NCBI GenBank assembly: GCA_945900705.1
Contig: CAMDKJ010000002.1
Span: forward strand, 1 to 46,180
Length of the DNA: 46,180 nt
Direction: 5' to 3'
Origin: Bifidobacterium breve
Lineage (GTDB): Bacteria > Actinomycetota > Actinomycetes > S36-B12
Shown here: positions 1 to 46,180 of the stretch, in pieces
Position numbering within the stretch: position 1 is the first letter of the stretch
Layout: every line of letters begins with the position of its first letter
Made by a program: the position numbers and the translations under genes
Notes under the pieces: generated by a model
Databases searched by the model: none
What the model saw: the letters and a program-made list of their open reading frames with translations, nothing else
Told to the model about the DNA's origin: nothing

Positions 1-123
1 ACATCAGTATTTGATGGGCTGCGCCCGACGCTCACCGGGTTCACCACCCAAGACGGCAACCAGTTGTGGGCCAATTCAAGATTTCGTGATACGCCCCCGG
101 TCATCTATCGCAATCGGCCCTAG
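1..123 (+). CDS. 3' end of an unidentified CDS running off the left edge
   Basis: Frame +1 is open from base 1 to TAG at 121-123 (...TGFTTQDGNQLWANSRFRDTPPVIYRNRP*). Convergent with the next gene. No family recognised. Confidence 0.25.
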   Translation, partial: TSVFDGLRPTLTGFTTQDGNQLWANSRFRDTPPVIYRNRP

Positions 124-140
124 CTCAGTACGCGGTCAAC

Positions 141-1286
141 TCAACGCAGCGCCCGCGCAACCTCGCGGCAGGCGCGGTACGAATCCAAGTGCATGTCTTC
201 GTCATCTGGCATCGGCCAAGATGACTGCTTGGCGATTACCACACCGCGGGGGCGATCAACGTAGAGCATCTGGCCATGTATCCCGATACCCATGATCACC
301 GCTGGATCCTCACCCGGTCGGTAGCAAAATGAGCGATAGACGCCTTTGGGGAAGAAGTCTTTGAAGTCACCCGCTGCCCACTGCGCCATGTTGCCGTTGT
401 CGTAGGCATCCGCTAGGAACGCCGGGTCGATAACACCCATCCCACCATCACGCATCATCATGCCGAAGCGCGCCATATCGCGCGGGATGACAGAGAGCCC
501 ACCGGCTGCTCGCGGTGAACCTTGGCGATCAACAGTCATGTGCGCCGGTGCCTCGGTGCCAATCTTCGACCAGATGTAATGAGAGAGGGCCGTGGCATAT
601 GGCATGCCACTGGCCGCTTCGATTACCCAGCCGACTAGGTCGGTGGTCGGTGACAGATAGCGAAAGGACTTGCCGTGTTCGCCATCCTTCTTGCGGGATG
701 CGATGAAGTCGTGTAGATCCGGAGCCCCGAGGGGCGCCGGATACCAGCCAACCGAGTTGCGGTAGGCAACGATGTCTGGTCCGGGTGAGTAGTCCTCCTC
801 GAATTGGTAACTCACCGCCATATCGAGCAAATTACGAACAGTGGCAGCACCAAATCCACTATCGGAGACCTGGGGCACATAGTCCGTAACCAGCGCTTCA
901 ACATCAATCAAGCCCTCTTGCACAAGGGCACCGACCAACATGCCGGTGACAGATTTAGTCACACTGAATATCAAATGCGGCTCGACATCGACTACGCCCG
1001 GTGCCAACCATTCGAAAACCAAATTCTCGTCTTGCACCACCGTGAACGAATCAGTATCTGTCGAGTTGAGGAATTCACCAACAGGTTGCCGCCTGTCATG
1101 GAAGTCGACGACCAAATCACCGAGTGCGGGGTTTATGTCCTGATACAAGGTGCGCACCACGGCGGCTGGGTCAACCTGCGCCGTCGGGATCAGTTCACGC
1201 ACATGCCGAAAGGACCAAAAGGTGTGTTCAGGTGCCATCCAGTTATTCAGGGTTGGACGCGTCATGCAACAAGTATGCTCTGCCAA
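141..1286 (-). CDS. serine hydrolase of the beta-lactamase/transpeptidase-like fold
   Basis: 381-aa ORF with an S-x-x-K nucleophile motif (FSVTKSVTG) and a downstream Y-x-N-like YRN. Length fits class C beta-lactamase/esterase-type proteins. Confidence 0.75.
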   Translation of the reverse strand: MAEHTCCMTRPTLNNWMAPEHTFWSFRHVRELIPTAQVDPAAVVRTLYQDINPALGDLVVDFHDRRQPVGEFLNSTDTDSFTVVQDENLVFEWLAPGVVDVEPHLIFSVTKSVTGMLVGALVQEGLIDVEALVTDYVPQVSDSGFGAATVRNLLDMAVSYQFEEDYSPGPDIVAYRNSVGWYPAPLGAPDLHDFIASRKKDGEHGKSFRYLSPTTDLVGWVIEAASGMPYATALSHYIWSKIGTEAPAHMTVDRQGSPRAAGGLSVIPRDMARFGMMMRDGGMGVIDPAFLADAYDNGNMAQWAAGDFKDFFPKGVYRSFCYRPGEDPAVIMGIGIHGQMLYVDRPRGVVIAKQSSWPMPDDEDMHLDSYRACREVARALR

Positions 1287-1328
1287 CTGCCGGGAACCGG
1301 CGAGTTAGCAGTTCAGATGCACGTGCAG

Positions 1329-1955
1329 TCAGCAGTAAAAAGCTTCCTGGTTCCCGGTGGTCCCATTGGTTAGGGACACGGGAGATGAATCCCCACCATT
1401 GGCACCGGGAAGGATCGTGGCCACGGTAGGTGATGCCCAAGCGAGCGGGGCCTTAGCTTTGCCGTCGACGCCGGCCGCACTGATCTTGGCAACCGACACA
1501 TTGATAACTGCTTTGGCCTTGGTGGTGCCCTGCCAGCAGGGTGAGCCCTCTTGGCGCTGCTTGGCTTGGGATGTCGAAACTTTCGTACCCGCGGGGGCCG
1601 CACTTGATCCAGTGAGCGAGTCGGAGCCAAGAACGATGTTGGTCACGTAGTCCAAATCGCCTTCCCACGGCGCGGTGATCGTGAAACTTACGCCTTGGGT
1701 CAATTTCGTTGGAATGGTGAAGGTCACCTGACCGCCCGACACTTTACTTTGCTCCCCAGCCAGAAAATTCGGTTTACCGGGTGCAACCGTTGTGTCCGAC
1801 GCGAGCGCTCGCTGCCACCCGATGGTGCAGCCCTCGCATCCGGAGACGAAAATCTTGATCGTTGTCTGGGGCGCCGCCGCAGTGGCAGCGCTCGGGTAGC
1901 CGGCTACGGCGACCAAGGCGAGCAGCGAACCCACAACCACCGTGCGTATTTTCAC
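1329..1955 (-). CDS. secreted protein of unknown function
   Basis: 208-aa ORF with an N-terminal signal peptide (MKIRTVVVGSLLALVAVAGYPSAATAAAP). No recognisable catalytic motif. Confidence 0.55.
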   Translation of the reverse strand: MKIRTVVVGSLLALVAVAGYPSAATAAAPQTTIKIFVSGCEGCTIGWQRALASDTTVAPGKPNFLAGEQSKVSGGQVTFTIPTKLTQGVSFTITAPWEGDLDYVTNIVLGSDSLTGSSAAPAGTKVSTSQAKQRQEGSPCWQGTTKAKAVINVSVAKISAAGVDGKAKAPLAWASPTVATILPGANGGDSSPVSLTNGTTGNQEAFYC

Positions 1956-2076
1956 TTTCCCTCCAAGGCTTGCATTTGCCAGAAACTTAAACGCGACTCC
2001 GGCACACCACAGGTGAACGATCGGTTAATCCCAATCTGCCGACGCTAGCCTCGCACAGGATGCGGGTTTTCTCTTG

Positions 2077-2149
2077 TGCGCCCGAAGAGATTCGAACTCC
2101 TAACCTTCTGATCCGTAGTCAGATGCTCTATCCGTTGAGCTACGGGCGC
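2077..2149 (-). tRNA. tRNA-Arg (anticodon ACG)
   Basis: The reverse complement reads GCGCCCGTAGCTCAACGGATAGAGCATCTGACTACGGATCAGAAGGTTAGGAGTTCGAATCTCTTCGGGCGCA. Acceptor stem is GCGCCCG/CGGGCGC, the anticodon loop is CTACGGA, and a GTTCGAATC T-loop is present. CCA is not encoded. Confidence 0.9.
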
Positions 2150-2213
2150 CTTGTAACCTGCGAAGTATAGCGTTCAGAGGACATCCGGTTCCGCGCCTAG
2201 GTAACCTGCCGAC

Positions 2214-4463
2214 GTGGGCACCCAAATGGTCAATCGTCGCCGGCGCAGCACCCTAATAATCTTGCCCGCCGTTGTGGCATGGCTCGCCCTGATCGGTGGC
2301 GGCATCGCTCTGGCAGCAGACACCCCTAGCGAACCACCTCCCTGCGGCAATACCGGCCAACCCTGCCAGGGCGATGGCCAGACACCCACCCCACCGAACC
2401 CGGTACCGGGATCGCCGGTGCCAGGTGCGTCCGGTAACCCGCCTGAGGGACCGCCCGTGCCAGTCGAATCCGCGCAGCCTGGGTCAAGTGGCCGACCTAC
2501 CGGTGGCGGTACCAACAACAACACTGGTACCGGCAACGGAGGCGGTAGCCGTCCCTCGGTAGTGATTGACTCGGTGAAACTAATTGTGGGCCAGGCGGTT
2601 AACGTGCCGATCCAGTTTGTGGGCGGTGATGGCGGTGATGAAACCGAGCTCGTTGAGGTTGTGGTCACGGTCACCGGCGGCACTGCCGCAATCCCCGGTG
2701 GTTCTAGTGGTAGCACCGCAACCATCCGCGGACCATTCGGCACCATCAAAAGCAGCATCAGCGGTACCACAATCACCGCGACCGTGCCAGGTGCGGTGGG
2801 CATTAACGTCCGCGGATATCCGGTAGGTCAACCAGAGGAAGGGGTTTCGGGTGCCCGCGACCTGATAGCGACCGCGGAACCCGCACCGACTCCCAGCCCG
2901 ACACCAACTCCTACTCCTTCACCGTCGGCGCCAGCAAAAGCGGCGCCGCAAAGTATTGCTCCGGCTGTATCCGAAACGCAGGTAGCAGCGCCGGTAGTTC
3001 AGACCCGGTCGGCGATCGATCTACCCAAATACGAAGCAATTGAAGAACCCAAGGTCGTGGTTGGCACCACCGTCGCGGCCGTTGCTGTAATTGCCGTAGT
3101 TAGTGTTTCAGCGGGCGCCATGGCCGGTGGTGCTGGTGGTGGTGCGCCTAGCGGTGGTGGTGCCGGTGGTGGTGCGCCTTCGAGTAGCGCAATTCGCCGA
3201 GCTGAAGCCGCCGACCGCCAAGATGCCTCGCATCACGCCACCGAGCGCGCCAGTGCATCACTTACTGGGGTGGATGTTTCATTCGCCGGAGTCGCAGCGG
3301 TAATCGGCGCTGAAGGGGCCGGTGATAGATCTAAGACATGGCGATTACCGCTAACACCCCACATTGATCGCAGCAGTCACAATGGCATCTTGGCCGTTGC
3401 GCGATTTTCGCCATTAAGTGCACGCTTCATCGCTGATGGTATTTACCTGCGGGCAATGCTCGGATCGGCCGCGCTCCTGCTTCCAATTCTCGCAGTAGTG
3501 CTCGGCGTGCTTGGGGTTATCAATGTAAATGGCCTCGCACTTGCACCAAGTGTCGCGCTGCTTGGCGTGATTACTTTCATCGGTGCCTTGGATGCATTCG
3601 CCGGGTTAGCCGCTGTCGTAGTTTTTGGTGCTGGAGTTGCAATATCAGGTGGCATAACCGGCGTCGACAGCGTTCGCACCTTATTGGGCCTTGCGGTAAT
3701 TGGCTTTGGCCCCGCTCTCATCGCCGGCTCATCGCGGCCACTGCGCCGAGCAGGCCACGAGTTTGACGCCTGGGAGCGAGTCACCGATTTCGCCATCATC
3801 CCGCTCCTCGGCGCCTTCGCGGTGCAAAGCATGGTGTCATCTTTATCCGGGTTATCCGGGTATGAAATGCCCATCACTCAATACGCAAACCTCATTGCGC
3901 TTATTGCTCTCATCGGATTACTCGCGCGCGTGAGTCTAGAAGAATTCGCGGCCCGTGCTTACCCAGCACGCATTACCGCGATTGCGCCGGCAGATATTCC
4001 AAAGCCCGGAACTTTGCAACGCACCATCGTCGTGATTATTAGAACGGTGATCTTTGTTTTTATCGCGGTTGCTTTCATCGGAAACGTCTGGCAGCTGTGG
4101 GTTGGCGCATTAATTTTCGCCGCGGCGCAACTTTGTGAGGTTTTCGCTTCAAAAATGCCGAACAATCCGAAACTCTTTCATGCCGTGCCGGTTGGTATCC
4201 CGAAAATGGTATTTATCTTGCTGATCTCACTCGGTGTTACCACGCTGTTGACATTGGTGCTGGGAACTAACGCCGACCTTGCCCGATTCGCATTCGTCTT
4301 CTTGATGCTACCTGGCCTATTGCTCGCCGCCCTTGGCATGTTCGGGCGTGAGCCAATCGAGGGTGATACTCGCTGGTACCTGCGCCCAAATATGCGGCTG
4401 TGGTATCGGGCTGGTGGCGTGCTGCTACTCGTCGCCGCTATCTACATCACGCAATTGCTTTAA
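2214..4463 (+). CDS. large polytopic membrane protein of unknown function
   Basis: 749 aa. It has an N-terminal signal/TM segment, Pro/Gly-rich low-complexity stretches, PTPSPTPTPTPSPS and GGAGGGAPSGGGAGGGAPS linkers, and a C-terminal half with about 8-10 hydrophobic helices. Confidence 0.65.
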   Translation: MGTQMVNRRRRSTLIILPAVVAWLALIGGGIALAADTPSEPPPCGNTGQPCQGDGQTPTPPNPVPGSPVPGASGNPPEGPPVPVESAQPGSSGRPTGGGTNNNTGTGNGGGSRPSVVIDSVKLIVGQAVNVPIQFVGGDGGDETELVEVVVTVTGGTAAIPGGSSGSTATIRGPFGTIKSSISGTTITATVPGAVGINVRGYPVGQPEEGVSGARDLIATAEPAPTPSPTPTPTPSPSAPAKAAPQSIAPAVSETQVAAPVVQTRSAIDLPKYEAIEEPKVVVGTTVAAVAVIAVVSVSAGAMAGGAGGGAPSGGGAGGGAPSSSAIRRAEAADRQDASHHATERASASLTGVDVSFAGVAAVIGAEGAGDRSKTWRLPLTPHIDRSSHNGILAVARFSPLSARFIADGIYLRAMLGSAALLLPILAVVLGVLGVINVNGLALAPSVALLGVITFIGALDAFAGLAAVVVFGAGVAISGGITGVDSVRTLLGLAVIGFGPALIAGSSRPLRRAGHEFDAWERVTDFAIIPLLGAFAVQSMVSSLSGLSGYEMPITQYANLIALIALIGLLARVSLEEFAARAYPARITAIAPADIPKPGTLQRTIVVIIRTVIFVFIAVAFIGNVWQLWVGALIFAAAQLCEVFASKMPNNPKLFHAVPVGIPKMVFILLISLGVTTLLTLVLGTNADLARFAFVFLMLPGLLLAALGMFGREPIEGDTRWYLRPNMRLWYRAGGVLLLVAAIYITQLL

Positions 4464-4480
4464 CCACTAGTAAGACTTCA

Positions 4481-4657
4481 CTAACTAGTAAGCCCTTTGA
4501 ATGCCTCTGCAATCGCGGCTTGGCCAGCAGCTTCGTACTTGTCCGGGACGAGTACTTGCCTAAGTTGAATACCAACCCCATGGCGACCGTGGACCTCGGC
4601 GCTGACCAACGTGCCGGCCTCAGTCTCAGCAAATTCCACATCGAATCTGATGGGCAT
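4481..4657 (-). CDS. possible small protein (58 aa), unknown function
   Basis: In-frame ATG at 4657 within the longer 4481..5050 ORF, preceded by GAGGAA. Product is MPIRFDVEFAETEAGTLVSAEVHGRHGVGIQLRQVLVPDKYEAAGQAAIAEAFKGLTS. It fills the gap between two well-supported genes. The upstream part of the long ORF overlaps the Rieske gene antisense. Confidence 0.3.
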   Translation of the reverse strand: MPIRFDVEFAETEAGTLVSAEVHGRHGVGIQLRQVLVPDKYEAAGQAAIAEAFKGLTS

Positions 4658-4700
4658 TTCCTCGGTATGCACAAACAAACCGGCCGTGTAACAATTCGCT

Positions 4701-5123
4701 ATGGAGTCAACCCGAAGGCAATTTCTGACCGGTGCCTGCGCCCTAGTGGGCGCCGGACTCGGTGCCGCACTACTCGCCGACTCGGCGAATGCGGCCACCG
4801 GCATCAAGCGCAAAAAGAACGGCCAAGTAGAAGTCACGGTCGCACAAATCCCTGGCTTGCAACAAGTAGATGGCGTGGTGAACCTCGGCACCGTCAAGGG
4901 GATTCCAACAGCGGTGGTGTGCACCGGGCCTTCGACATACACCGCGCTGAACCTGCGCTGCCCCCATGCCGGAGTCACCGTGCGCGACACCGGCAGTGAA
5001 TGGCTCTGCCCGGCACACGGATCCCAGTTCGAGTTAGACGGAGCCTTCATAAGTGGGCCCGCCGGTGGCGCCTTGGCACCGGTGCGCTCCCGATTAAGGA
5101 ACGGGATCTTAACGGTCGGTTAG
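4701..5123 (+). CDS. Tat-exported Rieske [2Fe-2S] domain protein
   Basis: Twin-arginine signal (TRRQFLTGACALVGAGLGAALLADSANA). Rieske ligand boxes are CPHAG and CPAHGSQF. Confidence 0.85.
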   Translation: MESTRRQFLTGACALVGAGLGAALLADSANAATGIKRKKNGQVEVTVAQIPGLQQVDGVVNLGTVKGIPTAVVCTGPSTYTALNLRCPHAGVTVRDTGSEWLCPAHGSQFELDGAFISGPAGGALAPVRSRLRNGILTVG

Positions 5124-5180
5124 GCCGCGATCTGTGGGCCAAACACATGGCGCCGTTGACATAAGCCATCGGGGCTTCGG

Positions 5181-5274
5181 TGGCGGAGGCGGGGAGATTT
5201 GAACTCCCGATGGGCGTTAAAACCCAAACCGCATTAGCAGTGCGGCGCCATAGACCGGACTAGGCGACGCCTCC
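5181..5274 (-). tRNA. tRNA-Ser (anticodon GCT)
   Basis: The reverse complement reads GGAGGCGTCGCCTAGTCCGGTCTATGGCGCCGCACTGCTAATGCGG...GGGAGTTCAAATCTCCCCGCCTCCGCCA. It has a long variable arm, anticodon loop CTGCTAA, and an encoded CCA. Confidence 0.9.
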
Positions 5275-5361
5275 ACGCTGGGAACCATAGATTTCTGACC
5301 TGTTGGGTCGTGACATAGGTCGGGGAATCTGTAGTGCAGCCCGTTAAGGGTATCGGGTGCG

Positions 5362-6156
5362 GTGACGCGCCTCGGCAGGAGTCGGGCACACTTGGGTCTC
5401 GTGACAACCACATTGGCGATTGACTGCGGGGGCGGCGGAATCAAGGGCTCGGTCCTTGATGAGTCGGGCACCATGCGGGCCCAGCCGATCAGGGTGCCCA
5501 CCCCTTACCCCTTGCCGACGGCTCTATTTGTCAAGACTTTGGCGGACCTAGCCGCGAGCTTGCCAACCGCTGATCGGGCCACGGTCGGCCTGCCGGGGAT
5601 GATCCGCCACGGGGTGGTGGTCACCACGCCCCACTACGTCACGCGCTCGGGCCCGCGAACCCGGGTGCTGCCCGAACTAGTATTGGAGTGGGAGGGCTTT
5701 GACGCCAAAGCGGCGTTGACCAAAGCTTTCGGTTGCCCCACCATCGTGTTGAACGACGCAGAGGTGCATGGCGCCGGAGTAGTGGCTGGGCAAGGGCTCG
5801 AAGTGGTGCTGACATTGGGCACCGGTTTGGGTTCAGCCGTTTATGACGGTGGCCGCCTAGCACCGCACCTTGAGTTATCGCAGGCTCCGGTGCGCTGGGG
5901 TTTGTCATACGACACCTATATCGGTGAGCATGAGCGTCGTCGACTAGGTGATGCACTTTGGTCGCGGCGCATCGGACGCATGATCGAAGGGCTGCGGCCG
6001 GTGTTCATGTGGGATCGGCTCTATCTAGGTGGCGGCAATAGCCGGCACATCACGCCCGTGATTCTCAATCGCATCGGAGATGACGTTGTGATCGTGCCCA
6101 ACGCTGCAGCCCTTGTTGGCGGTGCACGTGCTTGGCTATTACAGACCGAATCGTGA
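5362..6156 (+). CDS. ppgK: ROK-family polyphosphate/ATP glucokinase
   Basis: 264 aa with an N-terminal phosphate-1 motif (AIDCGGGGIKGSVLD) and an LNDAEVHG motif. The size is typical of actinobacterial PPGK. Confidence 0.7.
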   Translation: MTRLGRSRAHLGLVTTTLAIDCGGGGIKGSVLDESGTMRAQPIRVPTPYPLPTALFVKTLADLAASLPTADRATVGLPGMIRHGVVVTTPHYVTRSGPRTRVLPELVLEWEGFDAKAALTKAFGCPTIVLNDAEVHGAGVVAGQGLEVVLTLGTGLGSAVYDGGRLAPHLELSQAPVRWGLSYDTYIGEHERRRLGDALWSRRIGRMIEGLRPVFMWDRLYLGGGNSRHITPVILNRIGDDVVIVPNAAALVGGARAWLLQTES

Positions 6157-7130
6157 CAACTAGCTTCGCTCCCAAACCACGTAACGTCGATGCTATTGGT
6201 ATCGGCATGTATTTACTCGCCGCTTTTTTGTTTGCACTAAATGGATCTATTTCCAAACTTGCCATGAATGCGGGTCTCGACCCAGCACACCTGACGCAGC
6301 TTCGCAACAGTGGCTCCATGGTCGTGCTGGTGATTTTCGTGCTGCTGACTAATCGGGGTGGCTTTCGCATCCAGCGCGGTGAGCTTCCATTCCTGCTGGC
6401 GTACGGGGTCATTGCATTTGTCTTGGTGCAGTTTCTGTATTTCTTCACCGTGTCGCGGCTCCCACTTGGGCTCGGCACGCTGCTCGCGTTCTTGGCTCCG
6501 GTGGTAGTGGCGCTCTGGGTGCGATTCGGCAAGAAGCAGCCGGTCAGCAACCGGCTTTGGCTAGCCATTGTGCTCATCCTGATCGGGCTAGGGCTGGTTT
6601 CGCAAGTCTGGCTAGGCCTTCGTTTCGACATTCTCGGCGTGCTCGCCGGCTTCGCCCTGGCGTTGGCTCTCGCGCTCTACTGGCTACTCGGTGAGGCCGG
6701 TCAAGAGCGACGCGATGGGGTCTCATTAACCATGTGGGGCTTCATTTTTGCCTCGGCAACGTGGGCCATCTTGCAACCTTGGTGGAGTTTCCCATTTTCA
6801 GTTCTCACTGAAATGTCAGTGCCCGAAACAACCGATTTCCCGGCACTGCCCATCTGGGGCATCATGCTGTGGGGGGTACTGCTCGGCACCGTTGTCCCAT
6901 TCCTCTTGGTCCTGGGTTCACTGCGCCGGATCGGTGCGCAACGGGCCGGCATCGTCGCAACTACTGAACCACTTTGGGCCGGCTTGATCGCTATTTACGT
7001 GCTCGGTGAAATACTCACTTGGGTACAAGCGCTGGGTGGTTGCGTCGTCATTGCTGGAGTTGTACTCGCTGAAACTTCGCGTCGAGTTAGCGCTAAAGAG
7101 GAGGCGGGATCTCTCCCGAGCCCCGTGTAA
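6153..7130 (+). CDS. EamA/DMT-family transporter
   Basis: About 10 hydrophobic helices in two halves. The likely GTG start at 6153 overlaps the ppgK stop (GTGA). The longest ORF starts at 6132. Confidence 0.7.
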   Translation: MTTSFAPKPRNVDAIGIGMYLLAAFLFALNGSISKLAMNAGLDPAHLTQLRNSGSMVVLVIFVLLTNRGGFRIQRGELPFLLAYGVIAFVLVQFLYFFTVSRLPLGLGTLLAFLAPVVVALWVRFGKKQPVSNRLWLAIVLILIGLGLVSQVWLGLRFDILGVLAGFALALALALYWLLGEAGQERRDGVSLTMWGFIFASATWAILQPWWSFPFSVLTEMSVPETTDFPALPIWGIMLWGVLLGTVVPFLLVLGSLRRIGAQRAGIVATTEPLWAGLIAIYVLGEILTWVQALGGCVVIAGVVLAETSRRVSAKEEAGSLPSPV

Positions 7131-8193
7131 TTAATTCAGACGGCACCACCGTCGTTGTTGCCTGGCGCGCTGCATCGGCCAGGCGCGCGAAGAGTGCTTC
7201 CGCGGCCAGGCGCCCAATGCGCCTGGGGTCTTGAGCAACGACACTCACCCCCGGGTTTAACACATCGGCAAGTTCGAAATCATCAAACCCTATTTGCGCA
7301 ACTTCTTTCTCAAGGCCCAACGCCCGCAGGGCGCGGACAGCACCCATGCTGATCAAGTTCTGCGCGGTGAATAGCGCGGTCGGTGGCTGCGCACCTTGTA
7401 AGAGTCCGGTGATACTTATTTCAGCCTGGTCAACTGTCCGAATATCGCGCACCACATAATCGGCCGGTACCTTGACCTGTGCGGCCATCATCGCATCGAG
7501 AAAACCGTCATATCGATCTTCTGCTGTCGGCAGCGCTGACACGCCACCGACGAATGCAATACGTCGATGGCCGAGTGCTATCAGCTGCTGCACCGCATTT
7601 TGGGTTGCTGCTCGGTTGTCGGTGACCACGACGTCGCCTTCAACACCGCGCGGCGCACGATCCACGAAGGCCATCACCAGGCCCGAGCGCATTTCATTGG
7701 CCAGGTAACCCTGTTCGAGGGCTGTTGGCGCGAGGATGAGACCGTCAACTCGTCGCGAAGAAAATGCTTCGACAATTTGCTGCTCTTGGCTTTGATCTTC
7801 GTCAAGGCTGGCCGCGAAGACCGCAACCCCACGTTGCACCGCAACTTCTTCGACGCCTCGCAGAATCGACGCGAAGAACGGGTTAGAGACATCCTCAAGA
7901 ACCAGCCCGATAGTCGCGGTGCGCTGCCCGGACCGCCGCAGATTTGCCGCAGTTAGATTTGGGCGAAAGTCCAGTTGCGCCGCGGCCCGCTCCACCCGGA
8001 TGACCAACTCCGCCGACACCCCGGGCTCGCGATTAACCACCCGAGAGACGGTCTTTAGGCTGACCCCCGCCAGCGCCGCGACCTCGCGCATGGTGGGGCG
8101 CGGCCGGTGCCGACTTGGCCCCTTGGCTGGTGAACTGGGGTTAGATAACGTTGTCATTACGAAAACGGAGTATTGCATATTTCGAGTTGACAA
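7093..8193 (-). CDS. LacI-family transcriptional regulator
   Basis: HTH motif MREVAALAGVSLKTVSRVVN followed by a periplasmic-binding-protein-like sugar-binding core. The true start is probably internal (ATG at 8157 or 8091), because an operator-like palindrome lies at 8144-8155. Confidence 0.85.
   Translation of the reverse strand: MSTRNMQYSVFVMTTLSNPSSPAKGPSRHRPRPTMREVAALAGVSLKTVSRVVNREPGVSAELVIRVERAAAQLDFRPNLTAANLRRSGQRTATIGLVLEDVSNPFFASILRGVEEVAVQRGVAVFAASLDEDQSQEQQIVEAFSSRRVDGLILAPTALEQGYLANEMRSGLVMAFVDRAPRGVEGDVVVTDNRAATQNAVQQLIALGHRRIAFVGGVSALPTAEDRYDGFLDAMMAAQVKVPADYVVRDIRTVDQAEISITGLLQGAQPPTALFTAQNLISMGAVRALRALGLEKEVAQIGFDDFELADVLNPGVSVVAQDPRRIGRLAAEALFARLADAARQATTTVVPSELITRGSGEIPPPL
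8144..8155. promoter_or_regulatory. LacI-type operator candidate O1 (GATAACGTTGTC)
   Basis: 11/12 palindromic around a central CG, in the same family as O2. It overlaps the candidate ATG at 8157 of the LacI gene. Confidence 0.5.
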
Positions 8194-8220
8194 GAAAGGG
8201 GAGGCGCACTAGAACTAGCA

Positions 8221-8232
8221 GACAACGTTGTC
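8221..8232. promoter_or_regulatory. LacI-type operator candidate O2 (GACAACGTTGTC)
   Basis: Perfect 12-bp palindrome with a central CG in the divergent lacI / sugar-ABC intergenic region. It resembles the generic LacI/GalR half-site AACG|CGTT. Confidence 0.6.
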
Positions 8233-8433
8233 ACCTAAGGCGGTGGCAACTTGATAAAAGATACTTGCTTGCGGCCCGGCTGTGAATTTTGCCGGCGCCT
8301 AACTTCGGTGAAGATGCCATAACGGTTAGGCACCGGTACGGTTCCAAGGTCTAGCGGTGGTCCCTTTGGACCACTAGAAAGAGGACGTGACCAAGTGTTA
8401 CATCCACCTCCATCCCCCTTCGAAGGGAAAAAA

Positions 8434-9600
8434 ATGACTAACCGCATCACACGCGGACGAACGTTTGCGGCAATCGCTGCCGTAGGCACCCTCTCGGTGA
8501 TCTTGGCCGCCTGCAGTTCGGGCACCACGGCAACCACAGAGCCAGCGGCACCAGCAGCAACCGAAGCCGCAGCACCAGCTGCGACTGAAGCAGCAGCACC
8601 AGCAGCAACCGTAGCTGTCTCGCTCATCACCAAGGACTCAACCAACCCGTTCTTCGTGGCCATGCAAGAAGGCGCAAAGACCGCGGCTGCAGCAGCCGGT
8701 GTTGACCTGACCGTCGGTTCGGGCAAGGAAGAGGGCGACGATGCGGGCCAGATCGCCCTTATCGAAAACGCCATCGCCCAGGGCCAAGCCGGTATCCTGA
8801 TCACGCCGATGTCGGTCAACGTCAACGAAGCCATCAAGAAGGCCCGCGACGCCGGCCTGTATGTGATTGCTCTTGACACCCCAACCGATCCACCGGACGT
8901 CGTTGACATCACTTTCGCAACGGACAACTGCCTCGCAGGTGAGGCAATTGGCCAGTGGACCGCAGGCAAGCTCAATGGCGCAAAGGCCATCATTGCTCGC
9001 CTCGTGATCTTCAACGATCGCATGGTGTCGGTTGACTACTGCCGCGACAATGGCTTCCTAAAGGGCCTTGGCGTCGACATCGTTGACCCGACGATCATGG
9101 GTGACGAGCCCACCTCGGGCAAGTACACCACCGGTGCCGGTGGCGAGTACGAAATCGTCTGCCTCGAAGCAACGGGCGCCAATGAAGAAGGCGGCCGCAA
9201 GGGCATGGAGACCTGCCTGTCGAAGAACCCAGACATCAACGTCGTCTACACGATCAACGAGCCAACAGCATTCGGTGCCGATGCGGCACTTAAGGCAGCT
9301 GGCAAGACGGTCGGCAAGGATGTCTTCGTTGTCTCGGTTGACGGTGGTCTCGCAGGTGTTGAGGCTGTCAAGGCCGGCAGCATCCAGGCCACCTCGCAGC
9401 AGTACCCGCTGCGGATGGCTTCCCTTGGTGTCGAAGCCATTAAGGCAATTGCCGATGGTGGGGCTCCCCCGGCGAACACGTCAGCAAATGGCCAGTTCTA
9501 CGACACCGGTGTGACCCTTTGCACCGAAGATCCTCAGGACACCGTTACCGCGGCTCCTCAGGAGAATGCGCAGTACTGCATCGACAACGCCTGGGGCTAA
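8434..9600 (+). CDS. sugar ABC transporter substrate-binding lipoprotein (CUT2, ribose/fructose-type)
   Basis: Start at ATG 8434 gives MTNRITRGRTFAAIAAVGTLSVILAACSSG, which contains a lipobox (LAAC). An APAATEAA x3 linker follows, then a type-I periplasmic binding fold (TKDSTNPFFVAM..., VIALDTP). Confidence 0.85.
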   Translation: MTNRITRGRTFAAIAAVGTLSVILAACSSGTTATTEPAAPAATEAAAPAATEAAAPAATVAVSLITKDSTNPFFVAMQEGAKTAAAAAGVDLTVGSGKEEGDDAGQIALIENAIAQGQAGILITPMSVNVNEAIKKARDAGLYVIALDTPTDPPDVVDITFATDNCLAGEAIGQWTAGKLNGAKAIIARLVIFNDRMVSVDYCRDNGFLKGLGVDIVDPTIMGDEPTSGKYTTGAGGEYEIVCLEATGANEEGGRKGMETCLSKNPDINVVYTINEPTAFGADAALKAAGKTVGKDVFVVSVDGGLAGVEAVKAGSIQATSQQYPLRMASLGVEAIKAIADGGAPPANTSANGQFYDTGVTLCTEDPQDTVTAAPQENAQYCIDNAWG

Positions 9601-9636
9601 ACCCCCTCGTCCGTGCAAACGGATAAGCGTTGACGC

Positions 9637-9668
9637 GGGGGGCAGCAATCTTCGGATTGCTGCCCCCC
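9637..9668 (+). terminator. intercistronic GC-rich stem-loop (attenuator/mRNA stabiliser)
   Basis: Perfect 14-bp stem GGGGGGCAGCAATC / GATTGCTGCCCCCC with a TTCG loop, 37 nt after the binding-protein stop and before the permease gene. No T-tract follows. Confidence 0.5.
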
Positions 9669-9765
9669 GTTACGCAACTTGAAGGTAATCTCTTGCCGAG
9701 ACCAGATTCCCCTGAAAACCGCCTGACGCTGAGCACCGCCAGGCAGCTACGTTGGAGGCCCCAAG

Positions 9766-10815
9766 TTGAGTAACCCCAACAGCGGCACCATTGACCTTGC
9801 CGAGGAGTTCCTCGGTCGCCGCACCCCGATGCAACGCATCCAGGTCACCCTGCACCGCTACCCATACCTGAGCCCGCTGGTCGTACTCATTGTCGCCTTG
9901 ATCATCTTCACGTTGATCAACCCGAGGTTCGTCCTGCCGGGCAACTTGTCCTTCATCACCCAACAGACCGTAGTAATCGGCACCCTTGCCATCGCTCAGA
10001 CCTTGATAATCTTGACGGCCGGGATTGACCTGTCCATCGGCGCGATAATGGTCTTCGGCCAGATGGTGATGGCCAACCTCGCTATCACCGCAGCTTCAAA
10101 CGCAACCAACTTCGGTCTCCCGCCGTGGCTCGCGATCACCATAGGTATTTGTGCTTCTATTTTGGCGGGGGCGATCAATGGCTTCTTAATTGTGAAATTA
10201 AGTCTGCCGCCATTCATTGTCACCTTGGGCACCTTGAGTGTGTTCACCGCATTAACGCTCATCTTGTTCAAGGCCCGCACCATCCAGGGGCCGGAAATGC
10301 CCGATCTGCTAAAGGTCATGGGGGTCGCGATCAAGATCGGGTCCTTCCAATTGATGGTCGGCGTGATTGTGATGCTCGTACTCTTCGCGATCTTCACTTA
10401 TGTATTGCGGATGACCTCGTGGGGTACGCATATCTACGCGGTTGGTGATGATCCGCAAGCCGCCGAACTCTCCGGGATCTCGACCAAGCGGGTGCTGTTC
10501 AGCGTCTACGTGGTCGCCGGTTTCATAACCGGTATCGGCGCGTGGATATATATCGGACGCACCGGCGCGGCCAGCCCAAACGCGGATCCGAGCATAAACC
10601 TTGACACCATCACCGCCGTCGTAATCGGCGGCACCTCGCTATTTGGTGGAAGGGGCACCTTGATCGGCACCCTCCTCGGTGCCTTCATCGTCGTCGTCGT
10701 CGAAAACGGATTGGCCCTAGCCGGCCTTGACCAGGCATACCGCGTCCTGGCAATCGGCATCCTTGTCATTGCCGCAGTCGCCCTTGATCAATGGATTCGA
10801 AAGGTGCGCGCATGA
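9766..10815 (+). CDS. sugar ABC transporter permease (RbsC/FrcC-like)
   Basis: 349 aa and polytopic, with GGTSLFGGRG and similar motifs typical of CUT2 permeases. It lies in an operon with the binding protein and the ATPase. Confidence 0.85.
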   Translation: MSNPNSGTIDLAEEFLGRRTPMQRIQVTLHRYPYLSPLVVLIVALIIFTLINPRFVLPGNLSFITQQTVVIGTLAIAQTLIILTAGIDLSIGAIMVFGQMVMANLAITAASNATNFGLPPWLAITIGICASILAGAINGFLIVKLSLPPFIVTLGTLSVFTALTLILFKARTIQGPEMPDLLKVMGVAIKIGSFQLMVGVIVMLVLFAIFTYVLRMTSWGTHIYAVGDDPQAAELSGISTKRVLFSVYVVAGFITGIGAWIYIGRTGAASPNADPSINLDTITAVVIGGTSLFGGRGTLIGTLLGAFIVVVVENGLALAGLDQAYRVLAIGILVIAAVALDQWIRKVRA

Positions 10816-11630
10816 GCACTCAAACCTTGGCCCTTGATCCACTGCTCACTTGCCGCGGACTGGTTAAGTCATTCGGTCACGTCATCGGCCTCAATGGCGC
10901 TGACCTGGACCTTTATCCTGGCGAGGTACTCGCGGTGGTCGGTGATAACGGTGCCGGCAAGAGCACGATGATCAAATGCGTTGCTGGAGCGTTGATACCC
11001 GATACCGGTGAAATCACTCTGAATGGGGAGCGCAAAGACTTCAAACGCACCCAAGACGCCCGCCTGCAGGGGATCGAGACCGTCTTCCAGACCCTCGCGG
11101 TTTCACCGGCACTTGATATCGCCAGCAATTTGTATCTCGGCCGCGAACTGCGTAAGCCCGGGGTAATCGGAAAAGTATTTCGCATGCTCGACAAGAAGCG
11201 CATGCGCACCGAAGCCAGCCAGCATCTTCAAGATCTCGGCATCGGCACCGTCCAAAGCATCACCCAAACCGTGGAGACGTTATCCGGCGGGCAGCGCCAG
11301 GCGGTCGCAGTAGCCCGCGCGGCCGTCTTCGGCAGCAAACTCATAATTCTCGATGAGCCCACCGCAGCGCTCGGGGTTCGCGAATCAGCCCGCGTTCTGC
11401 AATTGATCAAGGACCTCCGCGATCGCGGCCTGCCCGTCATTTTGATCAGTCACAACATGCCTCAGGTGTTCGAGGTTGCCGACCGCATCCACGTGCAACG
11501 CCTCGGGCGACGCGCCGCCGTTGTCACTCCGCAAACTCACACCATGAACGATGTGGTGGCGATCATGACCGGTGCAATGACAGTGGACGAAAAGGATCAA
11601 GCCCTCGGCCCGGTGCGGTCAGCCAACTAA
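10812..11630 (+). CDS. sugar ABC transporter ATP-binding protein (single NBD, FrcA-like)
   Basis: Walker A (GDNGAGKST), ABC signature (LSGGQRQ) and Walker B (LIILDEPT). The ATG at 10812 overlaps the permease stop (ATGA). Confidence 0.9.
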   Translation: MSTQTLALDPLLTCRGLVKSFGHVIGLNGADLDLYPGEVLAVVGDNGAGKSTMIKCVAGALIPDTGEITLNGERKDFKRTQDARLQGIETVFQTLAVSPALDIASNLYLGRELRKPGVIGKVFRMLDKKRMRTEASQHLQDLGIGTVQSITQTVETLSGGQRQAVAVARAAVFGSKLIILDEPTAALGVRESARVLQLIKDLRDRGLPVILISHNMPQVFEVADRIHVQRLGRRAAVVTPQTHTMNDVVAIMTGAMTVDEKDQALGPVRSAN

Positions 11631-12617
11631 CTGCACGGCGGCGCTGCAGCCGCTGCTCAATGAAGCTTGCACCGCCTCAACGGCCGCTAGGGAGCGCACC
11701 CCATCCCAGCCGGTGACTAGCGGAGTTGCACCCTCATGCACCGCTCGGTCAAATGCTCGCACCGTGGTGACATAAAGATCATCGCGCGGACCGACTTCGA
11801 TGTCAGTAACCTGATGGTCCCTGAAGAGTCGGACCTCACCGATCGGGTCACCCGTCATGCACCCGCTGGAACGAATTGCCCCTCGCGTACCAAGGATTTC
11901 CAGCCATGTTGGCAGGTGGTAGTTATCGTACGAATCATGGGTTTGGACGATGACTTCGTCGGTCCAGTTCACCACTGTCATAAGTGACTGAGCGACGACC
12001 GCACCCGTGCGTTCGGCCGCATAAACCCGAAGTGCTTGGCCGCCGATCAAGGCGCGAACCGCGGCCACGTCGTGGACGAATACGTCGTAGGCCACGCCGC
12101 CGCCGATTGGGTCATCAACACGCCAGCCCTGCAGATGCTGGGGCAGGCCCACCGCGTGATTAACATGGATGGCGCGTACCTGCCCGATGGCTCCATCGGC
12201 CACTAAAGTCCTCATGATCCGATGGGTTGGTGAGGCAGGCAGGTGATGATTCGTGGCCATCACTACACCTGCTCGCTCGCACGCCTCCACCATCGCTCTC
12301 GCGTCGGCCACCGTCAACGCTAAGGGCTTTTCGGCAAGTACATGTTTACCGGCCGCAGCGGCGGCCACCACCTGATCATGGTGCTTTTCATTCGTTGAGC
12401 TCACGTACACCGCGTCGACGTCTGCACGATTGAGTAACTCGTCAACACTGGTGGTCCAAGAATTGATTTCGTGGGTCGCCGCGTACGCAGCAGCCCAATC
12501 CCGCGAACCAGATTGCACGGCGGTGATGGTGTCGCCCACCTCATTGATGGCGGGGATCAAGCGGGTCGCGGCAATATCACTGGCACCGATAAGTGCCCAA
12601 CGCAGGGGTGGTGTCAT
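11619..12617 (-). CDS. Gfo/Idh/MocA-family NAD(P)-dependent oxidoreductase
   Basis: N-terminal Rossmann motif (WALIGASDIA) and the EKP motif (VLAEKPLA). 332 aa. Lies 20 nt downstream of the GntR gene. Confidence 0.85.
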   Translation of the reverse strand: MTPPLRWALIGASDIAATRLIPAINEVGDTITAVQSGSRDWAAAYAATHEINSWTTSVDELLNRADVDAVYVSSTNEKHHDQVVAAAAAGKHVLAEKPLALTVADARAMVEACERAGVVMATNHHLPASPTHRIMRTLVADGAIGQVRAIHVNHAVGLPQHLQGWRVDDPIGGGVAYDVFVHDVAAVRALIGGQALRVYAAERTGAVVAQSLMTVVNWTDEVIVQTHDSYDNYHLPTWLEILGTRGAIRSSGCMTGDPIGEVRLFRDHQVTDIEVGPRDDLYVTTVRAFDRAVHEGATPLVTGWDGVRSLAAVEAVQASLSSGCSAAVQLVG

Positions 12618-12637
12618 ACGTACATTCTGGCACGCAG

Positions 12638-13435
12638 CTACGCGCTGGCTTCCACTATTTCAAGATGTCGTCCGGATAGTCGAGGCGTCTCCGACTCAGG
12701 TGTCCCCTTCGTTCGAACCACCATGACCGTCCTGTCCGCGCGGAACAGATCAGTTGAGTGCTCGAAGATCCTGCCCTGCGTATCGCGGGTAGTTCTACGC
12801 ACAGCGAGCAACGGCTGCCCGGTGGCTACTTCGAGAATAGAAGCTTCCTGCGGACTTGCGAGAACCACCTCAATTCTCTCGGTCGCCTCTGCCGGTCGAA
12901 TTGCGTATTCACGATCAAGCAGCTCATACAGGGAACCTGCGAGATCTCGTTCCGGTAGTCCATCCACCAAGTAGGCGGGGAGCATCGCCTGCTCCAGCGA
13001 GATCGGTGTACCGTCCGCGAAACGAATGCGCACCAGATCGACGATTAGATCCTCCGGATCAATGGCTAGTGCTACTGCAACATCCGGTCCGGCCGCTCGC
13101 ACAGCAAGGCTAACGATGCGCGAACCCGCGGTGAATCCCTGATCCCGGAGTAACTGCGGGACGTTGACGATGCGCGAGAGATCGCGTTCGACTTTGGTGG
13201 ATCCGACGAACACTCCGCCACCACGCCCGCCGATGCGGTTGACGTGGCCACTTCGCTCGAGCACTGCCAGTGCGGCGCGCACGCTGGTGCGACTCACACC
13301 TAGGTCAGCGGCAAGATCGCGCTCAGCACCAATGCGAGCTCCTCGCTGGAGACCCGTCTCGTTTATGAGAGCAAGGATGTCCTGTCGCACATTTTCGCCC
13401 GTGGGACCTAGTGCGGCTCCACTATCGGTGACCAA
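12638..13435 (-). CDS. GntR-family (HutC-like, UTRA domain) transcriptional regulator
   Basis: Winged-helix region (RIGAERDLAADLGVSRTSVRAALAVLERSGHV) plus a C-terminal effector domain of about 150 aa. It is the last gene of the BMC operon. Confidence 0.85.
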   Translation of the reverse strand: MVTDSGAALGPTGENVRQDILALINETGLQRGARIGAERDLAADLGVSRTSVRAALAVLERSGHVNRIGGRGGGVFVGSTKVERDLSRIVNVPQLLRDQGFTAGSRIVSLAVRAAGPDVAVALAIDPEDLIVDLVRIRFADGTPISLEQAMLPAYLVDGLPERDLAGSLYELLDREYAIRPAEATERIEVVLASPQEASILEVATGQPLLAVRRTTRDTQGRIFEHSTDLFRADRTVMVVRTKGTPESETPRLSGRHLEIVEASA

Positions 13436-13447
13436 TTTGCGAACGTC

Positions 13448-14233
13448 CTAATCCATCGCCTCGAGGGCGGACATGGACTCCGGAAGGACCTGCCCACCGT
13501 CGATAACTAGAGCCTGGCCAGTGATGTAAGCGGCCTCGTCGGTGGCGAAGAATAACGCCGCATTTCCAATGTCCGCAACCTCACCCAGCCGTCGCTGCGG
13601 AATAGACATCTCCATCGAGCGGCGGTAGTCCTCACCCATCTCCGCAAGGCCCTCCGTGGCTATATTTCCAGGTAGCACCGCGTTCACTGTGATTTTGTGG
13701 GCCGCCAATTCAATGGCCGCCGTCCTCATGAAACCGAGTTGGGCTGCCTTGCTGGCTCCATAGTGCGACCATCCGGGAAAGCCTGTGTACGGCCCGGTGA
13801 TTGATGAAGTAAGAATAACTCGGCCGCGGCCACTCTTGGACAACGCAGGAATACACGCTTGAACACTAAGAAGAGTTCCCTTAATATTTGTATCAAGTAC
13901 TAAGTCCATGTCACTTTCGGACATGTCGACGAGTTTGCTAGCGGGAAATATCCCGGCATTCGCGCACAGGACGTCGATGCCGCCATTATGTTCGACCGCC
14001 ATGGCAGCCATGGCAGCCGTTGACTCGCGATCGGTAACATCGCCAAGGAAATAAGTGACCCGCCCCGAGCCGAGTGAACTCAATTCCTGGGCAGTACTAG
14101 CCGCGTCCTTCTCATTGCGCCCGGTGATCAACACGTTGGCGCCCGCGCGGGCAAAGACTTGGGCGATACCCTTGCCGATACCTTTGGTGGCTCCGGTAAC
14201 GATCACTGATCGCCCTGCGATCGAGGTGAACAT
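13448..14233 (-). CDS. short-chain dehydrogenase/reductase (candidate aminoacetone reductase / 1-amino-2-propanol dehydrogenase)
   Basis: TGATKGIG cofactor motif and a Y-x-x-x-K catalytic motif (YGASKAA). The stop abuts the kinase gene. Its position matches the SDR of RMM loci. Confidence 0.85.
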
Positions 14234-15223
14234 TCAATCCTCCTCGAGGTTCTTAAAAGCAAAGGCCAAGAACTCCTCCGCCAGCCGACAACTGTCATAA
14301 GTGTACTGCGGTCCCATGGCTTGAGCAGTCTCGGTGGTCGAATGGGATCCGATCCAAGCCACAAGGAGCATACGACGGAACATGATGAAGGTGCGAAGCT
14401 CCTGCACCTCGGCAGCACTCAATGGGGCGACTGTCCGGTATCCGCGGACCCATGCATCCACGAGTTCCGGCACATACGGCTCGTGCTCGATGAAAGACAG
14501 CGACGATGCAAGGTCATACATGAACCACGAGAGGCCACAATCATCAAAATCAATCACCGTCACGTCAGGTCCATCAACCAAGAGGTTCGCCAAACGCATA
14601 TCCGCGTGGATGAGTCCCCAACGGTCCGCGGACTTCCCCCACAGTTGAAGACGCTCCCCAATCTTGTCCGCGCATCGGGAGAGAGTAGTTTTGGACTGCG
14701 CATCCATCCCGAGGCCGTCCTGCCACCTCCCCCAGTGTCCGTGCTCGCCGAGTGCGGTGTCGAAGTCCCATCTGAATCGAGTGAAGCCAGCAGGGCGAGA
14801 CCAACGGCGCGAATGGTCATGCAGTCGCGCAGTTATTGCCCCCACCTGCTCAAAGTCCTGAGCTAGGCGGTCCTGCGTCGGTTCCGCCCCAAGGGCCCAA
14901 CTAAAACGGCAGATGAAACGCTCATCGCCCACGCTCGGAAGGACAACGGCGATGCTATCTCCATCCGAGGTTTTCATGAGCGCCGGCGTCCGCACAATGC
15001 CTTCATTGCGCAGCGCGTTGATCCACATTAATTCGCTCTCAATCGACTCGCGCGTGTGGTAGTTCGTGCGATGTACCCTGAGCACGCTCCGTTCACTCGG
15101 CAGGTCTATTCGAAATGTCGCGTTCTCCGAGATATTCAACAGGGTTAGCGGAGTCGACTCGTCCAAGCCAAAAGCCGGAAGCGCACGGCGGGCATAGACC
15201 TCCCACCCCACAACTTCATCCAC
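14234..15223 (-). CDS. APH-fold phosphotransferase (candidate 1-amino-2-propanol kinase)
   Basis: Brenner-type motif HADMRLANLL and metal-binding IDFDD. GTG start with a GGGAG Shine-Dalgarno sequence. Synteny matches the amino-alcohol kinase of the M. smegmatis RMM locus. Confidence 0.8.
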   Translation of the reverse strand: MDEVVGWEVYARRALPAFGLDESTPLTLLNISENATFRIDLPSERSVLRVHRTNYHTRESIESELMWINALRNEGIVRTPALMKTSDGDSIAVVLPSVGDERFICRFSWALGAEPTQDRLAQDFEQVGAITARLHDHSRRWSRPAGFTRFRWDFDTALGEHGHWGRWQDGLGMDAQSKTTLSRCADKIGERLQLWGKSADRWGLIHADMRLANLLVDGPDVTVIDFDDCGLSWFMYDLASSLSFIEHEPYVPELVDAWVRGYRTVAPLSAAEVQELRTFIMFRRMLLVAWIGSHSTTETAQAMGPQYTYDSCRLAEEFLAFAFKNLEED

Positions 15224-15237
15224 CTTTGTCTCCCTCG

Positions 15238-15897
15238 CTACTGGTCTCTCCCCTGGATACCAAGGAGAGCAGATCCGATGGCCGCGCGCGCGCTGTTCAC
15301 CGCAACCGTTGAACCAGCAAGGTACACGCGACCTGCAGCGCCGATCATCTGCACGTCGACCAGAGTCAAGTCCGGTGCCGCCTTCTCGGCTTCATTCGCT
15401 GCGACAGCCGCGAATAGCGCCGGCGTCATCTCGAAGATAAGCAGGCTTTGGCCTGGCAGCAGCATCGACGCCTGCCGGTTTCGGTTAATTATCACCGCGT
15501 GCTGGTCGGTTATGTCATCGATGACATCGTGGTACAGAACGCGAGGGCGCAATTGGTCCTCCGCTCGCGCACCGATACCGGAGAGAATCGCTGCCCCGGC
15601 GGCCTCAACGTCCGCCAACTTATCCCCGTGCACCTCGAGCACCCCGAACTGGCGCTCGACGAACAAGATGCCGGGCTCGATCGCCGGCACCGCTCGTAGC
15701 GCAAGATCGGTGACACGCTCAATGGCCAGCCCGGGAGCCACCTCCACGATGAGCGCGTGCTGTCCTGCGTACGGCGGGTAGCCCCGTGCTCGCGTGGGGG
15801 TGCCGAGGAGTGCAGCGAACTGAGGCTGAAGGTCCTGGATCTGCAGGTAGACCCTGAGTTCAGGTGACGCCGTCTCGGGCAGCCCTGACACCTTCAC
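15238..15897 (-). CDS. BMC shell protein, tandem BMC domains (BMC-T)
   Basis: 219 aa with two BMC-like halves ([18 protein letters not shown]...[11 protein letters not shown], and [20 protein letters not shown]...AAGRVYLAG). Paralogous to 16804..17406. GTGA overlap with the BMC-H stop. Confidence 0.8.
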
Positions 15898-16175
15898 TCG
15901 GCAGTGACAATGAAGTTCTTGGATAGTTCTGCGTGCGGACGTGGGATGACGTGCACGCTGATCAACTCTCCAACTTGTCCCGCGGCTTCTGATCCAGCCT
16001 CGGTGGCAGCCTTGACTGCACCTACGTCACCTACGATCGTGACCGCAACTAGGCCGTCACCGACCTGCTCGCGGCTGATTATCACTACATTGGCAGCTTT
16101 GACCATAGCGTCCGCCGCAGCTAGCGCTGCGACGTAACCCTTGGTCTCAATCATGCCGATTGCGTTGTTCGACAT
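15894..16175 (-). CDS. BMC shell hexamer protein (BMC-H, PduA/CcmK-like)
   Basis: 93 aa with the canonical motif [30 protein letters not shown]...[13 protein letters not shown]. Confidence 0.95.
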
Positions 16176-16220
16176 TCTTTTTCCCTTCGTAGTGCCGGGC
16201 GGTGGGCCCGGCGTGCTGGA

Positions 16221-16469
16221 TTACTGCGAACTCTCGTCAATCGATCCGATAATGAGAGCGTCAATGGGTGGAGCCACTCCTTCTAACCACGCGGACGCAA
16301 CGGAACCCGTAGCCACTAGGACCAATTCACCAATACCCGAGCCGAGGACATCGAAGGCAATTAGGCGTGTGCCTGCCGGTTCGACCTCTACTTCCAGGAA
16401 TGCGCCGGTGGGAATGCCCGAAATCTTCTTCGTTGACCAAACTTTGCCAACAACCTTTGCCTTCAGCAT
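16221..16469 (-). CDS. BMC vertex pentamer protein (BMC-P, EutN/CcmL-like)
   Basis: 82 aa, MLKAKVVGKVWSTKK...LVLVATGSVA...DALIIGSIDE, which is the typical EutN/CcmL pattern. Confidence 0.9.
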   Translation of the reverse strand: MLKAKVVGKVWSTKKISGIPTGAFLEVEVEPAGTRLIAFDVLGSGIGELVLVATGSVASAWLEGVAPPIDALIIGSIDESSQ

Positions 16470-16477
16470 GACTTACC

Positions 16478-16804
16478 TCATTCCTCGATTCGGATGATAT
16501 CGATGCCACTTATCTTGGCCCGCTCGCGAGCCAGCGGCGTTACCACTACACGACGGGTAATCCAGATGCTCGAACCATCAACTTCCGCAGCGCGCACCTG
16601 ACGCTCAGTTAGAGCACCGCGGGTGACGTGATGCTTCACTGCGACTGCTGCCGTGGTTTTCGCAGGGGAGCCCGCCTCCAGCTTGATAGAACCGTTCTGC
16701 ATTGCGGCACTTATCTCCTCCGCTATTACCTCCTTTAGAACATCGCGTACGACCTCGCGGATCACCTCGCGCAGGAGCTCACTGGACACCTGATTGGCCA
16801 CCAT
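16478..16804 (-). CDS. BMC-locus protein of unknown function with an N-terminal encapsulation-peptide-like helix
   Basis: 108 aa. Residues about 7-33 (SSELLREVIREVVRDVLKEVIAEEISA) form an amphipathic helix resembling PduD/PduP targeting peptides. An Ala/Pro linker follows, then a domain of about 55 aa. The ATG shares one base with the upstream stop (TAATG). Confidence 0.65.
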   Translation of the reverse strand: MVANQVSSELLREVIREVVRDVLKEVIAEEISAAMQNGSIKLEAGSPAKTTAAVAVKHHVTRGALTERQVRAAEVDGSSIWITRRVVVTPLARERAKISGIDIIRIEE

Positions 16805-17406
16805 TAGCCGACCGCCTTCATCGCGCTCTCTGCCGCACTAGCGGCGGCCCTGACTTCGGATTCGAGACCGGTCAGGTACACCCGCCCGGTGGCTCCGACC
16901 ATTCGATAATCGACCACCTTTATCCTCGACGCTTTCTCAGCCTCGTTGGTCGCAAGGATCGCGTAACTAGCTGGCTGCATTTCCATGACGTACATTGACT
17001 CACCGGGGATCGCCATCGAGCCGATCTTGTTCCGATTTATCAAGAAGGCATGCTGCCGATCGAGTTTGGAAACGACACGCGAAGCCAGCACTTGCGGCTT
17101 GATCGCAGTCGCAGCACTAACTTGAAGATGCTCGAGTACAGCATCTGCGGCACTGCGCACCTCACTGGTTGGGCCATGCAGCTCTAAATACCCGAACTGG
17201 CGTTCAACCAAGAGAATTCCTGCACCGACCCCAGAGTGTTTGAGGGCAATATCAGTGATGGGCTCGATATCTAGTCCTGGTGCGACCTCGATGATTTGCG
17301 CCGCGACATCGGCGCGGGGCAGCGCCCCACGCACCCACGTGCCCAAGTAGCACATGGTCTGCGGTTGCAGCCTGTCTAGGAAAATGAAGGAACGCAGTTC
17401 AGCCAC
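16804..17406 (-). CDS. BMC shell protein, tandem BMC domains (BMC-T)
   Basis: 200 aa with two BMC halves (EVAPGLDIEPITDIALKH...ERQFGYLELHG, and MEMQPASYAILATNEAEKAS...ATGRVYLTG). Paralog of 15238..15897. Confidence 0.8.
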   Translation of the reverse strand: MAELRSFIFLDRLQPQTMCYLGTWVRGALPRADVAAQIIEVAPGLDIEPITDIALKHSGVGAGILLVERQFGYLELHGPTSEVRSAADAVLEHLQVSAATAIKPQVLASRVVSKLDRQHAFLINRNKIGSMAIPGESMYVMEMQPASYAILATNEAEKASRIKVVDYRMVGATGRVYLTGLESEVRAAASAAESAMKAVG

Positions 17407-17408
17407 AG

Positions 17409-18974
17409 TCAGCCCTTAATGATCTGTCGTAGTTCGTCGATAACAAGCCTTCGGATCTCCTCGCGGAGGTCATCGGTCCCGGAGAATTCGACAGGATTCG
17501 ACGGCTGCGGTATGACCGGGGCACCCTCTAGATTGGACGCAATTGGGTACGCCGGCACGCTACCCTCTGGCACCGACCATGAGTTGAGATCAGTGAAGTC
17601 CGGCATGAGTACCGACTGATTCGAATTGTAGGCAATCAGCGTCTGATTGATGAAGTGCTTGGGTTGCAAGTTTTCGCCCAGCGATGACCTGCCGAAGAAC
17701 CCGGTACCTATCGTCATGCTTGGCGCCAGAGCCGTCTGGATACCGGCACTCCCTAAACTATTGCCGACATTTACAGCCACCCGCAAGACCGGGAGTGCGG
17801 ACGCATAATCCATTGTCACTCGCGCATCTTGACTGTGAATCGCTGCGCTATGACCACGCCCCGAGTTGCGTAATACGGCGCGAGCAGCATCTATGCCCCG
17901 AGCAGCGCTCGAAACCGTGACCATCGCAAGGACCGGGCACAGTTTCTCGTGCGCCAGGGGTTCCTCTGGGACGATCAGGTCAATCGGTGCTACGAGGATC
18001 AGCGTCCCCTTTGGAACTTTGAGGTCACAGGCAGCCGCGATCTCCGCTGCGCTCTTGCCAACCCAGGCAGTGTCGAAATTACCGGCCGGGAAAATCAGGT
18101 CACGCACCACTTCAACCTGTTCTGTGCTCAGCAGACAAGCACCCGCCTTGGTAAGTTCCTTTGTGAAGCTAGTTAAAATGCTGTCCTCGACGATTAGCAC
18201 CGACTCACTGGTGCAAAGTATTGAATTGTCAAAGGACTTGCTCGCCACGATGCTCTGCGCAGCCGCAGCAAGATCCGCCGACTTCTCGACAAACACCGGG
18301 ACATTGCTGGGGCCTACGCCAAAGGCTGGATTACCACTTCGATAAGCGGCGCGAACCATAGGCGCACCACCTGTGGCAACAATTACATCCACACGTTCAT
18401 CTGTCATCAGTGCATTGATCAATGGGATTGAGGGCTGTTCCACAACCTGAATGACACCATCAGGTGCGCCTTCGGCGACCGCTGCATCCCGCATGGCGTA
18501 GGCGGCACTTGTGCACACACCCTTGGCGAAAGGATGCGGGGAAATGATAATGGTGTTGCGCGTTAGTAGGGCAAGCATGATCTTGAAGTAGACGGTGGCC
18601 ACGGGGTTAGTGGATGGAGTGAGCGCAAAGATTACGCCAGCCGGTCGGGGCACTTCGACAATCTTGTCGCCAGACAAGATCGTTGGGGTGACGTAGTCAT
18701 GGGACTCGTACGTGTTCCAGATTCCTACGGAGCAGGCCACGTTCTTCAAGACTTTATGCTCCACCACACCATAACCTGTTTCCTGCACCGCCAGCTCAGC
18801 AAACTCCCGAGCGTGATTCTCACCCGCAATCGCAGCCGCATGCGCGATGCGTCGAACCGAATCAATGTCGTAAGTTGCAAATGTTCGCGCCGCCCAAGTG
18901 GCCCGCTCCACCATGGCTCTTCCCCGCGGCACCCCCGCCGGTTCCAGCGGCATTTCAACCAGCGCTTGGGTCAT
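17409..18974 (-). CDS. CoA-acylating aldehyde dehydrogenase (PduP/EutE-like) with a C-terminal encapsulation peptide
   Basis: 521 aa. The catalytic Cys sits in FDNSILCTSESVLIV. The C-terminal tail is EFSGTDDLREEIRRLVIDELRQIIKG, an amphipathic helix. The start overlaps the upstream stop (ATGA). Confidence 0.9.
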   Translation of the reverse strand: MTQALVEMPLEPAGVPRGRAMVERATWAARTFATYDIDSVRRIAHAAAIAGENHAREFAELAVQETGYGVVEHKVLKNVACSVGIWNTYESHDYVTPTILSGDKIVEVPRPAGVIFALTPSTNPVATVYFKIMLALLTRNTIIISPHPFAKGVCTSAAYAMRDAAVAEGAPDGVIQVVEQPSIPLINALMTDERVDVIVATGGAPMVRAAYRSGNPAFGVGPSNVPVFVEKSADLAAAAQSIVASKSFDNSILCTSESVLIVEDSILTSFTKELTKAGACLLSTEQVEVVRDLIFPAGNFDTAWVGKSAAEIAAACDLKVPKGTLILVAPIDLIVPEEPLAHEKLCPVLAMVTVSSAARGIDAARAVLRNSGRGHSAAIHSQDARVTMDYASALPVLRVAVNVGNSLGSAGIQTALAPSMTIGTGFFGRSSLGENLQPKHFINQTLIAYNSNQSVLMPDFTDLNSWSVPEGSVPAYPIASNLEGAPVIPQPSNPVEFSGTDDLREEIRRLVIDELRQIIKG

Positions 18975-20281
18975 CGTGGCCCCCGCAAAGATCTGACTTC
19001 AGCCCAGGCCCGACAAATGCTCACCTCGGTGCGGTCCAGCAACTCCTCCGCTATCTCTGGCTTAAGCAGCAAACCGGGCTTGTACTGCAGAACCCGGGGA
19101 TCAAGGGTGGAGAAGATCGCCCAAACCCCATTTTCATACAAATGACGCATCACAAATTTTGCGCCCTGCGGATCGTTGAACTCCAAGCCGATGACCAAGC
19201 CGTTCTGCCGGATCCCGATCAACCAGTCGGGGTAATCCGCCTGGATGCGGCGTAAGCCTTGCCCGATGAAATCGGACAGATAATGAACCATGGAGCGGGT
19301 CTCCGGGCGCGAGCAGATTTCCAGCGTCTTAATCGCTGCCACACACCCGAGCTCCGCACCGCCGAAAGTGGAAATGTGCCCAAAGCCGTCCTGTGTCAAC
19401 CACCCGGCCGCGTGCTCCGCAACGACCACGCAGGCAATCGGGTATAGCCCACCTGACAGCCCCTTGCCACTTACCATGATGTCGGGCGAGATTCCCTCTT
19501 TGCTGATGGCCCACAACTCACCAGTTCGCATGAGCCCTGTCTGCACCTCATCGGCGATGTAGAGGGCGTCATGTCGCTCGCACAATTCCTTGACCTTGCG
19601 CAGGTAACCCGGAGCAGGCAGTGGGAATCCAAAGGTGGCCGGGATCGTTTCCATGATCACCGCTGCTACATCTCGATTGCGCAGCACATTTTCCATCGCT
19701 TCGAGGTCATTGAATGGGACGTTCGGGAAATCCTCCGGATTGTCCGAAAGGAAGAGTTTAGAGAAACGTTCGTCACCGGTACCAACCGCAAGTCCGGTGT
19801 GACCGTGATAGGCCTTTGTAATCGACACAACTTTGCGTTTCTGGGTGGCGTGCCGGGCGGTTTTGATGGCAATGTCGATTGCCTCACCGCCGCCGGACCC
19901 GTAGATGACTTTCGTCAGTCCCGCTGGAGCCGAAGACACCAAGGCCTCCGCGAGCGCGGTCCGGGCGAGCGCCGGGAAGTGGTGGTTGCCTATGTCGAAG
20001 TGCTGCATTGCGGTGGTGATCGCCTGAACGACTTCGGGGTTTCGGTGGCCTAGGTTGTAAGTGCCACCATTGAGGTGGGTGTCAATAAGCCTTTTCCCGG
20101 ACATATCGTAGATGAAGTACTCCTCGCGCCGGTCAATCACAAGAGGGACACCGGAGTCGATCCAAAACTGCGTCTTGCCCGGGTTCCAATAGGCCTTGGC
20201 TTTGTCTAGGACCTCCGCTTTGGACGCAAAGGAGAAAACCCCGTAGTCATAAGGAACTTCGACACTTGCCTGCTCCGGCAT
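18971..20281 (-). CDS. class-III aminotransferase-fold PLP enzyme (candidate 1-amino-2-propanol O-phosphate phospho-lyase)
   Basis: Motifs ADEVQTGLMRTGELWA and the PLP-lysine region MVSGKGLSGG. The start is taken at ATG 20281 (MPEQASVEV...). The longer ORF reaching 20512 would overlap the divergent permease start. Confidence 0.8.
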   Translation of the reverse strand: MPEQASVEVPYDYGVFSFASKAEVLDKAKAYWNPGKTQFWIDSGVPLVIDRREEYFIYDMSGKRLIDTHLNGGTYNLGHRNPEVVQAITTAMQHFDIGNHHFPALARTALAEALVSSAPAGLTKVIYGSGGGEAIDIAIKTARHATQKRKVVSITKAYHGHTGLAVGTGDERFSKLFLSDNPEDFPNVPFNDLEAMENVLRNRDVAAVIMETIPATFGFPLPAPGYLRKVKELCERHDALYIADEVQTGLMRTGELWAISKEGISPDIMVSGKGLSGGLYPIACVVVAEHAAGWLTQDGFGHISTFGGAELGCVAAIKTLEICSRPETRSMVHYLSDFIGQGLRRIQADYPDWLIGIRQNGLVIGLEFNDPQGAKFVMRHLYENGVWAIFSTLDPRVLQYKPGLLLKPEIAEELLDRTEVSICRAWAEVRSLRGPR

Positions 20282-20301
20282 AGTCGCACCATACCAATTA
20301 G

Positions 20302-20327
20302 CAGACCATTTAGCAAGTATTGGTCTG
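20302..20327. promoter_or_regulatory. candidate operator (inverted repeat CAGACCA-N12-TGGTCTG)
   Basis: 7-bp perfect inverted arms at 20302-20308 and 20321-20327, interleaved with ACCAAT (20293-20298) / ATTGGT (20319-20324). It lies 21-46 nt upstream of the first gene of the BMC operon, in the 215-bp divergent control region. Confidence 0.3.
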
Positions 20328-20496
20328 AAATCAGTCGGCGACGCCCTTGGAAGCACCGACAGCCGAACGATATCTCCGCGGAAAACCCCTAAGCCACACG
20401 GCGATAGTGCTTGATTTAGGAATATAAGGGTGGGAGGATAAGGAAGCATGCTGTTCCGGCTGAGGAAGCGCGAACCCTGCGCTGGATGGAGACCTA

Positions 20497-22083
20497 ATGA
20501 GCCAATACGCACCTGATGCCAACCCTGGCGACCACCAGGTATCCAAGGCCGACCAGGCGCGCCTCAAGGCCGGCGCGGTCGGCCTGATCGGGGTGCTTTT
20601 CATGGCGGTCGCCAACGCGGCGCCCATCACGGCCATGAGTTTCAACGTGCCAATTGCCGTCGGCTACGGCAACGGCATCGGCGTGTCCGGCGGCTACCTC
20701 TTTGCCACCATCGTCCTGACCATCTTCACCATCGGATTCGTGGCCATGGCCAAATACATAACCACCGCCGGGGCTTTCTACGGTTTCATCTCCCACGGCC
20801 TCGGGCAGGTCATGGGAATGGCTTCCGGGTTGATCGCAGCTGTGGCCTACATCATCTTCGAAGCTTCGCTAATTGGCGGTTTCGCCTACTTCGCCTCAGA
20901 GTACGTACTCAAGCCCGCCGGTCTAAACCTAAACTGGATGGTCCTTGCGGTCATCGGAATCATTATTATCGCGATCCTCACCTACTATTCGATCACCCTC
21001 TCGGCGAGCATCCTCGGTATCACCTTGGTATGTGAGATCGTCCTGCTACTAGCACTTGGTGTCTCCGTCTTGTTCAAGGGCGGCCCAGACGGCTTCATGT
21101 TCGCCGAGACAGTGCCTCCCCAGAACGCCTTCAACAGTCTGAGCGAGGGAGCCTTCGGTACCGGAGTGGCCGCAGGTGTTGCAGCAATCGGTCTCTTCTT
21201 CGCGTTTTGGTCTTGGGTTGGCTACGAAACCACGGCGGTTTACGGCGAGGAGTCGAAAGACCCAAAGCGCAATGTTCCCCGCGCGACACTGATCGCAGTC
21301 GTCGGTCTCGGCCTCTTCTACACCTTCATGTCGTGGCTAGTCGTGGTCGGTAACGGCGCTGCTCAGTCCGTAGAGGTTTCCGCAGGCGCGGCACCGGTCG
21401 ACCTATGGCTCGGTCTGGTAGGACAAAACCTCGGTGGTTTCATCGAGGTGGTGTACAAAGTCTTGCTGGTAATCGGCTCGTTCGCCTGCGCCTTAGCTTT
21501 TCACAACGCTGCCTCACGGTACATCTTCGCGCTGGGGCGAGAGAGCGCCGCACCTGCGGTGCGTAGGACACTCGGTTCAGTCTCCACCAAGCATGGATCA
21601 CCAGCCATTGCCTCGTTCGTGCAGAGCGCTATCACGCTGGTGCTTTGTGTGCTCTTCCTCTTGTTCACGAATGTCTACGTGGACGGCGAGGCGGTCCCAG
21701 AACTGATTCCGTATGTAAATGTGTACGGCCTGCTGGCTCTAATCGGTACCGCCATGGTTCTGATTGTGCAGACGATTACCTCGTTTGCCGTAATCGGGTA
21801 CTTCTGGGTTAAGAAGGTACACCGGGGCAATGTGATCACCACACTTATTTGTCCCATCCTTGGTGCTCTTGGCATGCTCTACGCCCTGTCACTACTTTGG
21901 TCTAACCGGCAGTTCGCTGCCGGCCTCGCGGCAGACAGTCTCGTGTTCGCCTTGATGCCCGTGTACGTAATCGGTCTTTTCGTAATCGGTGCCGGCTACG
22001 CCTTGTACGTCAAGTCGAAGAGGCCGGACATCTACGACGAGATCGGGCGCACCACAATGGACGAGGCGCACGAGCGCGTGTAA
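20497..22083 (+). CDS. APC-superfamily amino acid/amine permease
   Basis: 528 aa with about 12-13 TM helices and a GGAG Shine-Dalgarno sequence 6 nt upstream. Divergent from the BMC operon, as in RMM loci. Confidence 0.85.
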   Translation: MSQYAPDANPGDHQVSKADQARLKAGAVGLIGVLFMAVANAAPITAMSFNVPIAVGYGNGIGVSGGYLFATIVLTIFTIGFVAMAKYITTAGAFYGFISHGLGQVMGMASGLIAAVAYIIFEASLIGGFAYFASEYVLKPAGLNLNWMVLAVIGIIIIAILTYYSITLSASILGITLVCEIVLLLALGVSVLFKGGPDGFMFAETVPPQNAFNSLSEGAFGTGVAAGVAAIGLFFAFWSWVGYETTAVYGEESKDPKRNVPRATLIAVVGLGLFYTFMSWLVVVGNGAAQSVEVSAGAAPVDLWLGLVGQNLGGFIEVVYKVLLVIGSFACALAFHNAASRYIFALGRESAAPAVRRTLGSVSTKHGSPAIASFVQSAITLVLCVLFLLFTNVYVDGEAVPELIPYVNVYGLLALIGTAMVLIVQTITSFAVIGYFWVKKVHRGNVITTLICPILGALGMLYALSLLWSNRQFAAGLAADSLVFALMPVYVIGLFVIGAGYALYVKSKRPDIYDEIGRTTMDEAHERV

Positions 22084-22100
22084 CACTATGGTCACCAAAA

Positions 22101-22129
22101 GGGGGCGCGTACCTTCGGGGCGCGCCCCC
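22101..22129 (+). terminator. GC-rich stem-loop between the permease and formamidase genes
   Basis: GGGGGCGCG (22101-22109) pairs with CGCGCCCCC (22121-22129). The inner CC/GG pairs close a TTCG loop. No T-tract follows. Confidence 0.4.
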
Positions 22130-22150
22130 GGCCATTAGTCGGGAGACCAC

Positions 22151-23170
22151 ATGAGTGCCTCGGCCGATACGCTGACATGGGCACCCGACCCTGACGCAGA
22201 CCCAGCGACTTACACCTACACCTTCGGCGGATCCGCGCCGGTGGCCCACTTGCGCCCAGGGCAACGGATCTCAACTTGGACGATGGACTGTTTCGGGGGC
22301 CGGGTGCGCAGCTCCGCGGACCTTCCATCTTTGGTCTGTGACCCTCGGTACCTCAACCCACAATCAGGGCCCTTCTTCATCGATGGTGCCCAGCCCGGTG
22401 ACACCCTAGCGGTGCACTTTGTCTCCATCGAGCCGCGTGAGGCGTGGGGGGTGAGCTCTACAGTGCCGTTCTTCGGCGCACTGACGTCCACCAATTACAC
22501 CGCGACCTTGCAACCAGCCCTCCTTGAGCGCACTTGGTTTTATGAATTGGACCTCATCGATCGGCGAGTGCGCTACGCGGCCGTGGACACGCCTTTTACC
22601 GCAGCACTGCCACTGGATCCCATGCACGGGACTGTCGGTGTCGCCCCCGCGCTCGGCGAAGTCCGTTCGTCCCTCACCCCTGGTGATTGGGGCGGCAACA
22701 TGGACACTCCTGAGATGCGCGCGGGCGTAACTTGCTACCTAGGGGTCAATGTTGAGGGTGCACTCTTTAGCCTCGGAGACGGGCATGCGCGCCAAGGTGA
22801 GGGAGAGGCGTGCGGGGTTGCGGTGGAGTGCGCTATGGACACCGAGGTTATTGTCGATGTGCTCGCGGGCCACACCTGCTCATGGCCCCGCTTGGAGAGC
22901 GACGACTACATAATGACCACCGGGTCGACGCGTCCGTTGGAGGATGCCTTTCGCATTGCGCATCAACAAATGGTCTTATGGGTGGCCGAGCTGACCGGTC
23001 AGAGTGTGATCGATTCTTATCAACTGGTATCACAAGCAGCTCTGACGCCAATTGCGAATGTGGTCGACACGAATTACACGGTGGTGTGTAAGTTCCCGAA
23101 ATCCCTACTCAAAGGGGTTAGTGCCATGGACGGGATGCACTCAAGGATGCGCGATAAGGCGCGCTCATGA
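22151..23170 (+). CDS. acetamidase/formamidase-family amidohydrolase (FmdA/AmdA)
   Basis: 339 aa with motifs GNMDTPEMRAG, GDGHARQGEGEACG and CAMD that are characteristic of the family. Confidence 0.8.
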   Translation: MSASADTLTWAPDPDADPATYTYTFGGSAPVAHLRPGQRISTWTMDCFGGRVRSSADLPSLVCDPRYLNPQSGPFFIDGAQPGDTLAVHFVSIEPREAWGVSSTVPFFGALTSTNYTATLQPALLERTWFYELDLIDRRVRYAAVDTPFTAALPLDPMHGTVGVAPALGEVRSSLTPGDWGGNMDTPEMRAGVTCYLGVNVEGALFSLGDGHARQGEGEACGVAVECAMDTEVIVDVLAGHTCSWPRLESDDYIMTTGSTRPLEDAFRIAHQQMVLWVAELTGQSVIDSYQLVSQAALTPIANVVDTNYTVVCKFPKSLLKGVSAMDGMHSRMRDKARS

Positions 23171-23598
23171 GCCGGGTAAGCCGGTACGAAATTGATCTCG
23201 ACCTCGCATTGCTAATGGTCTCTGCCGCCCGTTCTGCCGCCGAGCAATTGGACGCTTGCGTCTCCATCGCGGTCGTCGATGCAGGCGGCCAGTTGATTGC
23301 CTTCGCTCGAATGGATGGAGCTGAGATCGCAGGTCCGGTTCTCGCTCGAGACAAGGCTTACACGGCTGTGGCCCACCGGACCGACACCGGTTCGCTGAGC
23401 GATTTAACCGCTCCCGGTGGGCAACTCGCTGGTATGTACGCGGCCGATGGGGGCCGTTACATCACTTTCGCAGGTGGTATTCCGCTCTGGGACGGCAGCA
23501 GAGTGAGCGGCGGCGTCGGCGTGAGCGGCGGCACCGCTGAACAGGACGAGCAGGTGGCGCAAGTGGCGGCACAGACTTTCGATGAGGCGGCACGGTGA
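23167..23598 (+). CDS. GlcG/HbpS-like DUF336 protein (PduO C-terminal-domain type)
   Basis: 143 aa with the motif GGVGVSGGTAEQDEQVA. ATGA overlap upstream and GTGA overlap downstream. Confidence 0.8.
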   Translation: MSRVSRYEIDLDLALLMVSAARSAAEQLDACVSIAVVDAGGQLIAFARMDGAEIAGPVLARDKAYTAVAHRTDTGSLSDLTAPGGQLAGMYAADGGRYITFAGGIPLWDGSRVSGGVGVSGGTAEQDEQVAQVAAQTFDEAAR

Positions 23599-25826
23599 CC
23601 ATAGGTCGCTTTCGGTTCATGGATCGGCAGCGAGTGAACCTCGACGGATTCGCGGAGCCCGATCCCGCACTCGGCATGATCGCATTCAACTCACCGAATG
23701 ACCCGGAGCCCTCCTTAATTGTGGAAAATGGTCGGGTCATCGAAATGGACTCAAAACTAGAATTCGAGTTCGACATCATCGATCACTTCATCGCCCGGCA
23801 TGGTCTGGATCTTGAGGTTGCTGCGGAAGCCATGACTATGGACCCGTTGCACTTCGCACACATGTTGGTCGATCCTCGTGCCCCACGCTCGGAGATAATT
23901 CGCCTAGCAGCAGGCATGACGCCCGCCAAGTTGGCGCAGTGTCTGACCCTCCTGCGGCCCGCCGAACTCGTGATGGCGATGACTAAGTGCCGGGCCCGGC
24001 GCACCCCCAGCAACCAGGCCCACGTGACCAATCGCTCGGATGATCCGCTGCTCCTCGCAGCGGACGCTGCGACCGCTGCAGCGTTTGGATTCCGCGAAAT
24101 CGAAACCACCGTGCCCGTTCTCGAAGACGCACCATCGAATGCAATAGCCGTCAGCATTGGTGCCGCGGTTGGCTCCCCCGGCGTACTCGTGCAGTGCTCC
24201 GTGGAGGAATCTGTTGAGCTTGAGATGGGAATGCGCGGCCTGGTCTCATACGCTGAGACCGTCTCCCTGTACGGCACCGAACAGATCTTCATCGACGGCG
24301 ACGACACCCCATGGTCGAAGGCCTTCTTGACCTCTGCCTACGCGAGCCGGGGCATCAAGATGCGGGTGACTTCAGGGGGTGGCGCGGAGGCTTTGATGGG
24401 AGCTGCGGAGGGCTGCTCCATGTTCTACCTCGAATCACGATGCGTGGCCCTTGCTCGCGCTGTTGGCGCCCAAGGAGTGCAAAATGGCGGGATCGATTCT
24501 GCTTCTGTTGCCGGATCTGTTCCCGGTGGCGTCAAAAGCCTGATGGCGGAAAACCTAATGGTGATGGTGCGAAACCTCGAAGCTTGCACGGGCAATGACG
24601 CCCTGATGAGCGAGTCCGACGTGCGGCGCACGTCGCGGACCCACCCGATCTTCATCGCCGGCTCGGACTTCATCTGCAGTGGTTTTGGATCTATCCAGCG
24701 GTACGACAATATGTTTGGCCCTAGTCAGTGGAACTCCGAGGACATTGACGACTACCTAGCTATGCAGCGGGACTGGGGTGTCGATGGCGGACTGCGTACC
24801 GCTCGCGAAACCGATGTCGAGGAACTTCGTCGAACGGCTGTTGAAGTGGTCAGCGACGTGTACCGATTGCTCGGACTAGCTAGTTTCAGCGCCGAATGGC
24901 AGGAGCAGGCTGTGGATGCTGCTGGTTCCAAGGATGTTCCGGCCGCCGATCTGATGACGCCGCTGCAGGCATCAAGGCTTATCCGAGATACGAATATTAC
25001 AATGCTCGACGTCGTGCGCGCACTCGACGAGTCGGGTCATGAGACCATCGCCCAGCGCCTTCTCGATCTGCTCAAAGCGCGCCTAAATGGCGATTATTTG
25101 CAGACTGCGGCGATCTTCGATGAGGACATGTCCGTTCTCTCCCTCGTTACTGATCCAAATGACTATGCAGGTCCGGGCACCGGTTACGTCCCCACCCCGT
25201 TGCGGCAGTTGCAGATCGATTCGATCCGACAGGTGCGATCTGTGGCCGACCTGCGTAGTGACCAGGCGCAGGCACGATCTACTCGACTCACCGAAGGTCT
25301 GGTAGCCGAGCGAGGCATCGGATCAAGGGACGTGGTGATCGGCGTTTCCCCGGCTACAGCACGCGATATCTGGCGAACGCTCGGTGGCCTGATGGTGACC
25401 GAAGCGCTAGACGAACTGCTCGCGGGGCTCGAGGAGGAGGGTTGCCAGGGGCGCATAGTCCGGTTCCACGACACCGTCGATCTTGGTCTGATCGGCCTGA
25501 AGGCAGCGCGCCTTGCCGGATCGGGGATCGGCATCGGCCTACAGGCCAAGGGGACGGCGCTCATCCATCGACATGACCTACCCCCACTGGGGAATCTGGA
25601 GCTCTACAGTGTGGCGCCAAGCCTCGGGCGCGCGGAATATCGCGCCCTCGGGCTCAATGCGGGACGGCACGCCAAGGGTGCGAACCCGGAGCCGGCGCGC
25701 AACCCCTACTCGGACGAAGCTATTGAGGCGCGCTACCACACTTCCGTTGTCTCGCTGATGGCTGTCGAGCGGGAGTGCAGCGACTTAACGGCCCCGCCCA
25801 TCACACTGCACTTGGAGCGGTCATGA
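23595..25826 (+). CDS. pduCD: coenzyme-B12-dependent diol/glycerol dehydratase, fused large (alpha) and medium (beta) subunits
   Basis: Residues 1 to about 553 are collinear with PduC (SPNDP.PS, IDHFIARHG, RRTPSNQAHVTN, YGTEQIFIDGDDTPWSKAFL, YDNMF, NDYAGPGTGY). Residues from about 564 are collinear with PduD from its residue of about 47 (LTEG...VVIGVSPA..., GSGIGIGLQAKGTALIH, LPPLGNLELY). Confidence 0.9.
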   Translation: MTIGRFRFMDRQRVNLDGFAEPDPALGMIAFNSPNDPEPSLIVENGRVIEMDSKLEFEFDIIDHFIARHGLDLEVAAEAMTMDPLHFAHMLVDPRAPRSEIIRLAAGMTPAKLAQCLTLLRPAELVMAMTKCRARRTPSNQAHVTNRSDDPLLLAADAATAAAFGFREIETTVPVLEDAPSNAIAVSIGAAVGSPGVLVQCSVEESVELEMGMRGLVSYAETVSLYGTEQIFIDGDDTPWSKAFLTSAYASRGIKMRVTSGGGAEALMGAAEGCSMFYLESRCVALARAVGAQGVQNGGIDSASVAGSVPGGVKSLMAENLMVMVRNLEACTGNDALMSESDVRRTSRTHPIFIAGSDFICSGFGSIQRYDNMFGPSQWNSEDIDDYLAMQRDWGVDGGLRTARETDVEELRRTAVEVVSDVYRLLGLASFSAEWQEQAVDAAGSKDVPAADLMTPLQASRLIRDTNITMLDVVRALDESGHETIAQRLLDLLKARLNGDYLQTAAIFDEDMSVLSLVTDPNDYAGPGTGYVPTPLRQLQIDSIRQVRSVADLRSDQAQARSTRLTEGLVAERGIGSRDVVIGVSPATARDIWRTLGGLMVTEALDELLAGLEEEGCQGRIVRFHDTVDLGLIGLKAARLAGSGIGIGLQAKGTALIHRHDLPPLGNLELYSVAPSLGRAEYRALGLNAGRHAKGANPEPARNPYSDEAIEARYHTSVVSLMAVERECSDLTAPPITLHLERS

Positions 25827-26179
25827 CATTAGGTATTTCAGGTCGCTCGGCCGAGAACATTACTCTCGAGGCGGTGCGCAGCGGTGACATCCGCCCCGAA
25901 GACATCCGCATCCACCCAGATACCTTGGTTCAGCAAGCAGAAGTTGCCCGAGCACATGCCAATCCACAATTAGCGGCAAATCTGTTGCGTGCCGCCGAAC
26001 TCACGCGGCTTGACGATCACCGGGTGCTCGAGATTTATGAGGCCTTACGCCCGAATCGCTCAACCTCAGCGCAACTCCTAGCGATCACCGATGAATTGGT
26101 GGCACAGGGCGCAGTTCTGACCGCGGAGCTTGTCCGCGAAGCGCTGGAAATCTACGAACAGCGCAGCCTGCTCGCGTGA
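25823..26179 (+). CDS. pduE: diol dehydratase small (gamma) subunit
   Basis: ATG 25823 overlaps the upstream stop (ATGA). 118 aa, matching the PduE core (ITLEAV..., IRIHPDTL, LLRAAELTRLDDHRVLEIYEALRPNRST). The N-terminal extension of about 45-50 aa found in enteric PduE is absent. Confidence 0.85.
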   Translation: MTLGISGRSAENITLEAVRSGDIRPEDIRIHPDTLVQQAEVARAHANPQLAANLLRAAELTRLDDHRVLEIYEALRPNRSTSAQLLAITDELVAQGAVLTAELVREALEIYEQRSLLA

Positions 26180-27840
26180 CTCTGATCGCCGGAGTAGACA
26201 TTGGAAATTCAACAACCGAGGTGGTCATTGCCGACACCAGTTCTTTCCCGCCACAACCCTGCGCGTGGGATCGCGTGCCAACCCATGGCTTAAAGGGATC
26301 ACCCGAGGCAACGCGTCGCGCGGCTCGTGTAGTCCAGCGGCTCGCTCGGCGATCTGGCTTCATCCCCGATCTCGTGGCAATGACCGCGCAGCAACCCGTC
26401 CTGACCGGTGTGCATTCCCTGCCACGTGTTCAGCGCGCACCTGGCCGCCTAGTTATCTTGGACGACCATCCGATGACTCCAGCCGGCAGCGGCGTAGCGT
26501 GCGGTAGACCCATCGCCCAACGAGCTGAACCGCCACGGGGAATCGCGGTCATCCTGGTTGCTAGTGATCCGCTGTCCTACCGCGCTACCGCTGACACCAT
26601 AAACCGCTGGCGATCCAACGGAATTGATTTGCGCGGCGCTTTACTCGCGGGTGACGAGGCCCGCCTGGTACACGCGCGCATCGGTGCCGATCTCGTGATA
26701 GTCGACCGGGTAAATTCCGAGCAGGCCTTGCGTTGCGACCTGATAGCGCTCGAAGTCAATGATTACGTCATTGGGCCGATCGCTGATCCCCTCTACCTAG
26801 TCGCGCACCTTGATTTGCTGCCGGATGAGATCTCCGACGCCACCATTGTTGCTGGCGCCGTGCGCGGGAGTCGATGTGCTGTAATAGGTCGCTTGCCGAT
26901 CGCGGTCAGCCGCGAACTACATCCGGCCGGATTCCTAACCTTCACCGACGGATTTGTTGCCGGTTTGGACGAGGCCCATGACCAGCTTGCGGCCAGACCG
27001 GTTGGCAGCGCCGCGCACCTTGTCTTCGCGAACGGTGCTCACCAAGATGTCTCAGATGCTTGGGTTGTTGATATTCAGTCCCTCGGGTCACCCGCAGCGC
27101 TGCGGCGGGCTTCTACTACTCCCGAACTCGCGGTCTCCACCCTCGCCACTGTCGGTGATGCAACAGTGGCCGAATTGGCTTTTCAGGAGGTTAATTCGTT
27201 GCCCATATTGATAGTTGGCGATGAGGCTCGGGCTGCAGCATTAGGAGCACGTACCACCCCTGGTTGCGCAGAGAACACGGTCGTACTTGACCTCGGCGGC
27301 GGAACGATAGACATCATCACTGACGGCTCGGTCACCGGTGCCGGGTCGGGGGATCTGCTCAGCGCGTGCATCGGGTCACTTGCCGGCATTTCGTTGGGCG
27401 CTGCGGAATGGGTTAAACAAGGGCCTGCTTTTCGTATAGATACCCCCTCTATCGCCTCCCGCGAAACCCAGACCCAGGATTTTTTGCCAACCGAGGTTCC
27501 CGGGTCACTCGTGGGCTGGCTGGCAGTTAATGGGCCCACCGGCGCCTTGCCTTTTTCTCGCAACCTAACCCTTGGCGATTGGCGCCAGCTCCGCCTAGCC
27601 GCGAAGCGTGCGGTCATCGAGGACAATGTGCGGCGTATCAGCGGTGGACTTCAGATCGATAGTCCCACCGCGGTGGCGGTGGGTGGTCCGGTTGGCGATC
27701 GGGAGATTCTCGAGTGTCTGTCTTCAGCCCTCCCGGCCTTGGCCATCGGCCGTGGTGATGTCGCTGGAACTCTGGGACATAGATTCGCCGTCGCCTACGG
27801 GTTGGTACTGCTCGCAGCCCAGGAAATGCAAAGAACGTGA
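26176..27840 (+). CDS. pduG: diol dehydratase reactivase large subunit (PduG/DdrA-like)
   Basis: ASKHA motifs IAGVDIGNSTTEV and VVLDLGGGTIDI. 554 aa. The GTG start overlaps the upstream stop (GTGA). Confidence 0.85.
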   Translation: MTLIAGVDIGNSTTEVVIADTSSFPPQPCAWDRVPTHGLKGSPEATRRAARVVQRLARRSGFIPDLVAMTAQQPVLTGVHSLPRVQRAPGRLVILDDHPMTPAGSGVACGRPIAQRAEPPRGIAVILVASDPLSYRATADTINRWRSNGIDLRGALLAGDEARLVHARIGADLVIVDRVNSEQALRCDLIALEVNDYVIGPIADPLYLVAHLDLLPDEISDATIVAGAVRGSRCAVIGRLPIAVSRELHPAGFLTFTDGFVAGLDEAHDQLAARPVGSAAHLVFANGAHQDVSDAWVVDIQSLGSPAALRRASTTPELAVSTLATVGDATVAELAFQEVNSLPILIVGDEARAAALGARTTPGCAENTVVLDLGGGTIDIITDGSVTGAGSGDLLSACIGSLAGISLGAAEWVKQGPAFRIDTPSIASRETQTQDFLPTEVPGSLVGWLAVNGPTGALPFSRNLTLGDWRQLRLAAKRAVIEDNVRRISGGLQIDSPTAVAVGGPVGDREILECLSSALPALAIGRGDVAGTLGHRFAVAYGLVLLAAQEMQRT

Positions 27841-27981
27841 GCTGCAATAATGTTGAAAAGCTTCATATACAGACTCCTGCGACATAACATGGGAGTACCC
27901 TCATAAACCACTAGGAATAAAACTCACGGCAATTAAGTTGTCGTACCAACAATGTTAATCCACTACAACATGAGGTCACCA

Positions 27982-29028
27982 ATGGATGTCATCGCATATG
28001 CCACTTCGGCACCTAAGGCCCCGCTGGAGCCATTCGTGTTTAGTCAACGCGAAGTCGGCCCGCACGACATTTTGATCGACATCAAATTCGCCGGTATCTG
28101 CCACTCCGATATCCATCAAGCCCGCGAGGACTGGGGATCGGCCATTTTCCCGATGGTGCCCGGGCATGAAATCGCAGGTGTGGTGAGCGCGGTCGGCAGC
28201 GCAGTGACGAAGTTCAAGGTTGGCGATCACGCCGGGGTCGGGTGCCTCGTTGATACCTGTCGCGTTTGCGCGAATTGCCTGGCTGGGTTGGAGCAATACT
28301 GCCTAGGTCACATGGTGTTGACCTATAACGGCGTTGAGGCTGACATGCAGACACCCACCTATGGCGGCTACGCCACCCACATCGTCATCGATGAGGGCTA
28401 CGCCCTGACCATCCCGCCAGGCTTGCCCCTCGACATCGCCGCTCCCCTCCTGTGCGCGGGAATCACCTTGTATTCACCACTTCGCTATTGGCAGGCCGGC
28501 CCCGGTACCAAGGTAGGCATCATGGGGCTGGGCGGCCTCGGGCACATGGGGGTGAAGATCGCACATGCAATGGGCGCTGAAGTCACGTTGATTAGTCACT
28601 CGCCGGGCAAGGAGGAAGACGCTAGGCGCCTTGGAGCAGACAATTTCATTCTGTCGAGCGACACAAAAGCGATGAAAGCCGCCCGCAATTCCCTCGATTT
28701 GGTTATCAATACCGTTTCGGCAGATATCGAGCTCGACCACTACCTGGCCCTGATCAAGTTGCAGGGCACCATGTGTGTTGTCGGGCTCCCGGAGAAGCCG
28801 CTGTCCGTGAGTGCATTCGCCCTCACCGGCCAACGGAGATCCCTAGCCGGGTCAAATATCGGTGGCATCGCCGAAACTCAGGAGAAGCTGAACTTCTGCG
28901 CCGAGCATGGCTTCGGGAGCGATGTCGAAGTCATTGCGGTCCAACAGGTTAACGAGGCCTGGGAGCGAGTGCTAAGGAGTGATGTTCGCTACCGGTTCGT
29001 GATCGATACCGAGTCACTCAACGCTTGA
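27982..29028 (+). CDS. Zn-dependent medium-chain alcohol dehydrogenase (cinnamyl-ADH / AdhC / YahK type)
   Basis: Catalytic Zn motifs GICHSD and GHEIAG, a structural Zn cluster (CRVCANCLAGLEQYC), and GLGGLGH. The start is set at ATG 27982 (GAGG 6 nt upstream). The longest ORF begins at 27952. Confidence 0.85.
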   Translation: MDVIAYATSAPKAPLEPFVFSQREVGPHDILIDIKFAGICHSDIHQAREDWGSAIFPMVPGHEIAGVVSAVGSAVTKFKVGDHAGVGCLVDTCRVCANCLAGLEQYCLGHMVLTYNGVEADMQTPTYGGYATHIVIDEGYALTIPPGLPLDIAAPLLCAGITLYSPLRYWQAGPGTKVGIMGLGGLGHMGVKIAHAMGAEVTLISHSPGKEEDARRLGADNFILSSDTKAMKAARNSLDLVINTVSADIELDHYLALIKLQGTMCVVGLPEKPLSVSAFALTGQRRSLAGSNIGGIAETQEKLNFCAEHGFGSDVEVIAVQQVNEAWERVLRSDVRYRFVIDTESLNA

Positions 29029-29863
29029 TGGGCCGGGTGAGGCAGGTTGGCCCGCCCTCACCCTTGTTTATTTCACTTGCTTCATACAGATGCACTTCGA
29101 CCCCGCGCCGCCGCAGCAACTCGGCGGTAGCGTCATTTCCGGTAGTCATCACGACGACACCCGGTGCAATCGCCAACACATTGCATCCAAGTGTTGCGTA
29201 ATCCGCCTCGGGCAGGCTGAGAATCTCAATACCGCGTTGCTGCAGGGCCTGCATCAAGGCCACCGGCGCCAGCCGCTCATAGACAAGTACCAGATCTTGC
29301 CTTATCGCCGAAATGACCGACATCAGATGTAGGCAGAACTCCGGGCCTAGGTCATGGGGGAGATCGAACACTTCAACCCCGACCCCATCAGCCGCCAGCA
29401 TCGGCCGAAGTTGGTCAATCCCGGCCGCATTGGTGCGATACGAGCGTCCCATTGCTAGCGTATTTTCATCAAGCCAGTACATGTCACCGCCATCAGCGGT
29501 GGCAGCACCGGTGAGCTTGCCAACCACGGGCACCCCTAGGGCGTGCAGATCGGCGGTCATGAGCGGGGGCTCACCGGCGCGCACCGCTTTGGCTCCGCGG
29601 AGTTCGATAACACCCGATGGGGTGATGAATGCTGGGTCATAGGCGAAAATGGCATCGGGCATATCGTCAACCGGTGCCAGCTCCGCAACTTCGCACCCAA
29701 GTTTGCGCAGCAGGGCGACGAAATCTCGATGCTGTTGCAGGAGCAGCTCGCCGTCGATCGGCTGCTCCCAATGCGCCACCGCATAGTCACCGCGCAGCGA
29801 AGGTGCTCGAACCGCCACGCGGACGAGCGGCGCCACCATCGAACGCACCCCGTAATCGCTCAT
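29018..29863 (-). CDS. amidinotransferase-superfamily hydrolase (dimethylarginine dimethylaminohydrolase-like)
   Basis: About 281 aa from ATG 29863, which overlaps the upstream stop (ATGA). The C-terminal nucleophile motif is GEGGPTCLTRPI. Internal DG..M and HLM motifs are typical of DDAH/ADI-fold enzymes. Confidence 0.75.
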   Translation of the reverse strand: MSDYGVRSMVAPLVRVAVRAPSLRGDYAVAHWEQPIDGELLLQQHRDFVALLRKLGCEVAELAPVDDMPDAIFAYDPAFITPSGVIELRGAKAVRAGEPPLMTADLHALGVPVVGKLTGAATADGGDMYWLDENTLAMGRSYRTNAAGIDQLRPMLAADGVGVEVFDLPHDLGPEFCLHLMSVISAIRQDLVLVYERLAPVALMQALQQRGIEILSLPEADYATLGCNVLAIAPGVVVMTTGNDATAELLRRRGVEVHLYEASEINKGEGGPTCLTRPIKR

Positions 29864-30330
29864 GCCCTCATACTTTCCAAGATTCCGGTAAGCCGCAGCC
29901 GATTGAAGCGCAAGATGAAAATATAAATAACATTTCCTGCCACGACAATCGAACCAAATGCCAAGGTGAGCCACCATGGATTGAAGAAGATTAGTGGCAG
30001 CCAAACCCACATGGTTAGCCAGTGCACCCACTCGGCCCTGCGCACCTCAACGAGGTAGGCACCCAGATCCTCGATCGTCAAGCCAGGCAGTTCCTTCTTG
30101 CTTTGTCCACCGAACACCGAGCCGAATTCGGGCAAAGTTCGAGCCAATTTGGTGATTCCGATCCTGCGATACCTCGTTCGTGTCTCGAATCGATTGAATC
30201 GAAGCGGGCCAACATCTCGTTGCAGCCAGGTATTCGGCCAGCGGGGGGCCGAGGCGCCGATGCAGATAGCGAGTCCAATCACCACCACGGCGGAGGCGGC
30301 GATATGCAGCAGCAGATCTTGGGCACTCAC
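29860..30330 (-). CDS. small integral membrane protein (possibly CrtO-like acyltransferase family)
   Basis: 156 aa with an N-terminal TM and two C-terminal TMs. Translationally coupled at both ends (GTGA and ATGA). The family assignment rests only on an F.E....Y..IGI.K....LPE.G...RAE..H pattern recalled from memory. Confidence 0.55.
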   Translation of the reverse strand: MSAQDLLLHIAASAVVVIGLAICIGASAPRWPNTWLQRDVGPLRFNRFETRTRYRRIGITKLARTLPEFGSVFGGQSKKELPGLTIEDLGAYLVEVRRAEWVHWLTMWVWLPLIFFNPWWLTLAFGSIVVAGNVIYIFILRFNRLRLTGILESMRA

Positions 30331-31976
30331 ACGCGTTTGCCTAACGCCTCGGTTAGTCGTGCCAGTGCCGGGCTTATCGATCCTTTAGGCACCTTCACAT
30401 GCACTATCGCCAACTCATCATGGGCGAATGCCTCGGCTAGTGCGTCTGAAAGTTCATCCTCGGTTGACGCGAGCCAGCCTTTGCCAACACCGAAAACATC
30501 AACCAGTTTTTCAGCAGCGAGCGGTGCAATGTCATTAAATGGACCATCGCGCATCGGCCGCTGAGTGCCGAATCCGCAGTTGTCCATCACGATGATGATC
30601 GGGTGAACACCATTTAATGCGCACCAGCCCGACTCGATGCCGCTCATTGCGAATGCTCCGTCACCAACAAGTACGACCGGTCGGTGCTCAGCGTCGGCCT
30701 TACCGGCACCCAAAGCAGCCGGTATTGCGTAACCCATCGTCGCGTAGTAGGCACTCGATATCGACCATGCTGGTACCGGCAGCTCAACCGAGGCGAATAG
30801 GCAATCACCCGGGTCGACTATTAACCCGTGACTCTCATTCATCCGCGCTGCCACCGCGGCAATGAGCCGCTCAGCATGGATAGGTACCGCACCCGCCGAA
30901 ACGAATTCAGGGACATCATGTTCGGCTGGTAGTAGCGCATCGCGGCCCGCGGAAACAGCATCTCGCAGCGCGGGTAAGAAGGCTACGAGCGGTACCTCGC
31001 GGTAGGTGCGCAAACCCACGGTGACGTCGGTGTCGGTGCATGCGATGAGATGAGTCGGCGAGATATGCGCGGTGAAGCCACCAAAGTTAAGGTCGGTAGG
31101 TAGCACACCCAAACTCAAGAGCACATCGGCGCCTTCAACAACTTCAACGACGTTGACCGGGCTTACCGCACCTTGATAGACACCAAGTGCTAGCGGATGC
31201 CGTTCGGGGAATACCCCTTTTGACATTGAGCTGGTTGCCACCATTAAGCCAAGATGCTCGGCCAGGCCAAGTAGCGGGGCGGCCAATGACCTGCGGGAAA
31301 CCATTACCCCGGCTTGGATAACAGCGGAGTTCGCTGAACGCAGCATCGAAACAACATCGGCGACGGCCGCGGCCAACTTGGCCTCATTGACCGGTTGCGG
31401 TTGCAATTGAATTGGGTCTGGGGATGAGCTGATTAGGTAATCAACCTGATCGCGCGGAATCTCTAAGTAACCTGGCCTTTGGGTTGCCAGCATGGTGGCA
31501 ATGACCCGATCGATTTCTGCCGCAGCGGTGATCGGATTATCCAAGACGGCTTGCGCAACCGTTAGATCTTGGAAAACTTTAAGTTGGGTGTCGTAGTCCT
31601 TGACCCGGTGGTGGAGCATCGCCCCATTTGCCCGCTCCGCAATACCCGGTGCACCCGAGACAACGAGCAGCGGTACCTGCTCGGCCCAGGCGTTAGCCAC
31701 CGCATTGGTCAACTTGAGCCCACCGACGCCGTAGGTGCAGCCAACAACACCCAGGCCCCGCAGCCGCGCATAAGCATCGGCGGCAAACCCTGAGCCCTGC
31801 TCATCGGCGGTGACGAGCATCGGCAGTCCCGCATCAGCCAAGGCCCCGAACAGGCGCAGGGCGTAATCACCAACTATGCCGAACCCAACGGTTACCCCGT
31901 GTTCAGCAAGGCGTCGGACCAGATGAGCGGGGATCGTGGTTTCACCCTTGATCAGCGGCTTAGTGCTATCGGGCAT
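30327..31976 (-). CDS. thiamine-diphosphate-dependent 2-keto-acid decarboxylase (PDC/IPDC/KdcA family)
   Basis: 549 aa. The N-terminal PYR domain is FGIVGDYALRLF...ADEQGSGFAADAYAR...TYGVGGLKL. The ThDP motif is GDGAFAMSG...N. Confidence 0.85.
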   Translation of the reverse strand: MPDSTKPLIKGETTIPAHLVRRLAEHGVTVGFGIVGDYALRLFGALADAGLPMLVTADEQGSGFAADAYARLRGLGVVGCTYGVGGLKLTNAVANAWAEQVPLLVVSGAPGIAERANGAMLHHRVKDYDTQLKVFQDLTVAQAVLDNPITAAAEIDRVIATMLATQRPGYLEIPRDQVDYLISSSPDPIQLQPQPVNEAKLAAAVADVVSMLRSANSAVIQAGVMVSRRSLAAPLLGLAEHLGLMVATSSMSKGVFPERHPLALGVYQGAVSPVNVVEVVEGADVLLSLGVLPTDLNFGGFTAHISPTHLIACTDTDVTVGLRTYREVPLVAFLPALRDAVSAGRDALLPAEHDVPEFVSAGAVPIHAERLIAAVAARMNESHGLIVDPGDCLFASVELPVPAWSISSAYYATMGYAIPAALGAGKADAEHRPVVLVGDGAFAMSGIESGWCALNGVHPIIIVMDNCGFGTQRPMRDGPFNDIAPLAAEKLVDVFGVGKGWLASTEDELSDALAEAFAHDELAIVHVKVPKGSISPALARLTEALGKRV

Positions 31977-32016
31977 GCGGACCTTCTCTTAGCGCGGGCG
32001 GGTTCGTCCAATTCGG

Positions 32017-32101
32017 CGGCGAGGGAGGGATTTGAACCCCCGGAAGGTTGCCCTTCGGGCGCTTTCAAGGCGCCTGCATTCGGCCGCTCTGCCACCTCGC
32101 C
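32017..32101 (-). tRNA. tRNA-Ser (anticodon TGA)
   Basis: The reverse complement reads GGCGAGGTGGCAGAGCGGCCGAATGCAGGCGCCTTGAAAGCGCC...GGGGGTTCAAATCCCTCCCTCGCCG. Anticodon loop is CTTGAAA and a long variable arm is present. Confidence 0.9.
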
Positions 32102-32107
32102 AGGTGC

Positions 32108-32839
32108 CTACATACCGTAGTGCACACCGGTCATCGGGACGAAAATGTCAGCGTCATCTAGCCAGATCCGCAAAGTCGCCACCGCGGTTACCCCCCGGTG
32201 GCAGTGTCCACCGCTATTTCGATCAGCAGCAAGACCGTGCAGATGCAGCCCCGGTATCACTACTTGGTCATTGACATCCGGGAATCTAAAACCCACCATC
32301 GTGCCCGCCCAGATCTCGAAGGCGAACTGCACCTCGTGGTCCAAGACCTCGGTGATTGGGCGATAGGGCGGGGTTTGGCGCGGCTCACTGCGCAACAACA
32401 CCTCGGTGAAGGTCCCATCAACCCGGATCGCCGCCACCAGGTGGTCATGGTGTTGGCCGGCCGCTTTTAATACCTCATCAATTAAAGTCGTGAGACCGGC
32501 GAAGTCAGTGCCCGCGGCCACCTGTTCAGTGATACTCACACCGCCCTGGGCCACCACCGCAAATGGCAGGCCCTGCTGTGGCTCGGCAATCACCGGGATG
32601 CCATCAACCGGCACCCGCCAAACGGTGTCGTCAAATGCGACTATCTCGCCGTCAACCGCCTCGGCGACACCAATGCCGAGCACCGCGTCTTTGAAAGCCT
32701 CAGCAACGGTGATCGCGGATTCATAGTGGCCTTCGAAGAGATCCCGCACAATTTCGGTCTGCTGAATATGCCCCTGCCGGGCCTTAGCCGGATCAGGTTC
32801 GGTGCGGGTTACCGCAGCGGCCAGGGCAGCATCAAACAT
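32108..32839 (-). CDS. budA: alpha-acetolactate decarboxylase family protein
   Basis: 243 aa, collinear with ALDC. The Zn-ligand pattern is PGLHLHGLAADRNSGGH, and DGTF...R....Q.PPY and FAFE...GT.VGF blocks are present. Confidence 0.7.
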   Translation of the reverse strand: MFDAALAAAVTRTEPDPAKARQGHIQQTEIVRDLFEGHYESAITVAEAFKDAVLGIGVAEAVDGEIVAFDDTVWRVPVDGIPVIAEPQQGLPFAVVAQGGVSITEQVAAGTDFAGLTTLIDEVLKAAGQHHDHLVAAIRVDGTFTEVLLRSEPRQTPPYRPITEVLDHEVQFAFEIWAGTMVGFRFPDVNDQVVIPGLHLHGLAADRNSGGHCHRGVTAVATLRIWLDDADIFVPMTGVHYGM

Positions 32840-32886
32840 GTCGGTAACGATAGCGGTCGCTCAATCTTCATAACCGAAAGGCCACC

Positions 32887-33462
32887 ATGCGCTTGCATCG
32901 AGCCATCTCCTCAGACTTACCCCTGTTGGTCGTTGCTCTCGAGGAGGAGGCAACACATCTACATGTCACCGAGTTACCCGTGTTAGTCACGGGCGCCGGC
33001 AAAGTAAATGCCGCGGTCGCGGTAGCCACCATCCTCGGTGAGTTCTCACCGGCCCGCGTCATAAACCTCGGCACCGCAGGTAGTTTACGTGATGGCCTTT
33101 GGGGTACCCAGGTGATTTCCCGGGTAACACAACATGACCTTGATGATTCAGCGCTATTCGCACTCACCGGGTTGCATTTCGGTGCGCCCATCGAATTCGG
33201 TGGCACCGGGCCGACCCTGACAACCGGCGACGCTTTCATTTCGGACTCCGCCACGCGCGAAAGGCTGGCCCAGCAGGCCGACCTCGTCGACATGGAGGCC
33301 TATGCGATTGCCCACGCCGCCGCGGTCGCCGGTATTCCGCTGACCATCGTCAAGCAAGTTAGTGACCAAGCCGGTGAGACAGCCAGTAAATCTTGGGCTT
33401 CTTTAGTTGATGAATGCGCTCAGCAACTTGGTATCTGGGTACGCGATAACGTGCTGAAATAA
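32887..33462 (+). CDS. PNP/UDP-1-family nucleosidase (MTA/SAH nucleosidase or futalosine hydrolase-like)
   Basis: 191 aa with motifs LVVALEEEA, VLVTGAGKVNAA, NLGTAGSL and DMEAYAIAHAA. Confidence 0.7.
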   Translation: MRLHRAISSDLPLLVVALEEEATHLHVTELPVLVTGAGKVNAAVAVATILGEFSPARVINLGTAGSLRDGLWGTQVISRVTQHDLDDSALFALTGLHFGAPIEFGGTGPTLTTGDAFISDSATRERLAQQADLVDMEAYAIAHAAAVAGIPLTIVKQVSDQAGETASKSWASLVDECAQQLGIWVRDNVLK

Positions 33463-33468
33463 AGTCAG

Positions 33469-34695
33469 TTACTCAGCAGCTTCAATCGGCACAACCGCAC
33501 CCCGTGGTGAATTGCGGCGGTCCATCAGCAGCCCCACCACGGCAAGGACGAGTGAGACCGCCACCACCGTCGTGACAATTTCAGCGACCGAGTCATGCCG
33601 CCAGAAGGCGACAATGCCGACAAGCACCAGCAGCGCCACCCATACCGTCAAAACCGCGCGACGATCTTGGGCGGCGAGCCGGGCATAGAGCAATACCTGA
33701 ACCAACGCGAATGCCGAGCCTTCTAGGGCAAAGAGCCAAGCCTCCGAGCCGAGTTCAACATATTGCGCACCGCCCAGAACCCGCATTACGAATGCACCGA
33801 ACGCGAAACTGAATCCGGTGACAAAAACACCAAGGGCCGCGGTCAGCCCGGTTGCAATGAGCACCGCACGCCTTGAATCACCGGCGGTCATCTTCGGGAA
33901 CAACACGATAATGATCGCATTCGGCAGGAAGAATGCGATCTTGGCCAGCAGCACCCCGACCGAGTACTCACCTGATTGATCCTCGGTCAAGAAAATGCGG
34001 GCGAGTAGGACGTCAACGTTGGTAAGGGTAAATAGCACGAGTAGGGCATGGGCGATGTGACCAAACTCGGCGGCGCCGCTCCTGTCTAAAGTTCCGGCCC
34101 AAGTTTTCGGACAGATTAATAGGTAACTAATGACGGCACCGACCGCGCAGCCGACCAGTAGGCCGGCACTGACACCGATCACACTGCGAAATGCCAGCAC
34201 GAAAACGATGCCGACAAACGCTCGGCCAAAACCATTGGCCAAGAAACCAATGGAGAACCGAAGGTGCTCCTCGCGGCCTTGTGCTATCCCAAGGGAAGCC
34301 GTGCCGAGCACCACGAAGCCAAGGGACGCGAGCCCCATAGCCACCGCGGCATAGGGAATGGCGAAGACCAAACTAAGTGGCCAGGCCGCCAGTAGACCCG
34401 CCAAGATGATGGACACCCCGACATAAATGGCGAGCCGAATCGCTTGGCCTTCTACTTCGGCACGATTGCCCGTGGCGACCGACACCCGCCGGGCGGTCAA
34501 TGCCTGAACCGCGATCGACAGCGTCGAGATGATGATCAAGATGCCGAGCAGGGCACCGTAGGCGCCAAAGTCGGCCGGGGTGAGTATCCGGGCCGCCACA
34601 ATGGACAGCAGGTAGGCGGCACCATTGCCGATCAAGGTGGCCGCTCCCACGAACACCAAGCCCTTGGCTAGGGTCCGTCGGGTTTGCTCACTCAC
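33469..34695 (-). CDS. polysaccharide-biosynthesis / MOP-superfamily flippase-like membrane protein
   Basis: 408 aa with about 12 TM helices. The N-terminal pattern (GLVFVGAATLIGNGAAYLLSIVAARILTPADFGAYGAL) is typical of Wzx-like proteins. Confidence 0.65.
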   Translation of the reverse strand: MSEQTRRTLAKGLVFVGAATLIGNGAAYLLSIVAARILTPADFGAYGALLGILIIISTLSIAVQALTARRVSVATGNRAEVEGQAIRLAIYVGVSIILAGLLAAWPLSLVFAIPYAAVAMGLASLGFVVLGTASLGIAQGREEHLRFSIGFLANGFGRAFVGIVFVLAFRSVIGVSAGLLVGCAVGAVISYLLICPKTWAGTLDRSGAAEFGHIAHALLVLFTLTNVDVLLARIFLTEDQSGEYSVGVLLAKIAFFLPNAIIIVLFPKMTAGDSRRAVLIATGLTAALGVFVTGFSFAFGAFVMRVLGGAQYVELGSEAWLFALEGSAFALVQVLLYARLAAQDRRAVLTVWVALLVLVGIVAFWRHDSVAEIVTTVVAVSLVLAVVGLLMDRRNSPRGAVVPIEAAE

Positions 34696-34832
34696 GCCTA
34701 GACCCTACTTCCCTGCTAATGAAGCGCCCGGCTCACCAGTCGATATCCAGATAAAGTCGGAATCAGTTCACCTTGTTTAAGTGCCGGGCTGGCTATAGCC
34801 TTCAGGCTTCACCAGTAAATCTAGGGGACAAT

Positions 34833-35903
34833 GTGACCGACGCACATTTGGATATCCGGCAGGTCACCAAGACATTTCCAACACCTGAGGGTGGGGTGGT
34901 GGTCGCCCTCGACCGCGTCGATCTGGCTATCGCCGAAGGAGAGTTCTTCGTAATGCTCGGCCCTTCGGGCTGCGGCAAGACTTCGCTACTGCGGTGCATC
35001 GCCGGGTTGGAATACCCAGACAGCGGTGAGATTCTGCTCGACGGCTCCCGCATTGACGACATCCCGGCCTATGCCCGGCCAGTCAACACCGTCTTTCAGT
35101 CGTACGCACTGTTCCCACATATGTCAGTGGCTCAGAATGTCGCATTCGGGTTGGAGATGGAGCGGTTACCCAAGAACGAGATAAAGAGCCGGGTGGCCGC
35201 AGCCCTTGAGCAGGTCAAGTTGACCGGGCTAGACCGACGCAAGCCAACCCAGTTATCCGGCGGCCAACAGCAACGAGTCGCGTTAGCCCGCGCACTCGCC
35301 AAACAACCAAAAGTGCTCTTGCTCGACGAGCCACTTTCGGCCCTTGACCTAAAGCTGCGGCGCGGCATGCAGGTCGAACTCAAACGCCTGCAGCGCGAGA
35401 CCGGTATCACCTTCGTATTCGTCACCCACGACCAAGAAGAAGCCATGACGATGGGTGATCGCATTGCTGTCTTCAATGAAGGCAAGATCGTGCAGGTCGG
35501 CTCGCCGCAGGAGATTTATCGCAGGCCGGTCAATGGTTTCGTTGCAGACTTCATCGGCGAGACGAATTTGATCAAGGTAACTGTTGGCTCCGGTGGATTT
35601 ATCTTCCCCGGCGGCGGAGTGCTAGCACGGGAGTTACTCGCCGAGGACTGCGAGGTTCCAGCGGCTGGCGAGTGCTTACTGGCTGTCCGACCCGAGGACT
35701 TCGAGTTGGTCGACACCGACGCCGCGGTGGTCGGCGAGGTCGTTGACGTTATCTTCACCGGTGGGTTGATTCGCTTGCATGTGCGAGCAGGTGACCAGGA
35801 AATCGTCGCAGCACTGCCATCGCATGGTGCGGTAGTGCCGGCGGTTGGTGACCAAACCCGCCTACGCCCGATTACCAAGGCGGCGCGAACGGTGGGTTCA
35901 TGA
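34833..35903 (+). CDS. potA: spermidine/putrescine ABC transporter ATP-binding protein
   Basis: Walker A (GPSGCGKTS), signature (LSGGQQQR), Walker B (LLLDEPLS), and a C-terminal TOBE-like domain. A GTG start at 34833 is favoured (GGGGA upstream). The longest ORF starts at 34773. Confidence 0.88.
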
Positions 35904-36817
35904 GCAAGGTTCGCGCTCCTAAGAGCCCGGGCCGGCCGGGGCAGGCCTCGTCGTGGCTGGCAACCCCAACACTTGTTTTTCTGATCCTCGTCATCTTGCT
36001 GCCACTTTTGATAACCGTGGTCTACTCATTCTTGTCGCAGCCGTCGCTCGGGACCGGCGTTAAATGGGTTTTCTCCACCGATGCCTACCGTCAGATCTTC
36101 GTTCAGGAAAAGCTTGATGGCACCACAGCATTTGACACCCGCTACCTAAAAGTGCTTTGGAACTCCTTCTACTACGCCGGTATCGCCACCATCACCACTT
36201 TGATACTCGGGATTCCGGTTGCAATGTGGATTGCGACTCGACCGGTTCGGTTCCGGGCGCTGCTGGTACTTGCTGTCACCTTGCCCTTTTGGACGAGTGT
36301 GCTAATCCGCACTTACGCGGTGCGCCAGATTCTGGACGAGACCGGGCCAATCGGGGGGTTCCTTAAGATCATTGGCGTCGGCAACAGTTATCAGATTCTC
36401 TACACGCCATGGGCCACCATCATCGGCTTGACTTACACCTTCATCCCGTTCATGATCTTGCCGATCTACGCCAGCGCTGAACGCTTCGACTTTCGCTATG
36501 CCGAGGCCGGATACGACCTAGGTGCCAAGCGCTGGACGGTACTCCGGCGCATCGTGATCCCGGGGATCCGGCCTGGCATCATCGCCGGCATTGCCCTTGT
36601 GTTCATCCCCGGCCTTGGCTCATTCCTGCAGCCCGACATGCTCGGCGGCGGTAAGACCAACATGATCGCCAACGTCATCGCAAACAACTTTGGTCAGGCA
36701 CGCAACTGGCCCTTTGGCTCAGCGCTATCGGTGTTCCTGCTGATATTCACCGTGCTGTTCGTCCTCATGGTTACTACAGGAGTGCGCTCCCGCGGCGATC
36801 AGGTGCGGCTGATATGA
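35900..36817 (+). CDS. potB: polyamine ABC transporter permease
   Basis: 305 aa, 6 TM, with an EAA-loop region ([20 protein letters not shown]). ATGA overlap with potA. Confidence 0.85.
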
Positions 36818-37635
36818 GCCCCGTAACCACCTCGCGACCTCGCCGACGGCTAGTCAACCTCAGTAACTTCCCGCTATTTCGCGGTACCTCTATCGCGGTA
36901 CTCGTCGGTATGTACCTGCCGCTCCTATTAGTGGTGTTCTACTCATTCAATCAAAACCGGTTAGCCCAAATCTGGACCGGGTTCTCATTTAAGTGGTACG
37001 ACTTCGTATTTCACAATGACGACATCTTGCGCGCCTTGAAGAACTCGCTCATCGTTGCGGTCGTCGCCACCATTTTGTCAACCCTGCTCGCACTCGGTGC
37101 CGCCCTCGGCATGTTGCGCATGGCCAGGTCTGGACGGGTATTCGCCTGGGGCTTACTGGGCGCCCCGCTCCTCATTCCGGAGATAGTGCTGGCGGTCGGC
37201 ACCCTCGGGTTCTTCTTGACCATCAAGGTGCCACTTGGGCATGTCGCACTAATCCTTGCGCACACCGCCTTTTGCATCCCCTTTGCCTTGTTGCCGATCA
37301 GGGCGCGCTTGGCCGGCTTGGATGCGGCCCCCTTCGAGGCCGCCACCGATCTCGGTGCCAACGAATGGCAGATCCTGCGCCGCATCACCTTGCCGCTGCT
37401 GGCGCCCGGGATCTTGGCTGGGGCCTTACTCGCATTCGCTATCTCATTAGACGATTTCATCACCTCGTTTTTCATTGCCGGACCAGGTGCCACCACCTTG
37501 CCCGTCTACATCTTCGGCATGATCCGCTCCAATGTGACTCCAGCCGTCAACGCTCTCTCTACCCTTCTGCTGATCTTTTCGGCTACCATGCTTTTGGCGG
37601 TATATCTACTCAATAGAATAAGGAGAAGCGACTAA
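36814..37635 (+). CDS. potC: polyamine ABC transporter permease
   Basis: 273 aa with an EAA loop (FEAATDLGANEWQILRRITLP). Overlaps the potB stop. Confidence 0.85.
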   Translation: MSPVTTSRPRRRLVNLSNFPLFRGTSIAVLVGMYLPLLLVVFYSFNQNRLAQIWTGFSFKWYDFVFHNDDILRALKNSLIVAVVATILSTLLALGAALGMLRMARSGRVFAWGLLGAPLLIPEIVLAVGTLGFFLTIKVPLGHVALILAHTAFCIPFALLPIRARLAGLDAAPFEAATDLGANEWQILRRITLPLLAPGILAGALLAFAISLDDFITSFFIAGPGATTLPVYIFGMIRSNVTPAVNALSTLLLIFSATMLLAVYLLNRIRRSD

Positions 37636-38783
37636 TGATTCGACGATCCAAAGTATCTAGATTGGCGACATCTTCAGCAATCATCGCTGCTGGTGTTTTA
37701 GTACTTGCCGCCTGCGGGGGCGAAACAACCACCACGGCACCCTCGGCGGCAGCACCTGTGGCCAGCGAGGCACCGGCCGCATCAGCACTGCCGGCAACCG
37801 GCAGCGGTGAATTACACCTGTACAGCTGGACCGATTACATCGATCCGGCGCAGCTTGATGCCTTCACGGCTGAAACGGGTATCCAGGTGATACTCGATAC
37901 CTATGACTCGAATGAAACCATGCTCGCCAAGATACAGGCGGGTGCGACCGGCTACGACGTACTCGTGCCCAGTGACTACATGGTCGCTCAGATGATCGAA
38001 CTCGGCCTGTTGGAGAACATTGGCGTCAACACCCTGCCAAATGCCGCCAATATCAAGCCGAACCTCATCGATGTCTACTGGGATCCAGGGCGCAGTTACT
38101 CCGCTCCGTACATGTACGGCACCACGGGTATCGGTGTCGACACCACTGACCCAGCGGTTTCGGGCATTGCGTCTTGGAAGGATTACTTCGCCGCCGGTTC
38201 GGTAGCGGGCAACTCCCTTGATGTGCTCAAGGATCAGACGGAACTTGTCTCCGCGGCACTTCGTGCCGGCGGCGTTGCTCCGGCCGACCTATGCTCAACC
38301 GATAAGGCGCAGTACGCCGCGGCCCAAGAGCTGCTTTCGACTTTCAAGCCGAAGGTGATCGACTCGGACGGTGGCATCGAGCGCATGGTGAAGGGTTCGA
38401 GCAAGGCTCGCATGGCCTGGAACGGATCAGTGCACCGCATGACAGTGGAGAATCCGAACATCCAGTTTGTGTACCCGTCGGATGGGCTTAATCTTTGGGC
38501 TGACAACTTCGTCGTACCAGTTGGTGCGCCGGATCTTGAGAACGCAAAGATCTTCATCAACTGGATGATGGGCCCGGAGCAAGCCGGTGTCGCCAGTAAC
38601 TTCAGCGGTTACGACAACGGCATCATGGATTCGGATCCGTTCATGAACGATTCACTCAAAACCGACCCGGGCGTTGTTGTGCCGGCCGACAAGGTTGCTC
38701 TGATCTCGCCGACACCGAGCTGCAGTCAAGAGGCCCGCGACCTCTACACCGAGGTCTTCACCTCATGGCAGTCGGGTCAGTAG
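37635..38783 (+). CDS. potD: polyamine ABC transporter substrate-binding lipoprotein (PotD/PotF-like)
   Basis: Lipobox (VLAACGG). The PotD-like core includes LHLYSWTDYI, YDVLVPSDYM and WADNFVVP. Confidence 0.85.
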   Translation: MIRRSKVSRLATSSAIIAAGVLVLAACGGETTTTAPSAAAPVASEAPAASALPATGSGELHLYSWTDYIDPAQLDAFTAETGIQVILDTYDSNETMLAKIQAGATGYDVLVPSDYMVAQMIELGLLENIGVNTLPNAANIKPNLIDVYWDPGRSYSAPYMYGTTGIGVDTTDPAVSGIASWKDYFAAGSVAGNSLDVLKDQTELVSAALRAGGVAPADLCSTDKAQYAAAQELLSTFKPKVIDSDGGIERMVKGSSKARMAWNGSVHRMTVENPNIQFVYPSDGLNLWADNFVVPVGAPDLENAKIFINWMMGPEQAGVASNFSGYDNGIMDSDPFMNDSLKTDPGVVVPADKVALISPTPSCSQEARDLYTEVFTSWQSGQ

Positions 38784-38800
38784 AAACAGGGCAAGTTGAT

Positions 38801-38857
38801 TGGCCCTGCTAACGCAGGGCAAAGCGAAATGGCCCCGCTAACGCAGGGCAAAGCGAA
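38801..38857. repeat. tandem direct repeat, 2 x 28 nt (period 29)
   Basis: TGGCCCTGCTAACGCAGGGCAAAGCGAA (38801-38828) and TGGCCCCGCTAACGCAGGGCAAAGCGAA (38830-38857), with one mismatch. Each copy contains a small hairpin (CCCTGC-TAAC-GCAGGG). Confidence 0.8.
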
Positions 38858-38887
38858 GGGGTGGATCCTCCCGCATCCACCCCTTCG
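38854..38887. terminator. bidirectional terminator-like hairpin between convergent potD and trpB2
   Basis: Perfect 13-bp stem CGAAGGGGTGGAT / ATCCACCCCTTCG with an 8-nt loop. Confidence 0.6.
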
Positions 38888-38907
38888 TAGTTCTAAGCGC
38901 ACCTGGC

Positions 38908-40284
38908 TTACGGGTATGAAACCTCCGGCACCGTCGCCATGGCCTCGGCCAGGCGGGCATCGGAGAACACCTCGTCAACCATTTCGCCCCGCAGGTACTG
39001 GTCGTACGCGGGCAGATCGAAGTGACCGTGGCCGCACAGTGCGGTCAAGATCACCGTCTCTTCGCCGGTCTCCTTGGCCTTGAGCGCCTCGCGGATCGCC
39101 ACCGCGATTGCATGTGTTGGCTCAGGTGCCGGAACGATGCCCTCGGTGCGGGCGAACTGGATTGCCGCCGCGAAGCACTCGGTCTGCGGAACAGCTACGG
39201 CTTCCATCATGCCCAACTCGTACATATGTGAGATGAGCGGCGACATCCCGTGGTAGCGAAGACCACCGGCGTGGATCGGGTCGGGGATGAAGTCGTGGCC
39301 CAACGTGTGCATTTTCATCAGCGGTGTCATGCCCGCTGTATCGCCGAAGTCGTAGCGGTACTCGCCACGGGTTAGCGATGGGCATGAAGCCGGCTCGGTT
39401 GCGACGATGCGTGGTGAGATCTTGCCAGCGAGCTTCTCGCGGATGAACGGGAAGGAGAGTCCGCCGAAGTTTGACCCGCCGCCGGTGCAGCCAACAATCA
39501 TGGTCGGTGTATCGCCGGCCATCTGGAGTTGCAATAGCGCTTCCTCGCCGATGATTGTTTGATGGAGCAGTACGTGATTAAGAACCGACCCGAGTGCGTA
39601 ACGGGTGTCGGCATTCGTGGCGGCAACTTCAACCGCCTCGGAAATCGCGATACCCAATGAGCCCGACCAGTTACGTGGATCTTGGGCAAGCTGTCGACCG
39701 ATTTCAGTGACATCAGATGGCGAACGATGCACCTTGGCGCCGAAAGCCTCGATCATCAACCTGCGGTATGGCTTTGAATCGTACGAGGCACCGACCTGCC
39801 AAACCTCGCAGTCCAGGCCGAAGAGCGCGCAAGCAAAGGAGAGCGCTGTGCCCCACTGGCCGGCGCCGGTTTCAGTGGTGAGGCGCTTGGTGCCTTCCTT
39901 CTTGTTATAGTAAGCCTGCGGCACCGCGGTGTTTGGCTTATGTGAGCCAGCCGGTGAGACGCCTTCGTACTTGTAATAGATACGTGCGGGAGTTCCAAGT
40001 GCTTGCTCGAGGCGATGTGCCCGAAACAGCGGTGATGGCCGCCACTGCCGGTAGACATCGAGTACCCCACCTGGGATCTCGATAAAGCGATCCATCGAAA
40101 CTTCCTGCATGATCAAGTCCATCGGGAACAACGGGGCCAAATCATCAGGGCCAACCGGATCCATCCGCCCGGGGTGTAGCGGTGGGGGTGGGGGCACCGG
40201 CAGGTCGGGCATGATGTTGTACCAAGTCGTTGGCATCTGATCTTCGGTCAGCGTGTACTTATGTTGGCGAACAGTGTCATCCAT
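38908..40284 (-). CDS. trpB2: TrpB2-type tryptophan synthase beta-like PLP enzyme
   Basis: Start at ATG 40284 (MDDTVRQHKYTLTEDQMPTTWYNIMPDLP..., the typical TrpB2 N-terminus). PLP-lysine motif GSHKPNTA and GGGSNFGG. Confidence 0.85.
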   Translation of the reverse strand: MDDTVRQHKYTLTEDQMPTTWYNIMPDLPVPPPPPLHPGRMDPVGPDDLAPLFPMDLIMQEVSMDRFIEIPGGVLDVYRQWRPSPLFRAHRLEQALGTPARIYYKYEGVSPAGSHKPNTAVPQAYYNKKEGTKRLTTETGAGQWGTALSFACALFGLDCEVWQVGASYDSKPYRRLMIEAFGAKVHRSPSDVTEIGRQLAQDPRNWSGSLGIAISEAVEVAATNADTRYALGSVLNHVLLHQTIIGEEALLQLQMAGDTPTMIVGCTGGGSNFGGLSFPFIREKLAGKISPRIVATEPASCPSLTRGEYRYDFGDTAGMTPLMKMHTLGHDFIPDPIHAGGLRYHGMSPLISHMYELGMMEAVAVPQTECFAAAIQFARTEGIVPAPEPTHAIAVAIREALKAKETGEETVILTALCGHGHFDLPAYDQYLRGEMVDEVFSDARLAEAMATVPEVSYP

Positions 40285-40638
40285 CGGGCAACCTTTCTCG
40301 TCTGTCGTTACTCCTGGGCGTTCGGTCCTGGATCCGCGCCCGCAGTAAAGAGGACCGTACGCCGAAGGCGGAGTGGATGCACGATGAACCGCAACCTCGG
40401 CAGCGGCCGGCCACCTAACGTTCACCAGTGCTCTGATACCAATGGGGCAATTGGTGCCTGTGGGAATGACTGTGGGCCATCCCACAACCCCATGGCGTGG
40501 CGTCCGAAAACCGGTCGTGACCATTCCGTTATCAAGGGTTCACGGCATAGCGTCATGGAGTCGCTTGGTTCACCGACGGTCCCCCGACCGGCCCCAGGCG
40601 ACTTGCTTTTTGTTAGCAGCAACGCGAAGGAGACGTGC

Positions 40639-41262
40639 ATGCACGCCCACCTCAAGACGCTCAACATCTCAGTAGCAGCCGCCCTTTTGGTCAGCGTGCT
40701 CACTATTTCGCCATCGGGCGCGACCCCGATTAGCAATGACTCAACTTCTTCTGCCTTCCCTAATACCAGTCACCTTTCTCAGCCACTGTCTGCCGTCGAA
40801 CTCCCGGCACCCACAATGGCTCGCGTCATTGAGCACCGAGCAGCCATACCCGTTCTCACCCCGCGTCAGCGGAACGTTGCCAATGTCGCGTTGCTCCGCA
40901 AACGCATCGCAATCCTGGGTCGGGGGCAGGTAGGCGATACCTACCGCGGTGGCGCTTCGGGCCCAAATGCCTTTGACTGCTCGGGCTTGACCCGATATGT
41001 CTTCAAGCAGGTAACCGGCATCGACCTGCCGCACTACTCAGGCGCCCAGTACAAGATGGCCCGCAAAATCTCGCGCAAGAACGCCCAGCCTGGTGATCTC
41101 GTCTTCTATTTGCGCGGCAGCGCCCACCACGTAGGCCTGTACCTCGGCAACGGAAAAATGGTGCACGCCGTGGGGTACGGAAAGAAAGTGAGAATCCGGC
41201 CCATCTTTGGGCCTTGGTACACCCGCCACTTCACTGGGCTAGGTCGCGTCCTGCCGGCTTAG
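40639..41262 (+). CDS. secreted NlpC/P60-family peptidoglycan endopeptidase
   Basis: ATG 40639 with a GAAGGAG Shine-Dalgarno sequence and a signal peptide. The catalytic Cys is in FDCSGLTRYVF and the His in HHVGLYLGNGKMVHA. Confidence 0.85.
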   Translation: MHAHLKTLNISVAAALLVSVLTISPSGATPISNDSTSSAFPNTSHLSQPLSAVELPAPTMARVIEHRAAIPVLTPRQRNVANVALLRKRIAILGRGQVGDTYRGGASGPNAFDCSGLTRYVFKQVTGIDLPHYSGAQYKMARKISRKNAQPGDLVFYLRGSAHHVGLYLGNGKMVHAVGYGKKVRIRPIFGPWYTRHFTGLGRVLPA

Positions 41263-41377
41263 CTAACTTGGCAGTGTGCTCCTAACGAGGAGGTGGCAAT
41301 TGACTGCACCAACAGTTAGCGTATGCATCCCAGCGCTAAATAGTTTGGGTATCGCCCCCGGCAGCACCGTCGCCTAA

Positions 41378-42568
41378 CTACGAATTTATCTCTGCCACCA
41401 CATATTTGGCTACAGCCAGCGCACTTGTCCAAGCTGGCGACACTACGTTGAGCATGTGCGTTGATCGATCACCGTGCTCAAAAACAAAGTCCATCTCCAA
41501 TTTGCGCGTCGGTAGGTGAAATAGTTGCGCGCGAACACCTGGGCGACCCTTGATCTTGAAATCTGCGGGCGCCACCGATGGCACCAACGCACGTGCTTGG
41601 TTAACCAAGTGCTTGCGCGAGTACTTTGGCAACTCACTTCGTAATAATCCGGCAACATCATGATCTTTACTGCGAAAGAAACTGGGGTAGGTGCGCGCAA
41701 TGCTCGCCAGCTCGCCGGCGTTAAACCCCGCGAAGCCCCCGTAATCCTGACGCCAGAGGGCGGGTATCGCCGTCGGCCCGATCTTGGCTTTACCGTCGAC
41801 TGTCACAGTTAGGTGGACACCGAGAAATGGGTTACGCGGGTCAGGTACCGGATAAACATGACGCTGCAGGCGACCAGGTGCCCATGAGCCGTACCAATAG
41901 AGCCCCTTAAACGGCAGCATTCGATAATCGGTACCAACGCCATACCAGTGCGCTACTTTGTCGGCATAGAGGCCAGCGGCATTAATTACGTAACCTGCAC
42001 TAATCCGACGCTCGGCGATTGTCACCCACCCCGGCCCCGCCCCGGTAACCTCAGAACCTAGGGCGATTACCCCTCCACGTTCGCGCACTCGGCCCGCCAG
42101 CGCCTCCACCACCGCTACCGGGTCTGCGACCGCCGTGGTCGGTGACCAAAGCGCCGACCCGTGGGTTTTAGCAAGGGGCTCAAGTTCACGTAGTTGGGCT
42201 TCATCAACCAATTCAAGTTTCACGCCATTTACTTGCCCACGAACGAACAACTCTCGCAAGGCCGGGATTTCTGATTCGGATTGAGTAACAACCACTTTGC
42301 CGGTTTCGCGAACCACCACTCCACGCTCAGCACAAAACTCGTGCAGCAAGTGATTACCATCTTTGGTCAGTTGGGCTTTAAGGGAATCGGGAGCGTAATA
42401 AAAACCCGCGTGCAGCACGCCACTATTTCGACCCGAGGCATGTGCCGCGAGCCCCGGCTCCTTTTCGAGTACCAGTACCGACGTGCCCGGGTGGCGGGCG
42501 AGCCAGGCATCGGCGAGGGCTAGCCCAACAATCCCGCCACCAATAACGACTACATCGGCTGTCTTCAC
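41378..42568 (-). CDS. lhgO: FAD-dependent L-2-hydroxyglutarate oxidase/dehydrogenase-like oxidoreductase
   Basis: Dinucleotide-binding motif VVVIGGGIVGLALA. 396 aa with a GRPGVRAQL motif typical of LhgO-type DAO-family enzymes. Confidence 0.7.
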   Translation of the reverse strand: MKTADVVVIGGGIVGLALADAWLARHPGTSVLVLEKEPGLAAHASGRNSGVLHAGFYYAPDSLKAQLTKDGNHLLHEFCAERGVVVRETGKVVVTQSESEIPALRELFVRGQVNGVKLELVDEAQLRELEPLAKTHGSALWSPTTAVADPVAVVEALAGRVRERGGVIALGSEVTGAGPGWVTIAERRISAGYVINAAGLYADKVAHWYGVGTDYRMLPFKGLYWYGSWAPGRLQRHVYPVPDPRNPFLGVHLTVTVDGKAKIGPTAIPALWRQDYGGFAGFNAGELASIARTYPSFFRSKDHDVAGLLRSELPKYSRKHLVNQARALVPSVAPADFKIKGRPGVRAQLFHLPTRKLEMDFVFEHGDRSTHMLNVVSPAWTSALAVAKYVVAEINS

Positions 42569-42625
42569 GGCCTCATCGTGACACGTTTACCCCGCCCGTG
42601 TGGTGATCTGTGGGACTATCAGCCC

Positions 42626-43849
42626 ATGAGCACCTACGGGCTAGACGGCGTGCTTACTTGGACCCAAGCCCATCAGGTCGCAAGTTCATGTGCGCAGCAA
42701 TTACCTAGTACCTACGCCCGCCTCGATGAGGCCGCCGGCAGCATCTTGGCGCAGCCCATTTTGACGCTACTTGATGACCCCGTGGTCGATATTGCCGCAA
42801 TTAATGGATACGCAGTTTGTGGTGAGGGTCCGTGGCAGTTAACCGACGAGGTGCCTCTACGCCCGAGCCGCGCCATGCGAGTGCGCACCGGTGACCCAAT
42901 CCCCGCTCACGCTGATGCGGTCCTTGCGATCGATAGTTCAGCCGCCGATCATCATGGTGACGGCACAGTCAGCGTCGTGGGTCTTGATGAGCTAACCCAA
43001 TTACCCGACGAGCGCGCCCGGCCCACCTTCGGCTCAGGGATTATTAAGCAGGCGGAGTCCGCCCCACGCGGCACCTTGCTTGTGCCCGCCGGGCGAGCAC
43101 TGACTCCAGCGATGTTGGCGCTGGCTGCAGCCGCCGGCCATGACGGCGTTGAGATCGTGCGCCCACCGGTGGTGGGTGTCATCGTGCTCGGCAAGTCTCT
43201 GCTCTCGCAGGGGCCATCACGCGATGGCCGGGTGCGCGATGCGCTCGGCACAACCGTGCCATCTTTCATCGCGGCGTGCGGTGGTCGCGGCAACCCGGCG
43301 GTACGAGCTCCCGACAGCGCAGACTTACTCTTAACTGAGATTGACGATGCAGCCGTCGACGTAATAATCACGACGGGATCAACAGCGCCTGGCCCCGATA
43401 ATCACGTGCGCCAGGTGCTGCGTGATCTCGGTGCCCACTGGCTGATCGACGGAGTTGCCGTAACCCCGGGCGCGCAGATGCTGCTGGCCAAATTGCCTGA
43501 TGGCAGATTCTTGGTTGGGCTACCCGGTGAACCACAATCGGCCCTCGCCGGTTTGGTGACTTTGGTAGCACCACTAATTGCCGCACTACGTGGTGCACCT
43601 TTAGCGCGGAGCTATCCATCAGCGGTGCTCTTCGCTGACACCGCCGCAGCTGAGTTTGCCGACGACACCCGGCTAGCCCCGGTGCGGCTTGAAATGTTGG
43701 ACACCGCGCAGGTGGCATACCCGCTCGAGGATGACGGACCTGCTGGGTTAGCCGGGTGGGCCCGGGCTGATGCGGTCGCGGTAGTACCCCCAGGGGCTGG
43801 ATTTCGCGGTGATGTGGTGCAGTGCATCCAGCTAGGTTCATCCAGCTAG
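42626..43849 (+). CDS. MoeA/gephyrin-E-domain-like protein (divergent)
   Basis: Collinear with MoeA (INGYAV, GLPGEPQS, and a DVIITTGS block), but several catalytic-region motifs are altered (see findings). The start could be 42578 or ATG 42626. Confidence 0.6.
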   Translation: MSTYGLDGVLTWTQAHQVASSCAQQLPSTYARLDEAAGSILAQPILTLLDDPVVDIAAINGYAVCGEGPWQLTDEVPLRPSRAMRVRTGDPIPAHADAVLAIDSSAADHHGDGTVSVVGLDELTQLPDERARPTFGSGIIKQAESAPRGTLLVPAGRALTPAMLALAAAAGHDGVEIVRPPVVGVIVLGKSLLSQGPSRDGRVRDALGTTVPSFIAACGGRGNPAVRAPDSADLLLTEIDDAAVDVIITTGSTAPGPDNHVRQVLRDLGAHWLIDGVAVTPGAQMLLAKLPDGRFLVGLPGEPQSALAGLVTLVAPLIAALRGAPLARSYPSAVLFADTAAAEFADDTRLAPVRLEMLDTAQVAYPLEDDGPAGLAGWARADAVAVVPPGAGFRGDVVQCIQLGSSS

Positions 43850-43866
43850 GTTCATCCAGCTAGGTC
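43825..43866. repeat. 3 x 14-bp perfect/near-perfect tandem repeat (CATCCAGCTAGGTT)
   Basis: Copies at 43825-43838, 43839-43852 and 43853-43866 (last base C). The MoeA-like stop codon TAG (43847-43849) lies inside copy 2. Confidence 0.85.
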
Positions 43867-43931
43867 CACCCTGCTAACACGCCCGGCTACCCCCTCCAGT
43901 ACTTTCCCTAGTATTCCGATAGGGTTACCCA

Positions 43932-44879
43932 GTGAATATCGCGGACATCGACCTCGCGTTGGCCCTGGGCGGCCTGGTTGCCGGATTGATGGTGGGCCTG
44001 ACCGGCATGGGCGGCGCCGCGCTGGTCACCCCAATGCTCGTCCTGGTGTTCGGCGTTCCGCCCGCCGCAGCCGTCTCGAGCGACGTAGTCGCCGCGGCGA
44101 TCATGAAACCGGTCGGCGCCGCGGTCCACATCCGCAACAAGTCCGTGCATTGGGGTTTGGTCAGATGGCTGTCACTTGGTTCTATACCCGGGGTCTTAAT
44201 CGGAACATTAATTTTCGCGAACGTGCTGGCAACATCTGGTGCTGACTCAACAATTCGAACCTGGATCGGCGTCGTCTTAATCATCGCCCTCTGCGCCATG
44301 TTGCTGAAGGCATATCTCACCGCACGTTCATCAAAGTTACTTGGTGAGCAAGAACTCCTAGGCACCTCAATGCCGGTAAAAATGGTGCCGACGGTGGCAC
44401 TTGGGCTAGTGGTCGGACTTATCGTCGGCATGACAAGTGTCGGCTCTGGCTCACTCGTGGTCACGGTGCTGCTGCTCATCTATCCACTGCTGCGCCCGTC
44501 AGTACTGGTTGGCACCGACTTAACCGCGGCCGTACCAATGTTGATTGCCGGGGCGATCGCGCATGCCGGCCTCGGTGAAATTGATGTTGCGGTGGTCGTC
44601 TCACTACTCATCGGGCAGTTGCCCGGCGTATACCTTGGCGCAAGATTGTCCTCGCGTTACAACGGTCGCCTATTGCGCTACCTGCTAATGGTCGTACTAG
44701 CAGCAACAGCCATCAAGTTACTTGGTGCGCCAAGTATCGTCGCCGGCACCATCGCAATTGTCGGCGTCCTAGTAATAGGCGCCATGATGTTGCGCGAGCG
44801 GGTACGCTCTACCCCATTATGCGAGCCATCATCTGCACCGAACCCGGCGGGCCAGAGCACTTTGAGTGGCAAGAGGTAA
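43932..44879 (+). CDS. TauE/SafE-family anion exporter membrane protein
   Basis: GTG start. Contains the GLMVGLTGMGGAALVTPMLV motif and a second half-repeat (GLIVGMTSVGSGSL). About 8 TM helices. Confidence 0.7.
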   Translation: MNIADIDLALALGGLVAGLMVGLTGMGGAALVTPMLVLVFGVPPAAAVSSDVVAAAIMKPVGAAVHIRNKSVHWGLVRWLSLGSIPGVLIGTLIFANVLATSGADSTIRTWIGVVLIIALCAMLLKAYLTARSSKLLGEQELLGTSMPVKMVPTVALGLVVGLIVGMTSVGSGSLVVTVLLLIYPLLRPSVLVGTDLTAAVPMLIAGAIAHAGLGEIDVAVVVSLLIGQLPGVYLGARLSSRYNGRLLRYLLMVVLAATAIKLLGAPSIVAGTIAIVGVLVIGAMMLRERVRSTPLCEPSSAPNPAGQSTLSGKR

Positions 44880-45796
44880 CTACGCCAACACCTGGGCCCG
44901 GTGAAGTCTTACTTGACGTTGCCGCCACGGCCGTAAATCGCGCAGATATCTTGCAGCGCCAAGGCAATTACGCGCCCCCACCCGGGGCGTCGCAAATTCT
45001 GGGGCTTGAGTGCTCCGGCGTGATCAGTGAACTCGGGCCAGGAGTCACCACGGTCGAGATAGGCCAGGAGGTAACCGCACTTCTCGCCGGTGGCGGCTAC
45101 GCCGAAAAAGTGGCGGTTCCCGTAGGCCAATTGATGAGCGTGCCTGCGGGTTTGGATCTAGTCACTGCTGCCTGCCTTCCTGAAGTGGCCTGCACGGTCT
45201 GGAGCAATATCGTCATGACGGCCCACCTCACCGAAGGCGAGTGGTTACTGATCCACGGTGGCGGTTCTGGCATTGGCACTATGGCGATACAGGTAGCGCG
45301 TGCCCTCGGTGCACGAGTTGCGGTCACGGCCGGCAGTAACGCCAAGCTGGATATCTGTGAACGACTGGGTGCTGAAATCATGATCAATTACCAAGAACAA
45401 GATTTCGTTGAAGTGATGAATGACGTCACCGGCGGCCGGGGCGTTGATGTCATTCTCGACAATATGGGCGCCGCCTACCTGGAACGCAATGTGCTGGCCC
45501 TCGCGCGCAACGGCCGGCTTGCCATCATCGGCATGCAGGGCGGGAGCATAGCCGAACTCAACATCAATACGTTGCTGCGCAAGAACGGCACGGTGCATGC
45601 GGCTTCACTTCGCGGGCGCCCAGAGTCTGAGAAGTCCGCCATCTGCCAGCAGGTTGAGCGAAACATCTGGCCGTGGGTACATGCCGGGATCGTTACCCCC
45701 GTAATCGGCGCCACCTTGCCGCTACAAGAAGCTGCAGCGGCTCACCAACTACTTGAATCCGGTGAAGTTACCGGCAAGATCGTGCTAACCGTTTAA
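44819..45796 (+). CDS. qor: NAD(P)H:quinone oxidoreductase (zeta-crystallin-type MDR)
   Basis: MRAIICTEPGGPE..., NRADILQRQGNY, and the cofactor motif HGGGSGIGT. No Zn ligands. 325 aa. Confidence 0.85.
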   Translation: MRAIICTEPGGPEHFEWQEVTTPTPGPGEVLLDVAATAVNRADILQRQGNYAPPPGASQILGLECSGVISELGPGVTTVEIGQEVTALLAGGGYAEKVAVPVGQLMSVPAGLDLVTAACLPEVACTVWSNIVMTAHLTEGEWLLIHGGGSGIGTMAIQVARALGARVAVTAGSNAKLDICERLGAEIMINYQEQDFVEVMNDVTGGRGVDVILDNMGAAYLERNVLALARNGRLAIIGMQGGSIAELNINTLLRKNGTVHAASLRGRPESEKSAICQQVERNIWPWVHAGIVTPVIGATLPLQEAAAAHQLLESGEVTGKIVLTV

Positions 45797-45933
45797 CGGA
45801 ACCAGCTCCCGCCAACCCCAGCATTAAACCTGCCGGATCCGTCAAAAAACAGCGTTTAAATGACGGAACTAGCAGGTTGAAGGCCATTTTATTTGCGTAT
45901 GCTTCGTGGGTAGCGATTAGGAGAATCACCAAA

Positions 45934-46180
45934 GTGACCACACGACAGCCTCCGAGGCGGCCATTTATCGCCTTTGGCATCGGCATCGCCTTAGTAGCAA
46001 CGACCTTCATGTTCGCGCCAACCGCGGCGGCCGTTGAAACCTCGGTCGTGTGCCCGACCGCACCCCAGCCGGTAACCACCGCGCAAACTGACGCGCTATT
46101 CACGTTGGCCGCCGACCGGCTCTACACCGCTGCCAATGTCGCAAACCTGGGGTCGCCTTCGATCAAATACCCATTTGGCG
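45934..46180 (+). CDS. 5' part of a secreted protein gene running off the right edge
   Basis: GTG at 45934 is preceded by AGGAGA (7 nt spacer). The frame stays open to the window end. Product is VTTRQPPRRPFIAFGIGIALVATTFMFAPTAAAVETS..., a signal peptide with an AAA cleavage site. It is absent from the ORF track, probably because no stop falls within the window. Confidence 0.45.
   Translation, partial: MTTRQPPRRPFIAFGIGIALVATTFMFAPTAAAVETSVVCPTAPQPVTTAQTDALFTLAADRLYTAANVANLGSPSIKYPFG

Follow-up and report, generated by a model that had tools for sequence, protein, structure and literature searches.

The RMM1/AAUM locus of M. smegmatis encodes a metabolosome pathway for aminoacetone and 1-amino-2-propanol, and structures of its kinase, its dehydrogenase and both of its BMC-T shell proteins have been solved. 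This core runs without a dehydratase module, which marks the module as accessory. RMM loci that carry diol-dehydratase genes on the opposite strand were defined and named RMM2/PDU2 by Axen 2014 (PMC4207490), where it was also proposed that "the BMC may be bifunctional". In the 2021 catalogue, the association between the dehydratase and RMM genes was held to be unimportant.

The region described here lies in a window of 46,180 nucleotides (the whole stretch of DNA that was analysed) and holds a metabolosome locus of the RMM1/AAUM type, directed at aminoacetone and 1-amino-2-propanol; the gene cluster is real, and its type is already catalogued. By description, its accessory module corresponds in layout to RMM2/PDU2, and an earlier note on this DNA was right to suspect that the combination had been recorded before. 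Since Axen 2014 had also raised a bifunctional compartment, the headline combination is not new. The present analysis adds the conservation of the linkage, a D301/A336 pocket type in a dehydratase without an encapsulation peptide (EP), and the pattern in which the accessory genes associate.

On the minus strand, ten genes follow exactly the core order of the M. smegmatis locus. Among their products are strong matches to the kinase, the dehydrogenase and the two BMC-T proteins whose structures are known from that locus, which bears out the earlier RMM assignment. The genes and coordinates given in the earlier note were confirmed (Table 1). From the regulator gene onward, the ORF coordinates give successive gaps of 12, 0, 14, -4, 45, 8, -1, 2 and -4 nt, in line with the spacings of at most 45 nt and overlaps of 1-4 nt reported before. 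In every related locus, the conserved core ends with the GntR regulator gene. The permease, which diverges from the lyase gene, is likewise a core RMM gene and occupies the same position in M. smegmatis.

Table 1. Features of the RMM locus and its accessory module, with the matches on which each assignment is based.
Feature	Coordinates	Strand	Basis
GntR/HutC-family regulator (HTH + UTRA)	12638..13435	-	Pfam UTRA 1e-37, GntR 6e-12; NCBIfam HutC/PhnR-like
SDR, (S)-1-amino-2-propanol dehydrogenase ortholog	13448..14233	-	adh_short 2e-52; PDB 6CI8/6CI9 1e-101
APH-fold kinase, (S)-1-amino-2-propanol kinase ortholog	14234..15223	-	APH 2e-26; PDB 6EF6 3e-87
BMC-T, double-stacking CcmP-like, MSM0271 ortholog, 219 aa	15238..15897	-	NCBIfam CcmP 1e-57; PDB 5SUH 1e-95
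BMC-H hexamer shell protein	15894..16175	-	Pfam BMC 7e-26; EutM-like 7e-29
BMC-P pentamer vertex protein	16221..16469	-	Pfam EutN_CcmL 2e-18
Conserved RMM protein, 108 aa (p108)	16478..16804	-	Locus position and homolog alignment; weak family matches
BMC-T, double-stacking, MSM0275 ortholog, 200 aa	16804..17406	-	CcmP 4e-60; PDB 5L39 3e-91
CoA-acylating AldDH, 521 aa	17409..18974	-	Pfam Aldedh; NCBIfam AdhE N-half 2e-129, EutE-type 5e-110
Class-III-aminotransferase-fold PLP enzyme, presumed phospho-lyase	18971..20281	-	Aminotran_3 4e-74
Divergent control region, 215 bp	20282..20496	.	Sequence
APC-family permease	20497..22083	+	AA_permease_2 1e-26
FmdA/AmdA-family amidase, 339 aa	22151..23170	+	Pfam 5e-22; PDB 5UBU 7e-63
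DUF336 / HbpS-like (GlcG/PduO-C-like) protein	23167..23598	+	Pfam 2e-34
Fused large+medium AdoCbl-dependent diol/glycerol-type dehydratase, D301/A336 subfamily	23595..25826	+	Dehydratase_LU 9e-230, MU 3e-23
Dehydratase small (gamma) subunit	25823..26179	+	Dehydratase_SU 4e-37
Reactivase alpha-like ATPase, 554 aa	26176..27840	+	Pfam DDR 2e-33, DDR_swiveling 5e-15
Zn-dependent Ahr-like aldehyde reductase (Zn-ADH), neighbour only	27952..29028	+	ADH_N, ADH_zinc_N; Ahr model 4e-86

Among the shell proteins, BMC-H and BMC-P match their Pfam models, but the Pfam search gave no match for the 219-aa BMC-T. Both BMC-T proteins match the CcmP model together with PDB 5SUH or 5L39, and they are therefore of the double-stacking type. 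The best NCBIfam matches of the AldDH are acylating enzymes, and these alignments stop near residue 453 of 521; the C-terminal extension consists of a Pro-rich linker followed by an amphipathic helix, DDLREEIRRLVIDELRQIIKG (hydrophobic moment 0.53), which is a candidate EP. In an alignment of p108 homologs from many loci, an N-terminal amphipathic, EP-like helix is followed by a linker and a conserved C-terminal motif of about 45 residues (...AVTER..V....G..L.LG.RAVLTPLARDRAR.LGV.I). The terminal hydrophobic moment of p108, 0.66, is the highest in the locus, and its gene takes the place of a 173-aa ORF in M. smegmatis; it is a probable cargo or scaffold protein. For the PLP enzyme, the PDB search returned no close solved structure, with transaminases as the best matches, and its presumed role as a 1-amino-2-propanol-O-phosphate phospho-lyase follows the M. 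smegmatis pathway model.

Linkage of the dehydratase module, scored within 10 kb, was counted in 45 full-length related species-level loci from Actinomycetota genomes. The module is present in 40 of them, where it is upstream and divergent (23 loci, arrangement A), convergent after the GntR gene (12) or co-directional after it (5); the other five lack it. A reverse scan of metagenomes, starting from the dehydratase, finds RMM genes on nearly every contig with enough flank. This conserved linkage conflicts with the view taken in the 2021 catalogue. On four metagenome contigs (L124, L155, L156 and L158), genes for the regulator, SDR, kinase, lyase and dehydratase are present, but the stretch covered shows neither shell genes nor an AldDH gene; the absent genes may lie outside it.

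The accessory genes do not all follow the dehydratase. The amidase gene occurs in 32 of the 45 full loci and stays beside the permease where the dehydratase sits elsewhere, while the DUF336 gene occurs in 21 and lies directly 5′ of the dehydratase in arrangement A and in L062. The coupling of amidase and DUF336 proposed earlier thus dissolves, with the amidase going with the permease and DUF336 with only some dehydratase arrangements. At 56 bits, the amidase scores well short of the 500-bit cut-off for the formamidase equivalog, and its PDB match 5UBU is annotated "putative acetamidase/formamidase"; its probable role is to release the amine from an N-acylated precursor imported by the permease. 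The reactivase matches the PduG model at 1e-46, below the model cut-off, and no beta-subunit gene was seen adjoining it. Its identity across loci is 31-43%, except in the nearest relative, L001 (85%). The Zn-ADH, which the earlier note placed beyond the reactivase, is indeed present, but it is absent from L001 and L083 (94-95% identical) and from all other loci compared; it is therefore a strain-specific insertion outside the conserved locus.

The fused dehydratase subunit can be aligned with K. pneumoniae GDH without a gap as far as residue 549 and exceeds the cut-off of the NCBIfam propanediol/glycerol family large-subunit model (829 against 788 bits). All Ca2+ and catalytic residues are kept (Q141, H143, E170, E221, Q296, D335, S362 and F374). 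In the pocket around substrate C3, five changes (S301D, Q336A, T337L, F338M and H340E) are invariant in the 45 loci and the top 120 homologs. Judged from these alignments, the enzyme is a distinct subfamily in which the radical and Ca2+ machinery is retained and the C3 pocket is rebuilt. In the K. oxytoca DD, the C3-OH of glycerol is directed at Ser301; the Km for 1,2-propanediol rises from 0.06 to 0.38 mM in S301A, to 0.57 mM in Q336A and to 2.4 mM in the double mutant, and these Ala mutations lower kcat/Km 8- to 130-fold (PMC7674605).

An EP was sought on the dehydratase subunits by alignment, with the PduE-like model and by hydrophobic moment, and none was found. The gamma subunit noted earlier is present, but at 118 rather than 134 residues, most likely starting at ATG 25823, which is preceded by GGAG and overlaps the stop codon of the gene before it (ATGA). 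It lacks the PduE N-terminal extension and aligns to the PduE-like model only from position 58. About 12 residues separate the end of the alpha part from the start of the beta part, and the DD beta subunit aligns only from its residue 47. Hydrophobic moments are 0.28-0.41, compared with the values given above for p108 and AldDH. Four Mycobacterium PduE proteins likewise lack the EP extension (Aussignargues 2015). The missing recognisable EP may still be compatible with encapsulation by piggy-backing or other determinants.

On balance, we lean towards an RMM1/AAUM core joined to a coupled accessory module whose dehydratase is cytosolic and of an amine type. A HutC-type repressor would control the divergent region, and the permease would import the amine. 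By analogy with M. smegmatis, the SDR would interconvert aminoacetone and (S)-1-amino-2-propanol, the kinase would phosphorylate the latter, the PLP enzyme would eliminate phosphate and ammonia to give propionaldehyde, and the EP-tagged AldDH would convert this to propionyl-CoA inside a shell predicted to comprise one BMC-H, one BMC-P and two BMC-T proteins, with p108 as a further EP-tagged component. The permease gene is followed after 67 nt by the amidase gene and then by four 4-nt overlaps through the DUF336, dehydratase and reactivase genes, a spacing that suggests one transcript with this core gene. Working outside the shell, the dehydratase would act on a vicinal diol or amino alcohol bearing a cationic (amino) group, such as 3-amino-1,2-propanediol or an aminopropanol isomer, and its product may enter or parallel the aminoacetone route. 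The basis for this substrate assignment is two positions in the pocket together with the neighbouring genes. Asp301 could serve otherwise, for example in resistance to suicide inactivation. With canonical regiochemistry, 3-amino-1,2-propanediol would yield 3-aminopropanal, for which the locus has no obvious enzyme, and we know of no established natural source of the amino-diol.

The earlier note envisaged two propionaldehyde routes, phospho-lyase and dehydratase, feeding one shell and one encapsulated AldDH. In this reading, an ordinary 1,2-propanediol/glycerol dehydratase would be packaged in that shell. Such a bifunctional metabolosome, raised by Axen 2014 (PMC4207490), agrees with the family-model score, the intact catalytic and Ca2+ residues and the conserved shell linkage; one AldDH could receive its C3 aldehyde from either route, and full-length PduC can be targeted to shells without an EP of its own (PMC4594438). 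However, all dehydratase subunits here lack an EP, the S301 and Q336 positions that matter for 1,2-propanediol are invariantly changed, and contigs without visible shell or AldDH genes in the stretch covered still link the same clade to the genes for kinase, SDR and lyase. These observations leave the two-route reading unsupported. A PDU-like cycle would also lack a PTAC and a conserved alcohol dehydrogenase, the Zn-ADH being strain-specific, and we regard this reading as unlikely.

The tight linkage to aminopropanol genes, shell-less forms included, could instead reflect a B12-dependent deaminating eliminase acting directly on a 1-amino-2-propanol isomer to give propionaldehyde and ammonia. 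Hydrogen would be abstracted at C1, the OH would migrate and the carbinolamine would collapse, bypassing kinase and lyase for the enantiomer that the kinase refuses. The acidic, enlarged pocket and the shared permease and HutC-type regulator fit this proposal. Nevertheless, Asp301 is inferred to face C3 of the substrate and not the O1 site that a replacing amine would occupy, every Ca2+ ligand for the two hydroxyls is kept, and an enzyme without an EP would release propionaldehyde in the cytosol, which would make the shell pointless, so that we consider the proposal quite improbable. That the dehydratase operon is an independent catabolic unit merely adjoining the RMM locus, the position taken in the 2021 catalogue, accords with its absence from M. 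smegmatis and from five of the 45 loci. Against this stand its presence in the remaining 40 species-level loci in three different arrangements, the near-constant recovery of RMM genes in the reverse scan, the probable transcript shared with the core permease and a pocket signature specific to the RMM-linked clade; an incidental neighbourhood is thus very hard to credit. More probably, the module is a lineage-wide, functionally coupled component of the aminopropanol pathway, with a dehydratase specialised for that pathway in place of a standard propanediol enzyme.

The preferred reading is also favoured by an amine theme around other D301 subclades. L163 is flanked by shell genes of RMM-like type, together with an FmdA_AmdA gene and an ABC transporter of the polyamine type. 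A PLP decarboxylase gene and one for an S58 peptidase accompany L164, and L166 is near an Aminotran_3 gene. A fused S301/A336 enzyme (L168), by contrast, lacks neighbours of this kind.

For the aminotransferase-fold gene, the start is ATG 20281, and a mechanical ORF reaching 20512 was rejected as an over-extension. This start, with the permease beginning at 20497, fixes the intergenic region at 215 bp, as the earlier description of the divergent layout had it. A candidate HutC-type operator, AGACCA-N12-TGGTCT, lies at 20303-20326, 22-45 nt before the start codon of the lyase gene. TGGTCT/AGACCA is found in 47 of 63 equivalent intergenic regions, where its density is 3.7 per kb compared with 0.50 per kb in the rest of the loci.

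By gene content and order, the minus-strand shell operon and the plus-strand operon that diverges from it are predicted to form an RMM1/AAUM1 metabolosome with a dehydratase extension of the type described by Axen et al. An ORF map and family scans recovered every gene named in the earlier note at the place it had been assigned, and the ten minus-strand genes are as tightly spaced as had been claimed, with intergenic distances of 12, 0, 14, -4, 45, 8, -1, 2 and -4 nt. The shell ORFs match BMC and EutN models, as that note required: they are recognized by the Pfam BMC and EutN models, and both BMC-T proteins by the CcmP model and by PDB structures. The 219-aa protein, which has no Pfam match yet reaches 1e-57 with the CcmP model and 1e-95 with PDB 5SUH (MSM0271), is a double-stacking BMC-T. 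The 200-aa BMC-T matches PDB 5L39 (MSM0275) at 3e-91 and the CcmP model at 4e-60. The shell complement thus defined in RMM1/AAUM1, one BMC-H, one BMC-P and two different BMC-T(dp), is found here.

The RMM1/AAUM1 enzyme set is likewise complete: the class-III aminotransferase-fold enzyme, acylating AldDH, APH kinase, SDR, APC permease and GntR regulator are all there, and each of the six is an ortholog of its M. smegmatis counterpart. Against solved structures, the kinase reaches 3e-87 with the (S)-1-amino-2-propanol kinase 6EF6 and the SDR 1e-101 with the aminopropanol dehydrogenase 6CI8/6CI9; NCBIfam models assign the AldDH to the CoA-acylating AdhE/EutE type. Structure and family matches of the PLP enzyme do not separate lyase from transaminase, and the phospho-lyase role is assigned to it by analogy with the M. 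smegmatis model. The aminoacetone/aminopropanol pathway chemistry of M. smegmatis, reportedly worked out by Mallette and Kimber, is taken over for this locus. By the same analogy, induction by and catabolism of aminoacetone/1-amino-2-propanol, together with compartment formation, are putative here. A 513-aa ORF (18971-20512) was rejected as the lyase gene; it would run into the start of the permease gene, and conservation of the protein sets in only at ATG 20281. With this ATG as the lyase start, in place of the GTG from which the mechanical ORF runs, the divergent region comes to the 215 bp originally reported.

Two proteins of the minus-strand operon may be encapsulated cargo. The AldDH has a C-terminal extension of ~68 residues with an amphipathic helix at its end, and alignment of the 108-aa protein reveals an amphipathic helix at its N-terminus, LLREVIREVVRDVLKEV, and a motif conserved near its C-terminus. 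Among segments outside folded domains, the AldDH C-terminus and the 108-aa protein's N-terminus have the top hydrophobic moments, and both proteins are read as encapsulation-tagged. The identity of the 108-aa protein is based on synteny and alignment, because its family matches are marginal: PDB and family searches returned only Trigger_N (6e-4) and eut_hyp (8.5e-4), and both assignments were rejected. Homologs occupy the same position across the related loci examined, M. smegmatis included, and occur in a short (~108 aa) and a long (~140-180 aa) form. In the long form there is an additional middle domain (…DADLDAFV.RLL.LFENP..R..L..GRLRF.L…), which the window protein lacks, making it shorter than the 173-aa protein of M. 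smegmatis (L082, 10612-11133).

The plus-strand operon is also compact. The amidase (FmdA_AmdA) begins 67 nt after the permease, and DUF336, the fused dehydratase, the small subunit (most likely starting at ATG 25823) and the reactivase then follow with 4-nt overlaps each; this spacing suggests that all six genes are carried on one transcript. The reactivase gene is alpha-like and encodes 554 aa, with no DdrB/PduH-like beta gene after it in the window or in any of the related loci. No PTAC, corrinoid adenosyltransferase or reactivase beta was found in the window, nor were other members of the system found elsewhere in it. The Zn-ADH beyond the reactivase is an Ahr-like, Zn-dependent aldehyde reductase. 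It was considered as the alcohol dehydrogenase of the metabolosome and rejected, since the nearest relatives of the locus (L001 and L083, 94-95 % identical) do not have it. In both of these relatives an ADI-like gene follows 58 nt after the reactivase with no Zn-ADH between, and the Zn-ADH appears to be a strain-specific 1.1-kb insertion at the operon end.

Coordinates of features in the window
Feature	Position	Strand	Remark
ORF	1329-1955		no family assignment
ORF	2214-4463	+	749 aa; no Pfam match at 1e-5
ORF	4400-4999		no family assignment
ORF	8235-9023		no family assignment
Shell operon	12638-20281	-	GntR, SDR, APH kinase, BMC-T, BMC-H, BMC-P, 108-aa protein, BMC-T, AldDH, Aminotran_3
Small RMM protein	16478-16804	-	108 aa
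Divergent region	20282-20496		between lyase and permease genes
AGACCA-N12-TGGTCT	20303-20326		22-45 nt 5′ of lyase ATG
Permease	from 20497	+	first gene of plus-strand operon
Fused dehydratase	23595-25826	+	large and medium subunits
Small subunit	25823-26179	+
Reactivase	26176-27840	+	alpha-like
Zn-ADH	27952-29028	+	Ahr-like
ADI/amidinotransferase-like gene, TPP enzyme, alpha-acetolactate decarboxylase	29018-32839	-	acetoin-type cluster

The content and order of the minus-strand genes had been matched to the M. smegmatis RMM, and this holds. In M. smegmatis mc2 155 (Mycolicibacterium; RMM1/AAUM1), fetched via MSM0275, the permease diverges from Aminotran_3, Aldedh, BMC-T, a 173-aa ORF, EutN, BMC-H, BMC-T, APH, SDR and GntR, which is the core order of the window, and the matches to 6EF6, 6CI8/6CI9, 5SUH and 5L39 are strong. 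Both loci also lack a PTAC and a dedicated AlcDH. The minus-strand operon is therefore placed as the RMM1/AAUM1 core as the 2021 catalogue defines it. The amidase, DUF336, dehydratase and reactivase that accompany the permease in the window are absent from that position in M. smegmatis.

The suspicion that the combination of RMM and dehydratase had already been catalogued was right. Axen et al. (2014, PMC4207490) used diol-dehydratase genes on the opposite strand to set RMM2 apart from RMM1, named M. gilvum PYR-GCK and Spyr1 and M. chubuense NBB4 as RMM2/PDU2 type genomes, and already stated the idea of a “bifunctional” compartment. This means that the super-locus combination is not new, having been published in 2014. 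Compared with the published description of these Mycobacterium type loci, the window shares the permease-to-regulator RMM set, the dehydratase homologs opposite the shell operon and the absence of the RMM1 hydrolases. Sutter et al. (2021) re-used the name RMM2, as RMM2/AAUM2, for a mostly proteobacterial type (Proteobacteria and Marinimicrobia) with a gene order unlike that of RMM1. The window differs from that type in its RMM1 order and its actinomycetotal relatives, and it would be filed under RMM1/AAUM1 in the 2021 catalogue. The amidase and DUF336 Pfams do not occur in the supplements of Axen 2014 and Sutter 2021.

The window shares with PDU (Salmonella/Klebsiella PduCDE and PduGH) a homologous AdoCbl dehydratase, a reactivase alpha homolog and a DUF336 domain. 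In tblastn, the window dehydratase is ~46 % identical to plasmid-borne pduCD genes of Klebsiella and Citrobacter. In Pdu systems, the DUF336 domain is the C-terminus of PduO. Unlike PDU, the window has a fused alpha-beta subunit, no reactivase beta, an altered pocket (S301D/Q336A/T337L/F338M/H340E) and no PduL, PduQ, PduP, PduS, PduO-N or Pdu-type shell paralogs; neither a PTAC nor an Fe-ADH is present in the window. Naturally fused alpha-beta glycerol dehydratases with a separate gamma subunit, the architecture seen in the window, are reported for M. smegmatis and Mesorhizobium loti (Liu et al. 2010, as cited in PMC7674605).

Membership of the dehydratase family is clear. The enzyme matches the Pfam large (9e-230), medium (3e-23) and small (4e-37) subunit models and passes the NCBIfam large-subunit model with 829 bits against a cut-off of 788. 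The alignment of the large-subunit part with K. pneumoniae glycerol dehydratase is gap-free through residue 549, so that residue numbers equal those of K. oxytoca diol dehydratase. The Ca2+ ligands Q141, E170, E221, Q296 and S362 are intact, as are F374 and the catalytic residues H143 and D335. The canonical C3 pocket, in which S301 and Q336 confer specificity for 1,2-propanediol and glycerol, is not retained: residues 299-306 read GIDSASVA versus AVSCIGMT and residues 335-340 read DALMSE versus DQTFSH, giving the five changes from PDU. In the K. oxytoca enzyme, the glycerol C3-OH points to Ser301, and the S301A and Q336A substitutions raise the Km for 1,2-propanediol 6- to 40-fold and lower kcat/Km by at most ~130-fold (PMC7674605). 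The pocket of the window dehydratase is therefore predicted to be enlarged and acidic exactly at the site of the C3 substituent.

This pocket signature does not vary among the 45 linked loci, even at 66 % identity, or among the 120 best database homologs. In a library-wide search, D301 marks a broader clade with several sub-signatures, distinct from the canonical S301/Q336 and the S301/A336 groups. The window enzyme belongs to this D301 clade, unlike the fused homologs sampled from other clades, which are S301/A336 with the motif SISCVALVDAIASHS. The contexts retrieved for other D301 subclades are mostly amine-related. A subclade with a DARPTE motif (L163, 1-12510) is flanked by a polyamine-type ABC transporter on one side and by convergent EutN/BMC-T/AldDH-like (RMM-like shell) genes on the other, with an FmdA_AmdA gene nearby, and is apparently a second, differently organised BMC-dehydratase association. 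In a D301/T336 subclade (L164, 8001-15147), the small subunit is fused to a Peptidase_S58 (S58 aminopeptidase) domain; after it come a PLP-dependent decarboxylase, a reactivase and a medium subunit encoded separately, an arrangement that may represent a different amine-linked B12 pathway. A third context (L166) has an Aminotran_3 neighbour, and a fourth (L081) is short, with MarR/SnoaL. The one S301/A336 context retrieved (L168) contains no amine or BMC genes. Searching a plasmid collection with the dehydratase returned only homologs below 60 % identity (enterobacterial pdu/dha, and rhizobial and haloarchaeal fused forms), none of them an RMM-linked relative.

The prevalence of the linkage was assessed in 80 loci fetched from species-level genomes around relatives of the lyase gene (the best 80 of 391), onto which all window proteins were mapped; counts refer to the 45 loci with full 10-kb flanks. 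The complete shell set occurs in the same order in 44 of these 45 loci, and the dehydratase module is present in 40. It lies downstream of the permease, as in the window, in 23 loci, convergent after GntR in 12 (including Nocardioides islandensis, N. agariphilus and N. bigeumensis) and co-directional after GntR in five. A reciprocal scan of metagenome contigs from the dehydratase found RMM genes on almost all contigs with enough flank. The linkage outlasts rearrangement and is therefore good evidence of functional coupling. The amidase (32/45) keeps its place beside the permease even when the dehydratase sits elsewhere, and DUF336 (21/45) lies immediately 5′ of the dehydratase in the window-like arrangement and in one further locus (L062). 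The large and medium subunits of the dehydratase are 66-80 % identical in loci where the reactivase is only 31-43 % identical, the 85 % identity of the reactivase to L001 being the exception. The lyase gene's nearest relatives are from uncultured Actinomycetota, including many freshwater MAGs: F1-60-MAGs171 (95 %) and an “acSTL” MAG (93 %) are followed by many Nanopelagicales, Kineosporiaceae and Sporichthyaceae. The GC content of the window is ~59 %, and its host is taken to be an uncultured freshwater actinobacterium, which also sets it apart from M. smegmatis. Cultured carriers among the genome-scan loci are the three Nocardioides species and Longivirga aurantiaca, and Kineosporia isolates have close dehydratase homologs.

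The headline interpretation of the earlier note was that two propionaldehyde sources, the phospho-lyase and the B12 dehydratase, feed one shell. The RMM identity and the dehydratase linkage on which it drew stand, as does its suspicion about cataloguing, but the two-source, single-shell reading is not supported, because the dehydratase has no encapsulation peptide (EP), its pocket disfavours 1,2-propanediol, and pathway and dehydratase genes occur together on some contigs with no shell genes in the stretch retrieved. As to the first of these, the beta part begins ~12 residues past the end of the alpha part and aligns with K. oxytoca beta only from residue 47 of the latter, which means that the PduD EP and linker are absent. 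The gamma subunit has no PduE N-terminal extension, which is also missing from four Mycobacterium PduE proteins (Aussignargues et al. 2015), so the EP that PDU carries on PduD and/or PduE is found on neither subunit. A hydrophobic-moment scan of the termini and linkers of the dehydratase, reactivase, DUF336 and amidase proteins revealed no EP-like segment. As to the last, four metagenome contigs (L124, L155, L156 and L158) carry regulator, SDR, kinase, lyase and permease genes with a D301 dehydratase and no shell or AldDH gene in the stretch retrieved; Pfam searches of ORFs flanking L124 and L156 gave nothing useful, ORF choice being unreliable in these high-GC contigs. Sphaerisporangium viridialbum (L075) has lyase, AldDH, kinase, SDR and regulator genes without shell genes and without a dehydratase. 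Should nothing be missing from the four contigs, it is the amino-alcohol enzymes, and not the shell, to which the dehydratase is coupled. A coupling of the dehydratase to the aminopropanol pathway is well supported by this conserved neighbourhood, and the linked dehydratases appear to group in a clade of their own, in which the acidic, enlarged C3 pocket never varies and an encapsulation signal is missing.

As the mechanism we favour a B12 eliminase that would work in the cytosol on a substrate bearing an amine. The permease would import an amine-bearing diol or amino alcohol, from which the amidase might first remove an N-acyl group; the dehydratase would then act on it in the cytosol, and what it releases would feed into the aminoacetone route or run parallel to it. 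From 3-amino-1,2-propanediol, canonical regiochemistry would give 3-aminopropanal, and hydrogen abstraction at the secondary carbon would give aminoacetone, the entry compound of the pathway. Abstraction from a secondary carbon occurs with 2,3-butanediol. We tentatively propose, as possible rather than probable, that the D301/A336 enzymes are an uncharacterised class of AdoCbl eliminases whose substrates would be amino alcohols or vicinal diols with an amine, the ammonium group being paired with Asp301, and that they co-evolved with the aminoacetone/aminopropanol pathway as a non-encapsulated upstream feeder. If so, the annotation “diol dehydratase” would be wrong for thousands of actinobacterial genes, and the AAUM pathway would have a second natural substrate. 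The clade hints that a textbook radical enzyme has a further class of substrates and that the compartment receives an additional input. What goes beyond the catalogues is this conserved, pathway-specific clade and how widespread its linkage is. Across a large group of environmental Actinomycetota the linkage is the rule and not the exception (40/45 loci, with reciprocity in metagenomes), which contradicts the view of Sutter et al. (2021) that it is unimportant.

The divergent region contains a candidate operator. The regulator is of the HutC type (UTRA domain), and the inverted repeat AGACCA-N12-TGGTCT lies close to the lyase start. TGGTCT/AGACCA occurs in 47/63 equivalent intergenic regions (among L001-L080), often beside GGTATG repeats, at a density of 3.7 per kb in divergent regions versus 0.50 per kb in the rest of the same loci (~7.5-fold), and the repeat is a candidate shared HutC-type operator. 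A consensus promoter and terminator scan of 12300-29300, poorly suited to an actinobacterium, produced hits less often than shuffled controls did, and the divergent region had none at all.

The genes flanking the locus encode ABC transporters, a LacI regulator, a MocA oxidoreductase (conserved only in L001), an ADI-like enzyme, a TPP enzyme with an acetolactate decarboxylase, and others. The 749-aa ORF is near the three smaller ORFs of no assigned family. The TPP enzyme is acetolactate-synthase-like, and the acetoin-type cluster to which it belongs has no relation to the metabolosome locus; its first two genes are conserved in L001.
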